Source of the DNA: Candidatus Roizmanbacteria bacterium
Lineage (GTDB): Bacteria; Patescibacteriota; Microgenomatia; UBA1406
Length of the DNA stretch: 64,000 nt
Assembly (NCBI GenBank): GCA_024654535.1
Contig: JANLHL010000007.1
Location: 2,395-66,394 of the forward strand
Reading direction: 5' to 3'
Part shown: positions 1 to 64,000 of the stretch, piece after piece
How positions within the stretch are numbered: the first letter of the stretch is position 1
How the letters are laid out: every line of letters starts with the position of its first letter
The notes under the pieces: model-generated
The model's input: only the letters and a program-made list of their open reading frames with translations
What the model was told of the DNA's origin: nothing
Databases searched by the model: none
Program-made: the position numbers and the translations under genes

Positions 1-16
1 CTTCCGCCATTATATG

Positions 17-93
17 TTTGAACTTAAGGTTTTAATTGACATTTGACATTGGATATTAGCGCTTTATTTGATATTTGATATTGGATATTTGGC
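17..93. repeat. Composite intergenic repeat, right-arm copy
   Basis: TTTGAAC..GACATTTGACATTGGATATT..TTTGATATTTGATATTGGATATTTGG, ending about 55 nt before the promoter of gene 161-2131. Confidence 0.8.
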
Positions 94-160
94 ATTCTAC
101 AATCGTTATTACGATTGTAGATTCCCTTGCATTTTTTTTACATGTCTTTACAATGTATGC

Positions 161-2131
161 ATGGATATTAAAAAGACCATAGAGCGAATAGAATCTGCAG
201 CACAACTTGCAATAGTTGCCCTTTTCCCACTTGTATTTTTCCCCATGTTTTCCGATGTTGTTGGGACAGCAAAGCTCTATTTTTTGGCAATAGCAACACT
301 CTTTTTAGTGGCACTCAAAGCAGTTAAAGTCGTCGTTACAAAACAGATTGAATGGAAAACGACCGGTTTCGAAACACCTCTCACATTGTTCGCTTTTGCC
401 TATGTACTATCAGCATTGGTAAGCGCCCCAAATAAAATTATGGCACTCACCGACCCGACACGTGGCGCACTTATGCCGGTACTCTTTGTAACACTCTACT
501 TTCTCTTACCGAAAAATAATAAAGCGGGCACGCTTATAGCAGCGTTTGTTTCACTCTTTGTGACAGCTCTTCTGACCGCACTGGTCTACTTTAAGGCATT
601 TTCATTTGTGCCAGATACGCTTGGATTTCTGAAGGTAAGTAGCTTTACTACAGTAGGAAACTATATATATCTCATTTTATTTGCCGCATTCTTGGGGGCA
701 GTTCTGCTACCTCACGTAACTGAAAGTGAAGAAATAAAAGACATGGCGACAGCTCATGGGGCTACTCAATTGAAGAAGGCTCGAAGTACAGCAGTAGATA
801 TGGTTTTCTTTGTCATAGCGCTTATTACTGCAATATTTAGCTCGTACGTACTGTTTAAAGACTTTAGCCCCCAATTTGTTTCATATGCTGCGACATGGCA
901 AACGTTCGTAGAGACCTTGAAAACACTTATGACTGGCCTTTTCGGTGTCGGTCCTGGAAATTATCTCACTATGTTTACTGTTGCGAAGCCCGCCTCGTAT
1001 AATGCGACGTCATTGTGGGCTCTCAATCCAGATCTTGGAGGAAGTGGACTCTTACACATAGCAACAGAAACAGGTATGCTTGGACTCTTAACGCTCGTCG
1101 CTATACTATTTATGTTTTTCAAAAGAACAAAAAAAACAGCTCTCTTTCCCGCATACATTGTACTTTTAGTATGGTTTGTGTTGGTACCATTAAGTCAAAT
1201 GACATGGTGGGCACTCTTTCTCTTTCTCATACTAACGACTACTTTTTCAAAGACACGTTCGTTTAATGCAGAGGAACTGCCAGTTATCTATATCGCACTC
1301 GCCGTTTTGGCTGCCGGCATAGTGGGTACAGGATCCTATTTCGGCTATCGCGGATATATGAGTCAATCTCTCTATTATCAGTCACTCGTAGCCTCACAAG
1401 CAAATCAAGCACAGCAACTTTATGATCTTCAGAACAGATCTATTATAGAGAACCCATATAATGAACAGACTCACTTGGCATTTTCTCAAACAAATTTGCT
1501 CTTAGCAAACAGCCTTTCTCAGAAAAAAGACCTAACCGACGCCGATAAACAAAATGTAAGCCAACTTATACAACAAGGTATTCAAGAGGCAAGAAACGTG
1601 GTTATTCTTAACCCACAACGAGCAGTATACTGGGCCAACTTGGGTGAAACATATAGAAGTGTACTGACAGTCGCCCAAGGAGCAGATGTTTGGGCAATTT
1701 CGAGTTATCAGAGAGCTATAGCCCTTGACCCACGCAATCCACAGTATTATTTTAGTCTTGGAAGCGTGTATTATGGACTTAAAAATTACGATGAAGCAAT
1801 ACGATTTTTCGGCAATGCAGTTTCATTGAAAACAGATATTCCTAACTACCAATACAACTTGGCGTGGGCTTACTATCAAAAACAAGACTACGTGCAAGCA
1901 GTCAACGCAATGCAAAGTACTCTACAACTAATCCCTGATAAGAAAAGCGCGGATTACAAAACAGCACAAAAAAACTTAGAAGAATTTCAAAAAATGGTAA
2001 AAGAAACTCAGCCTGCTCAAGATCAAACGGAACAAAATGCACAACCTGAGACATTATCACAACCATCCCCTATTCCAAGCATAACGCCTGAAATTTCACT
2101 AGCTCCCAATAACGCGCCCCCACAGCAATAA
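161..2131 (+). CDS. Polytopic membrane protein, O-antigen ligase (Wzy_C/WaaL-like) core with C-terminal TPR repeats
   Basis: From ORF 68-2131. The first 31 codons (TTG start) are translated intergenic repeat. The ATG at 161 lies 6 nt after TACAAT (149-154). About 10 hydrophobic helices. Loop GSGLLHIATETGMLGLL resembles the H..E.G..G loop of O-antigen ligases. The C-terminal ~200 aa are TPR-like (WANLGETY, YYFSLGSVYY, YNLAWAYYQKQDY). Confidence 0.6.
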   Translation: MDIKKTIERIESAAQLAIVALFPLVFFPMFSDVVGTAKLYFLAIATLFLVALKAVKVVVTKQIEWKTTGFETPLTLFAFAYVLSALVSAPNKIMALTDPTRGALMPVLFVTLYFLLPKNNKAGTLIAAFVSLFVTALLTALVYFKAFSFVPDTLGFLKVSSFTTVGNYIYLILFAAFLGAVLLPHVTESEEIKDMATAHGATQLKKARSTAVDMVFFVIALITAIFSSYVLFKDFSPQFVSYAATWQTFVETLKTLMTGLFGVGPGNYLTMFTVAKPASYNATSLWALNPDLGGSGLLHIATETGMLGLLTLVAILFMFFKRTKKTALFPAYIVLLVWFVLVPLSQMTWWALFLFLILTTTFSKTRSFNAEELPVIYIALAVLAAGIVGTGSYFGYRGYMSQSLYYQSLVASQANQAQQLYDLQNRSIIENPYNEQTHLAFSQTNLLLANSLSQKKDLTDADKQNVSQLIQQGIQEARNVVILNPQRAVYWANLGETYRSVLTVAQGADVWAISSYQRAIALDPRNPQYYFSLGSVYYGLKNYDEAIRFFGNAVSLKTDIPNYQYNLAWAYYQKQDYVQAVNAMQSTLQLIPDKKSADYKTAQKNLEEFQKMVKETQPAQDQTEQNAQPETLSQPSPIPSITPEISLAPNNAPPQQ

Positions 2132-2133
2132 CG

Positions 2134-2159
2134 CTTTATTTAGTCAAAACTAAATAAAG
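2134..2159 (+). terminator. Perfect 10-bp hairpin after gene 161-2131
   Basis: CTTTATTTAG-TCAAAA-CTAAATAAAG starts 3 nt after the stop and abuts the repeat box at 2160. Confidence 0.5.
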
Positions 2160-2302
2160 AATATCCAAGTTCAAATATCCAATATCAAAATATTGTCAAA
2201 TGACAAAGTTCAAATGTCCAATTTCGACATTTGTCATTTGGATTTGGATATTCTTTGGATATTTGAACTTGGGTATTGGGTATTGGGTATTGGATATTGA
2301 GG
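2160..2302. repeat. Composite intergenic repeat, full quasi-palindromic copy
   Basis: Left arm AATATCCAAGTTCAAATATCCAA...CAAATGACAAAGTTCAAATGTCCAA. Right arm GACATTTGTCATTTGGATTTGGATATTCTTTGGATATTTGAACTTGGGTATTGG. The arms share exact 18-nt and 11-nt complementary blocks. Confidence 0.9.
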
Positions 2303-2321
2303 ATTTGTTATAATGAACCCT

Positions 2322-3413
2322 ATGTTTAAAACGGCTTCTACGTGGCAAGAGATAAAAGATTTTTATGTATTTCTCAAGACTTATCTCCAAACGAAAGCAG
2401 TAGCACTCGGTAGAGGCTTTGAACAATTCAAAAACATACTCGTACTTCTCCTAATGACGAAACGAGGTAAATACCAACACTCGTTCCTTCATGCGTCATT
2501 TTTACTTCTTATAGTAAGTATCTGGATTGCTGGGCCAATTATTACAGAAAATAATCCACTCATCGGAAAAAATGCACTCGAAGGACCTGCTCAAAATCGC
2601 TCAATAGCTTCAATATATACCTATGCATCATCAAGCAACCTCACAACAACGCATATTTCTCAAAAACCTCGAGATATAGTAGAAGCCTACAAGGTAAAGA
2701 GTGGTGATACACTTGCAGAAATCGCGAAATCCTTTGGTTTGGAAGTTGATACTATAAAGTGGGCAAATGATTTGACGACTGACACAATTACTCCTGGTGA
2801 TACACTGAAAATCCCGCCAGTCAACGGAATAGTATACAAGGTGAAGAGCGGAGACACGATCTACTCTATCGCAGAAAAGTTCAATACAAATGCGCAAAAG
2901 ATAGTAAACTTCCCGTTCAACGAGTTTGCAGATATTGATACATTTGCTATTACCACCGGGCAGACGCTCATTGTCCCCGATGGCGTACCTCCAAGCGAGG
3001 CGCCGAGGAGACCTGCACAATTCGCGCCGCAGTTTGCAGCCGGACAGGCAGGTTCGGGTAACTTTATCTGGCCAACGTCAGGAGTCATAACGCAATACTA
3101 TGTGTGGTATCATCAAGCCCTCGATATAGCTAATCCTTCTTCTCCCTCTGTTATTGCCGCAGATACTGGCACGGTTAGCTACGCAGGGTGTATCAATTGG
3201 GGATACGGATGTCATATTATCATAGACCATGCAAATGGATATCAAACACTCTATGGACATTTATCTCGCATAGATGTTAGCACCGGTCAGGGAGTAGCAA
3301 AATCTCAACAAATAGGTTTTATGGGGTCAACTGGTCTCTCAACAGGGACACATCTTCATTTCGAAATAAGAAGTGGAGGACAACTGCTCAATCCGCTCGA
3401 TTTCTTGCAATAA
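2322..3413 (+). CDS. LysM-LysM-M23 peptidoglycan endopeptidase, membrane anchored
   Basis: Two LysM repeats (YKVKSGDTLAEIAKSFG, YKVKSGDTIYSIAEKFN). M23 motifs are HQALDIA and GSTGLSTGTHLHFEIR. N-terminal TM helix. The ATG at 2322 is 7 nt after TGtTATAAT (2306-2314); the ATG at 2313 overlaps the -10 box. Confidence 0.85.
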   Translation: MFKTASTWQEIKDFYVFLKTYLQTKAVALGRGFEQFKNILVLLLMTKRGKYQHSFLHASFLLLIVSIWIAGPIITENNPLIGKNALEGPAQNRSIASIYTYASSSNLTTTHISQKPRDIVEAYKVKSGDTLAEIAKSFGLEVDTIKWANDLTTDTITPGDTLKIPPVNGIVYKVKSGDTIYSIAEKFNTNAQKIVNFPFNEFADIDTFAITTGQTLIVPDGVPPSEAPRRPAQFAPQFAAGQAGSGNFIWPTSGVITQYYVWYHQALDIANPSSPSVIAADTGTVSYAGCINWGYGCHIIIDHANGYQTLYGHLSRIDVSTGQGVAKSQQIGFMGSTGLSTGTHLHFEIRSGGQLLNPLDFLQ

Positions 3414-3472
3414 AATACCCTATGTAAAATAAGACGTATAGGACTTTAAGACGCATACAAGCTAAAAAAAGC

Positions 3473-4789
3473 CTATGATTTCGGTTCAACGAGCCTGCGC
3501 ACTGCTACCATAAAGGCAGCTTCCTTGAGCGAAACGTGTGATTTCTTCGCCTGTTCCCAAACCGCCAAAGCCGACTCCTCAAGAAGGTCTTGCATTTTTT
3601 TGTTTACCTTTGCTTCGCTCCAAACAGTCCCCTTCATTCCCTGTACCCACTCAAAGTAAGAAACAACAACGCCTCCAGCATTTGCAAGCACGTCTGGAAT
3701 AACGTAAATGCCCCTCTTTTGCAATATGGGATAGGCTTCTTTGGCAATGGGGCCATTGGCCATCTCAACAACTATTTTTGCCTGAATTTTATGCGCATTC
3801 TTTTCTGTTATGACATTTTCAAGGGCTGCAGGAACCAATATATCGACCGGTAACTCCAATAATTGTTCATTGGTTATGACTTTTCCTTCGTTGATATCAC
3901 ACACCCCACCAGAACAATAACAACCAGCAAGCGTGCCCTGCTTTTTTTTGCATCCCATCACCAGAGGAATGTCTAACGGCTCAAAGTGCTTACCTGCATT
4001 ATTTAACTTTGCATTTTTTACTATTCCACCCTTACTATCTGATACTGCGACAACATCGAAGCCTTCTTCAACGGCAATTTTCGCAAAATAATATCCAACA
4101 TTACCAAAACCTTGTACTGCAACCGTTAACTTTGCATTGCCTGCCATAACTTTAGTGAAGGTAGGATTTTTATTTTTTAGTTCTTTACCTAATTTTGAAA
4201 GCAACGCTTTCAGAACGATCACTCCCCCTCTACCGGTTGCTTCTGTTCTTCCAAGACTTCCACCTTTTTCGACTGGTTTACCGGTAAACGTTGCAGGAGC
4301 AGCTTGACCAGCCAACTTCTCATATTCATCAAGCATCCATTGCATGATAAGTGGGTTTGTATTTACGTCTGGGGCTGGTACATCTACTCGTGGTCCTATA
4401 ACGGGAAAAAGTGCCCGTACATATGAACGTGAAAGCTGCTCAAGTTCTTTCTTCGAAAGCTCCTTTGGATCGACGATTATCCCACCCTTTGCCCCACCAA
4501 ATGGTATGCCAGCCACTGCACATTTGATACTCATAAGAGTAGAGAGTGCAAGCACTTCTTCGCGAGACACTTGCGGATGAAATCGAATGCCACCCTTATA
4601 TGGCCCTCGCCTGTTATTGTGCTGGCTTCGATATCCAGTAAATACACGTTCACCTGTTTTGGTAGGAATGCTCACTTTCACCTCGATCACCCTATTGGGT
4701 TGAAGTAAAGTATCAATAACTTGTGCACTGTAACCTAACTTTTTTCCGGCCTCTTGTACTATATTTCGAGCAGTTTCAAGCATATCCAT
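3473..4789 (-). CDS. gdh: Glutamate dehydrogenase (Glu/Leu/Phe/Val dehydrogenase family)
   Basis: 438 aa. Motifs GGIRFHP, catalytic K-box GIPFGGAKGGI and Rossmann GFGNVG. Confidence 0.85.
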   Translation of the reverse strand: MDMLETARNIVQEAGKKLGYSAQVIDTLLQPNRVIEVKVSIPTKTGERVFTGYRSQHNNRRGPYKGGIRFHPQVSREEVLALSTLMSIKCAVAGIPFGGAKGGIIVDPKELSKKELEQLSRSYVRALFPVIGPRVDVPAPDVNTNPLIMQWMLDEYEKLAGQAAPATFTGKPVEKGGSLGRTEATGRGGVIVLKALLSKLGKELKNKNPTFTKVMAGNAKLTVAVQGFGNVGYYFAKIAVEEGFDVVAVSDSKGGIVKNAKLNNAGKHFEPLDIPLVMGCKKKQGTLAGCYCSGGVCDINEGKVITNEQLLELPVDILVPAALENVITEKNAHKIQAKIVVEMANGPIAKEAYPILQKRGIYVIPDVLANAGGVVVSYFEWVQGMKGTVWSEAKVNKKMQDLLEESALAVWEQAKKSHVSLKEAAFMVAVRRLVEPKS

Positions 4790-4812
4790 TCTGTTTAATT
4801 TAAAATTATTAA

Positions 4813-5853
4813 TTAAAAAATTTCGTTAAGGTATCGCTCAATCTCAAGTTCGGCCGCTACACCCATGCCAACGGCAGTTGCAGCTTGACGATACGTATGA
4901 TCAACACAGTCTCCTGCTGCAAATACACCAGTAAGGCATGTCGCTGATGCATACTCAAAATTGAAATTCAGATCGGTTGAAGAACCATTGCCCTTCGATG
5001 ATCTTGCATAACGTAAAGCTTCTTGTGAACTCGTTACTATGTACCCTTTTTTGTCGAGTACTACGGCTGAATCTCGTAAAAAATCTGTTGCTGGCTTATG
5101 TCCAATGGCAACAAAAATGCCATCAAGTTTCAATACTTCTCTTTTAGGGCTAACGCTATCCACCGACTGCAATCGAATACCTTCAACTTTTTCATCCCCA
5201 ATAACTTCTGATACGGTAGTATTCCAAATCACTTCAATCTTTTCATGTTTCAAGACACGATCTGCCATTATTTTCGATGCACGAAAAGCACTTCGTCTAT
5301 GAATGACGTAAACTTTTTTTGCAAATGTGGTCAAGGTAAGTGCTTCTTCCATGGCGCTATCTCCTCCACCTATCACTGCGACAGTCTTATCTCTGAAAAA
5401 AAATCCATCGCAGGTTGCACACGCACTAACACCTCGTCCACGTAGGCGTTGTTCTGAATCTAATCCCATCCAAATGGCGTCTGCCCCAGTTGCTAAGAGC
5501 ACACTATGCGCTTGAAAGGTTTGTTTGTCAGTCTTTATTCTATAGGTTCTAGGTGTCTTATTCGTCTTATTTTCAGCAGGCTCTATACCGATCACATTTT
5601 CCTGGATGAATTTCGTATCAAAGCGCTTTGCCTGCTCTCTAAATTGAGCAATGAGTTCTGGCCCTTGGATTCCCTTTGCAAAACCGGGATAGTTTTCAAC
5701 TTCAGTCGTAAGCATGAGCTGTCCTCCCGATGGCACCCCCTCTATAACGAGTGGGTCAAGCCCTGCTCGTCCTGCATAAATTGCTGCAGCCAAACCGGCA
5801 GGACCACCTCCAACGATGATAATGTTTTGAATTGTCGATTGATGTTTTTCCAT
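4813..5853 (-). CDS. trxB: Thioredoxin-disulfide reductase
   Basis: FAD motif VGGGPAGLAAA, redox-active CATCDG, NADPH motif GGGDSAMEEA. Start MEKHQ is preferred because GGGAGG lies 10 nt upstream, inside the end of the preceding gene. Confidence 0.9.
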   Translation of the reverse strand: MEKHQSTIQNIIIVGGGPAGLAAAIYAGRAGLDPLVIEGVPSGGQLMLTTEVENYPGFAKGIQGPELIAQFREQAKRFDTKFIQENVIGIEPAENKTNKTPRTYRIKTDKQTFQAHSVLLATGADAIWMGLDSEQRLRGRGVSACATCDGFFFRDKTVAVIGGGDSAMEEALTLTTFAKKVYVIHRRSAFRASKIMADRVLKHEKIEVIWNTTVSEVIGDEKVEGIRLQSVDSVSPKREVLKLDGIFVAIGHKPATDFLRDSAVVLDKKGYIVTSSQEALRYARSSKGNGSSTDLNFNFEYASATCLTGVFAAGDCVDHTYRQAATAVGMGVAAELEIERYLNEIF

Positions 5854-5857
5854 ACTA

Positions 5858-6124
5858 TTACATCCTCCCAACTTCTTTTAATACTGTCTCCAATATTTTC
5901 TTATGTTCAGGAGCTACTGAGCAGAGTTCACTACGAGCAATTTCAATACCCACGTTCTGCACAGCAGCTTTTATGGCGTTAATCTGGAGTAAAATATCCT
6001 TACAGTTCCTTTTCTGTTCAAGCATGTTATTGATGCCTTTCAATTGACCAATAATACGATTAATACGCTTTGCGAGAATAGTTTGTTTTTGTATACCCAT
6101 ACCCCCCAATGGTATACCACGCAT
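5858..6124 (-). CDS. CsoR/RcnR/FrmR-family (DUF156) metal- or redox-sensing transcriptional repressor
   Basis: 88 aa, all-helical. RINRIIGQLKGI..M.....C.DILLQI.A....L matches the family signature, including the conserved Cys. Lies 4 nt upstream of trxB. Confidence 0.7.
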   Translation of the reverse strand: MRGIPLGGMGIQKQTILAKRINRIIGQLKGINNMLEQKRNCKDILLQINAIKAAVQNVGIEIARSELCSVAPEHKKILETVLKEVGRM

Positions 6125-6139
6125 AATAATAAGTCAAGT

Positions 6140-7465
6140 CTATCCCTGTTTCAGTTGTGCTAGAAACGTTTTGTTGTCTTTGGTTTTTCGCATTTTATCA
6201 ATCAAAGAGACCAATCGTTCATCCTCGCCCAAGAGAAGCAACATATGTCGAAGGGTTGCAATTTTTGAGAAATCGTCTTTACTCAACAATAATTCGTCAT
6301 GTCGCGTACCTGATTTCTCTACGTTTATAGCTGGATATATGCGTCGCTCCGCCATACGTCTATCTAAGTGCAACTCCATATTGCCAGTTCCCTTAAATTC
6401 TTCATAAATAAGGTCATCCATACGTGAACCTGTATCAATAAGCGCAGTGCCGATAATAGTAAGACTACCACCGCCCTCACAATTGCGCGCTGCTCCTAAA
6501 AAGCGTTTGGCAGGATATAGCGCTGCAGGATCAAATCCACCTGAGAGTGTTTTTCCCGAAGGTCCAACACTGAGGTTGTATGCCCGAGCTAACCGTGTAA
6601 TTGAATCGAGAATGATAACAACGTCTCGACCCATCTCAACTAATCGTTTCGCCCGCTCAAGCCCCAGTTCTGCTACCTTCGTTTGGTGCTCAGGCGATTC
6701 GTCAAAATTAGACGCAACAACTTCTCCTTGAATTGAACGACTCATATCGGTTACTTCTTCAGGCCGTTCACCAATAAGCGCTGCAATAATATGTACATCT
6801 GGGAAATTCTTCGTAATACCGGCTGCTATTTCTTTTAGCACCGTTGTCTTCCCAGCTTTTGGTGGAGAAACGACTAACCCACGTTGACCAAAACCAATTG
6901 GAGAGAATAAATCTATGATTCTATTTGATAATGCAGTCGAATCATACTCAAGCACAACGTGCTTCTCGGGATAGATAGATGTTAAGTCGTCAAAATTACC
7001 CCGTTCTACAAATCCAGCCTTAGGTTCTGTCCCATTGATTAACGTAATTTTCAAAAGCCCATGGTACCGTTCATTTTGTTTCGGAGGACGAGCAAGTCCG
7101 TTGACAAGATCTCCTTGGCGCAAACGAAATTTTCTAATCTGTGACATAGACACATATACATCATCATTTGATGGAGCAAATGTTGGTCTTAAAAATCCGT
7201 AACTCGTGTTCACAATGTCTAGGAATCCATGCACTTCAAATGACTGTTTTAAGTCGTCCTGAATACGTTGTTCAAACACCGGAGGTTGAGCAGTTGAATC
7301 GGAAACCATATGTACTGCCGCAGGTTCTGGGGCAGGCTCTGGGGCAGGCTCAGGTTCAGAAACAGCCGCGGAAACTGGCTTTTCCTGTTGAGGGGTTGTA
7401 ATGAATGTACTGACATCCAGAGCTTCATCTGAAGAATCTGGTATTTTTTTTACGCGTGTCACCAT
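6140..7465 (-). CDS. rho: Transcription termination factor Rho with P/E/A-rich N-terminal extension
   Basis: Walker A SPPKAGKTT and the Rho-specific RNA-binding and ATPase core (GFGFLRP-like YGFLRP, IIGTALIDTGSRMD). N-terminal EPEPAPEPAPEPAA is encoded by 12-nt tandem DNA repeats near 7320-7365. Confidence 0.95.
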   Translation of the reverse strand: MVTRVKKIPDSSDEALDVSTFITTPQQEKPVSAAVSEPEPAPEPAPEPAAVHMVSDSTAQPPVFEQRIQDDLKQSFEVHGFLDIVNTSYGFLRPTFAPSNDDVYVSMSQIRKFRLRQGDLVNGLARPPKQNERYHGLLKITLINGTEPKAGFVERGNFDDLTSIYPEKHVVLEYDSTALSNRIIDLFSPIGFGQRGLVVSPPKAGKTTVLKEIAAGITKNFPDVHIIAALIGERPEEVTDMSRSIQGEVVASNFDESPEHQTKVAELGLERAKRLVEMGRDVVIILDSITRLARAYNLSVGPSGKTLSGGFDPAALYPAKRFLGAARNCEGGGSLTIIGTALIDTGSRMDDLIYEEFKGTGNMELHLDRRMAERRIYPAINVEKSGTRHDELLLSKDDFSKIATLRHMLLLLGEDERLVSLIDKMRKTKDNKTFLAQLKQG

Positions 7466-7546
7466 GGAGAAAATAATAATTTATAAAAAACGAAATTAAC
7501 CTCGATATACAAAAAGGAAATAATTTACTTTTGAGTTCAAAATACC

Positions 7547-7742
7547 GCTACTATAAAGGTGTTTCACATTGATTTTTTCCCATTCTTGGGAAATGGGAAG
7601 GACTGAACTTCCGCGTTCATGCAGACTGAACGTGGCGAATCTCAGTACCTCATAGTTCCATTCTTCCTAAGAGAGAGTGGAACGTACCCTTTATTTTGTT
7701 GTATAGGAAAATATTTCAATGATCGTCACCCTTTATAGTAGC
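7547..7742 (-). ncRNA. Candidate structured RNA or rho leader domain (6S-like rod or attenuator; class unknown)
   Basis: 15-bp closing helix GCTACTATAAAGG(G)TG formed by 7547-7561 and 7727-7742. It encloses three strong hairpins (7577-7599, 7611-7635, 7655-7683). Minus-strand promoter TTGACA (7771-7776), 16 nt, TAAACT (7749-7754) predicts a 5' end at about 7742. The domain ends 81 nt before the rho ATG. Confidence 0.4.
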
Positions 7743-7807
7743 AAGTATAGTTTAGCAAAATTCTCATGCATGTCAACCACCATTGTCGTATATATATACG
7801 ACAATGG

Positions 7808-8010
7808 AATATCCAAGTTCAAATATCCAATGACAAACCCGCCTGCCCGCTTCGAAGCGAGGCGAGCCGGCGAGGCAGGTGAATGCCAAAACTCAAGTTT
7901 TAAAGTTAGACAGTAAGAATTTGACATAGGGATTTGGAGCTTCACTTGTCATTGGGACTTTGTCATTCGACATTACTTGGTTATGGATATTTGATATTGG
8001 ATATTGGAGT
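7808..8010. repeat. Composite intergenic repeat with embedded 41-nt GC-rich module
   Basis: Starts AATATCCAAGTTCAAATATCCAATG, carries the GC module at 7839-7879, and ends GATATTTGATATTGGATATTGG. Confidence 0.9.
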
Positions 8011-8031
8011 TTCCTGCTATATACTTCCCCT

Positions 8032-8607
8032 ATGGCATTTGCACGATTATTAAGAAAAGGAGCTGTTAAAAAAGAGACAGAGAAACAGCAAGATAAATTT
8101 GTACTTATTTTAGATAATGTCTACGATACATTTAATGTTGGTGGTATGTACCGTATTGCCGACGCATCTGGGATACAAAAAATATATCACTGCGGTGATA
8201 CGCCGATACCTATTGAAAACGAAGTAGTGAATAACAAAATAGCACGTGCTTCAGTCGGCTTATACCAATATATAGCCTGGGAACACCACGATAAGACAGA
8301 ACAACTAGTAGATACCCTTAAACAACACGGTTATACAATAATTGCTCTTGAACAAGACACACGGTCAATACCGTTTGATCAATGTAGTGTAATCAATACT
8401 CCAATTGCGCTTATTGCTGGAAATGAAACATTTGGAGTAGATAAACAAGTAATAGACAAAGCTGATGTTGTGCTAGAGCTACCTATGTTTGGGATCAATA
8501 AATCGGTGAATGTTGTAGTCGCAACGGGGATAGTTGCCTACCATTTAAGAACACAGCTTCAGAAAAGTGAAAAGTGTAAAACGCAAAGTTACCGTTTAAA
8601 GACTTGA
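8032..8607 (+). CDS. SpoU/TrmH-family RNA 2'-O-methyltransferase
   Basis: Motifs IALIAGNETFGV and LELPMFGINKSVNVVVATGIVAY (SPOUT knot). The ATG at 8032 is 6 nt after TATACT (8020-8025). The upstream part of ORF 7960-8607 is translated repeat (DIGYW). Confidence 0.8.
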   Translation: MAFARLLRKGAVKKETEKQQDKFVLILDNVYDTFNVGGMYRIADASGIQKIYHCGDTPIPIENEVVNNKIARASVGLYQYIAWEHHDKTEQLVDTLKQHGYTIIALEQDTRSIPFDQCSVINTPIALIAGNETFGVDKQVIDKADVVLELPMFGINKSVNVVVATGIVAYHLRTQLQKSEKCKTQSYRLKT

Positions 8608-8625
8608 AAATCGAAAGGCTGTTGT

Positions 8626-11600
8626 TTAATTTTTTTCTTTTTCGTCTTCCTCTATATTCATGCTCATTTCTTGAGCTTTCGGTGCAGATTCGGCTTGAGT
8701 ACGGTCAACGTCAATAAATTCTTCTTGCGACTGTGCTTGTAGTCGAGTCTTAACCGCAGACTCTCGCATCATCATCTCATTTACTTCCTTTGCAGCAGCT
8801 CGTTTTGCTTTTAAGTAGACAGCTACATCGGTTACCGACATATTTGCCAACATGAAGAAAGGAATGATATCTGCAACCTGTTGCAATCCTTCTGCTCTGA
8901 CGTCCTCATCTTCGGATACTATCTTATTCAGCACATTTTCAATGTCGATAATGTCTTTATGAACCCAATCTTCACGAGTTTTAATTGTCTCAGAAACGGG
9001 GACCTCACCATGTAAATAGTGATTAATCCACATTTGTTTAATCTCTTCGTATTCGTCAACAGAGAGTGAGTCCTCTTCAGAAATAAGATCATCGATATCT
9101 ATGTGGGCACCCAAAGACATTTGGGCAGGAATACGAGTAGACTTCTTTCTCCCCTTCTTATCCAATACGGTGAGTAGTATATCTCTCATCTTTTCTACCT
9201 CAATATGTTCATTTGAGGATATTTTTTGAATAATACTTTCTTTATTCCCTCCATGTATCTCAACTAACATGCTTTTCAGAATTTGAGAAACAACTGACGT
9301 TGACAATGATGTGTCGTGAGCTAAGTGTTCTACCATTTGTACCGGAGGTTGTGCAACCATAGTTGGAACCAACTGCATCAGTTGTGAAATTTTTTCTTGA
9401 GATACATTGTACTGTCGAGAAAAATTTTCTATCAGAATTTTATCTTTGCTCATTTGATTCACTAAAGCCGTGATAATACTTTGCATTTGTTCTGTATTCA
9501 TGGTCGATTGTTTTGTTGCCAATGGTTGTTGTTGGGGAGAAGCAAATGACAATGAAGAGAGGTTGTTTACCAATGCTTGTGCGTGTTGCGTATCGACTCC
9601 TGCTATCTTGGCGACGGTTTCAATGAGCGCGTGATCCGTCTTTGTTTTCTCTGCGAATGAGCTGTACACATTGTTCAATACACTCTGGACTGCAATGGTA
9701 GAAAGTTGTGTTTTGTCGCTCATGCGAGACACAAGAGATTCACTCGTATCGGTGGAGTGTGTTGACAATGCTTCAGTCAGAATACTCGTGACGACTTCTT
9801 TTGATACCTGTTGCGTGTGTGCTGTTTTCTCTACAAGGTCCTCTTGTGCAAGGGCAACCTTAGACACTGCACTCAACAATGGAACAATGCTTTCTTGTGC
9901 TATTTGTGTTTGTGCAGAAAGATAAGTTGCCAATGGTTGTTGTTGGGGAGAAGAGGAAAGCAATGTTGCAAAATTACTCATTGCAGATGAAACGTCATGT
10001 TGTGTTGTGTTCGTCTGACGTGCTATCTCTTCTATGAGTGAAGTCGCTACTGATTCTTTTTCAACTTCACTCATGACAGATGAAAGTACACGTTCGACAA
10101 CTTCTGAAGCAACGTTGGACTGTTTAGAAATTTGAGTAACTAATCCTTCTGTCGAGTTTTGGGCAGTAGTAGAGGAAATCTGCGACAACACTTGAGAAAC
10201 TTCATCATGAGTTGCGCTGGCACTACTCATAATGTTATCCATCGACTGATTTGACGACGTAATCAAATGTACAATTTCTTGTATGCTCCTGTTCGCCTGT
10301 TCTCGTTCTGAAGAGGTTTGTTGAACAGATGAATCCGTGACACTATTTTTTTGGCTTTGCACTGATGATAGCACGCTCGCTACAGCAGTCAGCTTGTCAG
10401 TAGAAATTTTTGTTGCATCACTTTGCGTCTGTATACTCTGAACAGATTTCAAACTATCATGGAGATGTGAAAAGATAGACGTAGAGATAGACTGCACAGC
10501 TTGTGTGGTCATGTTTTGCTCTTTTGCTACCGCTGCAAGCATCGTCTGCGCAGGTTCGGTTATGTGCTGAGCTATACTTTGAATAACTGCCTGGGTTTTT
10601 TCCGATGTAAAATCTTTTTCGTGTGCGCTTCTTTCCACTTGACTATTTGAAGACTTTGAAAGCGCAGTAAATAATTCTTTCTGGTTTTTTTCTGAAACGT
10701 TCTGAGAAACTAAGATGGATGAAAGCGAACTGGTTTGTGACTGAAGCTCACTCATGAAACGCGCTGTTGTGGTTATGAATTGAGTTATTGTTTTGTTGTC
10801 TACACCAATGGTTTGGGCAATTGTTTGTAGCATTTTTTCTGTTTCATGAGTACTCTCGAGTACCGATGAAACAGATTCGAGTATGCGAGTTACTGTCTCT
10901 TGTGTCGTCTGGGCATTCTTACTGACCACATCCATAGCCTGGGCTATGGGCGAGCTTGCGACTGACGGCAATGAAGTGAGTACCTTCTCTACTGTTTCAT
11001 GCGATGTCGTTGAAGATTGCGATACCTTTTCAATAAACGATTTCTCAGACGACATATTCGAAAGCGCAGTAAGTGCAGATTCAATAGTTTGTTTACTCTC
11101 TTTTGTTTCGTTGATAAGTATATGTTCTATATTTGAATTTGAAGACGAATCTGTCTCTCGTAATTTCTCAAGAACATTTATGACATGATCTGATGTAACA
11201 GAAGCCATCTTAGAAATTTTCTCTACAACATTTTTATCGATAATACTTGCCGCAGATTGCAGTATACGAGACGTAATCGAAGAAGAAGTCGAACTTGTAC
11301 CGCTCACTTTTTCGATGTATTCTCGTACGTTCGATGTTTGTGCTGACTTCGGTAACGCATTTAGTACATTTTGAACCATACTTGCCGTGGATTGAGTATT
11401 TTTCGCTATTTGTTCAAGGTAGTCAGTATGATTTTTTAGCTCACTCACCCACGCTTCAAGCACACGCGTCACCTGGTCGGATTTCATGGTAGTAGCCTTT
11501 GCGATAGCCTGAGATACCGTAGTCACTGCTGGCCTATCTTGTGCAAGCATACGTATGTGTTCTCGTACTCCAACACTCGTTGCTGTTGTCGCTGCTAAAA

Positions 11601-13218
11601 TACGTTGAGCCAGTTGGTCACCCTGCGTCGCACGCTGAGAAATTTCAGTTTTTAGACGTACAAAAGCCGCCCTATCTGTCGTGCTTTCTGCAGACATGGG
11701 GTTACTCATATATCCAGAAAGTTCATGATAGTACTGGCTTTTCTCTTTGCTCGTTTCGAAACGAGCTATATCACGTAAGTTCTCGACACGTACATCCAAT
11801 TTTTGTGCAAGTTTTGCTGTTTCAACATTTTTGATACTTGTATTTTCTGGCACTTTTGCAACTATAGAATCTTTTATTTTCATCTTATCTTGCATCGAAA
11901 TAACCGCTGGCCTCCTAAGTGCTTCCTCTCGAGTCTGCGATGGGGACGGCTGTGGACTTGGTGCAATACCGCCACCATTGAGCATATTCATGAGAATGTT
12001 TCGCATTGCATAAATACCGTCACAACAATAATCTCTAAAAATGCGAAGCAGCCACCACGGCAAAATAATAACCGTCCAAAGCATAATGAGTGCTATCACA
12101 TACTCTGCAAATGTATCAATGTATCCCGAAGTATTGATAGGTCCAGATTCAGATAGAGCAGCACCTAACCCCCCAGCCCTCTGTGCAGGCCCTCCATACA
12201 GTATATTTATAGCAAGTGGATAGACTACTCGTTGCGATGCGTCGCATGTAGCAGATGTTGCAGCCATATACGCCGGTTCGCACGACTGTTTAGCGCGCGT
12301 AAAATCAAATCCAAATGGGATGCCGCTTGCCCATATTTTCGCCATAGCTCCCAAGAAAAGTGCAAATAACGGCCCGTAAAAAGCCCATTGGAAAAATACT
12401 CCTATCCAAATCCATCCGATATTACGAATAAATACAAAGGGCATAAGTATGGCCAAAAAAGGCGCGACAACAAGCAGAAACCATAATACTATTTTACGAA
12501 GCAGTAACATAATACCCATGACAAAATAGGTGAATGAAGTAAAATTGATCAAAAAAAGCGACGAACGAGCACTTTCTTCAAATTGCATACCAATTCTTTT
12601 GTAACCTTGGAACGTAATATACCCCTCCTCCGATTGTTGTAGAGCATGAGCTGCATCTGTGTTTCCGGTTACAAAGAAAATTTTAAACAACTGATCACCG
12701 TTCAATATTTTTATAAAAAATTGCATGATAATATCGGTAAGTTGAATAAGGGCAAGTATGATGAGGTATGAAAATACTATATATAAGAGCCATATAGCTG
12801 TCTTATACAAAATAGGTACGACATCCACTTTAAATGACACGTCTTTTTTCCGAGCTATCAATACCCCTATACCCATAAACGCAACCACTATCAAAATGAG
12901 AAAGAGCGCTGTTCCAGCAGAAACGAGCCATATTTGCCGAAACACAGGATGGTTATCTATAGATGGATGATCTAATACCCAGTTGATAAACTGCCGCGCT
13001 CGCTCTCCGCGCTTGCCTGCAACGGTCACTTCTTGGTCTGGCACCCACTCATTCGATGTCCATGGAATTGTCGGCGTCGGAGAAGGTTGTGCATAGACTG
13101 GTTGTACGTGAACAATAGAAACAAAAAATGACGCAACGACAAAAATAGCGAGCAATAGAGTGAAGTATTTTTGACCGTTGCCTTGTTTGACGTTGGATAT
13201 TGGATATTTATTTGACAT
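8626..13218 (-). CDS. Giant membrane protein: signal peptide, VirB6/TrbL-like polytopic domain, ~1000-aa S/T/Q-rich helical-motif tail, acidic C-terminus
   Basis: 1530 aa. N-terminal signal peptide (LLLAIFVVASFFVSIVHVQPVYAQ). At least 6 TM helices in aa 95-400. At least 20 copies of an amphipathic motif of the type [ST]xxx[VI]xx[VI]Lxx[LV]. The VirB6-like call rests on topology and genomic context only. Confidence 0.5.
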   Translation of the reverse strand: MSNKYPISNVKQGNGQKYFTLLLAIFVVASFFVSIVHVQPVYAQPSPTPTIPWTSNEWVPDQEVTVAGKRGERARQFINWVLDHPSIDNHPVFRQIWLVSAGTALFLILIVVAFMGIGVLIARKKDVSFKVDVVPILYKTAIWLLYIVFSYLIILALIQLTDIIMQFFIKILNGDQLFKIFFVTGNTDAAHALQQSEEGYITFQGYKRIGMQFEESARSSLFLINFTSFTYFVMGIMLLLRKIVLWFLLVVAPFLAILMPFVFIRNIGWIWIGVFFQWAFYGPLFALFLGAMAKIWASGIPFGFDFTRAKQSCEPAYMAATSATCDASQRVVYPLAINILYGGPAQRAGGLGAALSESGPINTSGYIDTFAEYVIALIMLWTVIILPWWLLRIFRDYCCDGIYAMRNILMNMLNGGGIAPSPQPSPSQTREEALRRPAVISMQDKMKIKDSIVAKVPENTSIKNVETAKLAQKLDVRVENLRDIARFETSKEKSQYYHELSGYMSNPMSAESTTDRAAFVRLKTEISQRATQGDQLAQRILAATTATSVGVREHIRMLAQDRPAVTTVSQAIAKATTMKSDQVTRVLEAWVSELKNHTDYLEQIAKNTQSTASMVQNVLNALPKSAQTSNVREYIEKVSGTSSTSSSITSRILQSAASIIDKNVVEKISKMASVTSDHVINVLEKLRETDSSSNSNIEHILINETKESKQTIESALTALSNMSSEKSFIEKVSQSSTTSHETVEKVLTSLPSVASSPIAQAMDVVSKNAQTTQETVTRILESVSSVLESTHETEKMLQTIAQTIGVDNKTITQFITTTARFMSELQSQTSSLSSILVSQNVSEKNQKELFTALSKSSNSQVERSAHEKDFTSEKTQAVIQSIAQHITEPAQTMLAAVAKEQNMTTQAVQSISTSIFSHLHDSLKSVQSIQTQSDATKISTDKLTAVASVLSSVQSQKNSVTDSSVQQTSSEREQANRSIQEIVHLITSSNQSMDNIMSSASATHDEVSQVLSQISSTTAQNSTEGLVTQISKQSNVASEVVERVLSSVMSEVEKESVATSLIEEIARQTNTTQHDVSSAMSNFATLLSSSPQQQPLATYLSAQTQIAQESIVPLLSAVSKVALAQEDLVEKTAHTQQVSKEVVTSILTEALSTHSTDTSESLVSRMSDKTQLSTIAVQSVLNNVYSSFAEKTKTDHALIETVAKIAGVDTQHAQALVNNLSSLSFASPQQQPLATKQSTMNTEQMQSIITALVNQMSKDKILIENFSRQYNVSQEKISQLMQLVPTMVAQPPVQMVEHLAHDTSLSTSVVSQILKSMLVEIHGGNKESIIQKISSNEHIEVEKMRDILLTVLDKKGRKKSTRIPAQMSLGAHIDIDDLISEEDSLSVDEYEEIKQMWINHYLHGEVPVSETIKTREDWVHKDIIDIENVLNKIVSEDEDVRAEGLQQVADIIPFFMLANMSVTDVAVYLKAKRAAAKEVNEMMMRESAVKTRLQAQSQEEFIDVDRTQAESAPKAQEMSMNIEEDEKEKN

Positions 13219-13249
13219 TGGATATTGGATATTGGTTATTTGATATTTC
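13194..13249. repeat. Composite intergenic repeat, right-arm copy overlapping the start of the 1530-aa gene
   Basis: TTGGATATTGGATATTTATTTGACATTGGATATTGGATATTGGTTATTTGATATTTC. Confidence 0.8.
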
Positions 13250-13391
13250 TATATAACTATAGATGAAATGATAAAATAAAGCAATCGAAAGCCAGCAGAA
13301 TGATACATACTAGTACCAAAAAATGCACGTTCGGAATAAAACCTAGTACTTTGGAATGGGTAAGTTCAAACATTCTTGGAGAAGAATTCTT

Positions 13392-13400
13392 TGCTATAAT
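13392..13400 (+). promoter_or_regulatory. Extended -10 promoter TGcTATAAT for tRNA-Ala
   Basis: TGcTATAAT ends 14 nt before the tRNA 5' end. Confidence 0.55.
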
Positions 13401-13414
13401 GTAAAAAATAGAGA

Positions 13415-13491
13415 GGGCCCTTAGCTCAGTTGGCTAGAGCGTCCCGATGGCATCGGGAAGGTCAGGGGTTCAAGTCCCCTAGGGTCCACCA
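13415..13491 (+). tRNA. tRNA-Ala (anticodon GGC), CCA encoded
   Basis: Manual cloverleaf: acceptor GGGCCCT/AGGGTCC with G3:U70, D arm GCTC-AGTTGGCTA-GAGC, anticodon stem TCCCG/CGGGA with loop ATGGCAT, T arm AGGGG-TTCAAGT-CCCCT, 3' ACCA. Confidence 0.95.
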
Positions 13492-13493
13492 CT

Positions 13494-13513
13494 ACGTTCA
13501 TAAAACTGAACGT
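13494..13513 (+). terminator. Hairpin after tRNA-Ala (ACGTTCA-TAAAAC-TGAACGT)
   Basis: 7-bp perfect stem starting 3 nt after the CCA end. No clear U-tract. Confidence 0.4.
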
Positions 13514-13533
13514 GCTCGAAATGACACGTATTT

Positions 13534-13608
13534 TCATTTGACGTTCTTTTTGATATTGGAACTTGGGAATTGGTCATTTATTGGATATTGGATATTTAAA
13601 CTTGGATA
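13534..13608. repeat. Composite intergenic repeat, right-arm copy
   Basis: TTTGACG..TTGATATTGGAACTTGGGAATTGG..TTGGATATTGGATATTTAAACTTGGATA. Confidence 0.75.
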
Positions 13609-13632
13609 GTACGATTTTCTTTAAAAAATCGT

Positions 13633-15351
13633 CTACATTCTTTCCAGCGTTTCTATACCTAACACATACAATCCATTTTTCAAGACCTGTGCTGTTGCTT
13701 CGGTAATATCCAAACGCATTTTGCTCCCACGGATAGGACAGACGTTGTAAAATGTATTGAAAAGTTGAGCACAATCATTCAGATACGTTGCGATAAAGTG
13801 CGGTGAATATTCGCGTGCAGAACGAGCAACAACATCTGGAAATTTCATAAGCTGGCGTACCAAGGCAGTTTCTTGTGTATTGAATGTCTGCGACAGATTC
13901 TCTTCTATTTTAACTTTTTCATTTTTAATTTTAAACTTTTTTAGTACGCTCTTTGCTCTCGCATACGTATACTGTACATATGGACCAGAATCACCACTAA
14001 AAGATAGGCTTTCATCTAAATCAAACGCAAGGTATTTAAAAGGGCTCATTTTTAAGTATGAATACTTTACCGCTCCTATTGCAATAGTATCTATATCTTT
14101 TTCTGTTAAAGACATTTTATTTTCACCAACAATTGTCCTTATTTTTTCATGAGCCTCATTGAGTATCGATTCCGCAGTGATAACTTTACCGGTACGAGAC
14201 GACATTTTCCCCTTTTTCAGCCCCACAAACTCATAGGCATTGTGATATTGTTTTCCTTTAAAAAGAGCGCTGTCTAAAAGCTCCTCAACTTTGAATGTCA
14301 CTGCAAAAAAACTTACCTGTTCCACAGCAACATTATGTATACACCTATCTAAATGACCAAAATCTGAAAATTCCATTTGTGCGAGGCCCAACTCTTTCCC
14401 TTCGTAGGTCAGAAAACCTTGGCTGTTGAGAAATACTCGCGTATCAAGCCCGTAGGGAGTGCCATCAAAAATGACTGCTCCTTTACTCTTTGTAAGAATA
14501 CCCTTCTTTATTGCCTCTTCGACTGTTTTATATGCTTTCTCAATTGTTTCGCTCTCCATATATTCACGATCAAAGTGCGTACCAAGCCGTTTATATATCT
14601 CATGAAATTTTTCCAGACTCCAACGGACTCCTGTTTGCCATATGTTCAATACCACTTTGTCTGACTTATTATAAATTGCCCCGTTCACTGCCTGAATTTC
14701 TTGTTTTATATTCTCGTCTTTCTCAAAGGCAGTCGCGCCTTCGGCATACGATTTCCCTAAAAATGCAACCCTTTCATCAATTGATTTCTTTTCTAGATTC
14801 TCAACTATTAATTCTGAATTCTTAATCGTATTTTGGATCGCCCATACTGTTTTTGCCACATGCATACCCACATCGCCTTGATAATTGGTACGAATAACGT
14901 GAGCACCAGCCTTTTCAAATAGTCGTGTGAGCGATTCGCCAATACAAAAATTGCGCAAATGCCCAATATGCATCACTTTAAATGGATTGGGATGGCCGTA
15001 TTCAACCATAATACGCTTATCTTTATAGTGTGCATTTGTTCCATAACTATCCTTCTCCGTTGCAATTCGCTTTAATTCACGTCCGTATACATCGGTAACA
15101 AAATAAAAATTTATGTATCCAGGGTTGACAACTTCAATACGATCAATATCCTTATGAGACAATTTTAAAAGTTTATCGCGTAGATCATTCGCAACTTCCA
15201 GAGGAGATTTTTTATACGCTTTTGCCAATTGTAGTGCAATGTTGCTCGAAAAATCTCCATATTCAAAACGTATCGGGTACATTACCTGAATTTTTTCGTG
15301 ATATTCTTTATCAATTACCTGTTTCAATAGTTGGGTGAGTAATGATTCCAT
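13633..15351 (-). CDS. argS: Arginine--tRNA ligase
   Basis: Class I HIGH motif (HIGHLRN), KMSSRTG in place of KMSKS, DALR-type anticodon-binding C-terminus. TGaTATACT (15359-15364) lies 7 nt upstream of the ATG. Confidence 0.95.
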   Translation of the reverse strand: MESLLTQLLKQVIDKEYHEKIQVMYPIRFEYGDFSSNIALQLAKAYKKSPLEVANDLRDKLLKLSHKDIDRIEVVNPGYINFYFVTDVYGRELKRIATEKDSYGTNAHYKDKRIMVEYGHPNPFKVMHIGHLRNFCIGESLTRLFEKAGAHVIRTNYQGDVGMHVAKTVWAIQNTIKNSELIVENLEKKSIDERVAFLGKSYAEGATAFEKDENIKQEIQAVNGAIYNKSDKVVLNIWQTGVRWSLEKFHEIYKRLGTHFDREYMESETIEKAYKTVEEAIKKGILTKSKGAVIFDGTPYGLDTRVFLNSQGFLTYEGKELGLAQMEFSDFGHLDRCIHNVAVEQVSFFAVTFKVEELLDSALFKGKQYHNAYEFVGLKKGKMSSRTGKVITAESILNEAHEKIRTIVGENKMSLTEKDIDTIAIGAVKYSYLKMSPFKYLAFDLDESLSFSGDSGPYVQYTYARAKSVLKKFKIKNEKVKIEENLSQTFNTQETALVRQLMKFPDVVARSAREYSPHFIATYLNDCAQLFNTFYNVCPIRGSKMRLDITEATAQVLKNGLYVLGIETLERM

Positions 15352-15373
15352 ACACTCAAGTATATCAAAAGGA

Positions 15374-15751
15374 TTATTCTGTCACCAATGCATCAAGTGA
15401 GGGTTCTGCCGGTAAATCTGTCGGGGTTGTATCCGTATCGAGTGATATGCTATCGAGTTGTTTTTCAATCATGTCTGGTTCTTTTTGTAATGAAACAGTT
15501 GGAGTTGGAGTCAATTTCGACGTAATCGACGGCTCAGCAGAAACAACTACGTCTGTAATTTTTCCGCTTGCTGCTGATGCATTCATAGGCCCCTTATATG
15601 AACCGGTAAAAAGTAGGGCAACTATCGTACCCAACACTGCCAGTAAGACTGCTGATAAACCCATAAGTACCACCAAAAAAGTGTCTTTTTTCTTGTGCTC
15701 TTGAGCTACATTTTCTTGTGGCAACGTGAGCGGCGTATAATTATTGTTCAT
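15374..15751 (-). CDS. Hypothetical single-pass membrane protein
   Basis: 125 aa with one TM helix (FLVVLMGLSAVLLAVLGTIVALLF). Its start overlaps the upstream gene by 11 nt, which suggests co-translation. Confidence 0.5.
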   Translation of the reverse strand: MNNNYTPLTLPQENVAQEHKKKDTFLVVLMGLSAVLLAVLGTIVALLFTGSYKGPMNASAASGKITDVVVSAEPSITSKLTPTPTVSLQKEPDMIEKQLDSISLDTDTTPTDLPAEPSLDALVTE

Positions 15752-16568
15752 TCGTTGGTGATAACTGCATAGTAACTATAGGCTTCTGTGTATTCAACTT
15801 GCTTTTCAAAGCATCCCTTACTTGTTTTGCCTCCTTAACAGCCAAGCGCAACTGCGCATATCCCTGTTTCAATTGGTCTTGCGACTGTGCTCTATACCCT
15901 TCTCCTATAATTTCTTCATTCACTTGCAAAAGCGTTGCTTTTGCTTCGTCATAATAATTTTGTGCAGATGCAATATATTCCTTTAAGGTAGCAGTATCGG
16001 CATTTTTCTGAGACAAAAGACCTTCGTATGTCTGTAATCGATTAAGAATCGATGAAAACTGTTGAAACCGTAAAGCCTCTGTATACAACAATCCCATTGA
16101 GCGGTAAGATTGCCAATTCTGCACCATAGTTTTTACCATTGGCTTAAGTGTGTCTTCGGTATCAACTCCTGTAAGAGCATTTTTCTGCGTATCAACCCAT
16201 GCTTGGCGCGCGGTAATACGGGCAGTTAACCACGTTCGTATGTCGCCATCAAGTTTCACATTATCCGTTATTTTTGTTTGAAATTTTGTCAAGAAAGTTG
16301 AAAGCGAATCTAACTTTTTGAGTGTATTTTGTTTTCTTACTTCTACAGTATCAGACGATTGCGTTTGAGCGCCATCAATAGCAGAAGAAGTTGCAGGTTT
16401 TTCATTACTTAAACGTGGATCAAATTTATTGAATCTTCCAGGAATCTGGGTGGGTTTTGTATCGGAATTCCCCATCCTATCTGCTTGTGCAGATTGTGCA
16501 TACACACCGGCTCCCGCAACGACGAAAAAACTAAGTAAAAAAACAAGTATGATCGACTTTTTGCGCAT
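15741..16568 (-). CDS. Hypothetical secreted helical protein
   Basis: Signal peptide MRKKSIILVFLLSFFVVAGAGVYAQS. The ATG at 16568 is 6 nt after CATACT (16575-16580). Lies immediately downstream of the coupling-protein-like ATPase. Confidence 0.55.
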   Translation of the reverse strand: MRKKSIILVFLLSFFVVAGAGVYAQSAQADRMGNSDTKPTQIPGRFNKFDPRLSNEKPATSSAIDGAQTQSSDTVEVRKQNTLKKLDSLSTFLTKFQTKITDNVKLDGDIRTWLTARITARQAWVDTQKNALTGVDTEDTLKPMVKTMVQNWQSYRSMGLLYTEALRFQQFSSILNRLQTYEGLLSQKNADTATLKEYIASAQNYYDEAKATLLQVNEEIIGEGYRAQSQDQLKQGYAQLRLAVKEAKQVRDALKSKLNTQKPIVTMQLSPTNEQ

Positions 16569-16613
16569 ACACACAGTATGGGGAAAAAGAGAGAAAAAGT
16601 CAAAGGGGAAATA

Positions 16614-18839
16614 TTACTTCTTCTTATAATACATTTCTAAACAGCGGCGAATTATTTTTTCCTTATTATTATTGACCACCGAAGGTAAACCCAGTGTTGT
16701 CGCCAAAAAAGGGTCGCTCGTCAAACCGCCGATAGACATCTTCATGAGCGTTTGAAATTTACCCAATGCAACAAGATCGTCTGCGGTGAATTTGCCACCA
16801 AATTCTTTTTCGAACAACCCAGCGTCGCGCGCGCCAACAACAAAAGTCACCAATGTTCCCACATTTCCAAAGATAGCCTTTTGAATATCTTCGTCGACCT
16901 GCCCAACGTATTGATTTGCAAGTGTAAGGTTCAATTTATATTTGCGAGCTTCAGATAAAATCTTGATAAATGAATTCGTCGCAAAATTTTGAAACTCGTC
17001 GACATACAAATAAAAGTCACGCCTCTCTTCCTCGGGTATAAACACCCTTCGCATAGCGGTGAGCTGGATTTTGGTGATAAACATGGCGCCTAAAAGTGCG
17101 GTGGTATCTTCCCCAAGCTTACCTTGTGATAAATTTAAAATCAAAATCTTCCCTTTATTCATCACCTCATCAAGCGAAAAGGTAGATCGTTTGCTATCGA
17201 CTATGCTCCTTATTCGTTGGGAAGACAAAAATTGACCAACTTTGTTTAAAATGGGCGAAATTGCCTCTGTTCGTAAACGATCAGACATTTTTTCAAATTC
17301 GTCAATCCAAAACTGCGATAAAATAGTGTCTTTCTTCGCTAAATCGGCAACTACTTTACTTCGATACTGCTTATTAGTGAGCATACGGGGAATGTCGGCA
17401 AATGTTGCATCTTCATATAAGAGAAGAGAAAGAATTGTATTTCTGAGCATATACTCGAGTCGTGGACCCCATGAATTTTGATACAACTTGTAAAAAACTG
17501 AAACAATTCCCGATGCCACAACGTCGGTATGCTGGATTCCTTCTTGATCAAATAAATTGAGCGAAAATGAACGATCCGCTGCTAGTGTCGGGTCCAGATA
17601 TATCACGTCGTTTACCCGCCTCTTGGGTATGAAGTTCAATATCATTTCGGAAAGATCTCCGTGCGGATCTACCACCGCTACTCCATGTCCATTGCGTATA
17701 TCATTGATCGCCATATTGGCAATAAGTGTGGACTTTCCTGCTCCTGTTTTTCCAATAACGTACATATGTTTTCGTCTATCTTCGTGGGCTATCCCAAATA
17801 TTTCCTCTCGATTGCGCCATTCTGTTCGAGCAAAAAAGTTGATATCAAACTTCGGTTGTTCTTTCTCAGAGATGTCTTCATTATCCGCCGGTGTGTCTGA
17901 TCGTTGCGATGTATTTCCCTCATCTGTTGCGACAGGTAAATTATCAGGGGCTTCTGAAATGTAGGTCTTCCCCCAATAAATGCTTTTTATTTTTTCAAAA
18001 CTTTTATCTGGTAAGTGCCACAGAGAAGAGAGCTCTTCCAGATTCAATAGCAACGTTTTTTGAAACAAGAAAAATTCGCGCCGGGCAATTTTTTGAAAAA
18101 GCGGTTTTTTCATAAGACCCTTGACGTGTTTATAGACAAAACTATTGCCTTCTGACAGTGTATAGATACCAAAAATACCAGCAAATTCTGCCAGTTTCGA
18201 CAGTGCTGTATCTCGGCTTTTGCCTGCGACAATGATGCGTATCTGCGCCTCTAAAAGAGGAGTCGCCAGCTTTTGAGTTATGAGCGCATTATATGGATTA
18301 CTCTCTTCTTTTCCCTCAGTACCTATCACCTTCATGCGCGAACGTATTTTTCTCTGCTTACCACTTTGATCATGCGGTGTTTTGATAACTATCTGAAAAA
18401 AGGCTTGCTCAGTAGGGCCAAGTTTCGAGAAAAAAGCCAAAATAGATGATAGTGGAGAGATGGACTGAAACTGTGTATATGTTTTTATCGGATATTCGTG
18501 TGTATAACTTAGATTTAAAACACCAACTGCAACAACGTTCCCTTTTACGACAGATAACAGCGGGTCTGCGTGTTCTTCTGTTATGAGAGTTTTTGGATAC
18601 TGAGAAAGAACTTGACTCGTAAAATAGCCGCTTAGACCGGTCGGGGTATGTATGTAAAAATGAGTCTTTTGCACAATTGAGGCGATTTCCAATGAGACAA
18701 CTTTGGGATCTTTAAGTAGCATATAGTCGACAAGTTTTCTTTTACCAATAGAAAGGAAGGATGAAAGTAACCCCACCTGCGCCGATACCGGTGTCTCCTC
18801 TATTTTAGCCGGCCGAAGTAACATATATGTATCTGGCAT
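16614..18839 (-). CDS. VirD4/TraD-type coupling-protein-like P-loop ATPase (FtsK/HerA superfamily), paralog 1
   Basis: Walker A VIGKTGAGKST, Walker B FYLYVDEFQNFAT, and ARKYKLNLTLANQYVGQ. Paralog of 39120-41474. TATAAT (18846-18851) lies 6 nt upstream of the ATG. Confidence 0.7.
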   Translation of the reverse strand: MPDTYMLLRPAKIEETPVSAQVGLLSSFLSIGKRKLVDYMLLKDPKVVSLEIASIVQKTHFYIHTPTGLSGYFTSQVLSQYPKTLITEEHADPLLSVVKGNVVAVGVLNLSYTHEYPIKTYTQFQSISPLSSILAFFSKLGPTEQAFFQIVIKTPHDQSGKQRKIRSRMKVIGTEGKEESNPYNALITQKLATPLLEAQIRIIVAGKSRDTALSKLAEFAGIFGIYTLSEGNSFVYKHVKGLMKKPLFQKIARREFFLFQKTLLLNLEELSSLWHLPDKSFEKIKSIYWGKTYISEAPDNLPVATDEGNTSQRSDTPADNEDISEKEQPKFDINFFARTEWRNREEIFGIAHEDRRKHMYVIGKTGAGKSTLIANMAINDIRNGHGVAVVDPHGDLSEMILNFIPKRRVNDVIYLDPTLAADRSFSLNLFDQEGIQHTDVVASGIVSVFYKLYQNSWGPRLEYMLRNTILSLLLYEDATFADIPRMLTNKQYRSKVVADLAKKDTILSQFWIDEFEKMSDRLRTEAISPILNKVGQFLSSQRIRSIVDSKRSTFSLDEVMNKGKILILNLSQGKLGEDTTALLGAMFITKIQLTAMRRVFIPEEERRDFYLYVDEFQNFATNSFIKILSEARKYKLNLTLANQYVGQVDEDIQKAIFGNVGTLVTFVVGARDAGLFEKEFGGKFTADDLVALGKFQTLMKMSIGGLTSDPFLATTLGLPSVVNNNKEKIIRRCLEMYYKKK

Positions 18840-18933
18840 ACGATTATTATACAGGAATAAAAAAGTGTAGAGAACCTACACATAAAATTCGGGCTTGTAA
18901 ATCGAGTTCAAGCGGTGTACACTTGCCGCAAAT

Positions 18934-20214
18934 ATGACAAGCGTGTCAGAATCTTTTAGACAGCAATGCCCACCACTCCAGTACGTTCCAACACGATCAC
19001 CTATTCATAGCGAAGCAGGGACAGTTATTCCGAGAGCACTTGAGGTTACATACGAACATTCAATGAATATGTGGGAAACAATGAATGCTTTGATGGCAGA
19101 AAAATTAGATCGCACACATTCACAGATTGTCATTGTTCCACATGCGCATGATTTCTCTACTCCATTAGCGCGTTCACTAGATACAAACCAGATAGGTCCA
19201 TATACTCCTGGTTTTTCAACGAGAAGTAGTTGGCCAGATAATGAGATGCATGTTACTCTGAAAGGTGTACAAGCACACGTAGATCATACGTATGTCGTTG
19301 CATCCCCAACAGAAACAAATAGTCTGTTTGAACTTATGCTTACTCTCGATGCTCTAAAGCGTACATATAATACTGGCTGTATAACATTGATATGTCCATT
19401 TTTGACAGGAGGGAGAGGAGATAAAAACGTTGATAAACAAGGCGATCCTCAGCTTGGTGAGGCCTTAAATATCCGCACTGTTATGGGAATGTTTAGAGAA
19501 TACGTGGATAGAATGGTCGTTTTTGAACCACACTCTAGCGCAACTCAAGCATGTGCTGCAGAAAACAATATCCCGCTCGCACCTTTTTCGCTTGGAACAG
19601 TCATGCTTGATCATATTATGAAAAATGGCGTTGCCAAAGTTAGGGGTGGTGTCCAAAGAGTAAATCCGGACCCAGATGAGTTCGTCCTCATACGACCCGA
19701 CGAAGGTAGAAATAGATCACTTAAGCTCATTGAAAGAACGAGCAGGCTACCAAGCGTGGGTTTTGACAAAACAAGACTATCGGGTAGCGAAACAAGAATG
19801 AATGGTTTAACAACTGATGAAATTAACCTCGTTAAAGGTCGGGTTGGCTTTGGCTATGATGATGAATACTCTACAGGAGGTACTCTAGAAAAAATTTTAG
19901 ACCAACTTAAAGAGTATGGCATGGTCGCATTCGCCTTCATGGTAGCACATTGGAAAGGGCCCGATAACGCTATGGGCAAAGAAGATTGGAGGACGCGGAT
20001 CCAACACCCACTTTTAACTGCCATGGCGGTGAGTAATTCGAGAGCTCCGGTAGGAAGTCTGTATAAACCTGGAACTGATACGCTATCGGAGTTAGCAGCC
20101 GGAATAGAAATCGTGTCGTTAGTAGATTTTATCCGCCAAGTAATAACTGCAGATATGCAAGGGGTTAATTTTTGGGATGACCCCGACTGGAGCAAGCTAC
20201 TTCTCCAGGGATAA
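18934..20214 (+). CDS. Divergent ribose-phosphate pyrophosphokinase (Prs)-like / phosphoribosyltransferase-fold protein
   Basis: Collinear with Prs. YVVASPTETNSLFELMLTLDALKR corresponds to IIQS...NDNLMELL..DALRR. ITLICPFLTGGRGDKN corresponds to IPYFGYARQDRR. VVFEPHS corresponds to TVDLHA. The PRPP loop is GYDDEYSTGGT. The catalytic ARQDR is replaced by GRGDK. Confidence 0.55.
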   Translation: MTSVSESFRQQCPPLQYVPTRSPIHSEAGTVIPRALEVTYEHSMNMWETMNALMAEKLDRTHSQIVIVPHAHDFSTPLARSLDTNQIGPYTPGFSTRSSWPDNEMHVTLKGVQAHVDHTYVVASPTETNSLFELMLTLDALKRTYNTGCITLICPFLTGGRGDKNVDKQGDPQLGEALNIRTVMGMFREYVDRMVVFEPHSSATQACAAENNIPLAPFSLGTVMLDHIMKNGVAKVRGGVQRVNPDPDEFVLIRPDEGRNRSLKLIERTSRLPSVGFDKTRLSGSETRMNGLTTDEINLVKGRVGFGYDDEYSTGGTLEKILDQLKEYGMVAFAFMVAHWKGPDNAMGKEDWRTRIQHPLLTAMAVSNSRAPVGSLYKPGTDTLSELAAGIEIVSLVDFIRQVITADMQGVNFWDDPDWSKLLLQG

Positions 20215-20241
20215 ACCCCTTGCTCTTTTCTAGAGGTGAAA

Positions 20242-20466
20242 TTACTTCACATCTCTCAAAAGCTCAGCTACAGAAATATCTAGCTTGTTCGCTATTTTTG
20301 CTAAGAGTCGCAACGATGGGTTAGCACCGGCCGACTCTATACGGCTAATGTATGTTCTATCTACGTGAGCAATAAAAGCAAGCTCTTCTTGCGATATTCC
20401 CTTTTGTTTGCGTAACACGCTTATACGCTTACCGACTATGTTATTTACCATAATAGTAAAAATCAT
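20242..20466 (-). CDS. XRE-family helix-turn-helix transcriptional regulator
   Basis: HTH_3 signature LRKQKGISQEELAFIAHVDRTYISRIESAGANPSLRLLAKIANKL. The ATG at 20466 is 5 nt after TGaTATACT (20472-20480). The longer ORF starts at a TTG. Confidence 0.85.
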   Translation of the reverse strand: MIFTIMVNNIVGKRISVLRKQKGISQEELAFIAHVDRTYISRIESAGANPSLRLLAKIANKLDISVAELLRDVK

Positions 20467-20730
20467 CCCATAGTATATCATATTCACCATACCAAAGCAA
20501 ATCACACTAGGCCATACCAATATTATACATATCAGATGTGTATAATATGAAATACTTTTCTTTCCTTAGAAAGGTCATATTTTACGGTTGACGGAAAAGT
20601 ATGCAGCAGCTATAAGAGTAATTACCAGTATCCCCAGCCCCACACACCTTCACATACTGACCGAACGACAATACATTAATTTGAGCTTGTTTAAAAAAAT
20701 CTGAAATGATTTGCGTTATAATAGCCATAT

Positions 20731-23700
20731 ATGTTCAAAAAGGTTATTCGCTTTATCCAAGATCGGCCTTTTTTTTGCCTCATCTTGCTGCTTCTTACCA
20801 TTATTTCATTTACGATAATAAAGCCAGACCTTTTCCTTGCCGGTTGGGACAACTATTCCTCGTACCTTAATTTGTCCGCAAACATTCCCCGCACATTCTT
20901 TGCTACCTGGCGTGCGCACCGCGGCCTTGGTGTCCCTTCAGATTCAGAGGTTACCGATATCTTTAGACAGCTATTCTCTCTCATTGTCCAACCCATTATC
21001 GGGAAACAACTCGTAGACCAACTCTACATTATAGTTGCACTCAATTTGGGCGTCCTCATAATGTATGCATTTGCACAGGTTCTTTTCAAACAGTATATAA
21101 GTAAACACAAACCGCACCTTGCACATTTTGAAGATATTTTCTCAGCTATGGCTGCTTTCTTTTACTTATTTAATGTAAACACGCTCGCCGTGTTTTACTT
21201 TCCCATACAACCGTTTGTAACACGTTTTTTCACCTTGCCGACGACTTTTTTGCTGTTCCATATTTTTCTCCATACCCCGCCAAAGCGTTTCCTGTCATAC
21301 CTATCTTTAGGGTTACTTTTCCTATTTTGTTCAACGAGTTTTGTCATAGGAACAGTATTTCTTACGATCGTTATGGGTCTTGGTTTGTACATGCTTTTTC
21401 AAAAAAATATTGGAAAAAACATACTAGTTTTTTTACTTTTTCTCGCGATAAACGCATTTTGGCTTTTGCCATTTCTCAACTATACAGTACAAAAATCTGC
21501 CATTATCCGACTTGCCCCCACATTTATAGAGGCCAATGAAACTCAGCTCAATAAACCAAAATCGTACTATAGCTTTACAAAACAAGTTCTTTTGTTTCCC
21601 AGTTTTTTTGAAACAAAAATTTCAAATCTTAATCACACACAAAGTGATTACTTACACCCACTAGCCCATACATTTCAACAACCTCTCACGAAAGCACTGC
21701 TCTCTATATTCCCAATACTTGCATTTGTAGGGCTGCTTTTCTTGCTCCGGAATCCGAGGAAAAACTTTATATTTCTATGGATTCCCAGTATGTATATACT
21801 TTTTCTACTTCTTTCAATGAAACAGTATTCACCAGTTGGATTTTTGTATGCATATTTCGATAAGCATATACCACTTTTTGGTGTACTGTTTCGATTTGGT
21901 GATACTAAATTTCACCCTATGGTAGCCTTCGCAGGTAGTATATTAGCTCCATTCTCCATTCTGTGGATTGTCGCAAAGACTAAAAAAATTATCGTATCAG
22001 TAGCAACGGTCGTTATCTTTGTAGCTTCAGGAGTAATTTTTTATACCTACTTTACTGGTAATCTCATTGGCTTTTTCATGTACAATAAAATCCCAAGCGC
22101 ATACACTTCGATTGTAAATACCATTAATAGTGACGCTCTTGATGGTCGTGTATTGCACATCCCCTACGATTCAAACATCTATTGGCGAAGCTACAGCTGG
22201 GGGTATGTCGGATCAGAGTTCTTGGGTTTTATGTTAAACAAACCACTCGTTGAAAAAACATTTGAGCCAGCGAGTATGGAAAACGCCAACGTAAACACAC
22301 GGATAGATGAGCTTATTAAAAACACGCAATCTATAACTACCCCTGATGGCCTTTTACAAAGAACGTCGGATATGTACACACTGTTAGTAAAAACTGGTAT
22401 CAGATATGTCATACTCGATGAAACAGTATCAAGTACTGTGCCCTCTCGAGGAACAATCTTCTGGGGAAACTACCCAACAGCAGACAGCACCAAACTCATG
22501 CAGTCTATGCTTCAACAGGGATACGTTACCGTACGTTCAACTCAAAAAGTAGATTTGAGAAACTATATAAACACCTATCCAAAACAATTTACTATCTCCC
22601 AAGAACAAGAGCAGACAATCAAAAATGCTCCGCCACAATATATTACGCTCTACGAAGTGAAAAATCCTACTCCCTCGGTAACATTTTCTGATACGAGTAC
22701 CTCTATAGATCCACACTTTACAAGCCTGTTATCAAGCCCTCTACTGCGAACAGATAGTACACTTATGCAAAGTCGACACGAAAAGGCATACCTACTGTTT
22801 CCCTTTTTACGAAATGACCTTCCTCTTACCTTTAATGAAAAATCGGTTCATCTTTCGTTTAGCTCGCTTCCTAAAAGCCCACGCATAGTGTCGGCAGAAG
22901 CAGATACTACCCACTATGTTGAAGTAACCGCCCAAGTTGTTAATGATGCAATGCGTTTCCATTTCTTCATACACCCATTTCCAACAGCTGACCGCTACTT
23001 AGCTGGCACGCTCGATGTTCCGTTGGATGAAATAGAAAAAGCGCATGCAACCGAAAACAGTATTTATTCGTTTGCGAGCAATTGGCATGTATTGCCAAGT
23101 ACTTTTATTGGCCCGTTGCGACTTCGAATAGGCGATACTATCTTGCCGGTGCCTTTGGGCGTGACCGCGACTGAAAAAACTATCGGTTCAGTACTCATAT
23201 ACGACCAAAAACCCTTTGTTGAGGCACTCGTTATGAAAGACGAGCTCCCTATCGAAACAACAAACGCACGTTCTACCGATAATCCAAACTGTTTCCAAGA
23301 TGCGCAAGACGGGTATATGAGTTCTTTCACCTATAAAAACAATACTTTGAATATAACAGGTAAAAACGGCTCAACGTGCGCTGTAGCCCAATCTACCATA
23401 CAAACTGCGGGTGAATCACTCCATGCAGAATTTGCACTCACAGTGAATGGTACAAACAAAAATAACGATACCTATACCTTGCCATTTGCCAACCTACCTA
23501 AGCCACTGCAAATGCGCGTATGTATACAAAAGCAAAATGTAGATACCTGTCTTAATACACACGAAGTAATACAAGTGAATTCTGAAGAGAAAAAAATAGT
23601 GTTCCCGTTCAATACATCAGTACAGAAGGATGAAGAAATAACTGCCGTACTATCAGCCCTTAGTGCAGGTAGCCAAGAGTATGCATTGAATATAAAAAAT

Positions 23701-24708
23701 GTGTCGCTTCGCACCTTTGCGCCAATTTCTCATGCAACGCTGACGCTGCCAACCCTGCCCCAGACTGTTCCCTTTACTAGCCAAGATTTTAGCTTTGCAA
23801 AACCACTTTCGCCCAACTCATTCTATTCTCAGACTGGCATGGATGGATGGTATATACCGAGTTACGCTACGTGTGGCTCATCGACAACATACCGCACGGT
23901 ACGTATACTCAATGGTTCATACGTAAATTACAGTGATAACTGTGATACCGATATATTTCAGAAAGTACCCTTCTCAAGCGAGAACTTTCATCTATTCCAT
24001 ATCGCATATAACCTTGCTTCGGGCCAATTTCCACGCATGATAGTACGCGACAAATTTACCACATACCTATCTACTCGCGCTTCTCTCAATCAGGGCTATC
24101 CGGATATAGCGGGGTTTAAGACATATACAGGTGGCAAAACACTACCAACACTTTCACCTGTTTCTGCGTACACTTATATATATGCGAAGCCCTATTATCA
24201 GGATACAAAAGACAAAGAATATACCATTTCCCAATATTCTGAAAATGTTGCGGTAACTGCGCTCTACGGCATCGATAGTATTGAGCTGCCACGTTCATGG
24301 GAAAACATACGTATATCTTCACAAAAACATACCTCAAATACCTACGCTGTCCCTAGAGAGTACCAAGCTGTGCGTTTGTTACCATCGCTTGTGCACATAA
24401 CGATTAAGCCAAATGAACAATCACCCCAAGCTAATCAGTTGCTCATATTCAACGAAGCGTACGACGCACAGTGGGGTGTTTATAAGAATACATTTGATGT
24501 AGTGTTTGGAAGATCGCTCCCTATACCACACGCCACATGCAATGGGTATGCAAACTGCTTTGTGCTACCTGACAGATATACCGATGTGTACCTATTTTAT
24601 TGGCCAGAGCGCCTGGGCATTATTGGGTGGCTAGTGACACTTGGGGTACTTTTTTTGGCGACAGGCGTGCGTAGGCTTTTTCTTTCATTAAAACGAGACC
24701 GTTCATAA
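20731..24708 (+). CDS. 1325-aa polytopic membrane protein, GT-C-fold glycosyltransferase-like (AftD/DUF3367-like architecture), C-terminal TM anchor
   Basis: About 12 N-terminal TM helices, an ~850-aa soluble region and a final TM helix (IIGWLVTLGVLFLATGV). The function is inferred from architecture only. Confidence 0.4.
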   Translation: MFKKVIRFIQDRPFFCLILLLLTIISFTIIKPDLFLAGWDNYSSYLNLSANIPRTFFATWRAHRGLGVPSDSEVTDIFRQLFSLIVQPIIGKQLVDQLYIIVALNLGVLIMYAFAQVLFKQYISKHKPHLAHFEDIFSAMAAFFYLFNVNTLAVFYFPIQPFVTRFFTLPTTFLLFHIFLHTPPKRFLSYLSLGLLFLFCSTSFVIGTVFLTIVMGLGLYMLFQKNIGKNILVFLLFLAINAFWLLPFLNYTVQKSAIIRLAPTFIEANETQLNKPKSYYSFTKQVLLFPSFFETKISNLNHTQSDYLHPLAHTFQQPLTKALLSIFPILAFVGLLFLLRNPRKNFIFLWIPSMYILFLLLSMKQYSPVGFLYAYFDKHIPLFGVLFRFGDTKFHPMVAFAGSILAPFSILWIVAKTKKIIVSVATVVIFVASGVIFYTYFTGNLIGFFMYNKIPSAYTSIVNTINSDALDGRVLHIPYDSNIYWRSYSWGYVGSEFLGFMLNKPLVEKTFEPASMENANVNTRIDELIKNTQSITTPDGLLQRTSDMYTLLVKTGIRYVILDETVSSTVPSRGTIFWGNYPTADSTKLMQSMLQQGYVTVRSTQKVDLRNYINTYPKQFTISQEQEQTIKNAPPQYITLYEVKNPTPSVTFSDTSTSIDPHFTSLLSSPLLRTDSTLMQSRHEKAYLLFPFLRNDLPLTFNEKSVHLSFSSLPKSPRIVSAEADTTHYVEVTAQVVNDAMRFHFFIHPFPTADRYLAGTLDVPLDEIEKAHATENSIYSFASNWHVLPSTFIGPLRLRIGDTILPVPLGVTATEKTIGSVLIYDQKPFVEALVMKDELPIETTNARSTDNPNCFQDAQDGYMSSFTYKNNTLNITGKNGSTCAVAQSTIQTAGESLHAEFALTVNGTNKNNDTYTLPFANLPKPLQMRVCIQKQNVDTCLNTHEVIQVNSEEKKIVFPFNTSVQKDEEITAVLSALSAGSQEYALNIKNVSLRTFAPISHATLTLPTLPQTVPFTSQDFSFAKPLSPNSFYSQTGMDGWYIPSYATCGSSTTYRTVRILNGSYVNYSDNCDTDIFQKVPFSSENFHLFHIAYNLASGQFPRMIVRDKFTTYLSTRASLNQGYPDIAGFKTYTGGKTLPTLSPVSAYTYIYAKPYYQDTKDKEYTISQYSENVAVTALYGIDSIELPRSWENIRISSQKHTSNTYAVPREYQAVRLLPSLVHITIKPNEQSPQANQLLIFNEAYDAQWGVYKNTFDVVFGRSLPIPHATCNGYANCFVLPDRYTDVYLFYWPERLGIIGWLVTLGVLFLATGVRRLFLSLKRDRS

Positions 24709-25522
24709 TTCGCTTTATACCTATATACACGCTCCAGTTAAATTGTGGAGAAAAGAGAAGCCCGCTTACCAACTGTAGCACCCAAAACCCTTGCGCCACA
24801 AGTGGTGCAGGGCCCACGTGTGTGTGTGCCCACCGATGGGTTTTATACAGCTTCACCGTAAGCTTTTTGAAAAAGCGAATAGATGCGGCTTTTTTGTGCC
24901 AACGAACACGAGTGAGTGGCAGTTGCACATTTGCAAGCTCACCCACCATACCCATGCGATACCAGAGCTGCGTATCGTCTGCCGGCCAGTAGGCTTGGCT
25001 ATACCCACCAACGTTCAAAGCTGTTTCTTTGCGATACATGACAGACGGATCTGCAAATGGGCTCACAAAAAACCATGAATCTTTTATTTCGCTGTCGGTT
25101 TCTAAAAATTCAAGCACGGTATTTCTGTCACCAAAGTATTCTATGTGCGAACCAACTGCTACCACTGCTACATTTTTTTTAAGAAATGCTACCTGCTTTG
25201 ACAAGCGTTTCGGCAGCATATAATCGTCTTGGTTGAGTCGAGCAATATACTCTCCGCGGGCTTTTTTGAGCGCATAGTTTAAGACTCTACCCAACCCTAT
25301 ATTTTTAGATAATGCATAGAAACGCACGTTTGTATATTTTCTTTGCAGTGCCCGGCACAGTTTTTTACTGTGATCGGTAGAATTGTCATCGATTAAAAGT
25401 ATCTCAAAGTTTTTATAGGTACTCTGTTGCACAGAAAAAACCGCCTCTTCTAAATACGAGGCACCGTTAAACACCGGTATCACTACCGTTACCAATGTTT
25501 TGTTTCTTTTTTTTATATCCAT
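24620..25522 (-). CDS. Family 2 glycosyltransferase
   Basis: VTVVIPVFNGASYLEEAVFSVQQSTYKNFEILLIDDNSTDHS followed by a QDD (DxD-like) motif. The 3' end overlaps the convergent gene by 89 nt. Confidence 0.85.
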   Translation of the reverse strand: MDIKKRNKTLVTVVIPVFNGASYLEEAVFSVQQSTYKNFEILLIDDNSTDHSKKLCRALQRKYTNVRFYALSKNIGLGRVLNYALKKARGEYIARLNQDDYMLPKRLSKQVAFLKKNVAVVAVGSHIEYFGDRNTVLEFLETDSEIKDSWFFVSPFADPSVMYRKETALNVGGYSQAYWPADDTQLWYRMGMVGELANVQLPLTRVRWHKKAASIRFFKKLTVKLYKTHRWAHTHVGPAPLVAQGFWVLQLVSGLLFSPQFNWSVYIGIKRIMNGLVLMKEKAYARLSPKKVPQVSLATQ

Positions 25523-25628
25523 GTTTTCAAGTTTAAAATTAAAAATGAAAAGTTAAAAATGAGATGACGAATGTTCTAACTTTACACTTTTCACTTATAA
25601 TTTTAAGTTTTTAAAAAAAGGCTTTGGT

Positions 25629-25658
25629 CCCCCCGTTCAGTATTTCATGAACGGGGGG
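25629..25658 (-). terminator. Hairpin CCCCCCGTTCA-N8-TGAACGGGGGG downstream of the lipoprotein gene
   Basis: 11-bp perfect GC-rich stem. On the minus strand it is followed after 9 nt by TTTTTTT. Confidence 0.5.
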
Positions 25659-25693
25659 ACCTCGGCTATTCAGTTGTAAGTCTAGGAGTGAGG

Positions 25694-26638
25694 CTAGTTG
25701 CCCCACCAAGTAATGTCTGCGGCCGGATTGAGAGGCGTACACAGAACCACCCCCGCATGTGCGTAAGTCAAACTCACTGTGCTATCTTGAGTCGCCAAGT
25801 AAACGCTTTTTCCATTCGATCGGTGTAGTTCGATCACAGGTCCATTAATAGCTCCTGTTTGAACCCACCAAATCGCTTTGGTATTCTGCACTTGGTATGA
25901 CTGTGGGCCATCGGGTGTCGGACGCATGCGCGCCGATAGATATAGAGCGCCTTCAACATTCGTAAGGGCATCTAACTCCCGATACACACGCTCTGGATCG
26001 CTCCGTCCATAGTCATTCAAAACACGAACCACTTCTGCCGCTGGCATGCAGCTCGTTACTACGCCCGCATTGGCGATAACCACCGCATTCGGGTCGAACT
26101 GGGCAAGGGGCATCCACGCCCCTACCGAGTTCAACGTCACCGTCGTCCCCTGGCGAACCAGGAAGACGCCAGTTTGTCCATCCACTAGAATGGGTAAGAA
26201 GCCGGTGGGGAAAACCCCTCCGACATACTCCCCAGTCCAATATAGGACACAGTCTGTTGTTGCGGTAATCGTGAACGGCGCCGCATTCTGCGGGACTTTA
26301 GCCGACTGAGCATCCAACTTCGCGATCAACCCGTAGGGGTTGCCGACGAAGCCAGAAAAGTCTGGGGCGACGCACGTGCTAAGATCGACTGACGCGCTCC
26401 CCGCGGCCGGGACTGGAACTGCACTTGTTGCCGCGCTCCCCGCGGTAGGGGCTGCAGGTGCAGCAACGGTGGTAGCAACGGGTCCAAGCGACAGCGTACC
26501 CGTGAAGGGTACCGTCACTTGGGAACCATCAGGCTGGGTATAGGTCACCCAACCTGTGGAGTTACCGTTATTAACGGGACAGGCGGCCATAAAAAGCGCC
26601 GCCAACAACAGACTCAGGAAAAACAAGATTTTACGCAT
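25694..26638 (-). CDS. Lipoprotein of unknown function, GC-rich and A/G/P/V-rich (probably foreign origin)
   Basis: Start MRKILFFLSLLLAALFMAAC carries a lipobox. GGAGGTG lies 9 nt upstream. The upstream part of ORF 25694-26812 is translated repeat. Confidence 0.7.
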   Translation of the reverse strand: MRKILFFLSLLLAALFMAACPVNNGNSTGWVTYTQPDGSQVTVPFTGTLSLGPVATTVAAPAAPTAGSAATSAVPVPAAGSASVDLSTCVAPDFSGFVGNPYGLIAKLDAQSAKVPQNAAPFTITATTDCVLYWTGEYVGGVFPTGFLPILVDGQTGVFLVRQGTTVTLNSVGAWMPLAQFDPNAVVIANAGVVTSCMPAAEVVRVLNDYGRSDPERVYRELDALTNVEGALYLSARMRPTPDGPQSYQVQNTKAIWWVQTGAINGPVIELHRSNGKSVYLATQDSTVSLTYAHAGVVLCTPLNPAADITWWGN

Positions 26639-26748
26639 AGTTTGGCCACCTCCCGGGGCCATTGAAAAACAGAAAGCTGATCGCTTTGCCGCTCGACATT
26701 TGCCTAAACTTCTTGGGCATGCCGAACGGACAAAAGGGGGAAGAATAG

Positions 26749-26869
26749 AATATCCAATACCCAATAACCAATATCCAATAAATGTCAAAGTTCCAATTTC
26801 CAATTCTGACATTTGTCATTTGGATTTGGATATTCTTTGGATATTTGATATTTGAAATTGGATATTTCC
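26749..26869. repeat. Composite intergenic repeat, full copy, between the candidate RNA and the GC-rich lipoprotein gene
   Basis: AATATCCAATACCCAATAACCAATATCCAATAAATGTCAAAGTTCC...GACATTTGTCATTTGGATTTGGATATTC..GGATATTTCC. Confidence 0.9.
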
Positions 26870-26924
26870 TAGATTCCTTCCTCTTTTGTCCGAACCTCTC
26901 GAGATTCAAATAAATCAAGATTTC

Positions 26925-27300
26925 TCAAGAGCACCTTGTCTGCCGAAGCAAACAAAATGAGCTACCCAAAATTAACCCCACTTCGCCTCGCTTTCGCGGG
27001 CTTTGTTAGGGGTAAACCGAATAGCCTGTTAACGAGCTGTCCGTTGGACTTATAAGTAGGCTACTTTATAAGTTGCCTACTTCTACGATGCCCAAGCTTA
27101 TGGGCATAAGTCCGCCAGGACATCTTCCCGCCTTTTGAGCGAGAACTTCCCTTATTCTTGTGTTTTCGGCACAGCTTTTGCGCCGAACGCACGTAAAATA
27201 AGTTTGGGCATACGCCCAAAAGCAAGCGGTTTCACGCTTGCTTCTGGGAATACACAGGAAAGCCAAAATGTAAGAGAGATAAGTCTACCGATACCAAGGA
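26925..27300 (-). ncRNA. Candidate large structured RNA, class unknown
   Basis: Read on the minus strand. cUUCGg-capped 8-bp stem (26936-26955). GAAA-capped bulged stem (26985-27001). Three-way junction closed by GGACUUAU/AUAAGUCC (27046-27113) holding two 6-7-bp hairpins. Imperfect stem 27159-27193. 7-bp hairpin 27203-27220. 9-bp hairpin 27220-27243. The only ORF here (27066-27266) looks spurious. Confidence 0.45.
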
Positions 27301-27464
27301 AAACTCTTTAATAAAAGGGATACTACGGATGTTCATTATTTGTTTCATCGTCATAGAGATAATTCTACCAAATTTACTATAGGATGTCAATAGAGGTACT
27401 ATACAACAAGCTAGAATACGTAATATAGGATACCATATGGTACTACCGCATGATATACTATTGC

Positions 27465-28184
27465 ATGTCGCTTTTGGAAAGAGTAGCTGAAAAACTCACA
27501 GGGAATAGCTTCCCCACCTTTGGAACATTGGCTGACGTGGATTATTCTGACCCTAGCCAATTTATACCGAAAACAAAAAGTGAAGACCATGCCCTACCGC
27601 AATACGTAGGTGCACCCGCACACCCAGAAACAGATACACAACCATCTATATATGGAAAACTACAGGCAATTCGTATGCAGCTTGATACACTCAATCTGGG
27701 AGAATTGCCCGTAACCCTACAAAACCAAAAAGGAGAAAACGTTGAACTCATATGCGCACACGAAACATATGGAGAAGGCCAGATACATACATTGGCTTTT
27801 CATTCTCAAGGTGTACCTATCACTACTTTTGTATGTTCTCAATCTTTAGATGGTAGGTGTAAAGTTACGGTACGATATGACCACAACACTACCGGAATAT
27901 TTGAACCTATGGAAATACACTCGGGTGCATTTGCTCGACTATCTCTCCCCTCCGACAAAGAGCAACGATTTATGACGTATGCTTTTTCCACAGATCAAAG
28001 AGGCATCATCATACATACCCCACAAGCTTTATCATATACCGTATTTACACCAGAATGGGGAAAGGTCACCAATACTTGCCTACTTTCTATTTCATCTAAT
28101 GGAAATGCTGGGCAATTACCATTTGCCAGATTTGTAACGAACCAACTCCAGTCGGCTGTAGCAGCAATGCCCACGTCTGTATAA
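27465..28184 (+). CDS. Tandem paralog 1 of unknown-function family (no signal peptide, no TM helix)
   Basis: The ATG is 5 nt after TGaTATACT (27452-27459). Shares the core ELICAHETYGEGQIHTLAFHSQGVPITTF..V.VRYDHNTTG and the tail AVAAMPTSV with paralogs 2 and 3. Confidence 0.6.
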   Translation: MSLLERVAEKLTGNSFPTFGTLADVDYSDPSQFIPKTKSEDHALPQYVGAPAHPETDTQPSIYGKLQAIRMQLDTLNLGELPVTLQNQKGENVELICAHETYGEGQIHTLAFHSQGVPITTFVCSQSLDGRCKVTVRYDHNTTGIFEPMEIHSGAFARLSLPSDKEQRFMTYAFSTDQRGIIIHTPQALSYTVFTPEWGKVTNTCLLSISSNGNAGQLPFARFVTNQLQSAVAAMPTSV

Positions 28185-28265
28185 ATAAAGGGGGCTACAA
28201 AGCTTGAAGCACAGTAATGCTATACGCATTATCCATTTTAGCGCCGCTGAATGGTATACTATGCC

Positions 28266-29105
28266 ATGATAGTGGATATATTCAGAAATATAAAAAATAA
28301 GATAAAACCTCTTTCATCTGGAGGCATGGTAGATACAGACCTCGATGCTACATATACAGGAGTAACCATGCCAGAACAAACTGCATTACCAATAGCAAAC
28401 AGATTTACTGAACTTGACGATACTGCAGGTGACGCGGTGGTTCAAAGCTTTGCTTCCGTCACTGTGACTGATTTGGAAATACAAGCCCCAGATCCCAGTA
28501 CTGTACCACTTATACCTGCGACTATTGATTTCGATAGAGGAAAACCAGATATATACATTCACATGCGTAGATGCTTACAAGACTTATGGACACGACTTGG
28601 CAAGCTTGATGCAGAAGAACCAAAAATCGTACATTTACGGAATCAAGAAGGTCAACTAGTAGAGCTGACGTGTTCTCATGGGATTGGGGGAGACGGACAG
28701 ATACATAGGTTAACTTTTTACCACCAAGGTGTGCCTATCACTGCTTTTCACGTAACCCAATTTCAAAATGGTGGAATGGAAGTTGCTGCACGGTATAACC
28801 ATAATACAGCCGGAGTTCTTCTACCAATGCATAAACATGAAAAAACGTTCAAACAGTTGCCTCCATTATCTAATAATGGTGAACGATTTACAAGCTATTT
28901 ATTTACACTAAATCCCGATGGAAGCGCACCTCCCAAACCACAAGTATCGCATAATTATGAAGATAAAAGCCCAGGTGGAAATGGAGATTTTAGAAGTGTT
29001 CCGCTCGACATACCTACCGCCTATCCCGGAAATTATCTACCGTTTATGGGACACATCGTGCACCAAATAGTAGCGGCTGTAGCAGCAATACCCACGTCTG
29101 CATAA
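28266..29105 (+). CDS. Tandem paralog 2 of unknown-function family
   Basis: The ATG is 5 nt after TGgTATACT (28252-28260). Core ELTCSHGIGGDGQIHRLTFYHQGVPITAF, tail AAVAAIPTSA. Confidence 0.6.
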   Translation: MIVDIFRNIKNKIKPLSSGGMVDTDLDATYTGVTMPEQTALPIANRFTELDDTAGDAVVQSFASVTVTDLEIQAPDPSTVPLIPATIDFDRGKPDIYIHMRRCLQDLWTRLGKLDAEEPKIVHLRNQEGQLVELTCSHGIGGDGQIHRLTFYHQGVPITAFHVTQFQNGGMEVAARYNHNTAGVLLPMHKHEKTFKQLPPLSNNGERFTSYLFTLNPDGSAPPKPQVSHNYEDKSPGGNGDFRSVPLDIPTAYPGNYLPFMGHIVHQIVAAVAAIPTSA

Positions 29106-29186
29106 AATATCGCTCACTCACCTCGTTTTGTATAAGAAGAGTACACAATCTATAGCTTCCGGCGCCGCTGAATGGTATACTACCGC

Positions 29187-29876
29187 ATGGCATTCGTTGA
29201 TAGACTTTTCAGGAACATAACGGGCTATAGCTTACCTTCTGTTGGAGCAGTAGATATGGCATCTTATGCTGACCCTGCATCATTTCCAAAACCTCGCAAC
29301 GAAGGAGAAAGAGATCCTTTCGCATATTTGCACGAAGCATTCCAGGCGCTCTATATGGAAATTGGTGGACTGAAGCATCAAAAACCGATAACAATTACAC
29401 TACCGGATGTGACTGGTGAAACACACCCAATCACATGTACTCCAGAAATTTGGGATGAACAATTTTCTAAATGTGGCTTGTATTTTGCAAACAATAATAC
29501 TGGATTAGGCCGTATTATTATTACTACTCCTAATCTTGGAAAACTCCAGGTTACCGCGATTTATTTCAATACACATGCTTCTTCAATACTTCCACCACAA
29601 CAACAACATGTGGAAGTTATCGACCAACTTCCACTTCTTGCGCGAGGAGAAAGACATACGCTTATGTATACATTTGGCTTATCTACAAACGGATTAACAA
29701 AAAAACCACAAGCAACAACAAGTACTCAAAATGGATCACTAACTTCTTGTGACCCATCTCAAATGTGCATGTCACTCGGGATTGGCGAAGAAGATACTGC
29801 GAGCTATCAAGAGCTTGTAGAACATGTACTGGGTCAAGCACAGTCAGCAATGACAGCTATTTCTACGTCTGCATAA
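29187..29876 (+). CDS. Tandem paralog 3 of unknown-function family
   Basis: The ATG is 5 nt after TGgTATACT (29173-29181). N-terminus MAFVDRLFRNITGYSLPSVG resembles paralog 1. Tail SAMTAISTSA. Confidence 0.6.
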   Translation: MAFVDRLFRNITGYSLPSVGAVDMASYADPASFPKPRNEGERDPFAYLHEAFQALYMEIGGLKHQKPITITLPDVTGETHPITCTPEIWDEQFSKCGLYFANNNTGLGRIIITTPNLGKLQVTAIYFNTHASSILPPQQQHVEVIDQLPLLARGERHTLMYTFGLSTNGLTKKPQATTSTQNGSLTSCDPSQMCMSLGIGEEDTASYQELVEHVLGQAQSAMTAISTSA

Positions 29877-29957
29877 AATACCGCTCGCTTATTCCACTTT
29901 GTATAAAACTACAACACAATCTATAGCTTTTGGCGCCGCTTAATGATATACTACTGT

Positions 29958-30626
29958 ATGTTGAAAGACTTTTATATAGGAAAAATGTTTAATCGATTTA
30001 GACAAACTCCGCACGAAAAAGATTATTCTGGAGCTCGCCATACGTTGCACCAACAGGAGTTACCGTTATCATCTGGAAGCCAAGAAAATGTTAGACAGAT
30101 GATTGCGAGTCTGCCACAGGAAAATGTCGATTTTAATATTCAATTAGGTGGTGCAACAGGAGGTGCATGTCGCCATATAGTACATGTAAATGAAGTTGGT
30201 AAAGTAAAACAGATCTATGCTGTCTTTCCACCCGAGACACGTAGACCTACTCAACATAGTCAAGTAGCACGATTTGAAGTTGATTCCTCGGGAAATGGAG
30301 CAGAATATACAGTGACGGCACGGTACTCTTCTGCTGGGTGGCTTGCACATATGAGCCTATCTGATAATAATTTTGCTGCGCCTAATTCGGTACAAGTGGA
30401 CCCTCGATGCTCACTTCGAATACAAATGGATTTTTCTGAACCTGATGCACTCAAACTATTTCGTTTACATGCTTCACGAAGCCCAGTGCAAGACGAGCCG
30501 GAACAAGATGTCGATAAGCATGTACCGCTCATTCTACAACTACATGAAAGAATAATTGATCATATCACAGGACAGATAAGCGCACTAAACGCAGCCGCTG
30601 CACAACAACTTAAAACCCAGAGTTGA
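29958..30626 (+). CDS. Tandem paralog 4 (most divergent) of unknown-function family
   Basis: The ATG is 5 nt after TGaTATACT (29944-29952). The promoter and spacer are conserved with the upstream copies. The protein is weakly similar (V.ARY motif) and has a different tail. Confidence 0.5.
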   Translation: MLKDFYIGKMFNRFRQTPHEKDYSGARHTLHQQELPLSSGSQENVRQMIASLPQENVDFNIQLGGATGGACRHIVHVNEVGKVKQIYAVFPPETRRPTQHSQVARFEVDSSGNGAEYTVTARYSSAGWLAHMSLSDNNFAAPNSVQVDPRCSLRIQMDFSEPDALKLFRLHASRSPVQDEPEQDVDKHVPLILQLHERIIDHITGQISALNAAAAQQLKTQS

Positions 30627-30636
30627 AGCTACATAT

Positions 30637-31437
30637 TTAACCATCAATCCCCGTATCCATATACCACGGGCCTTTATTGGGTAATCGATGCCACTTCATG
30701 CCGCGAGGCGTGCCATCATAGCGTCTCTTCAACCTATCATTTCTATCGTGAAAATATTCAACCATCCTTTTCACTAGATCTTGATCTTTATTATACATAA
30801 CATGAAACCGTATTTGATCTTCTGTGAGGTAGTAAGGACTAAATTGTGCCGGTAATACATAGACTCTTGGTTCTCCAACATGCCGCGCAATATCAACTGC
30901 CATTTCTAAAAAATATTCTCTCCCAAGGTAACCTTTTTGTAGCATCTTCAGGCAATGGATTTATGAGCACAGATCTATGACTTTGCGAATAAGAGACTAA
31001 TGGTCCCTGAAGCTGGGTAATCCATAGCGAATCAGCAGGTATTTCTGGATACAGAGCAAGAATATCTTCGGCACGGCTTGTTTTCATTAGACCTCTATTA
31101 GATAGATATCCATTCGGATTACCAAGTGGGTACGTAAATGACAGATATGCACCAATATCTATAGGTTTCTGTCCTGTCCTGTGAAATAGGCATACGGTGT
31201 AATCTCCATCTATAAGCAACTGTTCCCTATATCTTCTATACGTGTCTCTTTCCTTACTAGATAACGCGTAGAGGGACAACTGTTCAAGTGCGCCGGTGGC
31301 GTCTCTATATCCACAGCTTCCACCCCATTTGCGCAGTATCTGATGCAAATGCGGGTTTGCTATGGCACAATAATCCCGAAGTTGTACCTCAAATGGGACA
31401 CTGTGACAGCCTCACCATTGTTTATATCAGCTGTCAT
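30637..31437 (-). pseudogene. Gene of unknown function (possibly GNAT-like) broken into three frames
   Basis: A 25-codon ORF from the ATG at 31437, ORF 30893-31348 and ORF 30637-30945 are collinear. Removing one A from the A5 run at about 30936-30940 fuses ...NPLPEDATK to GYLGREYFLEMAVDIA. Confidence 0.5.
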
Positions 31438-31616
31438 TTCTCTTATTTGCTAAATTTATTATAAGCTACTATCTATTATACAATAAATGTATCTTTTTGT
31501 ACGATTTGCTTTTATAGTATTAATATAGTAACCTTTATGGCAGTGTATATTAACTTTTCCCCAAAATATACACATACGAATAAAACGTTATTAAAAAATA
31601 CATTATAGGATTATCT

Positions 31617-32267
31617 ATGCCAATCGAATCATTATTACCCATATCACCGCTGCAACTAGATAGGAATGTTGCCCAACCTCCTTTTACAGAAGCTCTACAA
31701 CAAACGATCGATACACAGGCTATAGGGGCTATGACTTTAACCGAAATAGAGCGTATTACCGCAGATATCTGGCCACAACAACCAATACCTAGGAGATCGC
31801 AAACAGCACATGAACTTACCGATTTATATGATGCATGTTCACTACGAGCTGAAGAACTGTTTCGAAGCAAAATAGATAGCCCACTATTTAAAGATCAACC
31901 TAACGCAGGCAGATTGCATGGCCCAAACATATTTTACTTTCTCAGACATGGACAAACAGAAGAAATGGTTTATCAACCAGCTGGCTTTGACAACCTAGTT
32001 CGTTGTGTTGCATCGGGTGCTTTCGCACATACACTATACACAACAGAATTCTACGTAGTAGAAGGTGCCCACTCTAGAACACTGGGTGTTACTCAGATAC
32101 TGCACCCTGACTGGGAAGATTCAAGACCGGTAATAAAAATAAGACAAGCTGTAGTTTCGATATTAGGTGATCAAGTCAGTTTTGGCCTTAATTATTTTAC
32201 AGTAAAAAATAACCTAGATGTATACCGAGCTAACGCACTTTTGACGGCTCCCATATCTTGGGACTGA
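31617..32267 (+). CDS. Hypothetical protein
   Basis: 216-aa ORF with no recognisable motif, signal peptide or TM helix. Confidence 0.45.
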   Translation: MPIESLLPISPLQLDRNVAQPPFTEALQQTIDTQAIGAMTLTEIERITADIWPQQPIPRRSQTAHELTDLYDACSLRAEELFRSKIDSPLFKDQPNAGRLHGPNIFYFLRHGQTEEMVYQPAGFDNLVRCVASGAFAHTLYTTEFYVVEGAHSRTLGVTQILHPDWEDSRPVIKIRQAVVSILGDQVSFGLNYFTVKNNLDVYRANALLTAPISWD

Positions 32268-32284
32268 AGAAAAACCACTGTATG

Positions 32285-32932
32285 TTAGTGAGATTGTTTA
32301 CGAAGTTTTAGCCCTGCAAACAATGTTGGAATTGCGCCAATTGCAAGCACTAGCCCCATAGGATCACCCGTTTCAGGAACACGAGCTGCCATAGACCTTT
32401 TTTCTATACAAAACTGTGAGGCATCTTCATCGGTACCATCCTCTACAGAATACGCAACAACTTTGTTTACGGGACACACGACTGTCTTTGCACCAGGGAG
32501 TTTTACTTCTGGGTACGCTTTTACCTGTAAAATTTCACTTCTTCGCTCTCCAGGTTTCACATCGCCAAAGGTAAACACAACTATGCGGCTTTTAGCATTG
32601 TAACTACCACCAGAAACATACGAAACGTACGGGGGTAAAATATCTTCTACTTTAATGCTCGAGAGCGTATTACCACCAGTGTTTTGTACAACGATTTTAA
32701 AGAAAACCGCATTTTCTGCAAAATACTTAGGATCAGATAAACCCAAGTTGTCAACATATTCACCAGTTTGTGGGTTTCTCACGAGTTTATCGACGAGTAC
32801 CTTGCCCTGCGTTGCTTCTCCACCATATTGTCCATAGGTGCCATCAGCACGGGCAGGTAATGCACACAATACAAAAAGAACAAAGGCAAAAGCAAAAGAC
32901 GTAACAGACTTACGAATAGTTTTCATTTTCAT
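32285..32932 (-). CDS. Sortase-anchored surface protein with DUF11/CARDB-like repeat domain
   Basis: Signal peptide. FFKIVVQNTGGNTLSSIKVEDILPPYVSYVSGG (DUF11-like). C-terminal sorting signal VPETG followed by a hydrophobic helix and KLRKQSH. Confidence 0.7.
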   Translation of the reverse strand: MKMKTIRKSVTSFAFAFVLFVLCALPARADGTYGQYGGEATQGKVLVDKLVRNPQTGEYVDNLGLSDPKYFAENAVFFKIVVQNTGGNTLSSIKVEDILPPYVSYVSGGSYNAKSRIVVFTFGDVKPGERRSEILQVKAYPEVKLPGAKTVVCPVNKVVAYSVEDGTDEDASQFCIEKRSMAARVPETGDPMGLVLAIGAIPTLFAGLKLRKQSH

Positions 32933-33001
32933 AATTATGAGTATATCATACTATAGGTATAGTGTCAACTATGGGATATTCTGTGCACTGAGGTGTGCAC
33001 A

Positions 33002-33116
33002 GAATATCCAATATCCAAGTTCAAATAGCCAATAAAGCTCCAAATGACAAATGTCAGAATTGGACATTTGAACTTTGACATTTATTTGATATTTGGTATT
33101 GGATATTGGGATTTCT
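33002..33116. repeat. Composite intergenic repeat, full copy
   Basis: GAATATCCAATATCCAAGTTCAAATAGCCAA...CAAATGACAAATGTCAGAATTGGACATTTGAAC..GGTATTGGATATTGGGATTTC. Preceded by hairpin 32978-33005. Confidence 0.9.
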
Positions 33117-33142
33117 TATTCATATTGGGTATAATAAGAAAC

Positions 33143-34474
33143 ATGAAAGTAGCCATACTCGGAGCAGGGTTTGCAGGTCTTACCGCTGCAAATGAACTTA
33201 TAAAGCAGGGGCACGAGGTGCATATATTTGAAAAATCTGAACAAAGTGGCGGTGCTGCGGGAGGATTTAAGCGACCAGGTTGGGATTGGTATGTGGACTA
33301 TGCATATCATCACTGGTTTACGAGCGACCATGCCATACTAAACCTTTGTAAAGAAATAGGATTTACAAAAAATATGGTGCTCCACCCTATCACAGCAACG
33401 GCATACCCGATAGATGCAGAAACAATAAATCAAGATACCAACACCGAGCAACTCTTTGAAGAATTTATCGGAACAAATGTACGAAGCTATAAACTCGATA
33501 GTCCAATAGATCTTCTGAAATTCGATAGAATATCGCCAGTAGACAGGCTGCGCACCGGGATTATGCTCGCGCTGCTAAAATTCGGCCCGGCTCTAGACAC
33601 ATACCACACGACTGCGGCATATACATTCTTGAAACAATGGATGGGCACACGCTCATGGGAGGTTTTATGGGAACCTCTCTTTAAACATAAATTTGATAAG
33701 TATCAGAAAGATATCAACACTATGTTTTTTTGGGCACGGACAAAACGGACAGCGGCGCTCGCCTACCCAGAGGGAGGCTACCAAGAGCTCGCGAATCACT
33801 TCTCTGGACTGCTCCAACAACACGGAGTGAAATTCCACTATAAAAGTGAGATTCTAGAGCTTCGCAAAAGCTCAGATACAAAACCTCGATTTATTCTTAA
33901 AGGTTCCGAACTTTTAAGGTTCGGAACCTCGATGACCTTTGATGCGGTGGTGAGTACGCTCCCCTCACCTGTGTTGTTGAAAATAGAAAAAGATGTTTTG
34001 CCAGAAATGTATCACAAACAGCTAACAAAAATACAATACCTCGGTGCGCAGACCGTTATTTATGAAACAAAGAAACCAGTTTTGCCCCATACATACTGGC
34101 TCAGTATAGCGTTACCACAATCACCATGGATGGTAGCGGTGCAGCACACTAATTTTGTACATCCACGCTATTTCAACAACCATCACATTCTCTACATGGC
34201 AACCTATACAAATAAACCGCTCAGTGAGAATATATGGAAAAAGGAATGTCCTGATATCCTTTGGCAACGCTCAGTGTTTATCCCCTACGCACAGCCACTG
34301 TACACAACTGAGTATTATAAATACATGCCTCAAACAACGACACCAGTACCCGGGCTTTATATTGCTAATATGGAACGCACATACCCGTATGATCGAGGCA
34401 CAAACCATGCGGTTCGTGTGGGAAAGCAGGCAGCAGAAGCAGTGGAAAAAAACAGTGCCGAGGAGAGGACTTGA
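33143..34474 (+). CDS. NAD(P)/FAD-dependent oxidoreductase (amine oxidase / phytoene desaturase / protoporphyrinogen oxidase-like fold)
   Basis: N-terminal dinucleotide motif MKVAILGAGFAGLTAANEL...E.....GG. The ATG at 33143 is 7 nt after TATAAT (33130-33135). The upstream ORF part is translated repeat. Confidence 0.75.
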   Translation: MKVAILGAGFAGLTAANELIKQGHEVHIFEKSEQSGGAAGGFKRPGWDWYVDYAYHHWFTSDHAILNLCKEIGFTKNMVLHPITATAYPIDAETINQDTNTEQLFEEFIGTNVRSYKLDSPIDLLKFDRISPVDRLRTGIMLALLKFGPALDTYHTTAAYTFLKQWMGTRSWEVLWEPLFKHKFDKYQKDINTMFFWARTKRTAALAYPEGGYQELANHFSGLLQQHGVKFHYKSEILELRKSSDTKPRFILKGSELLRFGTSMTFDAVVSTLPSPVLLKIEKDVLPEMYHKQLTKIQYLGAQTVIYETKKPVLPHTYWLSIALPQSPWMVAVQHTNFVHPRYFNNHHILYMATYTNKPLSENIWKKECPDILWQRSVFIPYAQPLYTTEYYKYMPQTTTPVPGLYIANMERTYPYDRGTNHAVRVGKQAAEAVEKNSAEERT

Positions 34475-34539
34475 ACCTCCAATCCCTTGCGAGAACACGC
34501 TCCTGAAGCGTGCGCGTCTACCAATTCCGCCACCTCGGC
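34456..34539 (-). tRNA. tRNA-Leu (anticodon CAG), long variable arm, no encoded CCA
   Basis: The reverse complement is GCCGAGGTGGCGGAATTGGTAGACGCGCACGCTTCAGGAGCGTG...GGAGGTTCAAGTCCTCTCCTCGGCA. Anticodon loop TTCAGGA. Very similar to canonical bacterial tRNA-Leu(CAG). Confidence 0.9.
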
Positions 34540-34561
34540 TTTTAAGTTAGTATAGCATAGT

Positions 34562-34587
34562 GATTTTTGATATTGGATATTTGGGTT
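34562..34587. repeat. Short right-arm repeat fragment
   Basis: GATTTTTGATATTGGATATTTGGG, just upstream of the UbiA-family gene promoter. Confidence 0.7.
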
Positions 34588-34605
34588 TCTTGTTATACTT
34601 AACTT

Positions 34606-35529
34606 ATGCCAACAAAAAGCCGCCTCTGGTATTTATTCAAAGCCATGCGCCCAAACCAATGGGTGAAAAATTTTGTTGTGTACGTCGCAATTCTTTTTAA
34701 CGGACAGCTTTTCAATGGCCCACTCTTCCTAATTTCCACATACGCGTTCTTTATTTTCTGTGCAATCTCAAGTGCATCATACTTGCTAAACGATATTATT
34801 GATCTCCCGTACGATAAACTCCACCCAGTCAAAAAAAATAGACCACTTGCAAGTGGGAAAGTTACACTTGCCGATACTTCGTTTACTATGTTTTTGTTGG
34901 TACTCGTAGCCCTCGCCGGCGCTCTCACTCTTCGTATAGCGTTCGGAAGCATCATATTCATTTTTTTTCTCATACACGTTTTGTACTCAACAGTATTAAA
35001 AAAGCAAATTCTATTTGACATATTTGCCATTTCATTTTCGTTCATGTTACGGCTTTTTGGCGGAGAACTTATCACCGGTTACCATGTTCCTATTTGGCTC
35101 TGGCTTACTACATTTTTCTTCTCGCTTTTTATTGCCTCTGTGAAGCGGCACAGCGAATTTATTAATCAAGGATCAAAAACCAGACCGGTGTTAACAAAAT
35201 ATACGAATGAACTCCTCATGTTTTTGGTGAACGCATTTGCGGTACTCTCTATTTTTTCTTATTCATTTTATGCATTTGTCGAAAAACCACCGCACATTCG
35301 AACAAAACTCAGCTATATACTGGAACCAATATTCCGATCGGCCGACACACGTAAGTGGTTTATGTTGACCGTGCCTTTTGTGGTATTCGGTGTGGCTCGC
35401 TATGCTCAACTCCTCTATGAGCAGCGGAAGGGAGAAGCGCCAGAGAAACTAGTAACACAAGATAAAACGCTCATCGTAACCATTCTCTTGTGGGCATTGG
35501 TATTGGTTAGCTTAATCTACGTAATATAG
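34606..35529 (+). CDS. UbiA-family prenyltransferase, decaprenyl-phosphate phosphoribosyltransferase (DPPR synthase)-like
   Basis: N-terminal RPNQWVKNFVV. Asp-rich motif NDIIDLPYD (NDxxDxxxD) followed by KKNRPLASG. About 8 TM helices. The ATG is 6 nt after TGtTATACT (34591-34599). Confidence 0.7.
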   Translation: MPTKSRLWYLFKAMRPNQWVKNFVVYVAILFNGQLFNGPLFLISTYAFFIFCAISSASYLLNDIIDLPYDKLHPVKKNRPLASGKVTLADTSFTMFLLVLVALAGALTLRIAFGSIIFIFFLIHVLYSTVLKKQILFDIFAISFSFMLRLFGGELITGYHVPIWLWLTTFFFSLFIASVKRHSEFINQGSKTRPVLTKYTNELLMFLVNAFAVLSIFSYSFYAFVEKPPHIRTKLSYILEPIFRSADTRKWFMLTVPFVVFGVARYAQLLYEQRKGEAPEKLVTQDKTLIVTILLWALVLVSLIYVI

Positions 35530-35591
35530 CTCAATATAAATTTGACGTATGTGATAAATAGGACATATATGCCCATACAATTAATTATTGC

Positions 35592-38303
35592 ATGCACGAC
35601 GTGAACGAAACAAATACTGAACAAACTGACCAACCAGAAGAAGAAAAAAAGCAATCGCTCGGCAGCCTTTTAGCTGGGTTGGGTGCTGCAGGTATGGTTT
35701 ATATGCTTACCCGCGATAAACGCAGCGAAACTATCGATACATGGAAACAAGACTTCTTGAAAAATGCTCGCGAACAAAACCCTGAGCTTGAGCGCATTTA
35801 TACTACACGCACAGGATTTATGCGACGAGCTGTTTCAAAGAAAGCTCGCAATGACTTTTCTGCACAATTAAAAGAGCAAGCGCGTATTGAGCGTTTTACC
35901 GACAGTCTCTTTGAACGTACTGGCACCAATATACTACGAGGAGAAGTATCCGCTCCAGATATATTTACAATCCACCAGAATTTGGCAAAACTGCACCCTC
36001 AGGAAAGCGCTCTTATATCTGAGGACACTATCATACAAGCACAGAAAACGCTCGCACAAAAATACTCAGCAAGAATTGAACAGATAGAACAAAAGATGTC
36101 GCCAAAAGTGCTCGCTGAAAAAAAGAAAACAGAGCATGAAAGCGCACTCGAGCACTTCTTTGATGAAGTAAACGCACAAAAACCCAAGCTTGATCCAAAA
36201 AAAAGAGAACAAATGCTCTCTGTCATGAAGGATGCATTAGCTACGGGAACAATAGCAATTGACCCTCTCAGAACCGATCAGTTTGGCGAAGTAGTTCACG
36301 AAGCATACCAAAAAAAAGTAGGTATACAAACTCAGCTAACTGCAGAAGAATTGGAACACCTCTACACATTTACCGAGCGTTATAGAGAAGAAGTAGTGTT
36401 ACAGGAAAAAACAAAAAATCTGTTTACAAAAAAATCGCAACTTCCAACCCCAATCAAAGCACGAAATGCTGTGTTTCTAGGTTTCCAAGATGAGTTTTTT
36501 TCAAAGACTATGCAAGAGCCGGGATTCGCGCAACTACTCGATATAACGAAGAGTGAACACGAAACTCCACAAGAGTTCTCTACTCGGCTTGATACTGCCT
36601 CCCAAACACTTTCGCAACTGCGGGGATTTTCATATGAGGTAACTTCATTTCACGACAATCTTTTTCTACAACTTAATCAAACCCCAGGATTGAACCAAGC
36701 GCGAGTTGCAAACGCTAACTACATTACAGACCTACTCAAAAAGTATCCCTATTTGCAAAAAACCATCGAAGGAGCGCGCATATTTCAACTACAAATGAAG
36801 GCCGCACAACGCTATGAAGACGCATATAAAGACGCGCTTAACGACATTCCAAAACAAGCATTACCTCCTATCATTGCTTCCGAAGATGCACTCACTGCAA
36901 CCAGTAGGTTTGAGGCTTTGCTGAGAACGGGTAATCTAAGCGAAGAGGAAATACAAAAGCGAGTTCATAACTATCAAAAGACCGCACAACAAGTCATGGA
37001 AGAAAGATTAATAAACGGTGCCAAAACGCCTCTCTATGAGACTATATTCAACAGATATGCTCAACAGAACCCCAATGTTCTTCCAGAAGAACAAATAGCA
37101 CTTACCCGTCCGCAGGGACAAATGGATCAACTTTCAAATAGAGTATTCTTATTACCCGAACAAACAGAGGAACAGAAACACGGTAATACCGAACGAAAGT
37201 TAATCAAACAAGTTCTTTCTCAAGACCAATCAATTTCTCAGCTATCTCTACGTTCATACATGCGTAGTCTTTTTTCGTGGTTCAGAAAAGCAGCAGATAA
37301 ACTTTTTTCCGGCACTCTTCGCACCGGCTCGGAATTATTAGGTCGTACCTTTGCAAGGCCTGCACTATCCTCTGCTGGGTCAAGTGCAGGGAGAATGGCA
37401 AGCAATCAAGCCTTGAAACTGGCGGGGAAACTTGCAGCCAATATTCCTATTGTTCGCGTTGTTATTATCGCTACTGTAATCATTATTCTCGTAGTATTTC
37501 TAATGGTGGGTTTAGACACAAAAACGATGCTTGCAGCACAGCCATATGAAATGCAGCAAAATGCAGTGCTACAAGCGTCAACCACTACACCAGCCTCAGT
37601 CGTAACAACGATTCCGACTGCACAACCTGAGACTCCGTATGTGTCAGCACCGGAAAGTCTCTCTCAAATAGTAGAATTTGCATCTGAAAAAACACAAACA
37701 CCTGTACCACTACTCTTAGGCATCTCACATATAGAAGCATCAGGGACGTGGAATTATTCAAAAGATGAACTTGCACAGTACAATACGTACGGGTGGTGGA
37801 CAACTCCAGATATAACAGTAGCCCAAATAAAACGAGGATACGGATATGATACCTGCACTGGTTATATTCCCGCTGACAGCGTGCACGGTGGCGAACAAGC
37901 GGTAAAGATGAACGGAACTATTTGTGTAGATTATCCCGATGGAACAAAATCACAAGTTATGGGTGCGATGCAGTTTAATATACTTACGTGGAAGGGTTTT
38001 GCAGACAAAATAAAACAGGCTCTTTCGATTTCTCGTGAACCAGATAGACGAGTGTTGGCCGAAGCATTTATGGGTGCTGGATTCTTTGTGAAAGGAAGAA
38101 GCGGAGCGAGCTCTGCCACAAGTTGGACTATTATGGAAATAATCAAAGCATCAGCTGCATATCATACTGGTGGGACCAAGTGTTCCTACGCATATGGTAA
38201 ACATACCGGTAACTATTGTCGAGAAGTCTGTGTGATATATAATCAGTATAGTCAGCAGTACGGAGCAGAGCCAGTTGATTGTTCAATCACATTGCAATAC
38301 TAA
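35592..38303 (+). CDS. 903-aa membrane-anchored protein with possible C-terminal lytic transglycosylase-like domain (VirB1/PrgK-like role proposed)
   Basis: Long helical charged N-terminal region. TM helix VVIIATVIIILVVFLMVGL at about aa 620. The C-terminal domain has ISHIEASG and GAMQFNILTW, resembling the SLT catalytic Glu-Ser and (G)xMQ motifs but with unusually wide spacing. Confidence 0.4.
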   Translation: MHDVNETNTEQTDQPEEEKKQSLGSLLAGLGAAGMVYMLTRDKRSETIDTWKQDFLKNAREQNPELERIYTTRTGFMRRAVSKKARNDFSAQLKEQARIERFTDSLFERTGTNILRGEVSAPDIFTIHQNLAKLHPQESALISEDTIIQAQKTLAQKYSARIEQIEQKMSPKVLAEKKKTEHESALEHFFDEVNAQKPKLDPKKREQMLSVMKDALATGTIAIDPLRTDQFGEVVHEAYQKKVGIQTQLTAEELEHLYTFTERYREEVVLQEKTKNLFTKKSQLPTPIKARNAVFLGFQDEFFSKTMQEPGFAQLLDITKSEHETPQEFSTRLDTASQTLSQLRGFSYEVTSFHDNLFLQLNQTPGLNQARVANANYITDLLKKYPYLQKTIEGARIFQLQMKAAQRYEDAYKDALNDIPKQALPPIIASEDALTATSRFEALLRTGNLSEEEIQKRVHNYQKTAQQVMEERLINGAKTPLYETIFNRYAQQNPNVLPEEQIALTRPQGQMDQLSNRVFLLPEQTEEQKHGNTERKLIKQVLSQDQSISQLSLRSYMRSLFSWFRKAADKLFSGTLRTGSELLGRTFARPALSSAGSSAGRMASNQALKLAGKLAANIPIVRVVIIATVIIILVVFLMVGLDTKTMLAAQPYEMQQNAVLQASTTTPASVVTTIPTAQPETPYVSAPESLSQIVEFASEKTQTPVPLLLGISHIEASGTWNYSKDELAQYNTYGWWTTPDITVAQIKRGYGYDTCTGYIPADSVHGGEQAVKMNGTICVDYPDGTKSQVMGAMQFNILTWKGFADKIKQALSISREPDRRVLAEAFMGAGFFVKGRSGASSATSWTIMEIIKASAAYHTGGTKCSYAYGKHTGNYCREVCVIYNQYSQQYGAEPVDCSITLQY

Positions 38304-38305
38304 GA

Positions 38306-38468
38306 AATGTCAAATAACAAATACCCAATTACCAACAAAATCCCAAATCCTAATATCCAATGTCAAAGGAATGACAAAGTCCAAATGACAAAGACAGAAT
38401 TTGATTTCAAAAATTTGACATTTGAACTTGGGATTTCACTTGACATTTGTCATTTGAGATTGGGATTT
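38306..38468. repeat. Composite intergenic repeat, full degenerate copy
   Basis: AATGTCAAATAACAAATACCCAA...TAATATCCAATGTCAAAGG..ATGACAAAGTCCAAATGACAAAG...TTTGACATTTGAACTTGGGATTTC..GACATTTGTCATTTGAGATTGGGATTT. Confidence 0.85.
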
Positions 38469-38502
38469 ACTATTTATAAGTATCCGAGTTTACAATACTG
38501 TT

Positions 38503-38931
38503 ATGGTTTCTAAGACAAAGATAATACTCATAACGATAGTGTTGGGAATACTCCTCACTATCGTAGCTATAGTAAATAGATTGCCACGCAAAAATCCATC
38601 AATGCCAACACAGACGCCTTCTCCAACAACCGCATCTACTCCACAGCCCGGCGTACAAAAAAGTAATATCATCCCCATAACTCCACCAAAAAATACTCCT
38701 CAAATAGATACACTTCCACAAAAAACAGTATCCTCACTCATAACTGAACTTCCATACGAAACTGATAGTATGCTTATAGAATATTATCCGCATGATCAAG
38801 TAATCATGGCCACTATGAAAAAACCCGGTGAAGAAAATATAACCAAAGCAGTTCTCTGGCTCACCGAACAAGGAGTAGTAGACCCAGAACAAAATGCAAA
38901 GGTTATATTTAGCTACTGGAAGGGAGAATAA
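38503..38931 (+). CDS. Hypothetical membrane-anchored protein with P/T-rich linker
   Basis: N-terminal TM helix IILITIVLGILLTIVAIV. The ATG is 6 nt after TACAAT (38491-38496). Confidence 0.5.
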   Translation: MVSKTKIILITIVLGILLTIVAIVNRLPRKNPSMPTQTPSPTTASTPQPGVQKSNIIPITPPKNTPQIDTLPQKTVSSLITELPYETDSMLIEYYPHDQVIMATMKKPGEENITKAVLWLTEQGVVDPEQNAKVIFSYWKGE

Positions 38932-38954
38932 CCACTGTTGCATTGCACAACGGT

Positions 38955-39119
38955 GGAATATCCAAGTTCAAATATCCAATGTCAAAGCCGCCTGCCCGCT
39001 TCGACGCGAGGCGAGCCGGCGAGGCAGGTAAAGTGTCAATTCCCAATGATAAATGTCTGAATTGGAAATTGGAACTTTGACATTTGTTGGATATTGGTTA
39101 TTGGGTATTGGATATTTCC
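38955..39119. repeat. Composite intergenic repeat with second copy of the 41-nt GC-rich module
   Basis: GGAATATCCAAGTTCAAATATCCAATG, then the GC module at 38988-39028, then ...GGAACTTTGACATTTGTTGGATATTGGTTATTGGGTATTGGATATTTCC. Lies between two convergent genes. Confidence 0.9.
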
Positions 39120-41474
39120 TTACAGCCGTGCCCGTTGCGCTATCTCATAATCAACTACTTCGCTGGGCTTACCAAATTTAAGACGAGAGAGTTGGATAAT
39201 CGCCTCTGCAACTTTTTTATTGCGCCTCTTATCTTCTTTATCCATATCTTTCGTCATATCCACAGAAAAGGGAGCAACCGGTTCGTTATCAATGCTCGTT
39301 TTCATATACGCATGGAAACGCTCAATATTGATAAGGTCGTTCTCGTTGAAGATCGGTTGAAATTCATGCTGCAGATAATTTGCGTCCGTTACGCCCACAC
39401 GAAATGAAACGACACTTCCTACGTTACCAAATATAGCATTTTTCACCTCTTCTTCCATCTGACCTATGAACTGGTTTGCTACCGTCAAATTGAGCTTATA
39501 TTTACGAGCCTCAGACAGAATGGTGGCAAAGTCTGCTGTCGCAAAGTTCTGAAACTCATCGACATATAAGTAAAAATCTTTTCGCTTTTCTTCGGGCATA
39601 TCTGCCCTACTCATAGCGGCAGCGAGTATTTTCGGTATGAGCACCAACCCTAAGAAGCTCGAGTTCTCTTCTCCAAGCTTACCTTTTGAAAGGTTTATGA
39701 TGAGAATCTTTCCCTCGTCCATAACTTTTCTAAAATCAAATGAGCTTTTACTCTGGCCGATGATATTGCGAATCATTTTATTTGTCACAAAACGGCCGAA
39801 TTTTGAGGCGATATAATCGAGCACTTCCGACTTATGGAAATCAGATGTCTGGGCTATCTGATCTGTCCAGTAGCGGCGGATAATAGGGTCTTTCACCTTT
39901 GGCAAAAGCTGATTCACAAACTTAGGATCGGTTAATATTCTGTTTACTTCTATAAATGTATTTCCCTCTTCGCACATGACGGTAAGCATTGCATTTCTGA
40001 CTGCATGTTCAAAACGCGGACCCACGATACCAGTACGTTGCGGATCGTATAATTTATACATAAGATTTATAATGGCGCTTGCCATGAAATGCTTTTGCTC
40101 TTCTGTATTGGCTTCCATGATATTCAAACCCATAGGTCGTTCACTATCGGAAGGGTCAAAATAGATAACATCTTCTGCACGCTCCGGTGGAATGAGCTCC
40201 ATTATTGATTCTGCAGCGTCTCCGTGTGGGTCAATAAAACAAATACCCTTCCCTTTTTTAATATCTTGGCTAATCATAGAAATGAGCAGTTGAGTTTTCC
40301 CAACACCTGTTTTTCCGGCGATATAGACATGGCGTTGCCGATCTTTTGGCCCTATAAATACAGGAACGCGCACCCCTCTATATTTAGAAAAGCCAATAAA
40401 AACACCTGTTGAAGGCATGTTTGTTGGTGACGGTGCACGCTTGGCTTTGAGCCAGTTTATATGCGGTGTTTCAACCGTTTTATTGGGTAAGTGAAAAAAA
40501 GTAGCAAGCTCATCTGGCGTTAAAATCGAAATACAATGCCAGCGCCAAAAATCAACAAGTGGAAAAAAACGATAAATAAGATTGTACATAAAACCGGCCT
40601 TCAGCATTATCTTTGCACCACCGAGCGAATTCAAGTCTGAATTGTACTGGGAGAGTGAACTCTTTATGTTAGCTAAGTGCATCTTTGCAGCTTCAGAAGA
40701 GGTAGAGTTCACTACGATGCGAATGACTGTTGCAAAGCCTGGACGGGAACATTTATCGTCAATTTTCTCAAGCACCTTTTGATCGACTTTATACGTCGCT
40801 TTCTCAGGGTTGGTTTCCTGTTTTTTTGTATCTGATACATAGCTCTTTCCCTCACTTTTCCAGTGCTTCTCGGCTGGTTGAATGAGTATTTGCAAAATCG
40901 CACCTTCACCTTCTGAAAGCTTCGACATTGCAGATGTTATAGAGGCTATCGAATCATTGGGCATGTCTTTATACGTTTTTAGTGGGTAATACACCGTTTC
41001 TTTTTGTACCATCGCATCGAACGCAACATGACCGTTCTCGGTAAAAATATTGGGCTCATCAACGAGTGTGATGTCTGCATTTGGATAACTTGCGTACAGT
41101 TGTTTCTCAAGGAGATCTTTAAGCCGCACTGGTACATGAATATAAAATGAGATATCTCCCTCTTTTGCTACTATTTCAAATCCGAGCGTCTCTTCAAGAT
41201 CAAGAAACGACATCCATTTTTTCCCTTTTTTTATTGAATAGAGCGACGTAAAAAACTGCTCTGCTGCATCTATTTTTATTTCATTGTCTTTCGGCATACG
41301 CACGTGCAACGCTACAGTATCGAGTGCTATTTCCTCTCGTTTACCAATTTTGAATAAAAATATCGAGACTTTGAAGAGTACGATAGATAAAAACACAAAA
41401 ATAATAGTACCTATACCAAGTGATACATAAAGTTGAATACGAAATAATAACTCTGGAGTAATAAACGATTCCAT
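39120..41474 (-). CDS. VirD4/TraD-type coupling-protein-like P-loop ATPase, paralog 2, with N-terminal TM helix
   Basis: Walker A IAGKTGVGKTQ, Walker B FYLYVDEFQNFATADF, and ARKYKLNLTVANQFIGQ. Start MESFITPELL (41474) is 6 nt after TATACT (41481-41486). Confidence 0.7.
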   Translation of the reverse strand: MESFITPELLFRIQLYVSLGIGTIIFVFLSIVLFKVSIFLFKIGKREEIALDTVALHVRMPKDNEIKIDAAEQFFTSLYSIKKGKKWMSFLDLEETLGFEIVAKEGDISFYIHVPVRLKDLLEKQLYASYPNADITLVDEPNIFTENGHVAFDAMVQKETVYYPLKTYKDMPNDSIASITSAMSKLSEGEGAILQILIQPAEKHWKSEGKSYVSDTKKQETNPEKATYKVDQKVLEKIDDKCSRPGFATVIRIVVNSTSSEAAKMHLANIKSSLSQYNSDLNSLGGAKIMLKAGFMYNLIYRFFPLVDFWRWHCISILTPDELATFFHLPNKTVETPHINWLKAKRAPSPTNMPSTGVFIGFSKYRGVRVPVFIGPKDRQRHVYIAGKTGVGKTQLLISMISQDIKKGKGICFIDPHGDAAESIMELIPPERAEDVIYFDPSDSERPMGLNIMEANTEEQKHFMASAIINLMYKLYDPQRTGIVGPRFEHAVRNAMLTVMCEEGNTFIEVNRILTDPKFVNQLLPKVKDPIIRRYWTDQIAQTSDFHKSEVLDYIASKFGRFVTNKMIRNIIGQSKSSFDFRKVMDEGKILIINLSKGKLGEENSSFLGLVLIPKILAAAMSRADMPEEKRKDFYLYVDEFQNFATADFATILSEARKYKLNLTVANQFIGQMEEEVKNAIFGNVGSVVSFRVGVTDANYLQHEFQPIFNENDLINIERFHAYMKTSIDNEPVAPFSVDMTKDMDKEDKRRNKKVAEAIIQLSRLKFGKPSEVVDYEIAQRARL

Positions 41475-41531
41475 AAAAACAGTATACAGCATGTACACTG
41501 TTTAAAGCGAGTTCTATATGAGAAAAAGTGC

Positions 41532-41655
41532 GGGGAAATCCCAAGTTCAAATATCAAATATCAGAATTGGACATTTGAACTTTGACATTTGTTGGATATT
41601 TGTCATTGGATATTGGAATTTCAGTGGATATTGGGATTTGGATATTTGATATTCC
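41532..41655. repeat. Composite intergenic repeat, full copy
   Basis: GGGGAAATCCCAAGTTCAAATATCAAATATCAGAATTGGACATTTGAACTTTGACATTTGTTGGATATTTGTCATTGGATATTGG...GGATATTTGATATTCC. Confidence 0.9.
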
Positions 41656-41677
41656 ATGTACCCTACGTGGTACGTGG
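41654..41677 (-). terminator. Hairpin CCACGTACC-N6-GGTACATGG immediately after the stop of 41680-42534
   Basis: 9-bp stem with one G:U pair. It starts 2 nt after the TAG and is directly followed by the repeat element box AATATCAAATATCCAAAT. Confidence 0.45.
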
Positions 41678-41679
41678 CA

Positions 41680-42534
41680 CTACCAATTCTTTCCCGGGCC
41701 AAAGCTAACTCCTCCACCATTGAGTACTCCGTACAACATAGATGTTGGTGGGTATGTCCTGTTGGTAATGTAATATCTGAGCTGTCGTGTCACCGTATTT
41801 TTTAATTCTGGGATGGTTGCCGTTGAACTAATAATCTTTCCTTGTTCAGGTAAATTTTGGTCTCCCTCAAATGCAACAGAAACACCATCGCCATACAATA
41901 CCCAAGCCGAAATAAAGTCTGGCGTAGCAATATCACTAATCGTCGATAAATCAAACTGAAAGTCATACCACCCAGTTTTTCCGCAACTATTACCAACAGA
42001 CGCAGTTGCCGCATTTTCTATCTTGGGGCTTTGCGATAGGCTTGCGTTTGCCGCAAATGGGTACATAGCATACTGTCCACCGGTGGTGGTATAGTATACG
42101 TGGGCTAACATAGAAGCATCTGAACTGTCCCAACAGAGAGTAAGAGAAGTCCCAGCGTAAGTGGCAAGATCTACCATTATATTCTCCCCAGAGCTCGTCG
42201 TAACGTTCTGCGCAGCAAGATCAAAAATAGGACTACTACCAACAAGACTACTTGTGGTATTCACCGCTACACCGTCTAAAGAATATTGCTTGTTTGTATA
42301 GCTACCCTCTTTGAGCAACTTCAGCGCATCTTCCATCGCAGATTCTGCCGCATAATATGCTTTTTGGCTCTTTTCTTCTATCTTTGCTCTTCGCTGTTCA
42401 TACACCATTTGGGTAGCAACGGATGCACCAATAATAGCAAATATCGACATAAGCAGTGCCGCAATGATAACCACCTGCCCCCGCTGTTTCACATGTGAGT
42501 TGGATATTGGATATTGGATATTGGATATTTTCAT
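41680..42534 (-). CDS. Membrane-anchored secreted protein with TadE/pseudopilin-like N-terminal hydrophobic segment
   Basis: KQRGQVVIIAALLMSIFAIIGASVA resembles TadE/TadG-type N-termini. SD-like GGGAGA lies 9-10 nt upstream. The first 12 codons are encoded by TTGGATA repeats. Confidence 0.4.
   Translation of the reverse strand: MKISNIQYPISNSHVKQRGQVVIIAALLMSIFAIIGASVATQMVYEQRRAKIEEKSQKAYYAAESAMEDALKLLKEGSYTNKQYSLDGVAVNTTSSLVGSSPIFDLAAQNVTTSSGENIMVDLATYAGTSLTLCWDSSDASMLAHVYYTTTGGQYAMYPFAANASLSQSPKIENAATASVGNSCGKTGWYDFQFDLSTISDIATPDFISAWVLYGDGVSVAFEGDQNLPEQGKIISSTATIPELKNTVTRQLRYYITNRTYPPTSMLYGVLNGGGVSFGPGKNW
42500..42531. repeat. TTGGATA heptamer tract (4 copies) inside the first codons of gene 41680-42534
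   Basis: TTGGATATTGGATATTGGATATTGGATATTTT. Translated on the minus strand it gives MKISNIQYPISNS. Confidence 0.85.
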
Positions 42535-42537
42535 ATA

Positions 42538-45500
42538 TTATTCTCCCATTCTATGTTTATATGGCTGCCAAAGATTAGTCAGTGCAACATCCTCCATCAT
42601 TGCATACATATACGCAGGATTATACTGCACAGTGAATGGGACAGCATTGTCATTGGCAGCTCCCAATGTACGATTTATCAATAGCGAGCCTTGTACCATG
42701 AGCGAACCATTCAATGTAAACGCACCTGTTGTAACCGCTCTGTCATAATTTGGCGTTCCGTCATCTTCAATGGTGAGATTCCCATAGACAATGTAAATAC
42801 CTTCAAGTGTAGTTACCCCTGCATCTATTGTGAGATTCCCATCTATTATAAACACTTTATACGAATCGACCGGTACTGAAATATCGCTCGTTATTGATAG
42901 ATTTTGATCGTACATAAAAATCGTACCGGCAGGATCTGAAGAAATAACGCTGTCGGCAGTAGCGATTGTTGCCACTGTTCCAAACTGTTGTTTGACATCT
43001 GCATAACTTTGATACCCGTTTAGATTTGTAATGCTCGGCGCAGTGACTGGTTTCTTGCTTGCTCCCTCTTTTGCATACCAGTTCACCGGAGAGCCAATAT
43101 TGTCTGGGCTGACCGCACCGGTAATGGAACCATTTATGATCGATAGACCATTTTGAGTGCTTGCAGAATAGTTAAGGTAGTTATTTGCACCCATCATTAC
43201 GGTACTTGGTACGTCCATAGTCAGGTTTGAGTGTGTGTAGAATGTACCGTTGACTACTTGCATCCATACGCTTGAAATACGAGTTAAGGCAATTTTGAGC
43301 GTTTGAGTCAGTCCATTATTTGAAGCACCACCGGCAATAACGGCACCGCCGTCTTTTATGGAGACATCAGCTATAGCACCTCCAGAAGCACTTCCACAGC
43401 CACCGCCATATGCCGTAGCACTAATCCAACTCAATGCATATTCACCAGTTGTGTTGACACCAAATGTGCTACTCACAATATCTGCAGTTGTAAAATAGTA
43501 GTAGGGTAGAAATTTAAAACTCGTCATGTCCAACGTTTCGCTTGTAACCGATGCCCCATTACCTCCGTATGTATATGGCGAACCACCACTTTTGTAAAAA
43601 ATATCAAACAGGGGAATAAGTGAACTGAGCGTTGTGCCAGCTGAGCCACAAATAGACATGGGACTTACCTCATAAAATGATGAGTACACTTTCACATCGG
43701 TTCCATTCCAAATATCGAGTGAACTTGCCGACAATACACGACCAGTGGTCGTGCCTGCCCAATCGGTTGCAGACAAGTAAATATTACCGACAATGGGGCC
43801 CGTTGCACCCTCTTTGGCTATGCCTGATAAGTCGAGAGTAAATTGCAACGTGAGCGTATTGCCAGCGACAATAGCTGATGTATTGGAAATTGCAATAACA
43901 CCATAGTGCGATGTATTACTCAGGTAATTTTCACTAACGAGCGTATAGTTAGCACCGTCCCCGCTATCGGTATATTTTATACGGTAAATATCACCGTTTG
44001 CCCCGTTGTTATCTGTATCAAAATAAATGTATGCGCTTGCAATGTCTGAGATCGCATTTCCCGTTGCAACTGCCACATTGTTATCTATATCGGTAAATAC
44101 TGCCTCAATCGTAACCTTTTTATTATTGTTATCGTCAAGATCTACAATAAGATCTTTATTGTTACAACTCACGCCGTTACATGCAGTGCCACCAGAAGAG
44201 TTGAGAATAGTATTTGAACCCGCAGTTACCGTTGGTGCATTCTCAACATAATTCAGGACGATTGATTTTCCGCTATGCGAAGCCCCACCTTGATCAAGAT
44301 GATTTGAAACAGTATATTGACCACTGCTGCGCGTATTTGAAGCCCCGCTAAACTGGGTAAAATCGCTTCCATTTATGTAAAAGCCAGTGTCAGTGCTTTG
44401 CATGGTAATAGTACAGTTGTTTGCACCACCATAGTTTACGTATGGTAAATAGAACACACTTGTGAGAGATCCACTCGAGGGAATACCGATAGTTTGCGTC
44501 GTTTTATCGACTGCGTCGACTGTATAGGCACAGCTTGAAACAAGTTGTGCGTTCCAGTTGCCTGTTTTTGCGGTGTCGCCGTCGCGCAAGCGTGAAGCTT
44601 GGACGGGTATATCTTTGCCATTCCATATATCGAGCAAACTTAAACTAGCAATATCTGATGCATTCCCTCCGTTTCGCCATTGCGATGTATTAAGATCGTA
44701 CATCCAACAGATACTCCCATTACATGTTGATACATACCCTGTAACCGAGTTTGTCCATCCAGCTGTAGGCCCACCATTTGACCAAGGATATATGCCACTG
44801 TACGGTTGAACGACCCACGTTGTAATATCTACACCTGTTCCGCCACTAATCCACGTGCTATTTACGGAATCATATCTCCAACAAATATTTTTATTACATA
44901 TGGTTGATATTTTACTGACTGTATCATCCCATCCAGCCGTAGGCCCGCCGTTTGACCAAGGATATATGCCATTATACGGTTGGACATTCCATCCACCCTC
45001 ACTTCCTGTTTTTAATACTCTTCCTGAATTTGCTGTCGTAAAATCTTCTGCTTTTAAGTAAATATTAGAAAAGAAAGCTCTATCTTTTACAATTGCAGAT
45101 ACATCCATATTAGCAAATATAGTAAGCGTATGGGTACCACTGTCGTAAGAAGCATCTAAGCCAGACAACGTGATGGCACCATTCTCAGAATGTGTTCCAT
45201 CATAATCCGTGCCTGGGTCTGAACTTAGCATATCTGAAGCATTTATCACCCCATCGCTATTATTTGAAAACTTGATGCGATAGAAAGTACTATCGGCATA
45301 ATCGGTATTATTGTCGAATATAATCCACGCGTAGCGAAGATCGGTAACGCGGTTTAATGAGCCGTCAGGAACATCAACATCGGTAAACGTTGCTTTCACC
45401 CTCACTTTTTGGTTATAGTTGGTGTCAAAGTTAGTAATGAAATCTCCACTATTACACGAGCTATCTGTGCATGCTACAGCCCCAGAACCGTCAAGGATAG

Positions 45501-46485
45501 AAAAACTACCAGTGGTTGGAGCGGTGTTGGTAAAGTTGGGCGTTACCGTAAGTGTGGCACTTGCACAACCTTGTGCATCAAAACGCAATGGGACTGATTG
45601 TGGGAAAGAGCCTGCGTCTGTATATAAAGTCATAGCAGTCGCTACTGGAATAGTACCTGAAAAAGCCCCAGTGGACGGGTCAATACTTATGCCCAAATCG
45701 GCAATTAAATTCTTCCAGAATACGCCATTTTTATAAATAGCTACCTCATCTGCTCCATGAGTGGCATCTTTTTTTGCCGTTCCTGACATGGTGAAACTAG
45801 TTGCGTGCAAAATGTTCTGACCGTCGGCAGGAGACGTAACTGCAACAGTGTAGGAACAACCACAGTCTGCAGTGCAAACATCGGAAACGTTATAACAAAA
45901 TGTCCCTGTACATGTACCATCCCACGTCATTTTATATCGTTTTACGATCCCTGTCCTTCTGTCTGTTGATGCGCACGCACCAGCACCACATGCATAATCG
46001 GGAACTGTATCATCACAACTGGCATCACACGCAGGCGCTGGAGTTGGAGTTGGGGTGGGAGTTGGAGTGGGCGTGGGGGTAGCGGGTGGAATATATGTGC
46101 AACCGTCTGATGTATAAATCCAAGAGCCTGCATCTCCACCACTCCAACAATCGCCTGATGTAGAAGACGTAGCTCCAACAGTCCCACAACTTCGTGTAGA
46201 AAACCAAGAATATCTCACACATGATGTCTGTAGATTATCGGTATCGCAAAAATCACTATGGGTTGTTTCACTCATATTACATACATAGCCTGATAAGCCA
46301 TCAAAATCACAACTATAACTAAGATAGTCGTACGAACCTGAGCCTGTACAAGATTGGGCAATCGCTCGAGATGGATCAATTATCAAATGAAACTGGAAGA
46401 TAAACAAGAAAAGCAAAATTGCTTTAATAAATATCGATCCAATATATCTGTATATATTGTAGTGGTCAAATCTATTATTCCACAT
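42538..46485 (-). CDS. 1315-aa secreted or surface protein: Cys-rich N-domain, (TP)7 linker, duplicated modules, beta-helix-like C-terminus
   Basis: N-terminal anchor IGSIFIKAILLFLFIF. TPTPTPTPTPTPTP at 46039-46083. Two ~61-aa W-rich repeats (QPY.GIYPWSNGGPTAGW). Two ~90-aa modules (C..SC...D.I...D.N.N.KV...A.FTD.D). No enzymatic motif seen. Confidence 0.5.
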   Translation of the reverse strand: MWNNRFDHYNIYRYIGSIFIKAILLFLFIFQFHLIIDPSRAIAQSCTGSGSYDYLSYSCDFDGLSGYVCNMSETTHSDFCDTDNLQTSCVRYSWFSTRSCGTVGATSSTSGDCWSGGDAGSWIYTSDGCTYIPPATPTPTPTPTPTPTPAPACDASCDDTVPDYACGAGACASTDRRTGIVKRYKMTWDGTCTGTFCYNVSDVCTADCGCSYTVAVTSPADGQNILHATSFTMSGTAKKDATHGADEVAIYKNGVFWKNLIADLGISIDPSTGAFSGTIPVATAMTLYTDAGSFPQSVPLRFDAQGCASATLTVTPNFTNTAPTTGSFSILDGSGAVACTDSSCNSGDFITNFDTNYNQKVRVKATFTDVDVPDGSLNRVTDLRYAWIIFDNNTDYADSTFYRIKFSNNSDGVINASDMLSSDPGTDYDGTHSENGAITLSGLDASYDSGTHTLTIFANMDVSAIVKDRAFFSNIYLKAEDFTTANSGRVLKTGSEGGWNVQPYNGIYPWSNGGPTAGWDDTVSKISTICNKNICWRYDSVNSTWISGGTGVDITTWVVQPYSGIYPWSNGGPTAGWTNSVTGYVSTCNGSICWMYDLNTSQWRNGGNASDIASLSLLDIWNGKDIPVQASRLRDGDTAKTGNWNAQLVSSCAYTVDAVDKTTQTIGIPSSGSLTSVFYLPYVNYGGANNCTITMQSTDTGFYINGSDFTQFSGASNTRSSGQYTVSNHLDQGGASHSGKSIVLNYVENAPTVTAGSNTILNSSGGTACNGVSCNNKDLIVDLDDNNNKKVTIEAVFTDIDNNVAVATGNAISDIASAYIYFDTDNNGANGDIYRIKYTDSGDGANYTLVSENYLSNTSHYGVIAISNTSAIVAGNTLTLQFTLDLSGIAKEGATGPIVGNIYLSATDWAGTTTGRVLSASSLDIWNGTDVKVYSSFYEVSPMSICGSAGTTLSSLIPLFDIFYKSGGSPYTYGGNGASVTSETLDMTSFKFLPYYYFTTADIVSSTFGVNTTGEYALSWISATAYGGGCGSASGGAIADVSIKDGGAVIAGGASNNGLTQTLKIALTRISSVWMQVVNGTFYTHSNLTMDVPSTVMMGANNYLNYSASTQNGLSIINGSITGAVSPDNIGSPVNWYAKEGASKKPVTAPSITNLNGYQSYADVKQQFGTVATIATADSVISSDPAGTIFMYDQNLSITSDISVPVDSYKVFIIDGNLTIDAGVTTLEGIYIVYGNLTIEDDGTPNYDRAVTTGAFTLNGSLMVQGSLLINRTLGAANDNAVPFTVQYNPAYMYAMMEDVALTNLWQPYKHRMGE

Positions 46486-47149
46486 AATAGATTTGACTTA
46501 TTATAATTGGGCAAAAATCATCAGGTAATTTATTTACTGGAGCTGTATGTAAGACATTCAACAGATTTTTGGTATTGCCAGAGAGACAGTTAAGATATTT
46601 ACTTTGTTGAAACTTTTTTTTTGCGAGAGCAATCAACGCTGGAGTATAACTCCGAACTACAACCACAACTTCTTTCTTCTCTTTTAACAGTGTTTCTGCA
46701 TCAATAGGAGTATATAATCCACCGGTCCAAGTTTCTCTGTGTTCAAAAAAACTATTACCTTTGATTTTGGTAATGGCGACATTTTTGTCAGATAGTTGAT
46801 TAAACAAGTAAGTAAAATTGGCGCTTTTCGTCTCACCAGATTCATTTTTTAACAACAAAATAAATCTTGCATCATTCCTTGTACGTATTGTTTTTTGAAC
46901 TCTTCCAACTATCTTATATACTGATTTACCTGTGTCAACTTCAACAATTCCACAGTCAATAGATTTATTAGCTTCATTTTTAAATAGGTCACATTTTATT
47001 ATTTGATTTTTACTGTTAAAGAATAAAAAAATGGACAAGCCTATTAAGAAGATTGATGCAATAGTTATTAGTATGATAGGGCTTTTCACATTAGTTTTAA
47101 GAAAATACTGCACAAATTCTCTATATATAAATAGACAATACACCGTCAC
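46475..47149 (-). CDS. Hypothetical membrane-anchored protein
   Basis: 224 aa with TM helix IILITIASIFLIGLSIFLFF. GTG start 8 nt after TGaTATACT. Overlaps the downstream giant gene by 11 nt. Confidence 0.45.
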   Translation of the reverse strand: MTVYCLFIYREFVQYFLKTNVKSPIILITIASIFLIGLSIFLFFNSKNQIIKCDLFKNEANKSIDCGIVEVDTGKSVYKIVGRVQKTIRTRNDARFILLLKNESGETKSANFTYLFNQLSDKNVAITKIKGNSFFEHRETWTGGLYTPIDAETLLKEKKEVVVVVRSYTPALIALAKKKFQQSKYLNCLSGNTKNLLNVLHTAPVNKLPDDFCPIIISQIYYVE

Positions 47150-47289
47150 ACTATTTCAGTATATCAAGAAATCAATAATCAAATATGAAATTAAAAAAAA
47201 TGAAAATTAGTCTTTTATATTTTTATACCAGTCCAAACTCACAATAGCTACAATTATTTCCACTGAAAAGATATTAGAATCAGATAGTA

Positions 47290-49563
47290 TTACCTTACTA
47301 GTGCTGATGGTGTTGAAGGATCCATAGCTGTCCATTGTAACCATGGATGCTGAAGCGCTTCATAGTAAGTTGTAGCTTCATCGGTAGTAGTTAAACTGGA
47401 CAAACCGAACTCACTTTCAATTTCATCCGCTATCTTCTGGGCTTCAACAGTATCATTACTTAAACTAGCCTCATACAAGCTCACAATAAGGCTATTGAAA
47501 TATGCTTCTCTTGACTTAACTACATCAAGCCCATTAACAGACCTGCTATCAACTTGAATTCCACTTGCTTTGGCGTCATTCTGCTCTTGGTTATTTAACT
47601 TCAAAATAGTGAGATCACCCGTAGTAGAAACCGTATTTGGGTTTGCAGGCGTTCCAAATCTACCAACTACAATTTTGCCCACGTTTTGTTGAAATATCTG
47701 TGCCATTGTTTCAGAAGGGGTTAGGTTGGTAGCGTTTGGTAATGGTTCATTAATAATATGGCTATTTGGCAAAGTAGCATCTATACGAGATAACGCTATG
47801 TTATCGACAGGTCCTCTACCAAGCCCAAAGGGAATTTGCAGTCTTCTGCCTCCAATATCAAAACCCAATACGACAAAATAGAAATTCACTCCGGGGACAC
47901 CTTCGATTTGTTGTGAAATTGTTCCTAGATCGACCCCTTGGTATACTGCTCGTAGATATGGTTCGCCTCCCATCCCTATTACTTCTGGGTTAGAATACAT
48001 CAGGCCTAAATTTGGACCAATTTGCTTGCCAATGGCTTGATCTACACTTGCTCCGATATCATGCATGTTTATTATCGGAGGTGGAGTTACTTTTCCACCT
48101 ATTCCAATATTGTAACCATAGTTATTAATGTATGTATCTAATTCAACATCTGTAATTGTGCTAAAAACTCCACTTTCAAGAACAGATAATACAGGAACAT
48201 CTTCTGCCGCAACCGCAGGCGCCTGTGCGGTAATTGGCGCATCATTTTGGACAATATTTATCAATTCCCATCTACCTAATACTGGGTTAAATCGATATTT
48301 GGAAATCTGCTGATTCGTTGATGATTCCTTTACCATCGCAAAAAATCCGCCTACTTCTTGTGAATATACCACACTTGCACCTAGGTCTACCCCAATGTCA
48401 CCTTGTGTAAGTGGTGGTACGGCTGTTTGCGTACCGTCTGGGCCGCTAACTACACCAACTCCATTTGCCAATACTTCGTCTAATAAATTTGCACCAGTTA
48501 TAGTTGTAAGATTGGTTATTACATCAGCAGCAACTACCTGACCAAACATTGCATTAAGCTGGTCACGAGTTAGTTGGACGCCATATTGGTCAAGTAGAAC
48601 ATCGCTTGTCGGATCTTGTGGAGGGTTGACATTAAACATAAACAAAGAGTCTTGGCCAACTGCTATAGCTCCATAACCTGTGAGTTGCGATCCTTTTGGA
48701 ATGGTTATGCCTACTGGAAAACCCATACCTCCACTTATAGTAACATCATTCATCAGAGGATCTATATTTACAGTATGATATTCTTGTGGAATCCCAAGCG
48801 CTCGGCTCATCTGAACACCACCATCTGGCTCTGCGTTAACCGCCCTTGTAAAATCTACAAGAATTGTATTTTGATCTGCTTGATTCTGAATATCAGTAAG
48901 AAGAACTTGGACAGCAGGTGGATAGCCACTTTCGCTACCTCCACCAATTTGTGCAAAAGGCGCAAATAAAGCATCTATCGATACAGAGCTTGAAGGTAGT
49001 GGAGCTGCGACCGTTTCCGTCATTGTTGAGGAAGAAGAATATTTAGTCGTAATCCAACCCGCTATATCTTCTTGTCCATCGACTCTTATGATTACAGGAA
49101 TCCACGTAAAACCACTTCCACTTGTTGTCTTTCTGTTTGGATCTACTGCGAAGGTTGAACCTTCGACAGCTCCTGTAATAACGTTTGTCGCACCTACACT
49201 AGGAGTGCTCCTGATATTTGTGCCCGTAGTTGCAACGCGCGCAGAGTATTCAACAACACGGTCCTGCGGTGCAACAAGAGCAATAGGAACAACCGTATCT
49301 GTGATAGGCTTAGTTTCAGATAGAACAGCAGTTATGTCAGCAAGCATCGAATGATTAATTGAGTTTGGTTGGGCTGCAGGACTATAAGCTAATGCATTAT
49401 CTGCAGGTAATGGGGATGCAGATCCTGAGATAGGGGTTGGATTTGGAGGAACAGCACCTTGCGCTGCAACTGTTTCTGGTTTAGCTCCACAACTGGTTAC
49501 TGCCAAAGATAAAGCCAATACAGCTGTAGGTACAACTTGCCTTAAAATGTCAGGTGGTCTCAT
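47290..49563 (-). CDS. 757-aa lipoprotein with SH3b-like segment
   Basis: Lipobox LSLAVTSCG. The segment TNIRSTPSVGATNVITGAVEGSTFAV...WIPVI..DG..IAGWITTKY resembles bacterial SH3 domains. Confidence 0.5.
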   Translation of the reverse strand: MRPPDILRQVVPTAVLALSLAVTSCGAKPETVAAQGAVPPNPTPISGSASPLPADNALAYSPAAQPNSINHSMLADITAVLSETKPITDTVVPIALVAPQDRVVEYSARVATTGTNIRSTPSVGATNVITGAVEGSTFAVDPNRKTTSGSGFTWIPVIIRVDGQEDIAGWITTKYSSSSTMTETVAAPLPSSSVSIDALFAPFAQIGGGSESGYPPAVQVLLTDIQNQADQNTILVDFTRAVNAEPDGGVQMSRALGIPQEYHTVNIDPLMNDVTISGGMGFPVGITIPKGSQLTGYGAIAVGQDSLFMFNVNPPQDPTSDVLLDQYGVQLTRDQLNAMFGQVVAADVITNLTTITGANLLDEVLANGVGVVSGPDGTQTAVPPLTQGDIGVDLGASVVYSQEVGGFFAMVKESSTNQQISKYRFNPVLGRWELINIVQNDAPITAQAPAVAAEDVPVLSVLESGVFSTITDVELDTYINNYGYNIGIGGKVTPPPIINMHDIGASVDQAIGKQIGPNLGLMYSNPEVIGMGGEPYLRAVYQGVDLGTISQQIEGVPGVNFYFVVLGFDIGGRRLQIPFGLGRGPVDNIALSRIDATLPNSHIINEPLPNATNLTPSETMAQIFQQNVGKIVVGRFGTPANPNTVSTTGDLTILKLNNQEQNDAKASGIQVDSRSVNGLDVVKSREAYFNSLIVSLYEASLSNDTVEAQKIADEIESEFGLSSLTTTDEATTYYEALQHPWLQWTAMDPSTPSALVR

Positions 49564-49675
49564 ATGTAAAATACTAGCATTATAGGATATATAATGTCAA
49601 GGGATAATTTTTGTTTATACTATCGGCTAAGCTTACATATTGAATATTCACTCTTTACTAGAGGATAGTTATTAT

Positions 49676-50578
49676 CTATGCACCCTGTCGTTTTACTTTC
49701 TCCTCGTCGTAGCGTAAGAAAGGCTTATAATACGCTATATTTCCTGCAATATTTCTCATAAGCGTTTCAAATAGAATACCTCCTGGAATTATAGCTGTTG
49801 TTCCTGATGCGAATAGTTGTCCTTTTGTATGTGCGCCAAGTTCTTGATTTGAAAGCATACTCTCACGAAATAGTTGGGCCATATATTGTGGATTCCTTCT
49901 ACTTAAAATGTCGACTCCATCATTCATAATTCTCATGCCAACCTTAGATACTGCATATATAATTGGCACTAAAATAGTGCGCACATCAGCAGTCAGAGAA
50001 TCACTGTGTGCAATAAGCTCTGGCAGCAATGAAAACAATAGCAACGGACCGCCTTCTTCTATAATTCTTGCTACATTTCTTACATTCAGAAAGTCTCGCA
50101 TGGGTGGAAACCCTTCATTCTGTCCCCAACCATATTTACTCATTGTGTGCGCAAAAGTAATATCACCTAAGCCATGTCGTATACATCGCTCCAACGCACC
50201 GGCGACAGCTACTCTTGATACTTTTTCACCAGGACGAGTTTTCGCCGATACAGCTTTCCATAATTGAGATGGGTCAATTGTAAGTGCATATGCACCGGTG
50301 AACGAGTGGTCCAAATTGTATTCTTGATAAGGACTTGGGAGCGAAGTAATTGTATAGACATCGCTCGGCTGAGGAGATTTCCCAAAAGAATACTTCACGG
50401 GTGGAGTGCCATATATCGTACACAACGCATCATGTTGTGCCATGCTCACCTCAAAGTCGCTCCAGTAACCAAAATCCTCAAAATTCCAAACAGCAAACCG
50501 ACTATCAGGTTTGTTTGTTATAGGAACCCATGTTGCCCTTTTATTTGTTTCTGGTGAACTTCCATCTTCTGCTGACAT
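49676..50578 (-). CDS. Hypothetical protein
   Basis: 300-aa ORF. The ATG is 7 nt after TATACT (50586-50591). No recognisable motif. Confidence 0.45.
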   Translation of the reverse strand: MSAEDGSSPETNKRATWVPITNKPDSRFAVWNFEDFGYWSDFEVSMAQHDALCTIYGTPPVKYSFGKSPQPSDVYTITSLPSPYQEYNLDHSFTGAYALTIDPSQLWKAVSAKTRPGEKVSRVAVAGALERCIRHGLGDITFAHTMSKYGWGQNEGFPPMRDFLNVRNVARIIEEGGPLLLFSLLPELIAHSDSLTADVRTILVPIIYAVSKVGMRIMNDGVDILSRRNPQYMAQLFRESMLSNQELGAHTKGQLFASGTTAIIPGGILFETLMRNIAGNIAYYKPFLRYDEEKVKRQGA

Positions 50579-50754
50579 GGCTTATAGTATATAACACCTG
50601 TCAATTTATTTATTAAATCAACTACGAAATACACTTCCTTAGAAAACTTTCTATTATTTATTTGTGCTCTATCGGACTTCCTGTATCGTTTTATCGACTA
50701 TAATCCGTGGCTTATTTTATTAAGGTTCCGTACCTTTAAGGGAGGATAGGTTGT

Positions 50755-51852
50755 TTAGGCTTCGAGGAATTCGCGATAGTTGCGGTCGGTGACGAGAAAT
50801 TGGGTACCATCGTGATTCAGTATCTTCCATGCACATTTGCGCACCATGCCTTGGATACGGCGGTTGAGTGTACGAATACCCGGATCAAACCCGAGCGGTC
50901 GTATGATGAGTGGCCATACATTGTCCTCTATCCGGAGGGTATTCGTATCGAGCGCAACCTCTTTTATGGCGCGTGGTAATAAATACTCTTTTGCAATATA
51001 GAGCTTTTCTTCATCAGAGTAGCTGGGCATTTGTATAATTTCCATACGATCAAGCACCGCTGTCGCTATCTTATTTGTATTATTCGCCGTCGCTACAAAA
51101 ATCGCATCGGATATATCAAAGGGGTAATCTATATAATGATCAACGAATGCTTTGTTCTGTTCTGGGTCTAACAATTCTACTAATACACCCATTATTTCAT
51201 TGCGTTTTTCGTCGGATACACGATCAAGTTCATCAAGTAAAATGATCGGATTTCTAACCCCGACTCTTCGTAAACTTCTCATGACAATACCCGGTTCTGC
51301 CTCAGTATGGGTGCGTGAAAGCCCACGGAGGTCGAGCCCAGATGACAGCCCACCGAATGGTATTCGTACAAGTTTCCTGTTCAATGCTTCTGCCATAGAA
51401 ACAGCCATCGTAGTCTTACCAGTTCCGACAAGACCAACGAAACAAAGTATGGGTGCATGGAATTTGACTGTTGCAGCAGTCTGTTTGATGTTTTCTATTG
51501 GAGAGAACTCACCTTCGGAAATATTGTTTAAGGCTTTGTGACGCTGTAAGATTATAACAGACATGTACTCTAAAATGCGCTTTTTTATATTGTCCAAACC
51601 GTAGTGATTCTTATCAAAAATAGAACGCGCACGAGAGATCTCTAGCGTATCAATACTCTCAGAATTCCATGGCAACGATAACACCCACGTAACATATCGT
51701 TCGATTTGATCAAACACAATGAATGAAGATCCACCTCCTGCTTTCATAACAAATTCGAGCCTATCTAATTGATCGGTCAGCTTTACCGTCAGATCTTCGG
51801 GTAGCTTGGCATTGAATACTTTATCTTTGAGTTGTGAAACTTGAAACTGCAT
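50755..51852 (-). CDS. Lon-like AAA+ ATPase module without the LON N-domain or protease domain
   Basis: Collinear with the Lon region from ...WLLSLPW... (here WVLSLPWN) through HYGL..IKKRILEY, Walker A GLVGTGKTT, Walker B ILLDELDRV and LLDPEQN.AF.DHY to LDRMEIIQMPSY..EEKL.IAK.YLLP. The ORF ends where the protease domain would begin. Confidence 0.75.
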   Translation of the reverse strand: MQFQVSQLKDKVFNAKLPEDLTVKLTDQLDRLEFVMKAGGGSSFIVFDQIERYVTWVLSLPWNSESIDTLEISRARSIFDKNHYGLDNIKKRILEYMSVIILQRHKALNNISEGEFSPIENIKQTAATVKFHAPILCFVGLVGTGKTTMAVSMAEALNRKLVRIPFGGLSSGLDLRGLSRTHTEAEPGIVMRSLRRVGVRNPIILLDELDRVSDEKRNEIMGVLVELLDPEQNKAFVDHYIDYPFDISDAIFVATANNTNKIATAVLDRMEIIQMPSYSDEEKLYIAKEYLLPRAIKEVALDTNTLRIEDNVWPLIIRPLGFDPGIRTLNRRIQGMVRKCAWKILNHDGTQFLVTDRNYREFLEA

Positions 51853-51866
51853 ATTTTCAGTATATC

Positions 51867-53546
51867 TTATTTATACCTTTTTTTAAGGTATTCCATATGG
51901 CGTGAACGGGCACGTTCGAACTTCTCAAAATCCAAGCTAAACTCTACAAGCATGCGAGCTGCATATTGTGCACCAAGGTAGTGAGGCATAAGCACATAAG
52001 TAGCGCCTTCTTCGTACAGCGCAATCGCCTCATCAATGCGCTGTGACAACACAATAATAATTGCTTTTTTATTGTTCATGCGTGTATGGCGAACGAGGAG
52101 CGTATTTGCTTCAATATCTGCAATAGTAGATACCACCAAATTCATGTTCGCAAGCCCCAACTCTTCTAAAAATTCAACATCTTGTGCATCTCCATACTTA
52201 TACAAGATACCCTCTCCTTCGAGGCGTCGTATAGACTCTGGATTGAAATCTATGACAAGAAAGCGTTTGCCCAATTTTTTAAATGAATTCACAAAATCCT
52301 CGCCTACCCGATCGTATCCAAATAAGAGCGTGTCATGGGTGGCAGTATAGTTCTTGCTTGATTTATGTGTTTTTCTAATCTCAAGACGAGCAAGAAGTGG
52401 AGAAAAAAATCGGTAGATGTCATTGCCATACAGTATGAAATAAGTCGAAACGGGGATAGTAATAAGCCCGACGAGCGTCACTAGTGATACAACATCGCTT
52501 GTGATAAAACCAGACGTATAGGCAATAGACATGAATATGAGCGAAAATTCACTAATCTGTGCCAAACTTATTCCTGTGAGAAAATTTACTCTTCGGTTGT
52601 AGCCCAACAGATTCATTGAATAAAAGACGATAAATGGATTCCCAATGAGCACAAAGAGCGATAGAACGATAGCTGGTACGAGCTGTTGACCAAGCATGGG
52701 TAACTGTATATGCGAACCGAGGAGTATAAAAAAGAGCACAACAAAAAAATCACGAAGTGGTTTAAGACGAGAACTGATTTCATATGCATAAGGCGTAATA
52801 GAAAGAGTCACTCCTGCAACGAGTGCACCGATTTCTAAAGAAAAACCTATGATTTGAAAAAGGGCTGCAAGACCAACTCCCCAGGCAATGGAAAATAGAA
52901 ACAGGAATTCCTGTGAATAAGCCAAAAAACTGGCGATTTTACTTAAGACAAACTGAGAAAAAATATACAATGCTGCAACGAGAAGTATTCCTTTCATGAG
53001 TACGAACAAGACGGTGAAGATTACCTGTTGATCGCCGGCATTGCCAAGTGCTGGCAGCACAACCATAAGTATGGTGGCAACGATGTCTTGCAGCAACAAT
53101 ATACCAATGGTGACCTTCCCATAAAACTTATCCAGGTCCCCCTTATCGGCAAGATATTTCAATACAACGATAGTGCTTGAAAACGTGAGCGCAATTGCAA
53201 TAAATGCTGCTGTCGTAAAACCAAAACCCAAAAGACGTACAACAACCAAACCGACAATAAAGGTAACAACCACCTGAGCAAGACCTGCAAAGAGGGAAAC
53301 CTTGCCAACTTCTTTAATAACTTTGGGACTTAAATGCAAACCAACTATAAAGAGAAGCACCGTAACGCCAAACTGAGAAAATACTTCTATTGTTTGCGTT
53401 GAATGAAGTAAATTGAGCGCGTAGGGGCCAACGATAAGACCGGTCAGAATATGGCCAACGATAAGTGGCTGTTTTAAAAGCCGCATAACCGCCGCTATAG
53501 CAACCGCTAAAAATAATATAGCGCCAATCTCAGAAAAAACAGTCAT
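51867..53546 (-). CDS. CPA2-family cation:proton antiporter with C-terminal RCK/TrkA-N domain
   Basis: About 12 TM helices of the Na_H_Exchanger type, then a Rossmann-like LLFGYDRVGEDF domain. The ATG is 6 nt after TACAAT (53553-53558). Confidence 0.85.
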   Translation of the reverse strand: MTVFSEIGAILFLAVAIAAVMRLLKQPLIVGHILTGLIVGPYALNLLHSTQTIEVFSQFGVTVLLFIVGLHLSPKVIKEVGKVSLFAGLAQVVVTFIVGLVVVRLLGFGFTTAAFIAIALTFSSTIVVLKYLADKGDLDKFYGKVTIGILLLQDIVATILMVVLPALGNAGDQQVIFTVLFVLMKGILLVAALYIFSQFVLSKIASFLAYSQEFLFLFSIAWGVGLAALFQIIGFSLEIGALVAGVTLSITPYAYEISSRLKPLRDFFVVLFFILLGSHIQLPMLGQQLVPAIVLSLFVLIGNPFIVFYSMNLLGYNRRVNFLTGISLAQISEFSLIFMSIAYTSGFITSDVVSLVTLVGLITIPVSTYFILYGNDIYRFFSPLLARLEIRKTHKSSKNYTATHDTLLFGYDRVGEDFVNSFKKLGKRFLVIDFNPESIRRLEGEGILYKYGDAQDVEFLEELGLANMNLVVSTIADIEANTLLVRHTRMNNKKAIIIVLSQRIDEAIALYEEGATYVLMPHYLGAQYAARMLVEFSLDFEKFERARSRHMEYLKKRYK

Positions 53547-53662
53547 GAAATCATTGTATAGAGATATGCGAAAATATCCAACCTACTTGTCTATCTGCGC
53601 AGGCAAGCAAATGGCAAAGTTCAAATGTCAAAAAATATGTCGTTAGAATGACGGATAACTCA

Positions 53663-54241
53663 CTAGACTAATTTCAGGACGTTCCAGAAGGCGGATACAT
53701 ACTCTGCTCTTCGATTTTGATATTTCAGGTAATATGCATGTTCCCACACATCTAATCCAATAAGCGGTATGTGCTTTTGCAGATAGGGTGAATCCTGATT
53801 GGCTGTAGAGTATAATTTAAGAGAGCTGGACGCATCTTGAACCAACCAAACCCATCCACTACCGAAACGAGAGAGAGCACATGCTGAAAATTGCTCTTTA
53901 AACATATCGACAGATCCGAATGTTCTCACAATTCTCTTTTGCAGTACTTCATCGACACTTTTTTTTGGGCCCAGGATACTCCAGAAAAATGAATGATTCA
54001 AATGACCGCCGCCATTATTACGAAAGGTAGCCAAATCTGACTCTGCCATACCTAAGCTGTCTATGTTTGACATGAGCTCTTCTAAAGAACCATCAAGCTG
54101 AGGATACTTTGCCATGACAGTGTTTAACTTATCGATATATGCAGCGTGATGCTTCGTGTAGTGAATTTCCATAGTGCGAGCGTCTATAGCAGGTTCGAGC
54201 GCATCGAACGCAAAATCGAGTTTAGGTAGTTGATAGTTCAT
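53663..54241 (-). CDS. sod: Fe/Mn superoxide dismutase
   Basis: MNYQLPKLDFAFDALEP, HHAAYI, DVWEHAYYL. Metal specificity cannot be decided by eye. Confidence 0.9.
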   Translation of the reverse strand: MNYQLPKLDFAFDALEPAIDARTMEIHYTKHHAAYIDKLNTVMAKYPQLDGSLEELMSNIDSLGMAESDLATFRNNGGGHLNHSFFWSILGPKKSVDEVLQKRIVRTFGSVDMFKEQFSACALSRFGSGWVWLVQDASSSLKLYSTANQDSPYLQKHIPLIGLDVWEHAYYLKYQNRRAEYVSAFWNVLKLV

Positions 54242-54261
54242 ATACAAATACATACATTTGT

Positions 54262-54376
54262 AATATCCAAGTTCAAATTTCCAATATCAAATAAAGTTCC
54301 AAATCCTAATGACAAATTCAAAAGTTGGACATTTGAATTTTGACATTCTTTGGAAATTGGGTATTGGTTATTTGTC
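54262..54376. repeat. Composite intergenic repeat, full copy
   Basis: AATATCCAAGTTCAAATTTCCAATATCAAATAAAGTTCCAAATCC..ATGACAAATTC..GGACATTTGAATTTTGACATTCTTTGGAAATTGGGTATTGGTTATTTGTC. Confidence 0.9.
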
Positions 54377-54377
54377 A

Positions 54378-54785
54378 TTACTTAACTTTCCCCAATTTAT
54401 CCCATTCTTTTTTTAAATAGGAACGAAGTGTTACTGTTTTTGCACGCTTTTTTTTAAGTACATTTTTGAATTTCAAAAGCGCCTTCTCAACTGCTACAAA
54501 ATAGTCTTGTTGCTTCACTTCGGCTATCGTTCCATTGAGTGCCGACACATTTTTTAACACTTCATCGTGTATGTCTTGATACAGCTTTGAGCTTTGTTCT
54601 GAAACAGTACCGAATATTTCTGTAACCTTTTTATCGAGGCCCTTCTCTTTCAATAATGCTTCGAGCTCGTTGTATTTCTTTTGAGCGAGTTCTCTGTTCT
54701 GCTTACCAGAACGAGGAGATAAGAAGAACGCAGTGAGGGTACCGAGAACAAGTCCAGTGACAAAGGCGAATTTTGATTTTTTCAT
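54378..54785 (-). CDS. YtxH-like membrane-associated protein
   Basis: N-terminus KFAFVTGLVLGTLTAFFLSPRSGKQNRE matches the YtxH G...G...L.AP.SG...R signature. The rest is helical. Confidence 0.6.
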   Translation of the reverse strand: MKKSKFAFVTGLVLGTLTAFFLSPRSGKQNRELAQKKYNELEALLKEKGLDKKVTEIFGTVSEQSSKLYQDIHDEVLKNVSALNGTIAEVKQQDYFVAVEKALLKFKNVLKKKRAKTVTLRSYLKKEWDKLGKVK

Positions 54786-54843
54786 TTTTGTGATTATTTG
54801 ATATTGTATTATAACCATTGTAACAAAATATCAAAAAAAAAGT

Positions 54844-56502
54844 ATGTTGAATATAAAAAATGATCTAGAGACTCTCTATCCAACAAAGCCGAGCCTTGCT
54901 GAAGAGATAGATGAGCTTGTGGAAAAAAATATTCAGACGATAAAACATACTCGTCCATTTACCGCTAAGGATAGTGCGCTCATAGTGTACCCTGATCATA
55001 TCTACGAGGTTGGAAAACCGAGTTTAGAATCGCTCACTCAATTTTTGGACACAAATATTCAAGATACTGTTAATACAATCCACCTACTCCCTTTTCACCT
55101 CTCTGGCGGGGACGGTGGATTCGCGGTTGAGGATTACGACTCTATAGATCCACGTTTTGGAACTTGGAACGATATAGAGTTACTTTCAAAAAAATACCGC
55201 ATCATGGCCGATTTTGTGGCAAACCACACTGCAATCACCCATACATGGTTCAAAGAATTTTTAAACGGGAATGAACGCTATAAAGACTATTACCTATGGT
55301 TTGAAAAACCTATGGATACTTCCTGGGCATATAGGACCCGCACCAATCCTCTCTTAACTCCTTTTGAAAAAAAAGACGGATCACGCATATGGGTATGGAC
55401 CAATTTTTCGCCTCTACAAGCAGATCTCAATTATCAAAATCCAGAAGTATTTTTGGCAATGACAAAAATACTTATAGGCTATTTGACCCATAGGATATCG
55501 CTCCTTCGTATTGATGCTGCAGGATACCTTTGGAAGCAGGTAGGAACGCCGAGCGTGCATATGAAACAGACACACACAATTTTGGCTATTTGGCGAGAAA
55601 TAATGGCACAAATTAACCCTGAGGCATATCTTATAACTGAAACAAATGTACCGAACAACATAAATGTACAATACTTTGGAAAAACCGTGCCCGAGGCACA
55701 CATGGTATACAATTTTGGCCTCTCGCCACTACTCCTGCACACGTTTATGAAAAAGGATAGTACTCTCTTGACCAATTGGGTACAGACATTGCACACACCC
55801 AGAGATGATACGACCTACTTTACGATTACCCAAACACATGACGGAGTAAACGTGCGATCTATTGAAGGTGTACTGACAGTCGATGATATTGCCAAACTCG
55901 CACAGTGCTCGATAGAGGTAGGCGGTGGTATAAATAGTCGGCTTTTACCTAATGGAACAACAGAACCCTATGAACTCAACGTCGTGTATAAATCATTCCT
56001 CGGATCAAACGAAGCGCTCCTTGCAACACAGGCTATTTCACTCTGCATAGAGGGAGTGCCGGGTATTTATTTCAACAGCATGATCGGTGCAAAAAACTGG
56101 GAGGAGGGTGTTAAGAAAAGCAACGAGAAACGATCAATCAATAGACGAAAATATACACTTAACGAAATAAACGCATTTCTACAAACAGAAGAGAGCTGTT
56201 TACAAGAATACAAACACATGGTGACTGTGCGATCTCAAGAAGAGCTATTCGCACCAAAAGTACCACAAAAAATACTGTCAGTGGGCCCAAAAGTGTTTGG
56301 TTTGCAGAGGATAAGCGGCAAAAAAGCGCTTTATGCACTAACCAATATCTCCGACACGCTCATATCGATAGACGTGAGCACACTATTTAAGAACGTGCAC
56401 GAGACGACCGATTTGTTAACAAATCGTTTGTATCGGCTCACATTAAACCCCATTGTCTTTTTGAGACCGTACCAAAGTGTATGGCTTAAGACAGCTAACT
56501 GA
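54844..56502 (+). CDS. GH13 sucrose phosphorylase-like sugar phosphorylase
   Basis: IHLLPFHLSGGDGGFAVEDY, DFVANHT, RIDAAGYLWK (nucleophile Asp), ITETN (acid/base Glu), QTHDG. Confidence 0.75.
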   Translation: MLNIKNDLETLYPTKPSLAEEIDELVEKNIQTIKHTRPFTAKDSALIVYPDHIYEVGKPSLESLTQFLDTNIQDTVNTIHLLPFHLSGGDGGFAVEDYDSIDPRFGTWNDIELLSKKYRIMADFVANHTAITHTWFKEFLNGNERYKDYYLWFEKPMDTSWAYRTRTNPLLTPFEKKDGSRIWVWTNFSPLQADLNYQNPEVFLAMTKILIGYLTHRISLLRIDAAGYLWKQVGTPSVHMKQTHTILAIWREIMAQINPEAYLITETNVPNNINVQYFGKTVPEAHMVYNFGLSPLLLHTFMKKDSTLLTNWVQTLHTPRDDTTYFTITQTHDGVNVRSIEGVLTVDDIAKLAQCSIEVGGGINSRLLPNGTTEPYELNVVYKSFLGSNEALLATQAISLCIEGVPGIYFNSMIGAKNWEEGVKKSNEKRSINRRKYTLNEINAFLQTEESCLQEYKHMVTVRSQEELFAPKVPQKILSVGPKVFGLQRISGKKALYALTNISDTLISIDVSTLFKNVHETTDLLTNRLYRLTLNPIVFLRPYQSVWLKTAN

Positions 56503-56546
56503 AGCATTAGAACGCTCCCTATTGACACAGTGCTATAATAGCTACT

Positions 56547-56966
56547 ATGCAAAGACCAGATTTCCGCGAGTTAGTAACCCATCCTCGTATGTTATTAGCC
56601 CTTATGATTCTCTCTATAAGTATAGCTGGGTGCGCATATAAAGAACCTATACATGATTGCGGTGGATACTACAATATAGATTGGAGCGAGCAATTGCATT
56701 TGAGAGAAAGTGAAGATATTCTAAGGATTGAGCGTATTGGTGAATTATCGATTCATAATGATCAACTGAGGTTAGTCGTAAGTAAAGATGCACAAGAACC
56801 GAAATTAGCTTCATCTGCAACTCCTGATGCTTTAGCCATCTTAACACATAACGGTGAATACACATTCACTCTAGGTACTACCGACCAAGAAACCGGCCTC
56901 ACGAACGTTGACTATACAGGGCATTGCTATACGTTCACTCCTCAGGGTCAAAGAATGAGCGACTAA
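56547..56966 (+). CDS. Small lipoprotein of unknown function
   Basis: Lipobox LSISIAGC. The ATG is 7 nt after TGcTATAAT (56531-56539). Confidence 0.55.
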   Translation: MQRPDFRELVTHPRMLLALMILSISIAGCAYKEPIHDCGGYYNIDWSEQLHLRESEDILRIERIGELSIHNDQLRLVVSKDAQEPKLASSATPDALAILTHNGEYTFTLGTTDQETGLTNVDYTGHCYTFTPQGQRMSD

Positions 56967-57050
56967 CTTACTAGCTAATATGTGCTATTAGCCCCTTCCA
57001 AATAGTCTTGATACTTTAACTTAGCTCGGTACAGCGCATTTCCACGTGAA

Positions 57051-57086
57051 ACGAAAAAAGGAGCCTCCTTCTAAAGGAGGCTCCTT
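57051..57086 (-). terminator. Intrinsic terminator of groESL (also a hairpin for the convergent + gene)
   Basis: Perfect 13-bp stem AAGGAGCCTCCTT/AAGGAGGCTCCTT (57058-57070 and 57074-57086) with a 3-nt loop. On the minus strand it is followed by TTTTTTCG. Confidence 0.8.
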
Positions 57087-57106
57087 CAACGAATTTGCAA
57101 TTTCAA

Positions 57107-58765
<1,659 letters not shown>

Positions 58766-58803
58766 TTATGTATTAATTTTTAAAAATTCTAAACTCTCAA
58801 TTT

Positions 58804-59091
58804 TTAATTCTCGACGACTGCCATAATTTCTTTTTGTTCAATTAAGAGCCACTCTTCGTGAGAATCGGTTTTGATTTCGTTACCTGCCCATTTTTTATAG
58901 ACAACTTTTTGTTTCGGTTTAACCACCATTTTTTCTTTATCGGTGCCTGGACCAACTGCCATAACCATACCCATCTGAGGCTTCTCTTTAGCGCTGTCGG
59001 GCAAGACTATACCTGAGGCAGTTTTTTGCTCAGCTTCGAGCGGTTTTATAAGTACATTCGTGAACAGGGGCTTTATTGCAGTACCTTTCAT
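58804..59091 (-). CDS. groS: Co-chaperonin GroES
   Basis: 95 aa. IKPL..NVLIKP.E.E.KTASGIVLPDSAKEKP is the canonical mobile-loop region. Confidence 0.95.
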   Translation of the reverse strand: MKGTAIKPLFTNVLIKPLEAEQKTASGIVLPDSAKEKPQMGMVMAVGPGTDKEKMVVKPKQKVVYKKWAGNEIKTDSHEEWLLIEQKEIMAVVEN

Positions 59092-59144
59092 ACTTTTTTA
59101 TAGTTTAAATTAATAATTTATGTGTACTAACTTTTATCAAAAAG

Positions 59145-59179
59145 TAAGCACTTTGTCAAGAGGTGTGATAAAGTGCTAA
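59145..59179 (-). promoter_or_regulatory. CIRCE-like inverted repeat overlapping the groESL promoter
   Basis: On the minus strand: TTAGCACTT-N17-AAGTGCTTA. The spacer contains TTGACA. Canonical CIRCE is TTAGCACTC-N9-GAGTGCTAA, so the half-sites match but the spacing does not. Confidence 0.45.
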
Positions 59180-59200
59180 ACCATGCACTGCACAGTGCAT

Positions 59201-59358
59201 GGAATATCCAAGTTCAAATATCCAATATCCAAATAATAAGGTTTGACATTTGTCATTGGGATTTGGAACTTTATTTGACATTGGATATTGGATATTGGGT
59301 ATTGGGTATTGGATATTGGATATTGGGTATTGGGTATTGGATATTGGTTATTGGTGTT
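59201..59358. repeat. Composite intergenic repeat with expanded heptamer array
   Basis: GGAATATCCAAGTTCAAATATCCAATATCCAAAT...TTTGACATTTGTCATTGGGATTTGG..., then 11 consecutive TTGGNTA heptamers (59281-59357) organised as a duplicated 28-nt unit. Confidence 0.9.
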
Positions 59359-59378
59359 TCTTTTGCTATTATTATTCC

Positions 59379-60275
59379 ATGCAACAGCATCCGATTCCGC
59401 GGCAAATTACGACATTTGAATTTAAACTTATTGGCCAACTGACAATACGTCAGGCCATATACCTTGCTATTGGAACAGCGCTCGGTGTGTCCTTTTTTTT
59501 TCTTGTCCCCTCTGTGTTGTATATTAACGTGTTTATTGCAGCACTGCCACTTTTGATTGGCGTTGGATTTGCATTCGTACCAGTGAATGAGCGACCGATG
59601 GAGATTTGGGTTTCAAACCTCGTAAAAAGACTCACGAGTCCGACACAATACTATTTCCATAAAAAAAATAAACCACCGCAAATATTGCTCGGAGTCCGTT
59701 TACCACCAAAAGAGGTACTCGTTGAGTATCTTCGCGCAAAACAACAGTTATCTGCATATGAAGAAAATAGATCGAGAAAAAAAGATATACCGCTTGGCCT
59801 CGAAGATACCACCGAAGACAAGCTTTCTTCCATTCATAAAGCCCTGCAGGGGTCAGATATACAAAAACCACCCACGGAAATACTACAATCGACAAAGACA
59901 ACTCCAGCAGTCCGTCGTGGAGATTCGCAGCTGAGTAGCGCTTTCACGCAGACAGATGCCTTTCATGCCTCAGTTCGGCCAGGGACTCTTGCGTTTACTC
60001 CACTTCGCGTGAAACCTTTGACCATGTCTATACATGGTACGGTACAAAACGAAAACAATATTCCTATCCCACACGTCGTGGTCTACATAAAGAAAGATGG
60101 ACACACTGTACGAATAATGAAAACAAATGAACAGGGTTACTTTGAAAATGCAATTCCATTACCAAAGGATGACTATGTATTGGAAGCAGACGACCCACAT
60201 AAAAAGTACTCCTTTGCTAGAATGACTATAGACCCAAATAGGCCAGTGATACAAATGATGGGAGAAAGGAACTAA
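59379..60275 (+). CDS. PrgI-family (VirB3-like) membrane protein with C-terminal carboxypeptidase-regulatory-like beta domain
   Basis: N-terminus IPRQITTFEFKLIGQLTIRQAIYLAIG followed by two TM helices and PVNERPMEIW is the PrgI-type pattern. The C-terminal IHGTVQNENNIPIPHVVVYIKKDGHTVRIMKTNEQGYF is CarboxypepD_reg-like. The ATG is 6 nt after TGcTATTAT (59364-59372). Confidence 0.6.
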   Translation: MQQHPIPRQITTFEFKLIGQLTIRQAIYLAIGTALGVSFFFLVPSVLYINVFIAALPLLIGVGFAFVPVNERPMEIWVSNLVKRLTSPTQYYFHKKNKPPQILLGVRLPPKEVLVEYLRAKQQLSAYEENRSRKKDIPLGLEDTTEDKLSSIHKALQGSDIQKPPTEILQSTKTTPAVRRGDSQLSSAFTQTDAFHASVRPGTLAFTPLRVKPLTMSIHGTVQNENNIPIPHVVVYIKKDGHTVRIMKTNEQGYFENAIPLPKDDYVLEADDPHKKYSFARMTIDPNRPVIQMMGERN

Positions 60276-60280
60276 AAGTA

Positions 60281-60408
60281 AATGACAAATATCCAATATC
60301 AAATATCAAATAAATGTCAAAGTTCAAATGTCCAATTGAAAAATTGTGAGGATTTTTGCCTTACTTTGTCATTGGGATTTGGATATTCCTTGGATATTGG
60401 TTATTGGC
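60281..60408. repeat. Composite intergenic repeat, full copy
   Basis: AATGACAAATATCCAATATCAAATATCAAATAAATGTCAAAGTTCAAATGTCCAATTG...CTTTGTCATTGGGATTTGGATATTCCTTGGATATTGGTTATTGG. Confidence 0.9.
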
Positions 60409-60418
60409 AATAAACATC

Positions 60419-61069
60419 ATGATTAAAAAAAAGACCGCACCAATAAAATCAACAACGCAAGAATTCATCGAAATAAAAGAAATAGATGATGAGGTAGTGC
60501 TGCTAAAAGACGGATCATGTGCGCTCATCATAGAAACCTCTGCTATAAACTTTTCTCTACTCTCGCAGGAAGAACAAGAAACGCTCATCTATTCATTTGG
60601 CTCTCTATTAAATTCACTTTCTTTTGCCATTCAGATAGCGATCTATTCGGATAAAATGAACATATCTGATTACCTTATCTACCTCAATGGAAAGCTCAAT
60701 AAACAATCAAATCCTACCATTCGTAGTTGGCTCGCCAAATATATAGAATTCGTTAAAAGCATTGTGACTAAAAATACTATTTTGAAAAAACGTTTTTTTA
60801 TTGTCATTCCATTCTCGAAACTTGAGCTCGGTGTAAAAGCATCAGTGAGCACCTATTCAACAGACTATATACTTCAACGTGCAAAAACAGCTCTCTATCC
60901 AAAACGAGACCATATCTTGCGCTTGCTATCGCGTTTAGGACTGAAGGCAACTATTTTACAAAAGACAGAAATAGTTAACTTTTTCTACAATCTCTACAAT
61001 CCACACGCAACAGGTATCGATCTCATTGACGCATCGATGTTTGAAAGTTATTTGGTACACGGATCATGA
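60419..61069 (+). CDS. Hypothetical protein translationally coupled to the VirB4-like ATPase
   Basis: 216 aa. Its stop overlaps the next start (ATGA at 61066-61069). No recognisable motif. Confidence 0.45.
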   Translation: MIKKKTAPIKSTTQEFIEIKEIDDEVVLLKDGSCALIIETSAINFSLLSQEEQETLIYSFGSLLNSLSFAIQIAIYSDKMNISDYLIYLNGKLNKQSNPTIRSWLAKYIEFVKSIVTKNTILKKRFFIVIPFSKLELGVKASVSTYSTDYILQRAKTALYPKRDHILRLLSRLGLKATILQKTEIVNFFYNLYNPHATGIDLIDASMFESYLVHGS

Positions 61070-62868
61070 TATTTGGCAACAAAAAAAATAAAGGCAAAGA
61101 AGAGCCGGCGCAAAAAATAGACACAAGCGCACTAGCTGCTCAATCGGCAACACAGGCTGACGTAGTGACCGATAAAATAGCAAAACGCTTTTCATTGGGA
61201 ATGACTAGTATAGGGGATATCATAGCCCCTTCTTTTGTCGATGTCGATTTTTCAAGTATTACCATCGACAAACACCTCTATACCACCCTCTTTGTTGTGG
61301 GTTATCCACGCTATGTAGGACCAAACTGGATGAATGCTCTCATCACCTTTGACCATCCGCTATTCATATCTATGTTCGTCTACCCAACGCAGTCGAAGAT
61401 AGTACTTGATGATTTGAAACGGAAAATTGGAGAAATGGAGGCGACGGTGGAAAGCCAGGTAAGAGCGGGTAAAGTTGTCGACCCAACGGTACAGGTAACA
61501 CTCGATGATGCACTGTCGCTGCAGGCTGAAATTGCAAAAGGCGCAGAACGATTTTTTCAATTTGGTCTGTACATTACCATCCCTGCTGCAACCGCAGAAG
61601 AGTTGGAAGGCACAACAAAAGAGGTCATGAGCGTTTTGAGTTCGCTTCTCATAATTTCAAAACGCGGAGTGCTTGAGGCCGAAGAAGGCTTTAAATCAAC
61701 ACTACCGCTTTTCATGGATAGGCTTGCCGTATGGCGAAATATGGATACCTCTTCTTTGGCTATGACGTTTCCATTCATTACCTCTTCGCTGAGTGAAGAT
61801 AAAGGGATTCTCTACGGCGTAAACCAGAGCGACTCAAGCCTCGTTATATTCGACCGATTTTCTCTTGAGAACGCAAACCTTGTCGTCTTGGGTAAGAGCG
61901 GTGGCGGAAAAAGCTTCCTAGTAAAGCTCGACGTAATGAGGCAACTGATGATAGGTATTGACGTAATCATTGTCGACCCTGAAAACGAGTATCAGAATGT
62001 GTGCCGCAAGTTTGGCGGAGAATTTGTTCAGTTTTCACTTTCATCACCCATCCGTATAAACCCTTTTGACCTGCCCATAGGCCAAGAGGAAGAAGATGCT
62101 CTTGCAACAAATATTTTATCTCTCCATACCTTAATGACGGTCATAATGGGAGAATTGTCACCCGAGGAAGATGCACTCTTAGATAAAGCACTGGTCATGA
62201 CCTATCAACAAAAAGGGATAACGCAGGACCCTCTCACCCATCAAAACGAACCACCTCTTATGGAAGATTTATATAAAGTGCTACTTGGAATGGAACAAGA
62301 AGCTTCGCAAGCAATGGCGTTTCGGTTTGAAAAATTCATAAAAGGTTCTGCTTCGGGTATATTTAATTCACAATCTAATTTTGAATTCAAAAATAAGCTC
62401 ACTGTTTTTGGCATACGAGACTTGGAAGAAAACCTACGCCCGGTCGCTATGTATGTCGTCCTTGACTACATTTGGACAAAAGTTCGACATGAAAAGAAAC
62501 AGCGAGAACTCATCATAGATGAAGCCTGGTATCTGATAAAGCAAAAAGAAACGGCAGAGTACATATTCAACTTTGCAAAACGAGCACGCAAGTATGGCTT
62601 GGGCTTAACGACTATTACCCAAGATGTTGAAGACTTCTTAGGAACAAATGAGGGAAAAGCTATTATTACGAATTCAAGCATGCAGGTACTACTCAAACAA
62701 TCTCCTGTCGCCATAGATAAACTCGCCGATATTTTTTACCTAACCTCTGGAGAAAAGCACTTTTTGCTTTCAGGAGGGGTCGGAGAAGGTTTGCTCTTTG
62801 CTGGACCAGCTCACGTCGCTATGCAGGTTATTGCTGCTCCCCACGAAAAAGAAATAATCGAAGAGTAA
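61066..62868 (+). CDS. VirB4/TraE/PrgJ-like type IV secretion ATPase
   Basis: N-terminal IAPSFVDVDFSSITIDKHLYTTLFVVGYPRYVGPNWMNAL (CagE/TrbE/VirB-type). Walker A LGKSGGGKSF, Walker B LIIDEAWYL, and ARKYGLGLTTITQD. Confidence 0.8.
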   Translation: MIFGNKKNKGKEEPAQKIDTSALAAQSATQADVVTDKIAKRFSLGMTSIGDIIAPSFVDVDFSSITIDKHLYTTLFVVGYPRYVGPNWMNALITFDHPLFISMFVYPTQSKIVLDDLKRKIGEMEATVESQVRAGKVVDPTVQVTLDDALSLQAEIAKGAERFFQFGLYITIPAATAEELEGTTKEVMSVLSSLLIISKRGVLEAEEGFKSTLPLFMDRLAVWRNMDTSSLAMTFPFITSSLSEDKGILYGVNQSDSSLVIFDRFSLENANLVVLGKSGGGKSFLVKLDVMRQLMIGIDVIIVDPENEYQNVCRKFGGEFVQFSLSSPIRINPFDLPIGQEEEDALATNILSLHTLMTVIMGELSPEEDALLDKALVMTYQQKGITQDPLTHQNEPPLMEDLYKVLLGMEQEASQAMAFRFEKFIKGSASGIFNSQSNFEFKNKLTVFGIRDLEENLRPVAMYVVLDYIWTKVRHEKKQRELIIDEAWYLIKQKETAEYIFNFAKRARKYGLGLTTITQDVEDFLGTNEGKAIITNSSMQVLLKQSPVAIDKLADIFYLTSGEKHFLLSGGVGEGLLFAGPAHVAMQVIAAPHEKEIIEE

Positions 62869-62902
62869 CCATATATTTTTTAGTATTCTAAAAAATATAT
62901 GG
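62869..62902 (+). terminator. Perfect 15-bp hairpin after the VirB4-like gene
   Basis: CCATATATTTTTTAG-TATT-CTAAAAAATATATGG starts 1 nt after the stop. It is followed directly by the repeat box AATATCCAAGTTCAAATATCCAA rather than a U-tract. Confidence 0.5.
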
Positions 62903-62950
62903 AATATCCAAGTTCAAATATCCAAAGAATGTCAAAGTTCAAATGACAAA
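62901..62950. repeat. Composite intergenic repeat, left arm only
   Basis: GGAATATCCAAGTTCAAATATCCAAAGAATGTCAAAGTTCAAATGACAA. Confidence 0.85.
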
Positions 62951-63094
62951 AAAGGAAAAGATAAGCACGATGCTACGTTATTAGAAGATCTTTACATCTT
63001 GATTTGTAACTTTTTCTATTCACTAGCACTATAGAATAGTGCACATTTTTTTAGAATTGGTCGTTGTAATAACCTGCTCAACCCCGGGGGTTGA

Positions 63095-63502
63095 TTAGAG
63101 CATGTCAGCAATTTCGCAGAGCGACGGCATTGCGTCAAGTCGTTTAATTTCCTCAACCGTACACCAGCGATACTCTGAAGCCTCTTCGTTTAATACGATG
63201 CTTGACTCTGGGTTTGCCAACTCGCACACATAGGACAATAGAATCCCCTGCCACCATCCGTAGTGAATAACCGAGAGCGGTGGTAAAAAACGAGTTGTCC
63301 TAACAACGACACCAATCTCTTCTTTGAGTTCACGTATGACGGTTTGTTCTGGAGATTCGCCAAATTCAAGGCCACCACCGGGAAATTGCCACTTATCGTG
63401 AAAACCCACGTCTTCACTATCTCGCTGTACCCGTTTTGTGAGTAAATAACGATTCCCTTTTTGGACTATACCGATCGCAACAACCTGTGTACGATTTTTC
63501 AT
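63095..63502 (-). CDS. Nudix hydrolase (MutT-like)
   Basis: Nudix box GGGLEFGESPEQTVIRELKEEIGV. Confidence 0.85.
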   Translation of the reverse strand: MKNRTQVVAIGIVQKGNRYLLTKRVQRDSEDVGFHDKWQFPGGGLEFGESPEQTVIRELKEEIGVVVRTTRFLPPLSVIHYGWWQGILLSYVCELANPESSIVLNEEASEYRWCTVEEIKRLDAMPSLCEIADML

Positions 63503-63576
63503 ATCAGAAGTATACCACTCCCTCTACTATATTTATAAATTTTCACTTTTAATTTTAAACTAGATATAATGGGGCT

Positions 63577-64000
63577 ATGGGCGAGAAACATGAGTACAAA
63601 AAATTCCCGCATATTTACCGCACTATTACCGCGCACCTTAAAAAATATGCGCGACCGTTGGCACCTCTTTTCATCGCGTTGGGAATAATAATGATAGGTA
63701 TGGCAAATATAGCAGCCTACGGACGCCTTCCGAATTTAGCAAAAACAGCACTAGCAAATCCACTAGACACAACCACACTGAAAACAATTGCGACAAACAT
63801 ACATGAAGAATCGGCACGACAAACACTGAGCGCCTATGTGCTCGAACACGGGAACGAACAGATAGTAACTGATGCATTTGTTCAACAACAGGCGCGTACA
63901 AAAAAACTCGTTGAAATTAACCTACTCATACGTCAATATCCAAAATATCCCGATGCCTATGCGTATAAGGCTCTTTTGTTAACTGACCAAGGGCAGTGTG
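63577..64000 (+). CDS. Partial CDS (3' end outside window): membrane-anchored protein, possibly TPR-containing
   Basis: Not in the ORF track because it has no stop in the window. I translated 141 codons by hand without a stop (MGEKHEYKKFPHIY...). TM helix LAPLFIALGIIMIGMANIAA. The ATG is 6 nt after TATAAT (63565-63570). Confidence 0.5.
   Translation, partial: MGEKHEYKKFPHIYRTITAHLKKYARPLAPLFIALGIIMIGMANIAAYGRLPNLAKTALANPLDTTTLKTIATNIHEESARQTLSAYVLEHGNEQIVTDAFVQQQARTKKLVEINLLIRQYPKYPDAYAYKALLLTDQGQC

Follow-up and report, generated by a model that had tools for sequence, protein, structure and literature searches.

Results

A repeat family in the spacers of one contig

The stretch of DNA analysed here, referred to as the window, comprises 64,000 nt of a streamlined, 91%-coding Candidatus Roizmanbacteria genome. 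ArgRS assigns the organism, a small uncultured bacterium, to this group. Our study found one repeat family in the window, present in 17 copies that together account for 3.2% of all its sequence and 35% of the non-coding part. A preliminary description had listed 16 sites of a single dispersed, modular and quasi-palindromic family; arrays were found at all 16, and a degenerate copy at 53574-53632 had been missed. The 16-mer ATATCCAAGTTCAAAT has 22 matches with at most two mismatches in the window, against 0.12 expected, and an nhmmer arm profile returned 26 arm matches at E<1e-3. The left end, previously described as near-identical in five copies, is an exact 23-mer, AATATCCAAGTTCAAATATCCAA, at 2160, 7808, 38957, 59203 and 62903. 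The elements have no coding capacity, and their arms are 29% GC compared to ~41% for the whole window. Intergenic placement holds for 15 of the 17 copies, which lie wholly in spacers, whereas those at 13186 and 42500 extend into the 5' ends of predicted ORFs. The copies are given below, with L numbers denoting relatives.

17-120, minus strand: copy cut by the window start, with a heptad arm (19-96) and a unique perfect hairpin (97-120, CTACAATCGT/ACGATTGTAG) ending 5 nt upstream of the -35 box (TTGCAT) that serves a plus-strand gene starting at 163; the L006 ortholog retains the stem through two compensatory pair changes
2134-2306, plus strand: full copy; hairpin 2134-2159, beginning 2 nt past a stop codon (2129-2131), arms 2160-2222 (left) and 2230-2298 (right), followed by TGTTATAAT and a leaderless ATG (2322); predicted fold dG -61, z -9.6
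7780-8015, plus strand: full copy; hairpin 7780-7807, 3 nt from the -35 box of the rho promoter, outer left block 7808-7837 followed by a nested GC-rich insert (7839-7879); the right arm (7947-8008) leads into a SpoU-type methylase promoter
13186-13247, minus strand: single arm, its two blocks at a 25-nt offset, lying between a 1530-aa gene and tRNA-Ala and overlapping a predicted start codon at 13218; almost identical in L014-L016
13537-13632, minus strand: single arm (13537-13608) and hairpin (13611-13632), the latter directly against the ArgRS stop codon at 13633; a full copy in relatives, with a strain-dependent number of TGGGTAT heptads
26749-26870, no strand assigned: full copy without adjacent hairpin; arms 26749-26803 and 26807-26866
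32979-33120, plus strand: full copy between divergent genes; the hairpin (32979-33004) is 10 nt away from a minus-strand gene's -35 box, TTGACA; the arms span 33003-33055 and 33060-33112, and after the tail GGGATTTC come TATAAT and an ATG at 33144; L013 has a different hairpin and just three heptads
34566-34592, plus strand: remnant of three heptads, TTTGATATTGGATATTTGGGT, flanked by tRNA-Leu and a leaderless plus-strand gene
38306-38470, plus strand: full copy with extended left arm and no hairpin, beginning 2 nt past the stop codon at 38303; the right arm stops ahead of TACAAT and an ATG at 38503
38932-39119, plus strand: full copy between convergent genes; the hairpin (38932-38956) follows directly on a stop codon at 38931; the outer left block (38957-38986) is succeeded by a nested GC-rich insert (38988-39028), and the right arm ends at 39116, 3 nt short of a minus-strand gene's stop codon
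41543-41677, minus strand: full copy separating two minus-strand genes in tandem; hairpin 41654-41677, 2 nt past the stop codon at 41680 and with three compensatory pair changes relative to L005, long arm 41567-41653, short arm 41543-41565, ending GGGATTTCC ahead of the next gene
42500-42529, minus strand: four perfect TTGGATA heptads, 8 nt past the stop codon of a 1315-aa gene and within the predicted 5' end of the following ORF
53574-53632, no strand assigned: degenerate remnant, AAATATCCAA ... CAAAGTTCAAATGTCAAA
54262-54379, no strand assigned: full copy separating two minus-strand genes in tandem and abutting both, one end being 8 nt from an ATG (54253) while the other overlaps a stop codon (54378)
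59181-59360, plus strand: full copy in a divergent spacer; hairpin 59181-59202, adjoining a CIRCE-like operator of groES, left arm 59203-59236, expanded right arm 59242-59357 with a 12-heptad run and 28-nt super-repeats (59280-59354), then TATTAT and ATG; L009 has a different perfect hairpin with five compensatory pairs
60281-60411, plus strand: full copy without hairpin, beginning 5 nt past the stop codon at 60275; arms 60281-60335 and 60365-60411
62869-62950, plus strand: half copy lacking the right arm; 15-bp hairpin 62869-62902, its first base directly after the stop codon at 62868, left arm 62903-62950; L009 has a full copy and an extra gene of ~1.4 kb here, which places a breakpoint at the element's centre

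Heptads, arms and palindromes

The units had been read as 8-mers; the basic unit is in fact a 7-nt heptad, TTKGNNN, held in strict 7-nt register. Runs of at least three TTKG at exact 7-nt steps numbered 43 and contained 165 heptads, compared to approximately none in shuffled sequence, the commonest being TTGGATA (47), TTTGAAC (16), TTTGACA (15), TTTGATA (14), TTTGTCA (13) and TTGGGTA (11). Each arm, ~52 nt long, is built from three heptads on the inner side and four or more on the outer; a 4-nt linker separates these two blocks, which are offset by 25 nt (3x7+4). A single ordered arm consensus is common to the copies (AATATCC four times, TAAA, TGTCAAAGTTCAAATGTCCAA), and the termini are inverted repeats, AATATCCAA...TTGGATATT. 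Adjacent arm pairs were oriented (+,-), i.e. head-to-head, in 22 of 22 cases, and each element is an inverted duplication of the arm. Some elements also contain a nested GC-rich 21-nt mini-hairpin, CCCGCCTGCCGGCGAGGCAGG, a smaller mini-repeat that inserts into them.

Full copies are palindromes of 110-230 nt (110-200 nt in the preliminary description), whereas single arms occur at 17-96, 13186-13247, 13537-13608, 42500-42529 and 62903-62950, and 34566-34592 is a remnant. The full copies do fold into predicted long hairpins (dG -27 to -73 kcal/mol). Against dinucleotide shuffles, z lay between -5 and -10 for the copies at 2132, 7794, 26745, 32984, 38930 and 59179, with -4.0 for the minus strand of 26745, and was just -0.7 to -3.5 for those at 38304, 41540, 54248 and 60279. 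The suggestion that these hairpins matter as such was not supported by comparison of the arms, as complementarity was 0.69 within one element and 0.78 between different elements; no pairing constraint was seen on the long arms, and the arms of one element do not co-evolve.

Position and outer hairpins

Tandem, convergent and divergent gene boundaries are all occupied, as noted previously: among spacers of at least 40 nt, copies were held by 6/16, 3/5 and 6/10, respectively. Arms end 2-8 nt past stop codons, or past a hairpin abutting the stop codon. On the promoter side, the right end had been placed 20-50 nt before a -10 box; we correct this to 2-40 nt for the outer end, which lies 14-54 nt upstream of the ATG in genes that appear leaderless. 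The last heptad lies 16-18 nt from the -10 box in about half of cases, and a 7-nt lattice would give 3/7; this chance-level spacing weakens the earlier idea that the heptads act as a -35 scaffold. Gene ends without an element carry GC-rich hairpins at 25628, 57057 and 63070. Hairpin-plus-U terminators were not enriched in the window (19 found versus 14.8 expected).

Many outer ends adjoin a perfect hairpin, often directly after a stop codon, with a sequence unique to each copy. Of the hairpin-adjacent ends, gene 3' ends account for 10, divergent sites for 3 and other positions for 3. Among orthologous stem pairs (n=72), 54 were unchanged, 14 had double compensatory changes, 4 one-sided changes and 3 were broken. 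These comparisons suggest that the small unique hairpin at the outer edge is a structure under constraint, evolving by compensatory double changes, although templated correction within the palindrome, rather than selection, could keep the hairpins perfect.

Descent in related genomes

Copies occupy orthologous sites in L005, L006, L009, L010, L013, L014 and L016, relatives of 77-86% nucleotide identity. Zero arm matches were found in the more distant Roizmanbacteria L017, L018 and L019 (53 kb), and no match to the repeat in the phages and plasmids searched. The family is clade-restricted, non-coding and non-autonomous; its spread across the spacers took place in a narrow clade's ancestor, and today it is inherited vertically at fixed sites. 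A currently mobile MITE, one of the roles first proposed, is weakened by the ~11 orthologous sites compared in these relatives, none of which showed a filled-versus-empty difference, and no target-site duplications were seen at the copies. No transposase domain was found in any ORF of the window, in agreement with the preliminary description. A Y1 transposase gene, the sole one found, is present in L014, and the hairpins that flank it are different ones.

Heptad number drifts by slippage. TGGGTAT occurs 1, 2 and 4 times in L016, L014 and L015, respectively, with ArgRS identical in all three, and at 38306-38470 a 14-nt indel, two heptads long, separates L013 from L014. Copies also coincide with deletion and recombination breakpoints. 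Ortholog identity per heptad phase was 0.71-0.92, compared to 0.83 for other intergenic DNA, and heptad-phase-specific conservation was not found in the orthologous comparison; persistence of the copies thus needs no selection at such divergence.

Discussion

Comparison with known repeats

In line with the preliminary description, no named family matched the repeat: the Rfam search returned none, and the literature search no named repeat family corresponding to it. BOX of Streptococcus pneumoniae (boxA-boxB(n)-boxC) and SPRITE are likewise dispersed, modular and intergenic, comparable in size to the present element (under 200 to about 600 nt), with an internal module whose tandem copy number differs between strains and stem-loops predicted in transcripts; SPRITE is enriched at gene 3' ends and is a proposed co-opted terminator (PMC3049150). 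However, the module here is a 7-nt heptad rather than a boxB of ~45 nt, both arms use the same heptad vocabulary, mirrored, there is no hairpin-plus-U design, a copy-unique hairpin flanks the element, and there is no sequence similarity. Correia elements (CREE/nemis) of Neisseria and prokaryotic MITEs are also AT-rich and 100-200 nt long with terminal inverted repeats, lie densely between genes, have ends that adjoin promoters and resemble sigma-70 boxes, and form hairpins in transcripts (PMC10969869). The present family differs in showing no TA or other target-site duplication and no mobilisation or presence/absence polymorphism among relatives, in being without a known parent insertion sequence and in its internal heptad lattice.

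REP/BIME of enterobacteria, associated with RAYT (Y1) transposases, are likewise extragenic palindromes at gene ends that form composite clusters, and they have been implicated in mRNA 3'-end stabilisation and termination (PMC3733652). REPs are GC-rich, 20-40 nt long and have a GTAG or CGTC head, whereas the element here is AT-rich, 110-230 nt long and has no such tag. The nested mini-hairpin is more REP-like than the element itself. BIMEs are also linked to Rho-dependent attenuation. Among heptamers, the cyanobacterial STRR repeats are an intergenic direct repeat. The TAACTGA arrays of Beggiatoaceae, Cyanobacteria and Bacteroidetes are another, with 7-nt units, intergenic placement only and variable copy number, and share with the present element an unknown function and a patchy phylogenetic distribution (PMC4679880). 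Each such array repeats one heptamer in direct orientation, in most cases immediately before a start codon (PMC4679880), whereas the vocabulary here is degenerate, lies in two ordered blocks and forms a mirrored palindrome with distinct termini.

Possible functions

Our best explanation, offered tentatively, is that an ancestral, clade-restricted palindromic repeat now serves as bidirectional transcript punctuation between genes. A transcript arriving from either side would first copy the G-poor, A- and C-rich strand of the arm (base composition of entering arms: 46.7% A, 22.6% C, 6.7% G). With YC about every 7 nt (1.30 per 7 nt in entering arms versus 0.74 in the whole window), pairs spaced N9-13 would always be on hand, giving a rut-like tract for Rho loading; the criterion for Rho is (YC)N9-13 (PMC6144790), and the window holds a rho gene with an intact RNA-binding domain at 6140-7465. 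At many gene ends the perfect unique stem-loop precedes the arm, 0-3 nt past the stop codon, where it might form a stable, exonuclease-resistant mRNA 3' end, and for RNA arriving from the opposite side it might be a pause point. The outer end of the opposite arm falls just short of the next leaderless gene's extended -10 promoter, from which we propose that the element insulates the promoter. The same order of stop codon, stem-loop without U-tract and downstream tract is seen in Rho-dependent terminators (PMC13613805, PMC6144790), in which the stem-loop is the steady-state 3' end and rut predictions peak ~50 nt downstream (PMC13613805). The likeness extends to tract length (~50-60 nt), to more C than G and to YC dimers at regular intervals, although known rut sites are non-repeat and have no fixed sequence, whereas this tract would come from a repeated element and be followed by its own complement. 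The terminator or insulator role proposed at the outset would survive in changed form, with a constrained unique outer hairpin and an adjoining rut-like arm. Against punctuation, divergent spacers, which no annotated transcript enters, hold copies as often (6/10) as tandem or convergent ones, the arm is G-depleted rather than C-enriched, and its 50-60 nt give 3-5 YC dimers at N9-13 spacing, not 6. The complementary arm right behind could also sequester the tract, and ortholog identity of the arms shows no heptad-phase-specific conservation.

A purely selfish relic without host function is nearly as likely: a MITE-like burst in the clade's ancestor, tolerated in spacers only and slowly remodelled by slippage, deletion and ectopic recombination, with the hairpins reflecting insertion preference for hairpin DNA or by-products corrected within the palindrome. 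The inverted-repeat termini, the size, the AT-rich arms without coding capacity and a shared ordered consensus that points to descent from a master copy are consistent with this, as are the similar frequency across all spacer types, an ortholog identity equal to that of other intergenic DNA, the lack of co-evolution between one element's arms, the GC-rich mini-repeat inserting into elements and the Y1 transposase gene in a relative. It fits less well with the lack of target-site duplications, of a transposase with matching ends and of filled-versus-empty polymorphism at the ~11 orthologous sites, or with 35% of spacer DNA in so coding-dense a genome, edges fitting tightly between stop codons and core promoters, and 14 compensatory pair changes in the hairpins. 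Less probable still are DNA-level arrays in which the arms are coated by a protein reading one heptad per subunit, perhaps one similar to the ribbon-helix-helix omega repressor of pSM19035, which binds direct and inverted 7-bp heptad arrays; a nucleoid or partition protein is another candidate, as is RNA polymerase sigma/alpha with TTGACA-like heptads as -35 or UP scaffolds. Strict 7-bp register, the fixed 4-bp linker, invariant head-to-head order and independence from transcription direction argue for such arrays, together with the resemblance of TTTGACA and TTGGATA to the organism's own -35 box TTGACA and arm ends 14-54 nt upstream of leaderless start codons. However, common descent with slippage explains register and linker equally, no heptad position is preferentially kept between orthologs, spacing to the -10 box is no better than chance, half of the arm ends face gene 3' ends, and no candidate binding protein was found. 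That the long arm-arm hairpin is itself functional, as structured RNA, RNase III substrate, intrinsic terminator or DNA cruciform, is very unlikely despite strong predicted folds in 6/10 full copies and element centres that coincide with deletion breakpoints: the arms are more complementary between elements than within one, only one arm is present at five sites, the stem lacks a U-tract after it, Rfam holds no matching family and RNAalifold found no consensus structure, on a poor alignment. An assembly artefact (collapse, expansion or chimeric joins of repeats) is hardly credible; heptad counts and the L014 junction rest on short-read metagenome assemblies, but the same copies lie at the same gene boundaries in independent assemblies of several JGI and ENA samples.

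In summary, an old, fixed repeat of the MITE/BOX/BIME kind is the best reading of the element. The family is undescribed; it is not a new kind of system, and belongs to a kind of bacterial repeat that is already known.

Extent and structure of the repeat family

The repeat family reported in the preliminary description is genuine and lies far beyond chance, as the 16-mer ATATCCAAGTTCAAAT occurred 22 times with up to two mismatches, against an expectation of 0.12. All 16 of the sites first listed contain arrays, each with a period of 7 by Tandem Repeats Finder, and a seventeenth, degenerate copy was found at 53574-53632. TTKG motifs spaced exactly 7 nt apart formed 43 runs of three or more, representing 165 heptads, and Markov shuffles gave approximately none. 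The copies total 2,066 nt, equal to 3.2 % of the whole window and to 35 % of the non-coding DNA in it. Gene bodies contain no copy, and two arms extend into predicted 5' ends of ORFs. At these two ORFs (13186-13218 and 42495-42534) the in-frame arrays would encode ...YPISN..VKQ... before a hydrophobic N-terminus, and a GGGAG Shine-Dalgarno-like motif precedes the ATG at 42534. The repeat may have been absorbed into signal-peptide coding sequence here, or the start codons may be mis-called.

The modular construction first proposed is real, although the 8-mers used to describe it are overlapping views of a single 7-nt unit. On the G-containing strand this unit is TTKGNNN, seen as TTGGATA (47 times), TTTGAAC (16), TTTGACA (15), TTTGATA (14), TTTGTCA (13) and TTGGGTA (11). 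Step patterns such as 7,7,7,11,7,7 and block starts exactly 25 nt apart resolve each arm into an outer block of at least four heptads and an inner block of three, joined by a 4-nt linker, and a single consensus, AATATCC x4, (T/A/C)(A/G)AA, TGTCAAAGTTCAAATGTCCAA, fits fourteen arms. Read in reverse complement, the right arm has the sequence of the left, and the element is thus one arm of ~52 nt duplicated in inverted orientation. Adjacent arms form 22 pairs across the window and ten related loci, and every pair has the (+,-) orientation with inner blocks face to face; no other arrangement was seen. The termini are unlike each other, with AATATCCAAGTTCAAATATCCAA at one end and ...TTGGATATTGGGATTTCYT at the other.

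The long hairpins predicted from this symmetry were recovered in part. Full copies fold with dG values of -27 to -73 kcal/mol, but the z-score was strong (-5 to -10) in only six of the ten (-4.0 on the minus strand at 26745) and just -0.7 to -3.5 in the remaining four. Strand asymmetry in fold energy had no consistent relation to transcription direction, and RNAalifold gave no consensus structure for eight copies, whose alignment was poor. Arms compared in register were 69 % complementary within the same element and 78 % between different elements. On this basis selection on arm-arm pairing was rejected; the comparison indicates that the arm-arm hairpin is a product of ancestry and is not maintained.

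Flanking hairpins

Many outer ends adjoin a perfect stem-loop of 8-15 bp that differs in sequence at each copy. Nine were located in the window:

97-120, flanking hairpin
2134-2159, flanking hairpin
7780-7807, flanking hairpin
13611-13632, flanking hairpin
32979-33004, flanking hairpin
38932-38956, flanking hairpin
41654-41677, flanking hairpin
59181-59202, flanking hairpin
62869-62902, flanking hairpin

Five of these nine begin 0-3 nt past a stop codon, and across all loci hairpin-adjacent ends fell at gene 3' ends (10), in divergent spacers (3) or elsewhere (3). An arm without a hairpin at a gene 3' end starts 2-8 nt past the stop codon, and in divergent spacers the hairpin lies 3-10 nt upstream of the neighbouring -35 box. 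Differences between orthologous hairpins were mostly double compensatory changes: among 72 orthologous stem pairs, 54 were unchanged, 14 had changed on both sides with pairing kept and four on one side, and three were broken. At the 59181 and 32979 sites, relatives carry an essentially different yet perfect hairpin in the same position. The outer stem-loops of this family are constrained.

Conservation and remodelling among relatives

The arginyl-tRNA synthetase (ArgRS) of the window is 100 % identical to a protein of a Candidatus Roizmanbacteria MAG. A scan with an exact 23-mer matched 12 metagenome contigs, five of them syntenic with the window at 77-86 % nucleotide identity, and three further related contigs were obtained from exact-protein matches. 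Every element site covered by these contigs is occupied in the relative too. No arm matches were found in 53 kb of three distant contigs, L017 (Roizmanbacteria, ArgRS identity of 62 %, same SpoU-rho synteny), L018 and L019 (both 53 %).

Strains with identical ArgRS carry one, two or four TGGGTAT units, and heptad number differs by 14 nt between the related loci L013 and L014. Where the window has a half copy, at 62903, locus L009 has a full copy and an extra gene, and the breakpoint is the element centre. In L014, the 7780 copy (SpoU side) is joined to the 38932 copy (hairpin side), and the crossover lies within ~35 shared nt; this junction (17400-17660) merges copies separated by 31 kb in the window. 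Locus L016, with the same ArgRS as L014, retains the window arrangement (7780-8015 and 38932-39119). The L014 junction is either a real recombination, rearrangement or duplication junction between copies, or a chimeric assembly.

Identity between orthologous arrays was 0.71-0.92 per heptad phase, matching other intergenic DNA (0.83), so that persistence alone is no proof of selection at such divergence. Selection on a heptad core was unsupported, as this profile is flat and no position stands out. Taken together, these are old, fixed, slippage-prone palindromic repeats.

At 7839-7879 and 38988-39028 the 4-nt linker carries a nested GC-rich mini-hairpin of 41 nt. Its core, CCCGCCTGCCGGC(G/T)AGGCAGG, also occurs in locus L005 (~335-358) and, on the reverse strand, in L009 near 9560, and relatives carry a 21-nt version, once in the opposite arm and orientation. 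That instance, in L009, is at a site (~59260) where the window copy lacks a mini-repeat, which suggests recent mobility; this second, smaller repeat seems to have moved more recently.

The spacer at 13250-13414, upstream of tRNA-Ala, is ~97 % identical to relatives, compared to ~80 % for genes, and may be a conserved leader, promoter region or small RNA. A 580-nt non-coding segment (26870-27450) is GC-rich compared to the window, with many short hairpins and no Rfam match, and may be a divergent structured RNA. It is followed at 27450-30626 by four tandem plus-strand genes without Pfam domains, with exactly 66 nt between one gene and the next. The last two spacers have almost the same end (...ACACAATCTATAGCTT..GGCGCCGCTGAATGGTATA), of which only the 3' end GCGCCGCTGAATGGTATA recurs in the first; these genes look like a paralog array.

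Comparison with known repeats and terminators

MITEs were taken as non-coding, AT-rich sequences of <500 bp with terminal inverted repeats of 4-30 bp. At 110-230 nt, with an arm GC content of 29 % (~41 % for the window) and termini AATATCCAA / TTGGATATT, the element has the size, composition and ends of a MITE, and it is alike in architecture to MITEs and Correia elements (PMC10969869). The preliminary description had proposed a search for target-site duplications and for empty orthologous sites. No duplication is common to the flanks of six clean copies (AAAG/GAGG, ACAG/GGGA, ATAG/TCCT, GTGG/TCCT, AGTA/GGCA and TTGT/ACTT), and approximately 11 orthologous sites were all filled in every relative. 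No ORF of the window has a transposase domain, as had been noted. The element therefore fails the tests of target-site duplication and mobility for MITE membership, with no transposase within the window, although duplications may have been lost from old copies.

REP/BIME sequences are GC-rich imperfect palindromes of 20-40 nt with a GTAG or CGTC head, whereas this element is AT-rich, >100 nt long and has no such head; the likeness is in architecture, and size, composition, head motif and RAYT association all differ. A REP/RAYT link was rejected, as the window has no Y1 homolog and the Y1 transposase gene of L014 (Y1_Tnp, PF01797, 28.5 bits) lies between unrelated GC-rich hairpins (CACCACCGGGAGGT...ACCTCCCGGTGGTG), without flanking heptad arms. 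This gene, encoding a 233-aa IS200-like protein, occupies 4418-5119 in L014 and in the related locus L015 and is missing from the orthologous window site 20214-20548; the HTH gene beside it (20242-20520) has 95 % identity between the genomes, compared with ~80 % for its flanks.

BOX-type repeats are matched in having distinct terminal modules (AATATCCAAGTTCAAAT towards the hairpin, TTGGATATTGGGATTTC towards the promoter) that enclose a tandem module of strain-variable copy number. The resemblance to pneumococcal BOX and SPRITE (PMC3049150) is in architecture only, with no sequence homology, and the heptad substructure is reminiscent of TAACTGA intergenic arrays (PMC4679880). Intrinsic terminators have a GC-rich stem-loop with a U-tract directly behind it, and the hairpins here do not follow that design: on one strand AAUAUCCAAG comes next, and on the other the sequence is poor in U.

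The earlier impression that this is no named repeat family was borne out, as Rfam matched only two tRNAs at gathering score. No element was matched at gathering or E-value thresholds, the best hit on an element being to a plant miRNA model, with 27.8 bits where the gathering score is 110 bits. Searches of phages and plasmids by blastn gave no element match, and scans of viral contigs yielded nothing beyond isolated TTGGATA microsatellites and a single 22-mer, judged unrelated. The 23-mer scan of GTDB genomes gave a single match in a different repeat context, in a Flavobacteriales MAG (L001, JANOXJ010000052, 120-420), with three tandem units of ~117 nt containing TTGGATATTTGAACTTGGATATTGGATATT-like heptads. 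This indicates a similar heptad vocabulary in another phylum; the L001 repeat directly follows a gene whose C-terminus resembles, by eye, a T9SS sorting domain. No description matching the element was found in the literature searched.

Promoters and gene ends

Genes in the window are apparently leaderless, with an extended -10 box (TGnTATAAT or TATACT) and then 6-7 nt before the ATG, and promoters without an element carry a clear TTGACA -35 box. The suggestion that the element acts as a -35 scaffold was not upheld, as the last heptad lies 16-18 nt from the -10 box in approximately 5 of 10 cases, near the 3/7 expected from a 7-nt lattice. Hairpin-plus-U terminators were not enriched in the window (19 vs 14.8 expected) or in L017 (19 vs 16). 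Perfect GC-rich hairpins stand at gene ends without heptad elements at 25628-25663, directly followed by T7, at 57057-57087 and at 63068-63084, and this suggests that conventional terminators and heptad elements occupy different gene ends.

The window encodes Rho with its RNA-binding domain (6140-7465). Upstream of rho, 7466-7776 is conserved relative to the related locus L006 beyond the level of coding DNA, and a promoter (TTGACA-16-TAAACT, 7776-7749) implies a leader of ~275 nt, possibly for autoregulation; a 32-nt hairpin insertion upstream of rho in the window is not in L006. A CIRCE-like inverted repeat at 59150-59180 (minus strand, TTAGCACTT...AAGTGCTTA) was seen upstream of groES-groEL (58804-59091 and 57107-58762), between the promoter and the hairpin of the element.

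Possible function

Judged from sequence, we favour transcript punctuation as the likeliest function. The arms mirror each other, so that a transcript arriving from either direction would contain the G-poor strand first, and the entering arm contains 22.6 % C, 6.7 % G and 46.7 % A, with 1.3 YC per heptad compared to 0.74 in the whole window. Primary binding sites of Rho follow a (YC)N9-13 rule (PMC6144790), and the 7-nt lattice supplies YC pairs 14 nt apart, within that rule. Published 3'-end maps place the ends of Rho-dependent transcripts at a stem-loop that lacks a U-tract, and predicted rut sites are most frequent ~50 nt downstream (PMC13613805); the order at the element (stop codon, stem-loop, arm) is the same as this published layout. 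Rut tracts beyond an ORF are unstructured and richer in C than in G, with YC dimers spaced at N9-13; most arms here contain chains of only 2-5 such dimers, and the complementary arm comes next. The shortness of the arm, with the complement directly after, weakens the Rho reading, and elements are as frequent in divergent spacers (6/10) as in tandem (6/16) or convergent (3/5) ones, which makes a selfish relic without host function nearly as likely as punctuation.

The heptad array could alternatively be a site bound by protein at the DNA level. We consider this quite improbable, since neither the spacing test, in which a distance of 16-18 nt to the -10 box applied to about half of the last heptads (3/7 expected by chance), nor the phase test, in which ortholog identity was flat, gave it any gain. 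A broader proposal, which we regard as unlikely, is that a domesticated repeat serves as a general transcript 'full stop', or as a lattice read by a heptad-counting DNA-binding protein that organizes the chromosome. Under such domestication, the palindromic heptad element and its site-specific stem-loop would supply Rho-loading tracts in both directions and would insulate nearly every other transcription unit, replacing intrinsic terminators, and the host of these full stops would be a Candidate Phyla Radiation (CPR) genome with leaderless transcription.

Implications

CPR/Patescibacteria have tiny, densely coding genomes, and almost nothing is known of how transcription is started and stopped in them. 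About a third of the spacer DNA in this window belongs to a single repeat family, positioned exactly between stop codons and leaderless promoters. Even a selfish element would matter in three respects: dense repeat loads can be borne and retained by a streamlined genome, breakpoints of deletion and recombination fall together with the repeat, and heptad slippage offers strain-level markers. The site-specific, compensating hairpins provide a clean natural data set on stem-loop upkeep. Should the element terminate or insulate transcription, it would stand as a clear example of a repeat recruited across the genome to punctuate transcripts, and its sequence could be used to predict the transcription units of this clade.

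Follow-up and report, generated by a model that had tools for sequence, protein, structure and literature searches.

Putative leaderless transcription units with closely spaced -10 promoters in a Candidatus Roizmanbacteria genome segment

The window, i.e., the whole stretch of 64,000 nucleotides that was analysed, comes from the MAG of a Candidatus Roizmanbacteria bacterium, an uncultured, tiny-celled member of the Microgenomates (CPR / Patescibacteria). The original prediction stated that at least 23 genes in the window have a -10 hexamer 5-8 nt upstream of the start codon, but only 22 positions were actually listed. Upon re-reading, all 22 ATGs were preceded by the predicted hexamer at the predicted spacer of 5-8 nt, and at least three solid cases were identified beyond that list (63502, 32932 and 47149, all on the minus strand). 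The starts, the two tRNA genes and three contrasting cases are given below, with the hexamer followed by the length of the spacer to the start codon.

146..163, plus strand: TPR / O-antigen-ligase-like membrane protein, ATG 161; TACAAT, 6 nt; NCBI protein MCR4328934.1 has the same ATG
2306..2324, plus strand: LysM / M23 peptidase, ATG 2322; TGtTATAAT, 7 nt; a heptamer array adjoins upstream; same NCBI start
8017..8034, plus strand: SpoU-type methyltransferase, ATG 8032; TATACT, 6 nt; same NCBI start
13392..13415, plus strand: putative tRNA-Ala promoter; TGcTATAAT, hexamer at 13395-13400; mature 5' end at 13415, 14 nt on
15349..15367, minus strand: argS, ATG 15351; TGaTATACT, 7 nt; putative promoter within the last codons of the upstream gene and the 22-nt gap
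16566..16606, minus strand: start 16568; TTGACT, 17 nt, CATACT, 6 nt, ATG; same NCBI start
18837..18854, minus strand: type IV secretion coupling-protein-like ATPase, ATG 18839; TATAAT, 6 nt
20464..20480, minus strand: XRE-family HTH regulator of 74 aa, ATG 20466; TGaTATACT, 5 nt
20714..20733, plus strand: membrane protein of 1325 aa, ATG 20731; TATAAT, 8 nt
27451..29960, plus strand: four tandem paralogues, ATGs 27465, 28266, 29187 and 29958; TG[AG]TATACT, 5 nt, one per gene; same NCBI starts
32930..32948, minus strand: start 32932, absent from the original list; TGaTATACT, 7 nt, ATG; TTGACA in the -35 zone
33127..33145, plus strand: FAD-dependent oxidoreductase, MKVAILGAGFAG, ATG 33143; TATAAT, 7 nt
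34540..34557, minus strand: putative tRNA-Leu promoter; TGcTATACT, hexamer at 34554-34549; mature 5' end at 34539, 9 nt on
34591..34608, plus strand: UbiA prenyltransferase, ATG 34606; TGtTATACT, 6 nt
38488..38505, plus strand: start 38503; TACAAT, 6 nt, ATG
41472..41489, minus strand: type IV secretion DNA-binding ATPase, ATG 41474; TATACT, 6 nt; same NCBI start
47147..47166, minus strand: candidate start GTG 47149, absent from the original list; TGaTATACT, 8 nt
50576..50594, minus strand: start 50578; TATACT, 7 nt, ATG
51850..51867, minus strand: Lon-like AAA ATPase, ATG 51852; TATACT, 6 nt; stop of the upstream gene just 14 nt away
53544..53561, minus strand: cation/proton antiporter, ATG 53546; TACAAT, 6 nt
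56531..56549, plus strand: start 56547; TGcTATAAT, 7 nt, ATG
59364..59381, plus strand: PrgI-family protein, ATG 59379; TGcTATTAT, 6 nt; 3' of the longest heptamer array (59245-59358); same NCBI start
63500..63517, minus strand: NUDIX-like protein, absent from the original list, ATG 63502; TGgTATACT, 6 nt
63562..63579, plus strand: start 63577; TATAAT, 6 nt, ATG
5853..5872, minus strand: contrasting case, operon-internal trxB, ATG 5853; Shine-Dalgarno (SD) site GGGAGG 10 nt upstream
26638..26658, minus strand: contrasting case, lipoprotein gene in a GC-richer segment, ATG 26638; SD site GGGAGGTG 8 nt upstream
58762..59160, minus strand: contrasting case, groES (59091) and operon-internal groEL (58762); TTGACA, 17 nt, TAAAAG and a leader of ~45 nt before groES

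Of the roughly 38 transcription units, about 25 fit the layout with a -10 box as solid cases and another 2-3 as weak ones (66-74% in all), the weak extra candidates including 7465 (TATTAT, 7 nt) and 25522 (TAAACT, 7 nt), both on the minus strand. The start codon is ATG in 24 of the 25 solid cases, GTG 47149 being the sole non-ATG candidate. The promoter consensus in the window is TGnTATA(C/A)T, often as an extended -10 element, with a distance of 5-8 nt (mode 6-7 nt) from the end of the hexamer to the start codon. In three further genes (18934, 35592, 49563), the distance from box to start is 10-15 nt, which implies leaders of merely ~3-8 nt. The four tandem paralogues share a common block, GCGCCGCTGAATGGTATACT, and are thus not four independent cases. 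At 16568, the hexamer CATACT is weaker, yet a conserved TTGACT is located 17 bp before it, and TATTAT at 59379 fits two registers, with a spacer of 3 nt as well as 6 nt.

The strict motif TA[TC]A[AC]T followed by an ATG occurred 7, 12, 10 and 5 times at spacers of 5, 6, 7 and 8 nt, as compared to an expectation of ~3.7 per spacer in first-order Markov simulations, while the counts at spacers outside 5-8 nt were near expectation. A strict box at 5-8 nt was found upstream of 21 of 95 ORF 5'-end ATGs (in-frame ATGs at most 180 nt from the upstream stop in 45 coding ORFs, chosen without reference to the box), as compared to 13 of 2163 other ATGs (Fisher p = 8e-22), and upstream of only 1 of 362 internal in-frame ATGs. 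With an independent -10 matrix derived from E. coli, the best hexamer within 45 nt upstream was located at a spacer of 5-8 nt in 26 of 46 genes (mode 6-7 nt), as compared to 10.5% of the control ATGs. Hexamers of at least 5 bits at these spacers were recovered for 24 of 46 genes, but for only 1.9% of the control ATGs.

The ATGs given in the original prediction match the N-termini of the deposited NCBI proteins (NUV65_*) of this MAG in all 12 cases tested, although this agreement is not fully independent, since the gene finder used at NCBI itself models the motif; the corrected starts are already present in the public annotation. The N-termini of homologs agree for 8032, 33143 and 51852. The L001 ortholog of 8032 has an identical N-terminus (MAFAR), with TACAAT, 6 nt and ATG, and among the matches listed for 51852 most homologs are comparable in length to the query, 98-100% of which they cover. 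The NCBI protein identical (100%) to that at 33143 has 443 aa, and the 33 residues upstream of it, which represent a repeat-encoded N-terminal extension, are covered by none of the 120 homologs listed. The XRE regulator at 20466 is annotated by NCBI with 74 aa here, as compared to 82 or 92 aa by other pipelines in relatives.

Several features associate the box with transcription. A TGn element directly 5' of the box was present in 13 of 25 cases, as compared to 8 of 162 other hexamers (5%; p = 2e-8), and a TTG 16-18 bp upstream in 9 of 25, as compared to 10 of 162 (6%; p = 1e-4). The information-content profile contained signal solely at the -10 hexamer, the TG dinucleotide and, weakly, a TTG at the -35 position; no element was seen near -26, and an archaeal-type (group D) TATA box / BRE about 26 nt upstream was therefore rejected. 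Both tRNA genes in the window are preceded by the same extended box, TGcTATAAT at 14 nt from the mature 5' end for tRNA-Ala and TGcTATACT at 9 nt for tRNA-Leu. In contrast to the first genes, no good box at 5-8 nt was found at the operon-internal starts 61066, 58762, 15751, 6124 and 5853. At the operon-internal gdh gene (4789), a weak TAAATT is nonetheless present at 7 nt. These patterns support the interpretation that the box acts as a sigma-70 promoter rather than as a ribosome-binding site.

SD cores at plausible spacing were identified at only 3 of 46 starts, namely GGGAGG at 5853, GGGAGA at 42534 and GGGAGGTG at 26638. These are the three SD cases named in the original prediction, which did prove to be the only ones. 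Among the operon-internal genes, an SD-type site was seen solely at 5853 and 42534, and the others have no recognisable ribosome-binding site. Sequences upstream of the genes outside the leaderless layout, be they operon-internal or leadered, are A/T-rich (e.g., groEL, gdh, 54844) and for the most part contain no SD, and the groES and groEL starts have neither an SD nor a -10 box at 5-8 nt. With an SD missing even from most genes inside operons, scarcity of SD sites seems to be a general trait of the organism, rather than SD use being typical of operon-internal genes.

We compared the layout to that of relatives with 80-84% nucleotide identity, in which box and ATG are kept and the spacer drifts in sequence but never in length. 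Upstream of argS (15351), box and ATG are kept in L007, L008 and L009, while 6 of 7 spacer bases differ among three lineages (GAGTGT, ACTGGT, GGTTGT). The box and ATG of 51852 are kept in L014, L015 and L016 (spacers GAAAAT, GTTCGT, GTTACT), even though the upstream gene differs in L014 and L015. In L019, TATAAT, 7 nt and ATG are found at the homolog of 33143, with 5 of 7 spacer bases changed, and at 16568, where the -35 element, the -10 element and the ATG are all kept, the two spacers differ in sequence but not in length. The 6-7 nt spacers of these four genes contain up to 5-6 substitutions and no indels. In contrast, the tRNA-Ala box, which is kept in L007 and L009, is 6 nt further from the tRNA in L009 due to an insertion. 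The L019 sequence is identical at 32932, and a paralog of the four-member family in L019 has the same box layout. The other Roizmanbacteria loci L019, L020 and L022 also have this layout, e.g., L022, where seven TGaTATAAT-like boxes precede an ATG by 6-7 nt, and externally called starts, when pooled, peak at a spacer of 6 nt (14 of 92 genes).

We consider it probable that most transcription units are driven by -10 promoters located 5-8 nt from the start codon and that their mRNAs are leaderless, as the original prediction held; spacing, promoter features, tRNA boxes, conservation and start positions all favour this reading in silico for about 25-28 of the approximately 38 units. The analysis demonstrates motif, spacing, promoter character, conservation and start-codon positions, whereas the transcription start sites, based on the spacing, and the mode of translation initiation are inferred. 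A sigma-70-type promoter, often with an extended -10 element, would drive most units, and the transcript would begin at, or within 1-2 nt of, the A of the ATG. Bacterial RNA polymerase prefers a purine at the transcription start, and a start about 7 bp past the -10 box should for this reason fall at or near that A. A distance of 7 bp from the -10 element to the transcription start is general across bacteria (PMC12641261), and a Pribnow box 6-8 nt before the start codon is a published signature of bacterial leaderless transcription (PMC6028130). The mRNA would have neither a 5' UTR nor an SD; as in leaderless mRNAs that have been characterised, translation would rely on recognition of the 5'-terminal AUG by the ribosome together with the initiator tRNA. 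At spacers of 5 and 8 nt, the transcription start may fall 1-2 nt off the A. The putative promoters of 51852, 15351, 16568 and 56547 are located inside or just behind a co-directional upstream gene, and read-through transcripts with internal ATGs probably exist there beside the leaderless ones.

That the pattern arose by chance, from AT-rich intergenic DNA and a biased selection of whichever ATG was closest to a TATA-like hexamer, is extremely improbable. Weak TAnnnT hexamers are common at 41% GC, and the marginal cases 7465, 25522 and 4789 could well be of this kind, but the enrichment (p = 8e-22) was obtained with start candidates that were blind to the box, a single one of the 362 internal ATGs was boxed, and the peak is restricted to spacers of 5-8 nt. 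For the solid cases a chance origin was rejected based on the enrichment, the spacing peak, the agreement of the starts with deposited proteins and homologs, and the conservation of the layout in relatives. We also find it quite improbable that TATAAT / TATACT is a non-SD translation signal, such as an AT-rich ribosome- or S1-binding site of GeneMarkS-2 group B type, on leadered mRNAs that start further upstream. The scarcity of SD cores, with 3 at 46 starts, and the AT-rich upstream regions typical of SD-independent initiation would agree with such a signal, but the motif has the sigma-70 traits of a TGn and of a TTG at 17 bp, precedes both of the untranslated tRNA genes, and is missing from most genes inside operons, although these would have the greatest need of a ribosome-binding site. 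In group B, first and internal genes share one upstream motif (PMC6028130), which is not the distribution found here.

According to a third explanation, the promoters are real, but mostly produce leaders of 1-8 nt, or yield a leaderless form that is minor beside read-through transcripts. Spacers do vary from 5 to 8 nt, the three genes with a box at 10-15 nt (18934, 35592, 49563) point in the same direction, and the promoters of 51852, 15351, 16568 and 56547 follow a co-directional gene by 14-45 nt, with no terminator to be seen. We nevertheless regard this explanation as unlikely, given that the mode of 6-7 nt sets the preferred start on the purine of the ATG, that the constant spacer length amid drifting sequence is difficult to account for if the exact register is irrelevant, and that leaders of at most 5 nt are normally counted, and translated, as leaderless.

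A broader scenario, which we regard as evenly balanced between being right and wrong, is that leaderless initiation is the default in Roizmanbacteria, and perhaps in a larger part of the Microgenomates within the CPR. At least two thirds of the units would be of this type, almost every gene would be transcribed from an extended -10 promoter of its own, including those only 14-45 nt past the preceding gene, and the SD would be nearly dispensable elsewhere, with a possible link to the reduced CPR ribosomes. In the intergenic regions, inverted heptamer arrays would form a long hairpin, with the -10 box and the ATG coming directly after it; such a hairpin might act as a terminator or insulator and also provide the -35-like TTG. 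If start mapping confirms the predicted starts, this CPR lineage would stand beside Deinococcus and the haloarchaea, among the most leaderless-rich bacteria. Such a result would bear on whether leaderless initiation is ancestral or has arisen repeatedly, and on how start codons are chosen by a pared-down CPR ribosome that makes little use of SD pairing. Gene callers that rely on the SD only stretch many ORFs into the upstream heptamer repeats, as for the XRE regulator (82/92 aa in relatives vs 74 here), resulting in spurious N-terminal extensions of the "DIGYW" type in CPR protein databases. TGnTATA[C/A]T, 6 nt and ATG also provide a ready-made consensus for expression cassettes in CPR genetic systems.

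The leaderless mechanism itself is well known in other bacteria. In M. tuberculosis (attributed to Cortes, 2013) and M. smegmatis (attributed to Shell, 2015), a TANNNT box is reportedly located about 6-8 nt before a 5'-terminal ATG or GTG that is translated independently of an SD, which resembles the pattern here. Only about a quarter to 40% of the genes or operons in these GC-rich genomes are said to be leaderless, the rest having a clear SD, whereas the leaderless fraction predicted here is higher. The near absence of SD sites and the A/T-rich sequences upstream of operon-internal and leadered genes are shared with Bacteroidota and group B. However, group B has one non-SD motif before all genes on leadered mRNAs, whereas here a promoter motif precedes first genes and tRNA genes and is mostly missing from internal genes; membership in group B was rejected since most internal genes lack the box.

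No report of leaderless mRNAs in CPR, Patescibacteria, Microgenomates or Saccharibacteria was found in the literature searched. In Deinococcus deserti, 167 of 262 genes with mapped transcription starts are leaderless (de Groot et al. 2014, via PMC6028130), and according to this second-hand account, a leaderless majority with a -10 box directly 5' of the start codon is backed by dRNA-seq and proteogenomics, as compared to sequence and comparison in our case. The two appear alike in layout, but the genome in the window is low-GC and reduced, and its promoters often have an extended -10 element with a weak -35. The closest match is group C (Lomsadze et al. 2018, PMC6028130), with a -10 box at a fixed 5-8 nt from the start codons of first genes, a mixture with other initiation types, and starts that are mis-set by longest-ORF gene callers. 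The Pribnow-like motif about 6-8 nt before the first genes of operons, which characterizes group C, was also found here (spacer peak 6-7 nt). Group C lineages are mainly Actinobacteria and Deinococcus-Thermus (PMC6028130) as opposed to CPR, with 25-50% of transcription units predicted to be leaderless as compared to ~66-74% here, and an SD is usual for their other genes, but mostly lacking here. These differences aside, the layout in the window corresponds to the known GeneMarkS-2 "group C" architecture, in what would be a new lineage (CPR).

The reading that many mRNAs in the window would be leaderless, which we consider quite likely, is supported by the sequence statistics, the anatomy of the promoters, the tRNA genes as controls, footprints in relatives and evidence on start codons. 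The original prediction listed 22 ATGs with a -10-like hexamer 5-8 nt upstream, and on read-back the stated hexamer and spacer (the nucleotides from hexamer to start codon) were present at 22 of the 22. In an unbiased scan of both strands, in which TA[TC]A[AC]T followed by ATG was counted per spacer, matches at spacers of 5, 6, 7 and 8 nt numbered 7, 12, 10 and 5, respectively, as compared to about 3.7 per spacer in a simulation, and there was no excess at other spacers. Candidate starts were taken as every in-frame ATG no more than 180 nt from the upstream stop in 45 coding ORFs, a definition by distance that was adopted because a circular choice of starts was to be avoided. The box was found at 21 of these 95 candidate ATGs, in 21 of the 45 genes, versus 13 of all 2163 other ATGs (Fisher p = 8e-22), and at 1 of 362 internal in-frame ATGs. 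With a -10 matrix based on E. coli frequencies, the best hexamer within 45 nt upstream was located at a spacer of 5-8 nt in 26 of 46 genes, as compared to 10.5% of control ATGs, with a mode of 6-7 nt. Sites that had been overlooked, all on the minus strand, are 63502, 32932 and 47149 (a GTG start), which bring the solid sites to 25, along with the weaker 7465 (Rho) and 25522, which are graded as weak leaderless-type candidates. The four genes starting at 27465-29958 are paralogues with a common promoter block and are counted as one lineage of evidence.

Five lines of evidence say that the TATA(C/A)T box would be a promoter and not a ribosome-binding site. Alignment of 28 sites on the hexamer yielded the consensus T-A-T-A-(C/A)-T, with TG overrepresented in the extended -10 position and, exactly 17 bp upstream, a weak TTG. 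The extended TGn form, which had been described as frequent and proved to be so, occurs at 13 of the 25 solid sites, as against 8 of the window's 162 remaining strict hexamers (p = 2e-8), and TTG at 16-18 bp at 9 of 25 versus 10 of 162 (p = 1e-4). The two tRNA genes have this extended box as well, in the form TGcTATAAT at tRNA-Ala (14 nt upstream) and TGcTATACT at tRNA-Leu (9 nt upstream). Where a gene overlaps its upstream neighbour or lies close behind it (61066, groEL at 58762, 15751, 6124 and trxB at 5853), no good box is present at 5-8 nt.

The window holds about 46 genes, of which about 8 are operon-internal. Among the remaining first genes, about 38, 25 solid and 2-3 weak sites amount to a leaderless-type share of 66-74%. 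In three further genes (18934, 35592, 49563), a good box lies 10-15 nt before the start, which would imply leaders of about 3-8 nt. Several leaderless-type promoters are located inside, or closely behind, a preceding gene on the same strand, at the following distances:

51852, minus strand, start of the Lon-like AAA ATPase gene: gap 14 nt
15351, minus strand, start of argS: gap 22 nt
16568, minus strand, leaderless-type start: gap 45 nt
56547, plus strand, leaderless-type start: gap 44 nt

Judged from this arrangement, the layout would be nearly one promoter per gene. Other starts were rejected as leaderless: sodA (54241), 60419, 31617 and 13218 have no convincing box at 5-8 nt, and the leader of groES (59091) measures about 45 nt and is itself devoid of a Shine-Dalgarno (SD) sequence. 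Upstream of groES, an inverted repeat at 59145-59179 on the minus strand (TTAGCACTT-N17-AAGTGCTTA) overlaps the TTGACA -35 element and resembles the half-sites of CIRCE, the HrcA operator, with a spacer of 17 nt versus 9 nt in CIRCE. The NCBI start of the YtxH-like gene in the divergent pair at 54785-54844, namely 54785, was also ruled out: its TATAAT is 22 nt away. The in-frame ATG at 54818 is preceded by TGaTATTTT at a 6-nt spacer, and leadered and leaderless readings of this gene are both possible.

The source genome's NCBI proteins were traced by exact look-ups to MCR43289xx (locus tags NUV65_00xxx). The window, with a GC content of 41%, has a gene content typical of CPR/Patescibacteria and encodes type IV secretion-like ATPases, large surface proteins, GroES/EL, Rho, ArgRS and many proteins without a Pfam match; a Pfam scan of ten uncharacterised proteins gave a sole match, UbiA for 34606. 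Four tandem paralogous genes at 27465-30626 (222-279 aa, no Pfam match, gaps of 81 nt) each have their own near-identical promoter block, GCGCCGCTGAATGGTATACT, with related copies in L019. The closest species-level GTDB genome (L001) shows a protein identity to the window of just 57-66%; closer relatives were recovered from metagenome and Logan contigs (L007, L008, L009 and L019, 80-84% nucleotide identity), as were contigs (L014-L016) whose AAA ATPase has 85-93% protein identity.

The fifth line of evidence comes from these relatives. Leaderless transcription would predict a -10 box and an ATG that are both conserved, separated by a spacer fixed in length and free in sequence, and this was seen. 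Upstream of argS, three lineages keep TTGGTGAC-GAATAATCCTTTTGATATACTT as a block together with the ATG, while the six spacer bases after the block read GAGTGT, ACTGGT or GGTTGT at constant length. At 16568, TTGACT, CCCCATACT and ATG are kept, and the 17-nt and 6-nt spacers vary in sequence alone. The arrangement of TATACT, 6 nt and ATG at 51852 is also found in L014 and L015, where the upstream gene is sodA instead of an antiporter, and TATAAT, 7 nt and ATG at 33143, the FAD-dependent oxidoreductase gene, are kept in L019 with five of seven spacer bases changed. By contrast, the distance from box to tRNA-Ala is shifted by 6 nt in L009.

The start codons themselves were compared to deposited proteins. 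In 12 of 12 cases tested, 33143 and 20466 among them, the NCBI protein starts at the predicted ATG. The gene finder in the NCBI pipeline itself models a -10-box-near-start motif (PMC6028130), and because of this the agreement is supportive yet not independent. For the starts that the original prediction offered as corrections, GenBank already has the right position. Over-extension occurs in other pipelines, the 74-aa XRE regulator being called as 82 or 92 aa in relatives. At 33143, the 33 residues derived from the upstream repeat are covered by 0 of 120 homologues among the matches listed, and the protein after these residues opens with the Rossmann motif MKVAILGAGFAG. Most homologues listed for 51852 are similar in length and cover 98-100% of the query, and the L001 orthologue of the SpoU-type methyltransferase (8032) has the same N-terminus, MAFAR, behind TACAAT, 6 nt and ATG.

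SD cores at a workable spacing were identified in a per-start table, preferred to a liberal count over all candidate starts that gave many false positives, only at 5853 (GGGAGG), 42534 (GGGAGA) and the GC-richer lipoprotein gene at 26638 (GGGAGGTG). These are the three that had been named, so that the original prediction is confirmed on this point; however, in most operon-internal or leadered genes SD is lacking too. Upstream regions without SD are A/T-rich at gdh, the CsoR-like gene, 15751, 46485, groES, groEL, 54844 and 61066, and the organism looks SD-poor overall. No rRNA genes were found in the window or in any fetched locus; an anti-SD has been reported missing in some Parcubacteria (PMC9297842). 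The segment at 25694-26812 is GC-richer (45% vs 41%) and may be horizontally acquired; no other gene in the window has as strong an SD as its lipoprotein-like gene (MRKILFFLSLLLAALFMAAC). The exact protein starting at 26638 was not found in the protein collection, and the public annotation therefore has another start.

Many intergenic regions, at about 20 sites, are filled with arrays of ATATTGG/TATTGGG heptamers, commonly as an inverted pair in which the CCAATAT array comes first and the ATTGG array second. Examples are:

2160-2311, heptamer array
13186-13247, heptamer array
26749-26867, heptamer array
39058-39116, heptamer array
41563-41653, heptamer array
54262-54378, heptamer array
59203-59358, heptamer array
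60282-60386, heptamer array

One long hairpin is predicted at 2140-2300 (-56 kcal/mol, z = -8.4); its downstream arm reaches directly up to the -10 box of the following gene, and TTGG units in this arm supply a -35-like TTG. Six-frame translation of the arrays produces spurious "DIGYW" and "YPISN" peptides. A perfect (TTGGATA)x4.3 array at 42500-42529 lies inside a minus-strand operon and antisense to it. In gene 41680-42534, as called, the N-terminus "MKISNIQYPISNS" is encoded by this array; the start of this gene is a candidate only, as is an antisense promoter here. Arrays also precede leaderless-type promoters in relatives (L001:9900-10000, 16530-16575 and 19290-19420; L019:1166-1290 and 8082-8218). 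The ATATTGG unit is common to the window and L019, and the more distant L001 has CAGACAT, CAGTTT[TA] and ACAACTT/ACGACTT at different loci; on these sequences, the array habit is conserved among relatives and the unit sequence is not. A Y1-transposase gene (PF01797, IS200/RAYT type) immediately follows the Lon-like AAA ATPase gene at L014:1688-2386, L015:1487-2185 and L017:11126-11782 and is absent from the matching site in the window. This transposase may have a bearing on how the palindromic heptamer elements spread. Unrelated to the leaderless finding, a bAvd gene adjoins a reverse-transcriptase (RVT_1) gene in a Roizmanbacteria relative (L022:13660-15030), the signature of a diversity-generating retroelement.

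Other Roizmanbacteria often show the box-near-ATG layout. In L022 (GCA_001789795.1), seven TGaTATAAT-like boxes are spaced 6-7 nt from ATG, two more boxes are at 6 nt, and there is one clear internal SD; L020 (GCA_001788375.1) and L019 resemble it. Crude hexamer-spacer-ATG counts on single loci of 5-20 kb were too sparse, and ORF- and called-gene-anchored analyses were used instead: 92 externally called starts pooled from five loci peak at a spacer of 6 nt (14 genes), with 27 genes at 5-8 nt. The more distant Microgenomates-type loci L001 and L017 mix leaderless-type and strong SD starts, and none of the leaderless-type layout was seen in the unrelated CPR loci L002, L004, L006 and L012. In the searchable literature, no paper was found in which leaderless mRNAs are connected with any of CPR, Patescibacteria, Saccharibacteria and Microgenomates, and this would thus be a new lineage for a known mechanism. 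The -10-to-TSS distance is 7 bp across bacteria (PMC12641261). GeneMarkS-2 "group C" genomes are defined by a Pribnow box located 6-8 nt ahead of the start; such genomes are frequent in Actinobacteria and Deinococcus-Thermus and have 25-50% of operons predicted as leaderless (PMC6028130). For D. deserti, the same paper gives 167 of 262 TSS-mapped genes as leaderless (PMC6028130). With its box at 5-8 nt the window resembles group C, and its predicted leaderless share would lie towards the top of the range known so far.

Follow-up and report, generated by a model that had tools for sequence, protein, structure and literature searches.

Introduction

6S RNA is a regulator of bacterial RNA polymerase, and its gene in Escherichia coli, ssrS, is co-transcribed with ygfA. 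Known rho leaders work via an unstructured, C-rich sequence onto which Rho is loaded, and both put RNA and EAR are much smaller than the 196-nt RNA that is described here. In canonical 6S RNA, a closing stem with bulges leads to a large central bulge on the 5' side, which is faced by a hairpin, and to an apical stem (PMC8414754). Synthesis of the product RNA (pRNA) starts at nt 40 of 6S-1 RNA in Bacillus subtilis, and the release of E. coli 6S RNA hinges on a hairpin in which the 3' bubble pairs with the 3' strand of P2 (PMC8876501). Ms1, a 6S-like RNA of actinobacteria, binds the core RNA polymerase (RNAP) (PMC9130861).

Here we report a structured RNA that is encoded immediately upstream of rho in a 64-kb stretch of DNA from an uncultured bacterium of the Microgenomates close to Candidatus Roizmanbacteria (the window, meaning the whole stretch that was analysed), along with its homologues in other Microgenomates, and we compare this locus with the systems mentioned above. 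Bacteria of the Candidate Phyla Radiation (CPR) have tiny genomes, and to our knowledge almost no regulatory RNAs have been characterised in them.

Results

A structured RNA with paired ends lies upstream of rho

The features of the RNA and its surroundings are collected in Table 1. The minimum free energy of the 196-nt RNA was -66.2 kcal/mol, compared with -39.1 +/- 3.9 kcal/mol for 200 dinucleotide shuffles (z = -6.97), and none of the shuffled sequences (0/200) folded as well. This z score, together with conservation accompanied by covariation in 24 other loci, indicates that the paired-end domain is present beyond chance. Two models of the family, R1 and R2, scored the RNA of the window at 103.6 and 129.5 bits, respectively, and this was their sole match in the 64 kb. 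We assigned the RNA to its strand on the basis of G-U pairs and of the much lower scores obtained with the models on the reverse strand.

The RNA is laid out as a rod, in which nt 1-40 pair with nt 160-196 (approximately 40 bp), a predicted central bubble, and a forked apical domain (nt 54-148). P1, a short helix P1b and P2 make up the rod; on each strand they extend over approximately 40 nt, and covariation supports them. In the predicted consensus structures, nt 41-53 and 149-159 are unpaired between P2 and P3, giving a 13/11-nt bubble.

Table 1. Coordinates of the RNA, its helices and the adjoining features in the window (nt 1 of the RNA is position 7742 and nt 196 is position 7547)
Feature	nt of the RNA	Window coordinates	Strand	Sequence and remarks
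Sigma-70-type promoter		7749..7776	-	-35 TTGACA (7776-7771); 16-nt spacer ending in TG; -10 TAAACT (7754-7749)
Structured RNA	1-196	7547..7742	-	196 nt
P1, 5' strand	1-16	7727..7742	-	GCUACUAUAAAGGGUG; partner 7547-7561
P2 proximal, 5' strand	22-27	7716..7721	-	CAUUGA; partner UCAAUG, nt 171-176 (7567-7572)
P2 distal, 5' strand	32-40	7703..7711	-	UUUUCCUAU; U-run and C block; putative pRNA template
Central bubble, 5' side	41-53	7690..7702	-	ACAACAAAAUAAA; holds the conserved (U)A(A)CAA junction
P3, 5' strand	54-56	7687..7689	-	GGG; partner CCC, nt 146-148 (7595-7597); closes the forked apical domain
Hairpin A	60-88	7655..7683	-	GUUCCA...UGGAAC; all 4 consensus pairs change on both sides (R-type)
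Stem B	92-144	7599..7651	-	Long irregular apical hairpin; base (A)UGAGG / CCUC conserved, tip variable
3' bubble side and alternative hairpin	149-167	7576..7594	-	UUUCCCA / UGGGAAA; competes with P2 distal for GGGAAA
P2 distal, 3' strand	160-170	7573..7583	-	AUGGGAAAAAA; covariation; number of Gs equals number of Cs in both partners
P1, 3' strand	182-196	7547..7561	-	CACCUUUAUAGUAGC; repeat search, consensus fold and covariation
U-rich tail		7538..7546	-	GGUAUUUUG; directly after P1; possible intrinsic termination or 3'-end signal
A/U-rich spacer to rho start codon		7466..7537	-	Holds TTTATAAATT 22 nt before the ATG
rho		6140..7465	-	441 aa; Pfam Rho_RNA_bind and ATP-synt_ab; downstream gene at every RNA locus

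Much of the secondary structure proposed in the initial annotation of this stretch could be recovered. It had joined the ends of the RNA in a 15-bp helix, and the terminal arms (7547-7559 and 7730-7742) were indeed 100% complementary over 13 nt and could be extended to 15 bp with one bulged G. The continuation of this helix through CAUUGA/UCAAUG and UUUUCC/GGAAAA also holds, with compensatory changes. At 7577-7599, where an 8-bp hairpin had been drawn, 7577-7584 is 100% complementary to 7592-7599, and this region of the 3'-bubble hairpin is conserved. The 9-bp hairpin at 7611-7635 (7611-7619 with 7627-7635, 89%) and the two copies of GACTGAAC at 7601-7608 and 7624-7631 are present in the window. 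A third hairpin, at 7655-7683, is both present and conserved (hairpin A), with a stem of 10 nt at 90% complementarity and not the 11 bp that had been claimed. The idea that GTTCA pairs with either copy of GACTGAAC as the switch of an attenuator was not borne out as a conserved feature; the 9-bp hairpin and both copies lie in the tip of stem B, which is not conserved, and the arrangement is specific to the window and shared by no relative.

A terminal inverted repeat of 13-15 nt that bounds a unit of approximately 196 bp, with a dispersed repeat family close by in the window, could be taken for a MITE or another selfish repeat, or the palindrome could have arisen by chance. A search for GCTACTATAAAGG gave no other exact copy and only 4 sites with 1-2 mismatches. 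The terminal repeat is not the mark of a mobile element, because the family model has just one match in the 64-kb window. Each locus likewise has one copy, at a fixed position relative to rho and the promoter, and G-U pairs and compensatory changes keep the pairing intact in RNA from one strand only. The single copy and the strand-specific covariation effectively refute an origin as a mobile element or chance palindrome, which we regard as most improbable. Small open reading frames seem an unlikely reason for the conservation: the only ORFs that overlap the region (65 and 70 aa) are unsupported mechanical calls, and the conservation follows the helices.

Homologues are found at a subset of Microgenomates rho loci

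We started from a sample of 80 species-level Microgenomates rho loci (81 were counted in all). A search by nhmmer with the sequence of the window alone matched only one locus, L001, whose Rho is 74% identical to that of the window. This locus contains a clear homologue directly after TTGACA-17-TAGACT and 28 nt before the ATG of rho, and in its terminal helix an A-U pair is replaced by G-C. Further members were reached with an HMM built from 6 sequences and then with the covariance model R1, which brought the set to 15 loci, and contigs encoding the closest Rho proteins contributed 8 further loci. A DNA-pattern scan of metagenomes, which made no use of rho, returned 28 matches. Six were true members, mostly duplicates, and provided 2 new sequences; all six (6/6) sit upstream of rho. 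In total we obtained 25 different homologues, window included, ranging in length from 172 to 221 nt, and every one of them (25/25) directly precedes rho in the same orientation. L065 is interrupted by the end of its contig, with the 3' end of a V-type RNA still present.

The homologues fall into three subtypes, which we call R-type (to which the window belongs), V-type, and G-type (from Gottesmanbacteria-like genomes). P1 is formed by GCUACUAUAAAG / CUUUAUAGUAGC in the R-type and by GAUCCUCC / GGAGGAUC in the V-type. In a neighbour-joining tree of Rho proteins the subtypes correspond to three clades, and the RNA is present in 100% of the members of each. Overall, the RNA was found upstream of rho in approximately 16 of the 81 species-level Microgenomates loci. 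No such element was detected within 1 kb upstream of rho at approximately 65 of the 81, including those of the sister clade of G, and searches of these other 65 loci by regular expressions and for a promoter followed by paired ends yielded no more members. One candidate, L022, was discarded, as its fold is different and unrelated. For the two closest relatives of the window rho (92% and 85% identity), the contigs reach only 78 and 91 nt beyond the start of rho, and their RNAs are therefore cut off.

The RNA has no counterpart in Rfam

A scan of the window against Rfam 15 at the gathering threshold identified two tRNAs only, and no 6S RNA. On relaxing the threshold to E <= 10, nothing meaningful was seen in 7300-8000 (no 6S RNA, riboswitch or leader family), and 11 member loci gave only tRNAs or chance matches and again no 6S RNA. 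We found no paper linking 6S RNA with the CPR, Patescibacteria or Microgenomates in the literature library searched. The RNA family is previously uncatalogued and undescribed. The initial annotation had suggested a 6S RNA and a comparison with Rfam; the overall architecture and a conserved alternative pairing (see below) fit that suggestion, and the Rfam 6S models, like all other Rfam families, gave no match. It had also proposed a search for covariation upstream of rho in related genomes, and compensatory changes were seen across the 24 other loci.

Covariation supports each helix of a shared fold

RNAalifold analysis of 10 R-type sequences predicted P1, the short P1b, P2 proximal (CAUUG/CAAUG), P2 distal (UUUUCCUAU / AUGGGAAAA), P3 (GGGU/ACCC), hairpin A and the base of stem B. 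Across the 43 pairs of the R-type alignment, 91.4% of the cells were paired, as against 44-50% when the partners were slid by 1-3 columns, and 18 pairs (18/43) changed on both sides, as against 4-9 in the slid controls. The observed percentage of paired cells, the number of pairs changing on both sides and the covariation score were attained by none of 500 shuffles. Compensatory changes support each of P1, P2, P3, hairpin A and stem B. The model R2, trained on R-type sequences only, recovered members of the G- and V-types (E values between 1.5e-9 and 0.08) and had no other match in 620 kb. When all types were aligned together, 88.7% of the cells were paired and 35/43 pairs changed on both sides (13-18 in slid controls), in an alignment that leans towards the structure because it was fitted to the model. 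Aligned separately, the V and G types each independently yielded P1 and P2.

Among the individual helices, P1 of the 10 R-type sequences was paired in 96.7% of cells, and 4 of its pairs changed on both sides (A-U to G-C at pair 7). Two of the five pairs of P2 proximal did so, with CAUUG/CAAUG being replaced by GCCUU/AAGGC or GCUUUG/CAAAGC. The 5' strand of P2 distal pairs with nt 160-168 (90% of cells paired; U-A to C-G at column 41/176), and its U-run and C block are kept in 25/25 homologues. The (U)A(A)CAA junction motif that follows in the bubble is common to all three subtypes, and in the G-type the 5' strand of the bubble may form a small local helix. P3 has the consensus pairing GGG(U) / (A)CCC; its middle pair in the all-type alignment is G-C in 21 sequences, with a single U-A (L004, GUG/CAC), and in L003 the helix reads GGGC/GCCC. 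Hairpin A was recovered independently from the G-type alignment, and at the base of stem B 5/5 pairs changed on both sides in the R-type.

Promoter, ends of the RNA and transcription of rho

A minus-strand promoter, with transcription beginning at about 7742, had been predicted from the sequence of the window. The TTGACA/TAAACT site is present where it had been placed and ranked first in a promoter scan of 7000-8700, with a match at 10/12 positions and the TG extension, and G7742 is 6 nt downstream of the -10 hexamer. An equivalent site, TTGAC(A/T)-16..18-TAnnnT, was found in 24/25 homologues, with 6-7 nt separating it from the base at which pairing in the RNA begins, and flawless TTGACA/TATAAT hexamers are present in 9/10 V-type loci. 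At the other end of the RNA, a U-rich stretch lies within 14 nt past the 3' end of P1 in approximately 20/25 homologues, as judged by reading the tails by eye. The terminator scan did not call the U-rich tail of the window, because the P1 helix is long-range.

The distance of 81 nt from the RNA domain to the ATG of rho (7465), as given earlier, was confirmed. The spacer of the window contains 9 Cs and 9 Gs, and several relatives have G-poor spacers with tandem UUAC or GUUCAC repeats. A promoter scan of the RNA-rho spacer of the window revealed no promoter-like site, and no convincing promoter was seen between the RNA and rho in the other R- and V-type loci; rho at these loci is therefore probably dependent on read-through. 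At the G-clade loci, a second promoter, TTGACAA-N-TGATTAAAT, is located between the RNA and rho. In the sister clade of G the TTGACAA...TGATTAAAT promoter is the only one, directly after a protein gene, and the RNA is absent. At L114-L118, the RNA and rho are flipped together relative to the CsoR/TrxB and SpoU neighbours of the window.

These observations bear on whether the RNA is a cis-acting 5' leader that sets the expression of rho, an interpretation that we consider possible, if doubtful. In one variant, intrinsic attenuation that depends on structure would be brought about by the long terminal helix together with the U-tract; in another, the folded domain would bind RNAP, Rho, some other factor or a ligand and thereby control read-through into rho. 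Such an RNA would be likened to riboswitch-controlled leaders, or to leaders that bring about processive antitermination (put, EAR). The RNA adjoins the start of rho, in the same orientation, at 25/25 loci and in 6/6 true matches of the metagenome scan, which is what would be expected of a leader. The inversion of the RNA and rho as one block, the window and other R/V-type spacers in which rho has no promoter to itself, and the U-rich tract after P1 would also be expected. The G-poor spacers with tandem repeats might be sites for the loading of Rho. However, a rod of approximately 40 bp is too long and too stable for a regulated switch helix, and the first transcribed base pairs with the last base before the U-tract, which is typical of stable stand-alone RNAs. 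In addition, the domain is unlike a rut site, since it is highly structured (z = -7) and has a balanced composition (40 Cs and 39 Gs), being neither C-rich nor unstructured. Finally, rho does not need the RNA, given the promoter of its own in the G-clade, the sister clade that has no RNA, and the approximately 65 of 81 loci without the element.

A discrete, abundant and stable RNA is indicated by several features together: its first nucleotide pairs exactly with its last, its promoter is near consensus, it has a U-rich tail, and rho has a separate promoter in one clade. The RNA gene is best explained as a discrete unit with its own near-consensus promoter, beyond a mere leader of rho, and its production appears largely established from sequence.

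A conserved bistable element in the rod and bubble

The G(n)AAAA sequence in the 3' strand of P2 distal has two possible partners, either UUUUC(n) in the 5' strand of P2 or UUUC(n) in the 3' side of the bubble. The alternative 3'-bubble hairpin was paired in 91.2% of cells, with a C-G to U-A change at column 167/173. Across the subtypes, the number of Gs in G(n)AAAA (1, 2, 3 or 4) tracks the number of Cs in both partners. The R-type has 3 and the G-type 4; V-type sequences mostly have 1-2, apart from L019 with 3. In minimum-energy folds, P2 distal was formed in 17/25 sequences and the local hairpin in 6/25, including that of the window. We next withheld 16 nt of the 5' strand from pairing in silico, mimicking a product RNA on its template. 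With the template blocked, the 3'-bubble hairpin formed in 14/25 sequences (10/10 R-type, and 4/15 of the V- and G-types), which is a measure of pairing potential, and in the remaining sequences the freed strand paired with U/C-rich partners in the 5' bubble or elsewhere.

A conserved bistable element would in itself suit a regulatory leader of rho. However, the conserved alternative pairing leaves P1 and the U-tract untouched and so cannot toggle termination, which argues against a terminator/antiterminator role. Since a switch that spares P1 and the U-tract has no obvious role in attenuation, a 6S-type RNA is favoured.

It is also conceivable that this is a stable stand-alone small RNA unrelated to RNAP, for instance a sponge or scaffold for proteins, Y-RNA-like or Ms1-like, which would only happen to adjoin rho and whose likeness to 6S RNA would be convergent. 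A strong promoter of its own, paired ends and a U-rich tail would be in keeping with this, as would the lack of a match to 6S models or other Rfam families, and 6S RNA has nothing like the forked apical domain, in which the junction nucleotides GGGUAA and AUGAGG are conserved. Nevertheless, two features are specific to 6S RNA, namely the dimensions of the rod, bubble and apical domain and the conserved way in which P2 and the 3'-bubble hairpin compete, and Rho is the only candidate partner protein that consistently adjoins the RNA. We think a role of this kind quite unlikely.

Discussion

We tentatively interpret the RNA as a divergent 6S-type RNA that would bind RNAP and is co-located, and often co-transcribed, with rho, although we put the chance of this at somewhat less than even. 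Several points count against it: the Rfam 6S models give no match, the apical domain is forked, V- and G-type sequences rearrange less uniformly, the RNA was seen upstream of rho at only approximately 16 of the 81 species-level loci, and it is tightly linked to rho. The strict linkage and the joint inversion in L114-L118 are equally compatible with a cis-acting leader.

From the features of the fold we infer how such an RNA may act on RNAP, give rise to a pRNA, be released and affect rho. The sigma-70-type promoter would yield a highly expressed RNA of approximately 180-220 nt, whose first nucleotide is the first base of the terminal helix and whose last nucleotide falls just ahead of the U-rich tract. 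At loci such as that of the window, where rho lacks its own promoter, read-through from the promoter of the RNA would produce rho mRNA. The RNA would mimic an open promoter in the manner of 6S RNA, with the P1-P2 rod (approximately 40 bp) standing for downstream duplex DNA, the 13/11-nt bubble offering as template strand the conserved UA(A)CAA and, after it, the UUUUCC block, and the apical domain standing for upstream DNA. Bound RNAP holoenzyme may then make a short pRNA by starting near C42 and transcribing on into the P2 5' strand, with the expected sequence 5'-GUAUAGGAAAAUAUUU..., complementary to nt ~42 down to 25. The freed 3' strand, GGGAAAA, could then snap onto UUUCCC of the 3' bubble and lead to release of the RNA from the polymerase, as happens with E. 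coli-type 6S RNA.

A further proposal, which we think unlikely to be correct, is that the RNA belongs to a class that physically couples two global controllers of transcription. It could do so as a CPR-specific, RNAP-binding 6S-like RNA with a forked upstream arm, whose synthesis and read-through would set the level of Rho. Alternatively, it could be a cis element that loads onto the transcribing polymerase and carries it past the attenuation exerted by Rho itself. Coupling of RNAP and Rho control by an RNA would, if true, be a regulatory circuit undescribed in bacteria.

A covariation-backed RNA family with a near-consensus promoter that is missed by Rfam is a candidate global regulator of RNAP for the CPR, and the covariance model can now be used for its annotation. 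If the RNA is a 6S RNA, it would represent a new structural variant with a new gene partner, and its forked arm and fixed partnership with rho would widen the forms known for 6S RNA. If it is instead a leader of rho, it would be the first structured, non-rut element controlling the synthesis of Rho.

Among known systems, the autoregulatory leaders of rho in E. coli, Salmonella and B. subtilis are similar to the new RNA in that it too lies between a promoter and the rho start codon, and rho in the window probably depends on read-through from the promoter of the RNA. They differ in that the new RNA has a compact rod-and-junction fold with balanced C and G, and is followed in one clade by a separate promoter for rho. 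As with lambdoid put RNA and Bacillus EAR, the new RNA would be the 5'-most part of its transcript, where it would fold as soon as it is made, and could in principle render RNAP resistant to terminators ahead of the gene; the folds are different, and the new RNA has no Rfam match. Ms1 is comparable in being a structured RNA of overall 6S-like shape that is missed by standard 6S models and confined to one lineage. It shows no sequence or model match to the new RNA, however, and is approximately 300 nt long and unlinked to rho.

The resemblance to 6S RNA is more extensive. Both RNAs are approximately 180-220 nt long, with 5' and 3' ends that form a long irregular closing stem. A large central bubble like that of 6S RNA, with its 5' strand approximately 40 nt from the 5' end, is predicted for the new RNA, and the putative template start of the new RNA near nt 42 is comparable to nt 40 in B. 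subtilis 6S-1 RNA. In both, the apical domain is helical and the 3' side of the bubble can form a hairpin, and the ability of the P2 3' strand to pair again with the 3' bubble recalls the E. coli-type "release hairpin" (PMC8876501). A strong housekeeping-type promoter is also shared, and, like ssrS with ygfA, the new RNA keeps its place ahead of a protein gene with which it is likely co-transcribed. In contrast to 6S RNA, the new RNA, whose RNAP binding and pRNA are putative, has no significant match to the Rfam 6S models (RF00013 and relatives) and was found only in some clades of Microgenomates. Its apical domain is a three-way junction of P3, hairpin A and stem B rather than a single irregular stem, and its partner gene is rho.

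Gene order around rho and the RNA

Throughout the compared part of the window, the genes for TrxB, a CsoR-like protein and Rho all lie on the minus strand and are followed by the structured RNA and then by SpoU, which is divergent. We compared this order with that at L114-L118, rho loci of relatives. The block formed by rho and the RNA is inverted between CsoR and SpoU at L115-L118, relative to the window. The closest relatives of the window's rho are L109 (92% identity) and L110 (85%), whose assemblies extend only 78 and 91 nt, respectively, beyond the 5' end of rho; that of L109 begins within the 3' strand of P1, the terminal helix of the RNA (AAACUUUAUAGAUC). The structured or repeat-rich region upstream of rho may break assemblies.

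The Rho protein of the window carries a low-complexity N-terminal extension (SEPEPAPEPAPEPAA, rho codons ~22-55). This extension is variable or missing in relatives, and most tblastn matches begin at residue 64-78 or later. Further along the window lies an ORF of 1530 aa, which has membrane-like segments at its N-terminus together with a very long repetitive Ser/Thr/Gln-rich region.

Coordinates of features in the window and at rho loci of relatives (L-numbers)
Feature	Location	Positions	Strand
Gene block compared (TrxB to SpoU)	window	3473-8607	
Rho N-terminal extension	window	7300-7400	
TTTATAAATT motif	window	7478-7487	
TTTATAAATT motif	L109, L110, L002, L003, L004, L014, L035	equivalent positions	
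Palindrome	window	7780-7807	
76-nt stretch	window	7805-7880; 38954-39029	
MITE-like segment	window	7808-8000	
Inverted repeats bounding it	window	7813-7837; 7959-8000	
ATATCCAAGTTCAAATATCCAAT repeat	window	7809-7831; 15 further sites, including 2161, 38958, 59204 and 62904	
1530-aa ORF	window	8626-13218	minus
Tandem repeats	L113	~620-660	
Tandem repeats	L114	~1440-1500	
Tandem repeats	L118	~1460-1500	
Tandem repeats	L005	~2480-2530	
V-type RNA	L002	2610-2820	
V-type RNA	L004	1034-1228	
184-nt segment	L022	2049-2232	

Repeats upstream of the RNA promoter

The -35 hexamer of the RNA promoter is preceded, at a distance of 3 nt, by a perfect 28-bp palindrome (CCATTGTCGTATAT/ATATACGACAATGG), which could serve as an operator or a bidirectional element. 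The palindrome is missing from the equivalent place in L001, a homologue-bearing locus. Just upstream of the promoter there is also one copy of a dispersed 23-nt repeat, ATATCCAAGTTCAAATATCCAAT, of which 16 copies occur in the 64-kb window at three or fewer mismatches, against 0 expected. Within this repeat, on the opposite strand, is a direct repeat of TTGGATAT. The 23-nt repeat and a GC-rich hairpin (CCCGCCTGCCCGCTTCGAAGCGAGGCGAGCCGG) are both contained in a 76-nt stretch that recurs in the window with 96% identity. Inverted repeats bound a segment which occupies the gap from the RNA promoter to the start of the SpoU methylase, and this segment has the appearance of a MITE-like insertion. 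The SpoU start directly adjoins the RNA promoter in L001.

The spacer and the start of rho

Tandem repeats of 7-8 nt were seen just 5' of the rho start codon in relatives, namely TTACTAAN in four copies, TTAC(T/C)NN in eight copies, and AGTTCAC(T/C). The tabulated spacers between RNA and rho, among them those of L113, L114 and L118, contain little G, the C count being ~1.3-2 times that of G. The spacer of the window is without such tandem repeats and contains 9 C and 9 G. The tandem repeats and G-poor spacers of relatives could provide Rho with loading sites for autoregulation.

No obvious Shine-Dalgarno sequence was present at any rho start codon inspected. Of 26 loci, 8 carry the motif TTTATAAATT, allowing at most one mismatch, at 21-34 nt 5' of the rho ATG; it could represent either a -10-like element for a rho transcript with a short leader or an A/U-rich enhancer of translation. 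A rho promoter, TTGACAA-N15-17-TG(A/G)TTAAAT, is conserved in the G clade, where it lies downstream of the RNA, and in its sister clade, where the RNA is absent and the promoter is directly 3' of a protein-coding gene. Loci with this promoter are L009, L033, L049, L027 and L060 (in the spacers), and L046, L075 and L078.

RNA termini

At L022, in a Levyibacteriota genome, a 184-nt segment with paired ends and a strong fold (-0.34 kcal/mol per nt) lies directly 3' of a perfect TTGACA-17-TATAAT promoter, ~0.8 kb upstream of rho. Its architecture is unrelated to that of the RNA family.

P1 of the V-type RNA, one of three subtypes (L002 and L004 are examples), is formed by pairing of the 5' start, GAUCCUCCUU, with the 3' end, AAGGAGG(A/G)UC. 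This 3' end is a perfect Shine-Dalgarno-like sequence, and no conserved ORF lies downstream of it; the 5' start is similar to the 3' tail of 16S rRNA, that is, to the anti-Shine-Dalgarno sequence.
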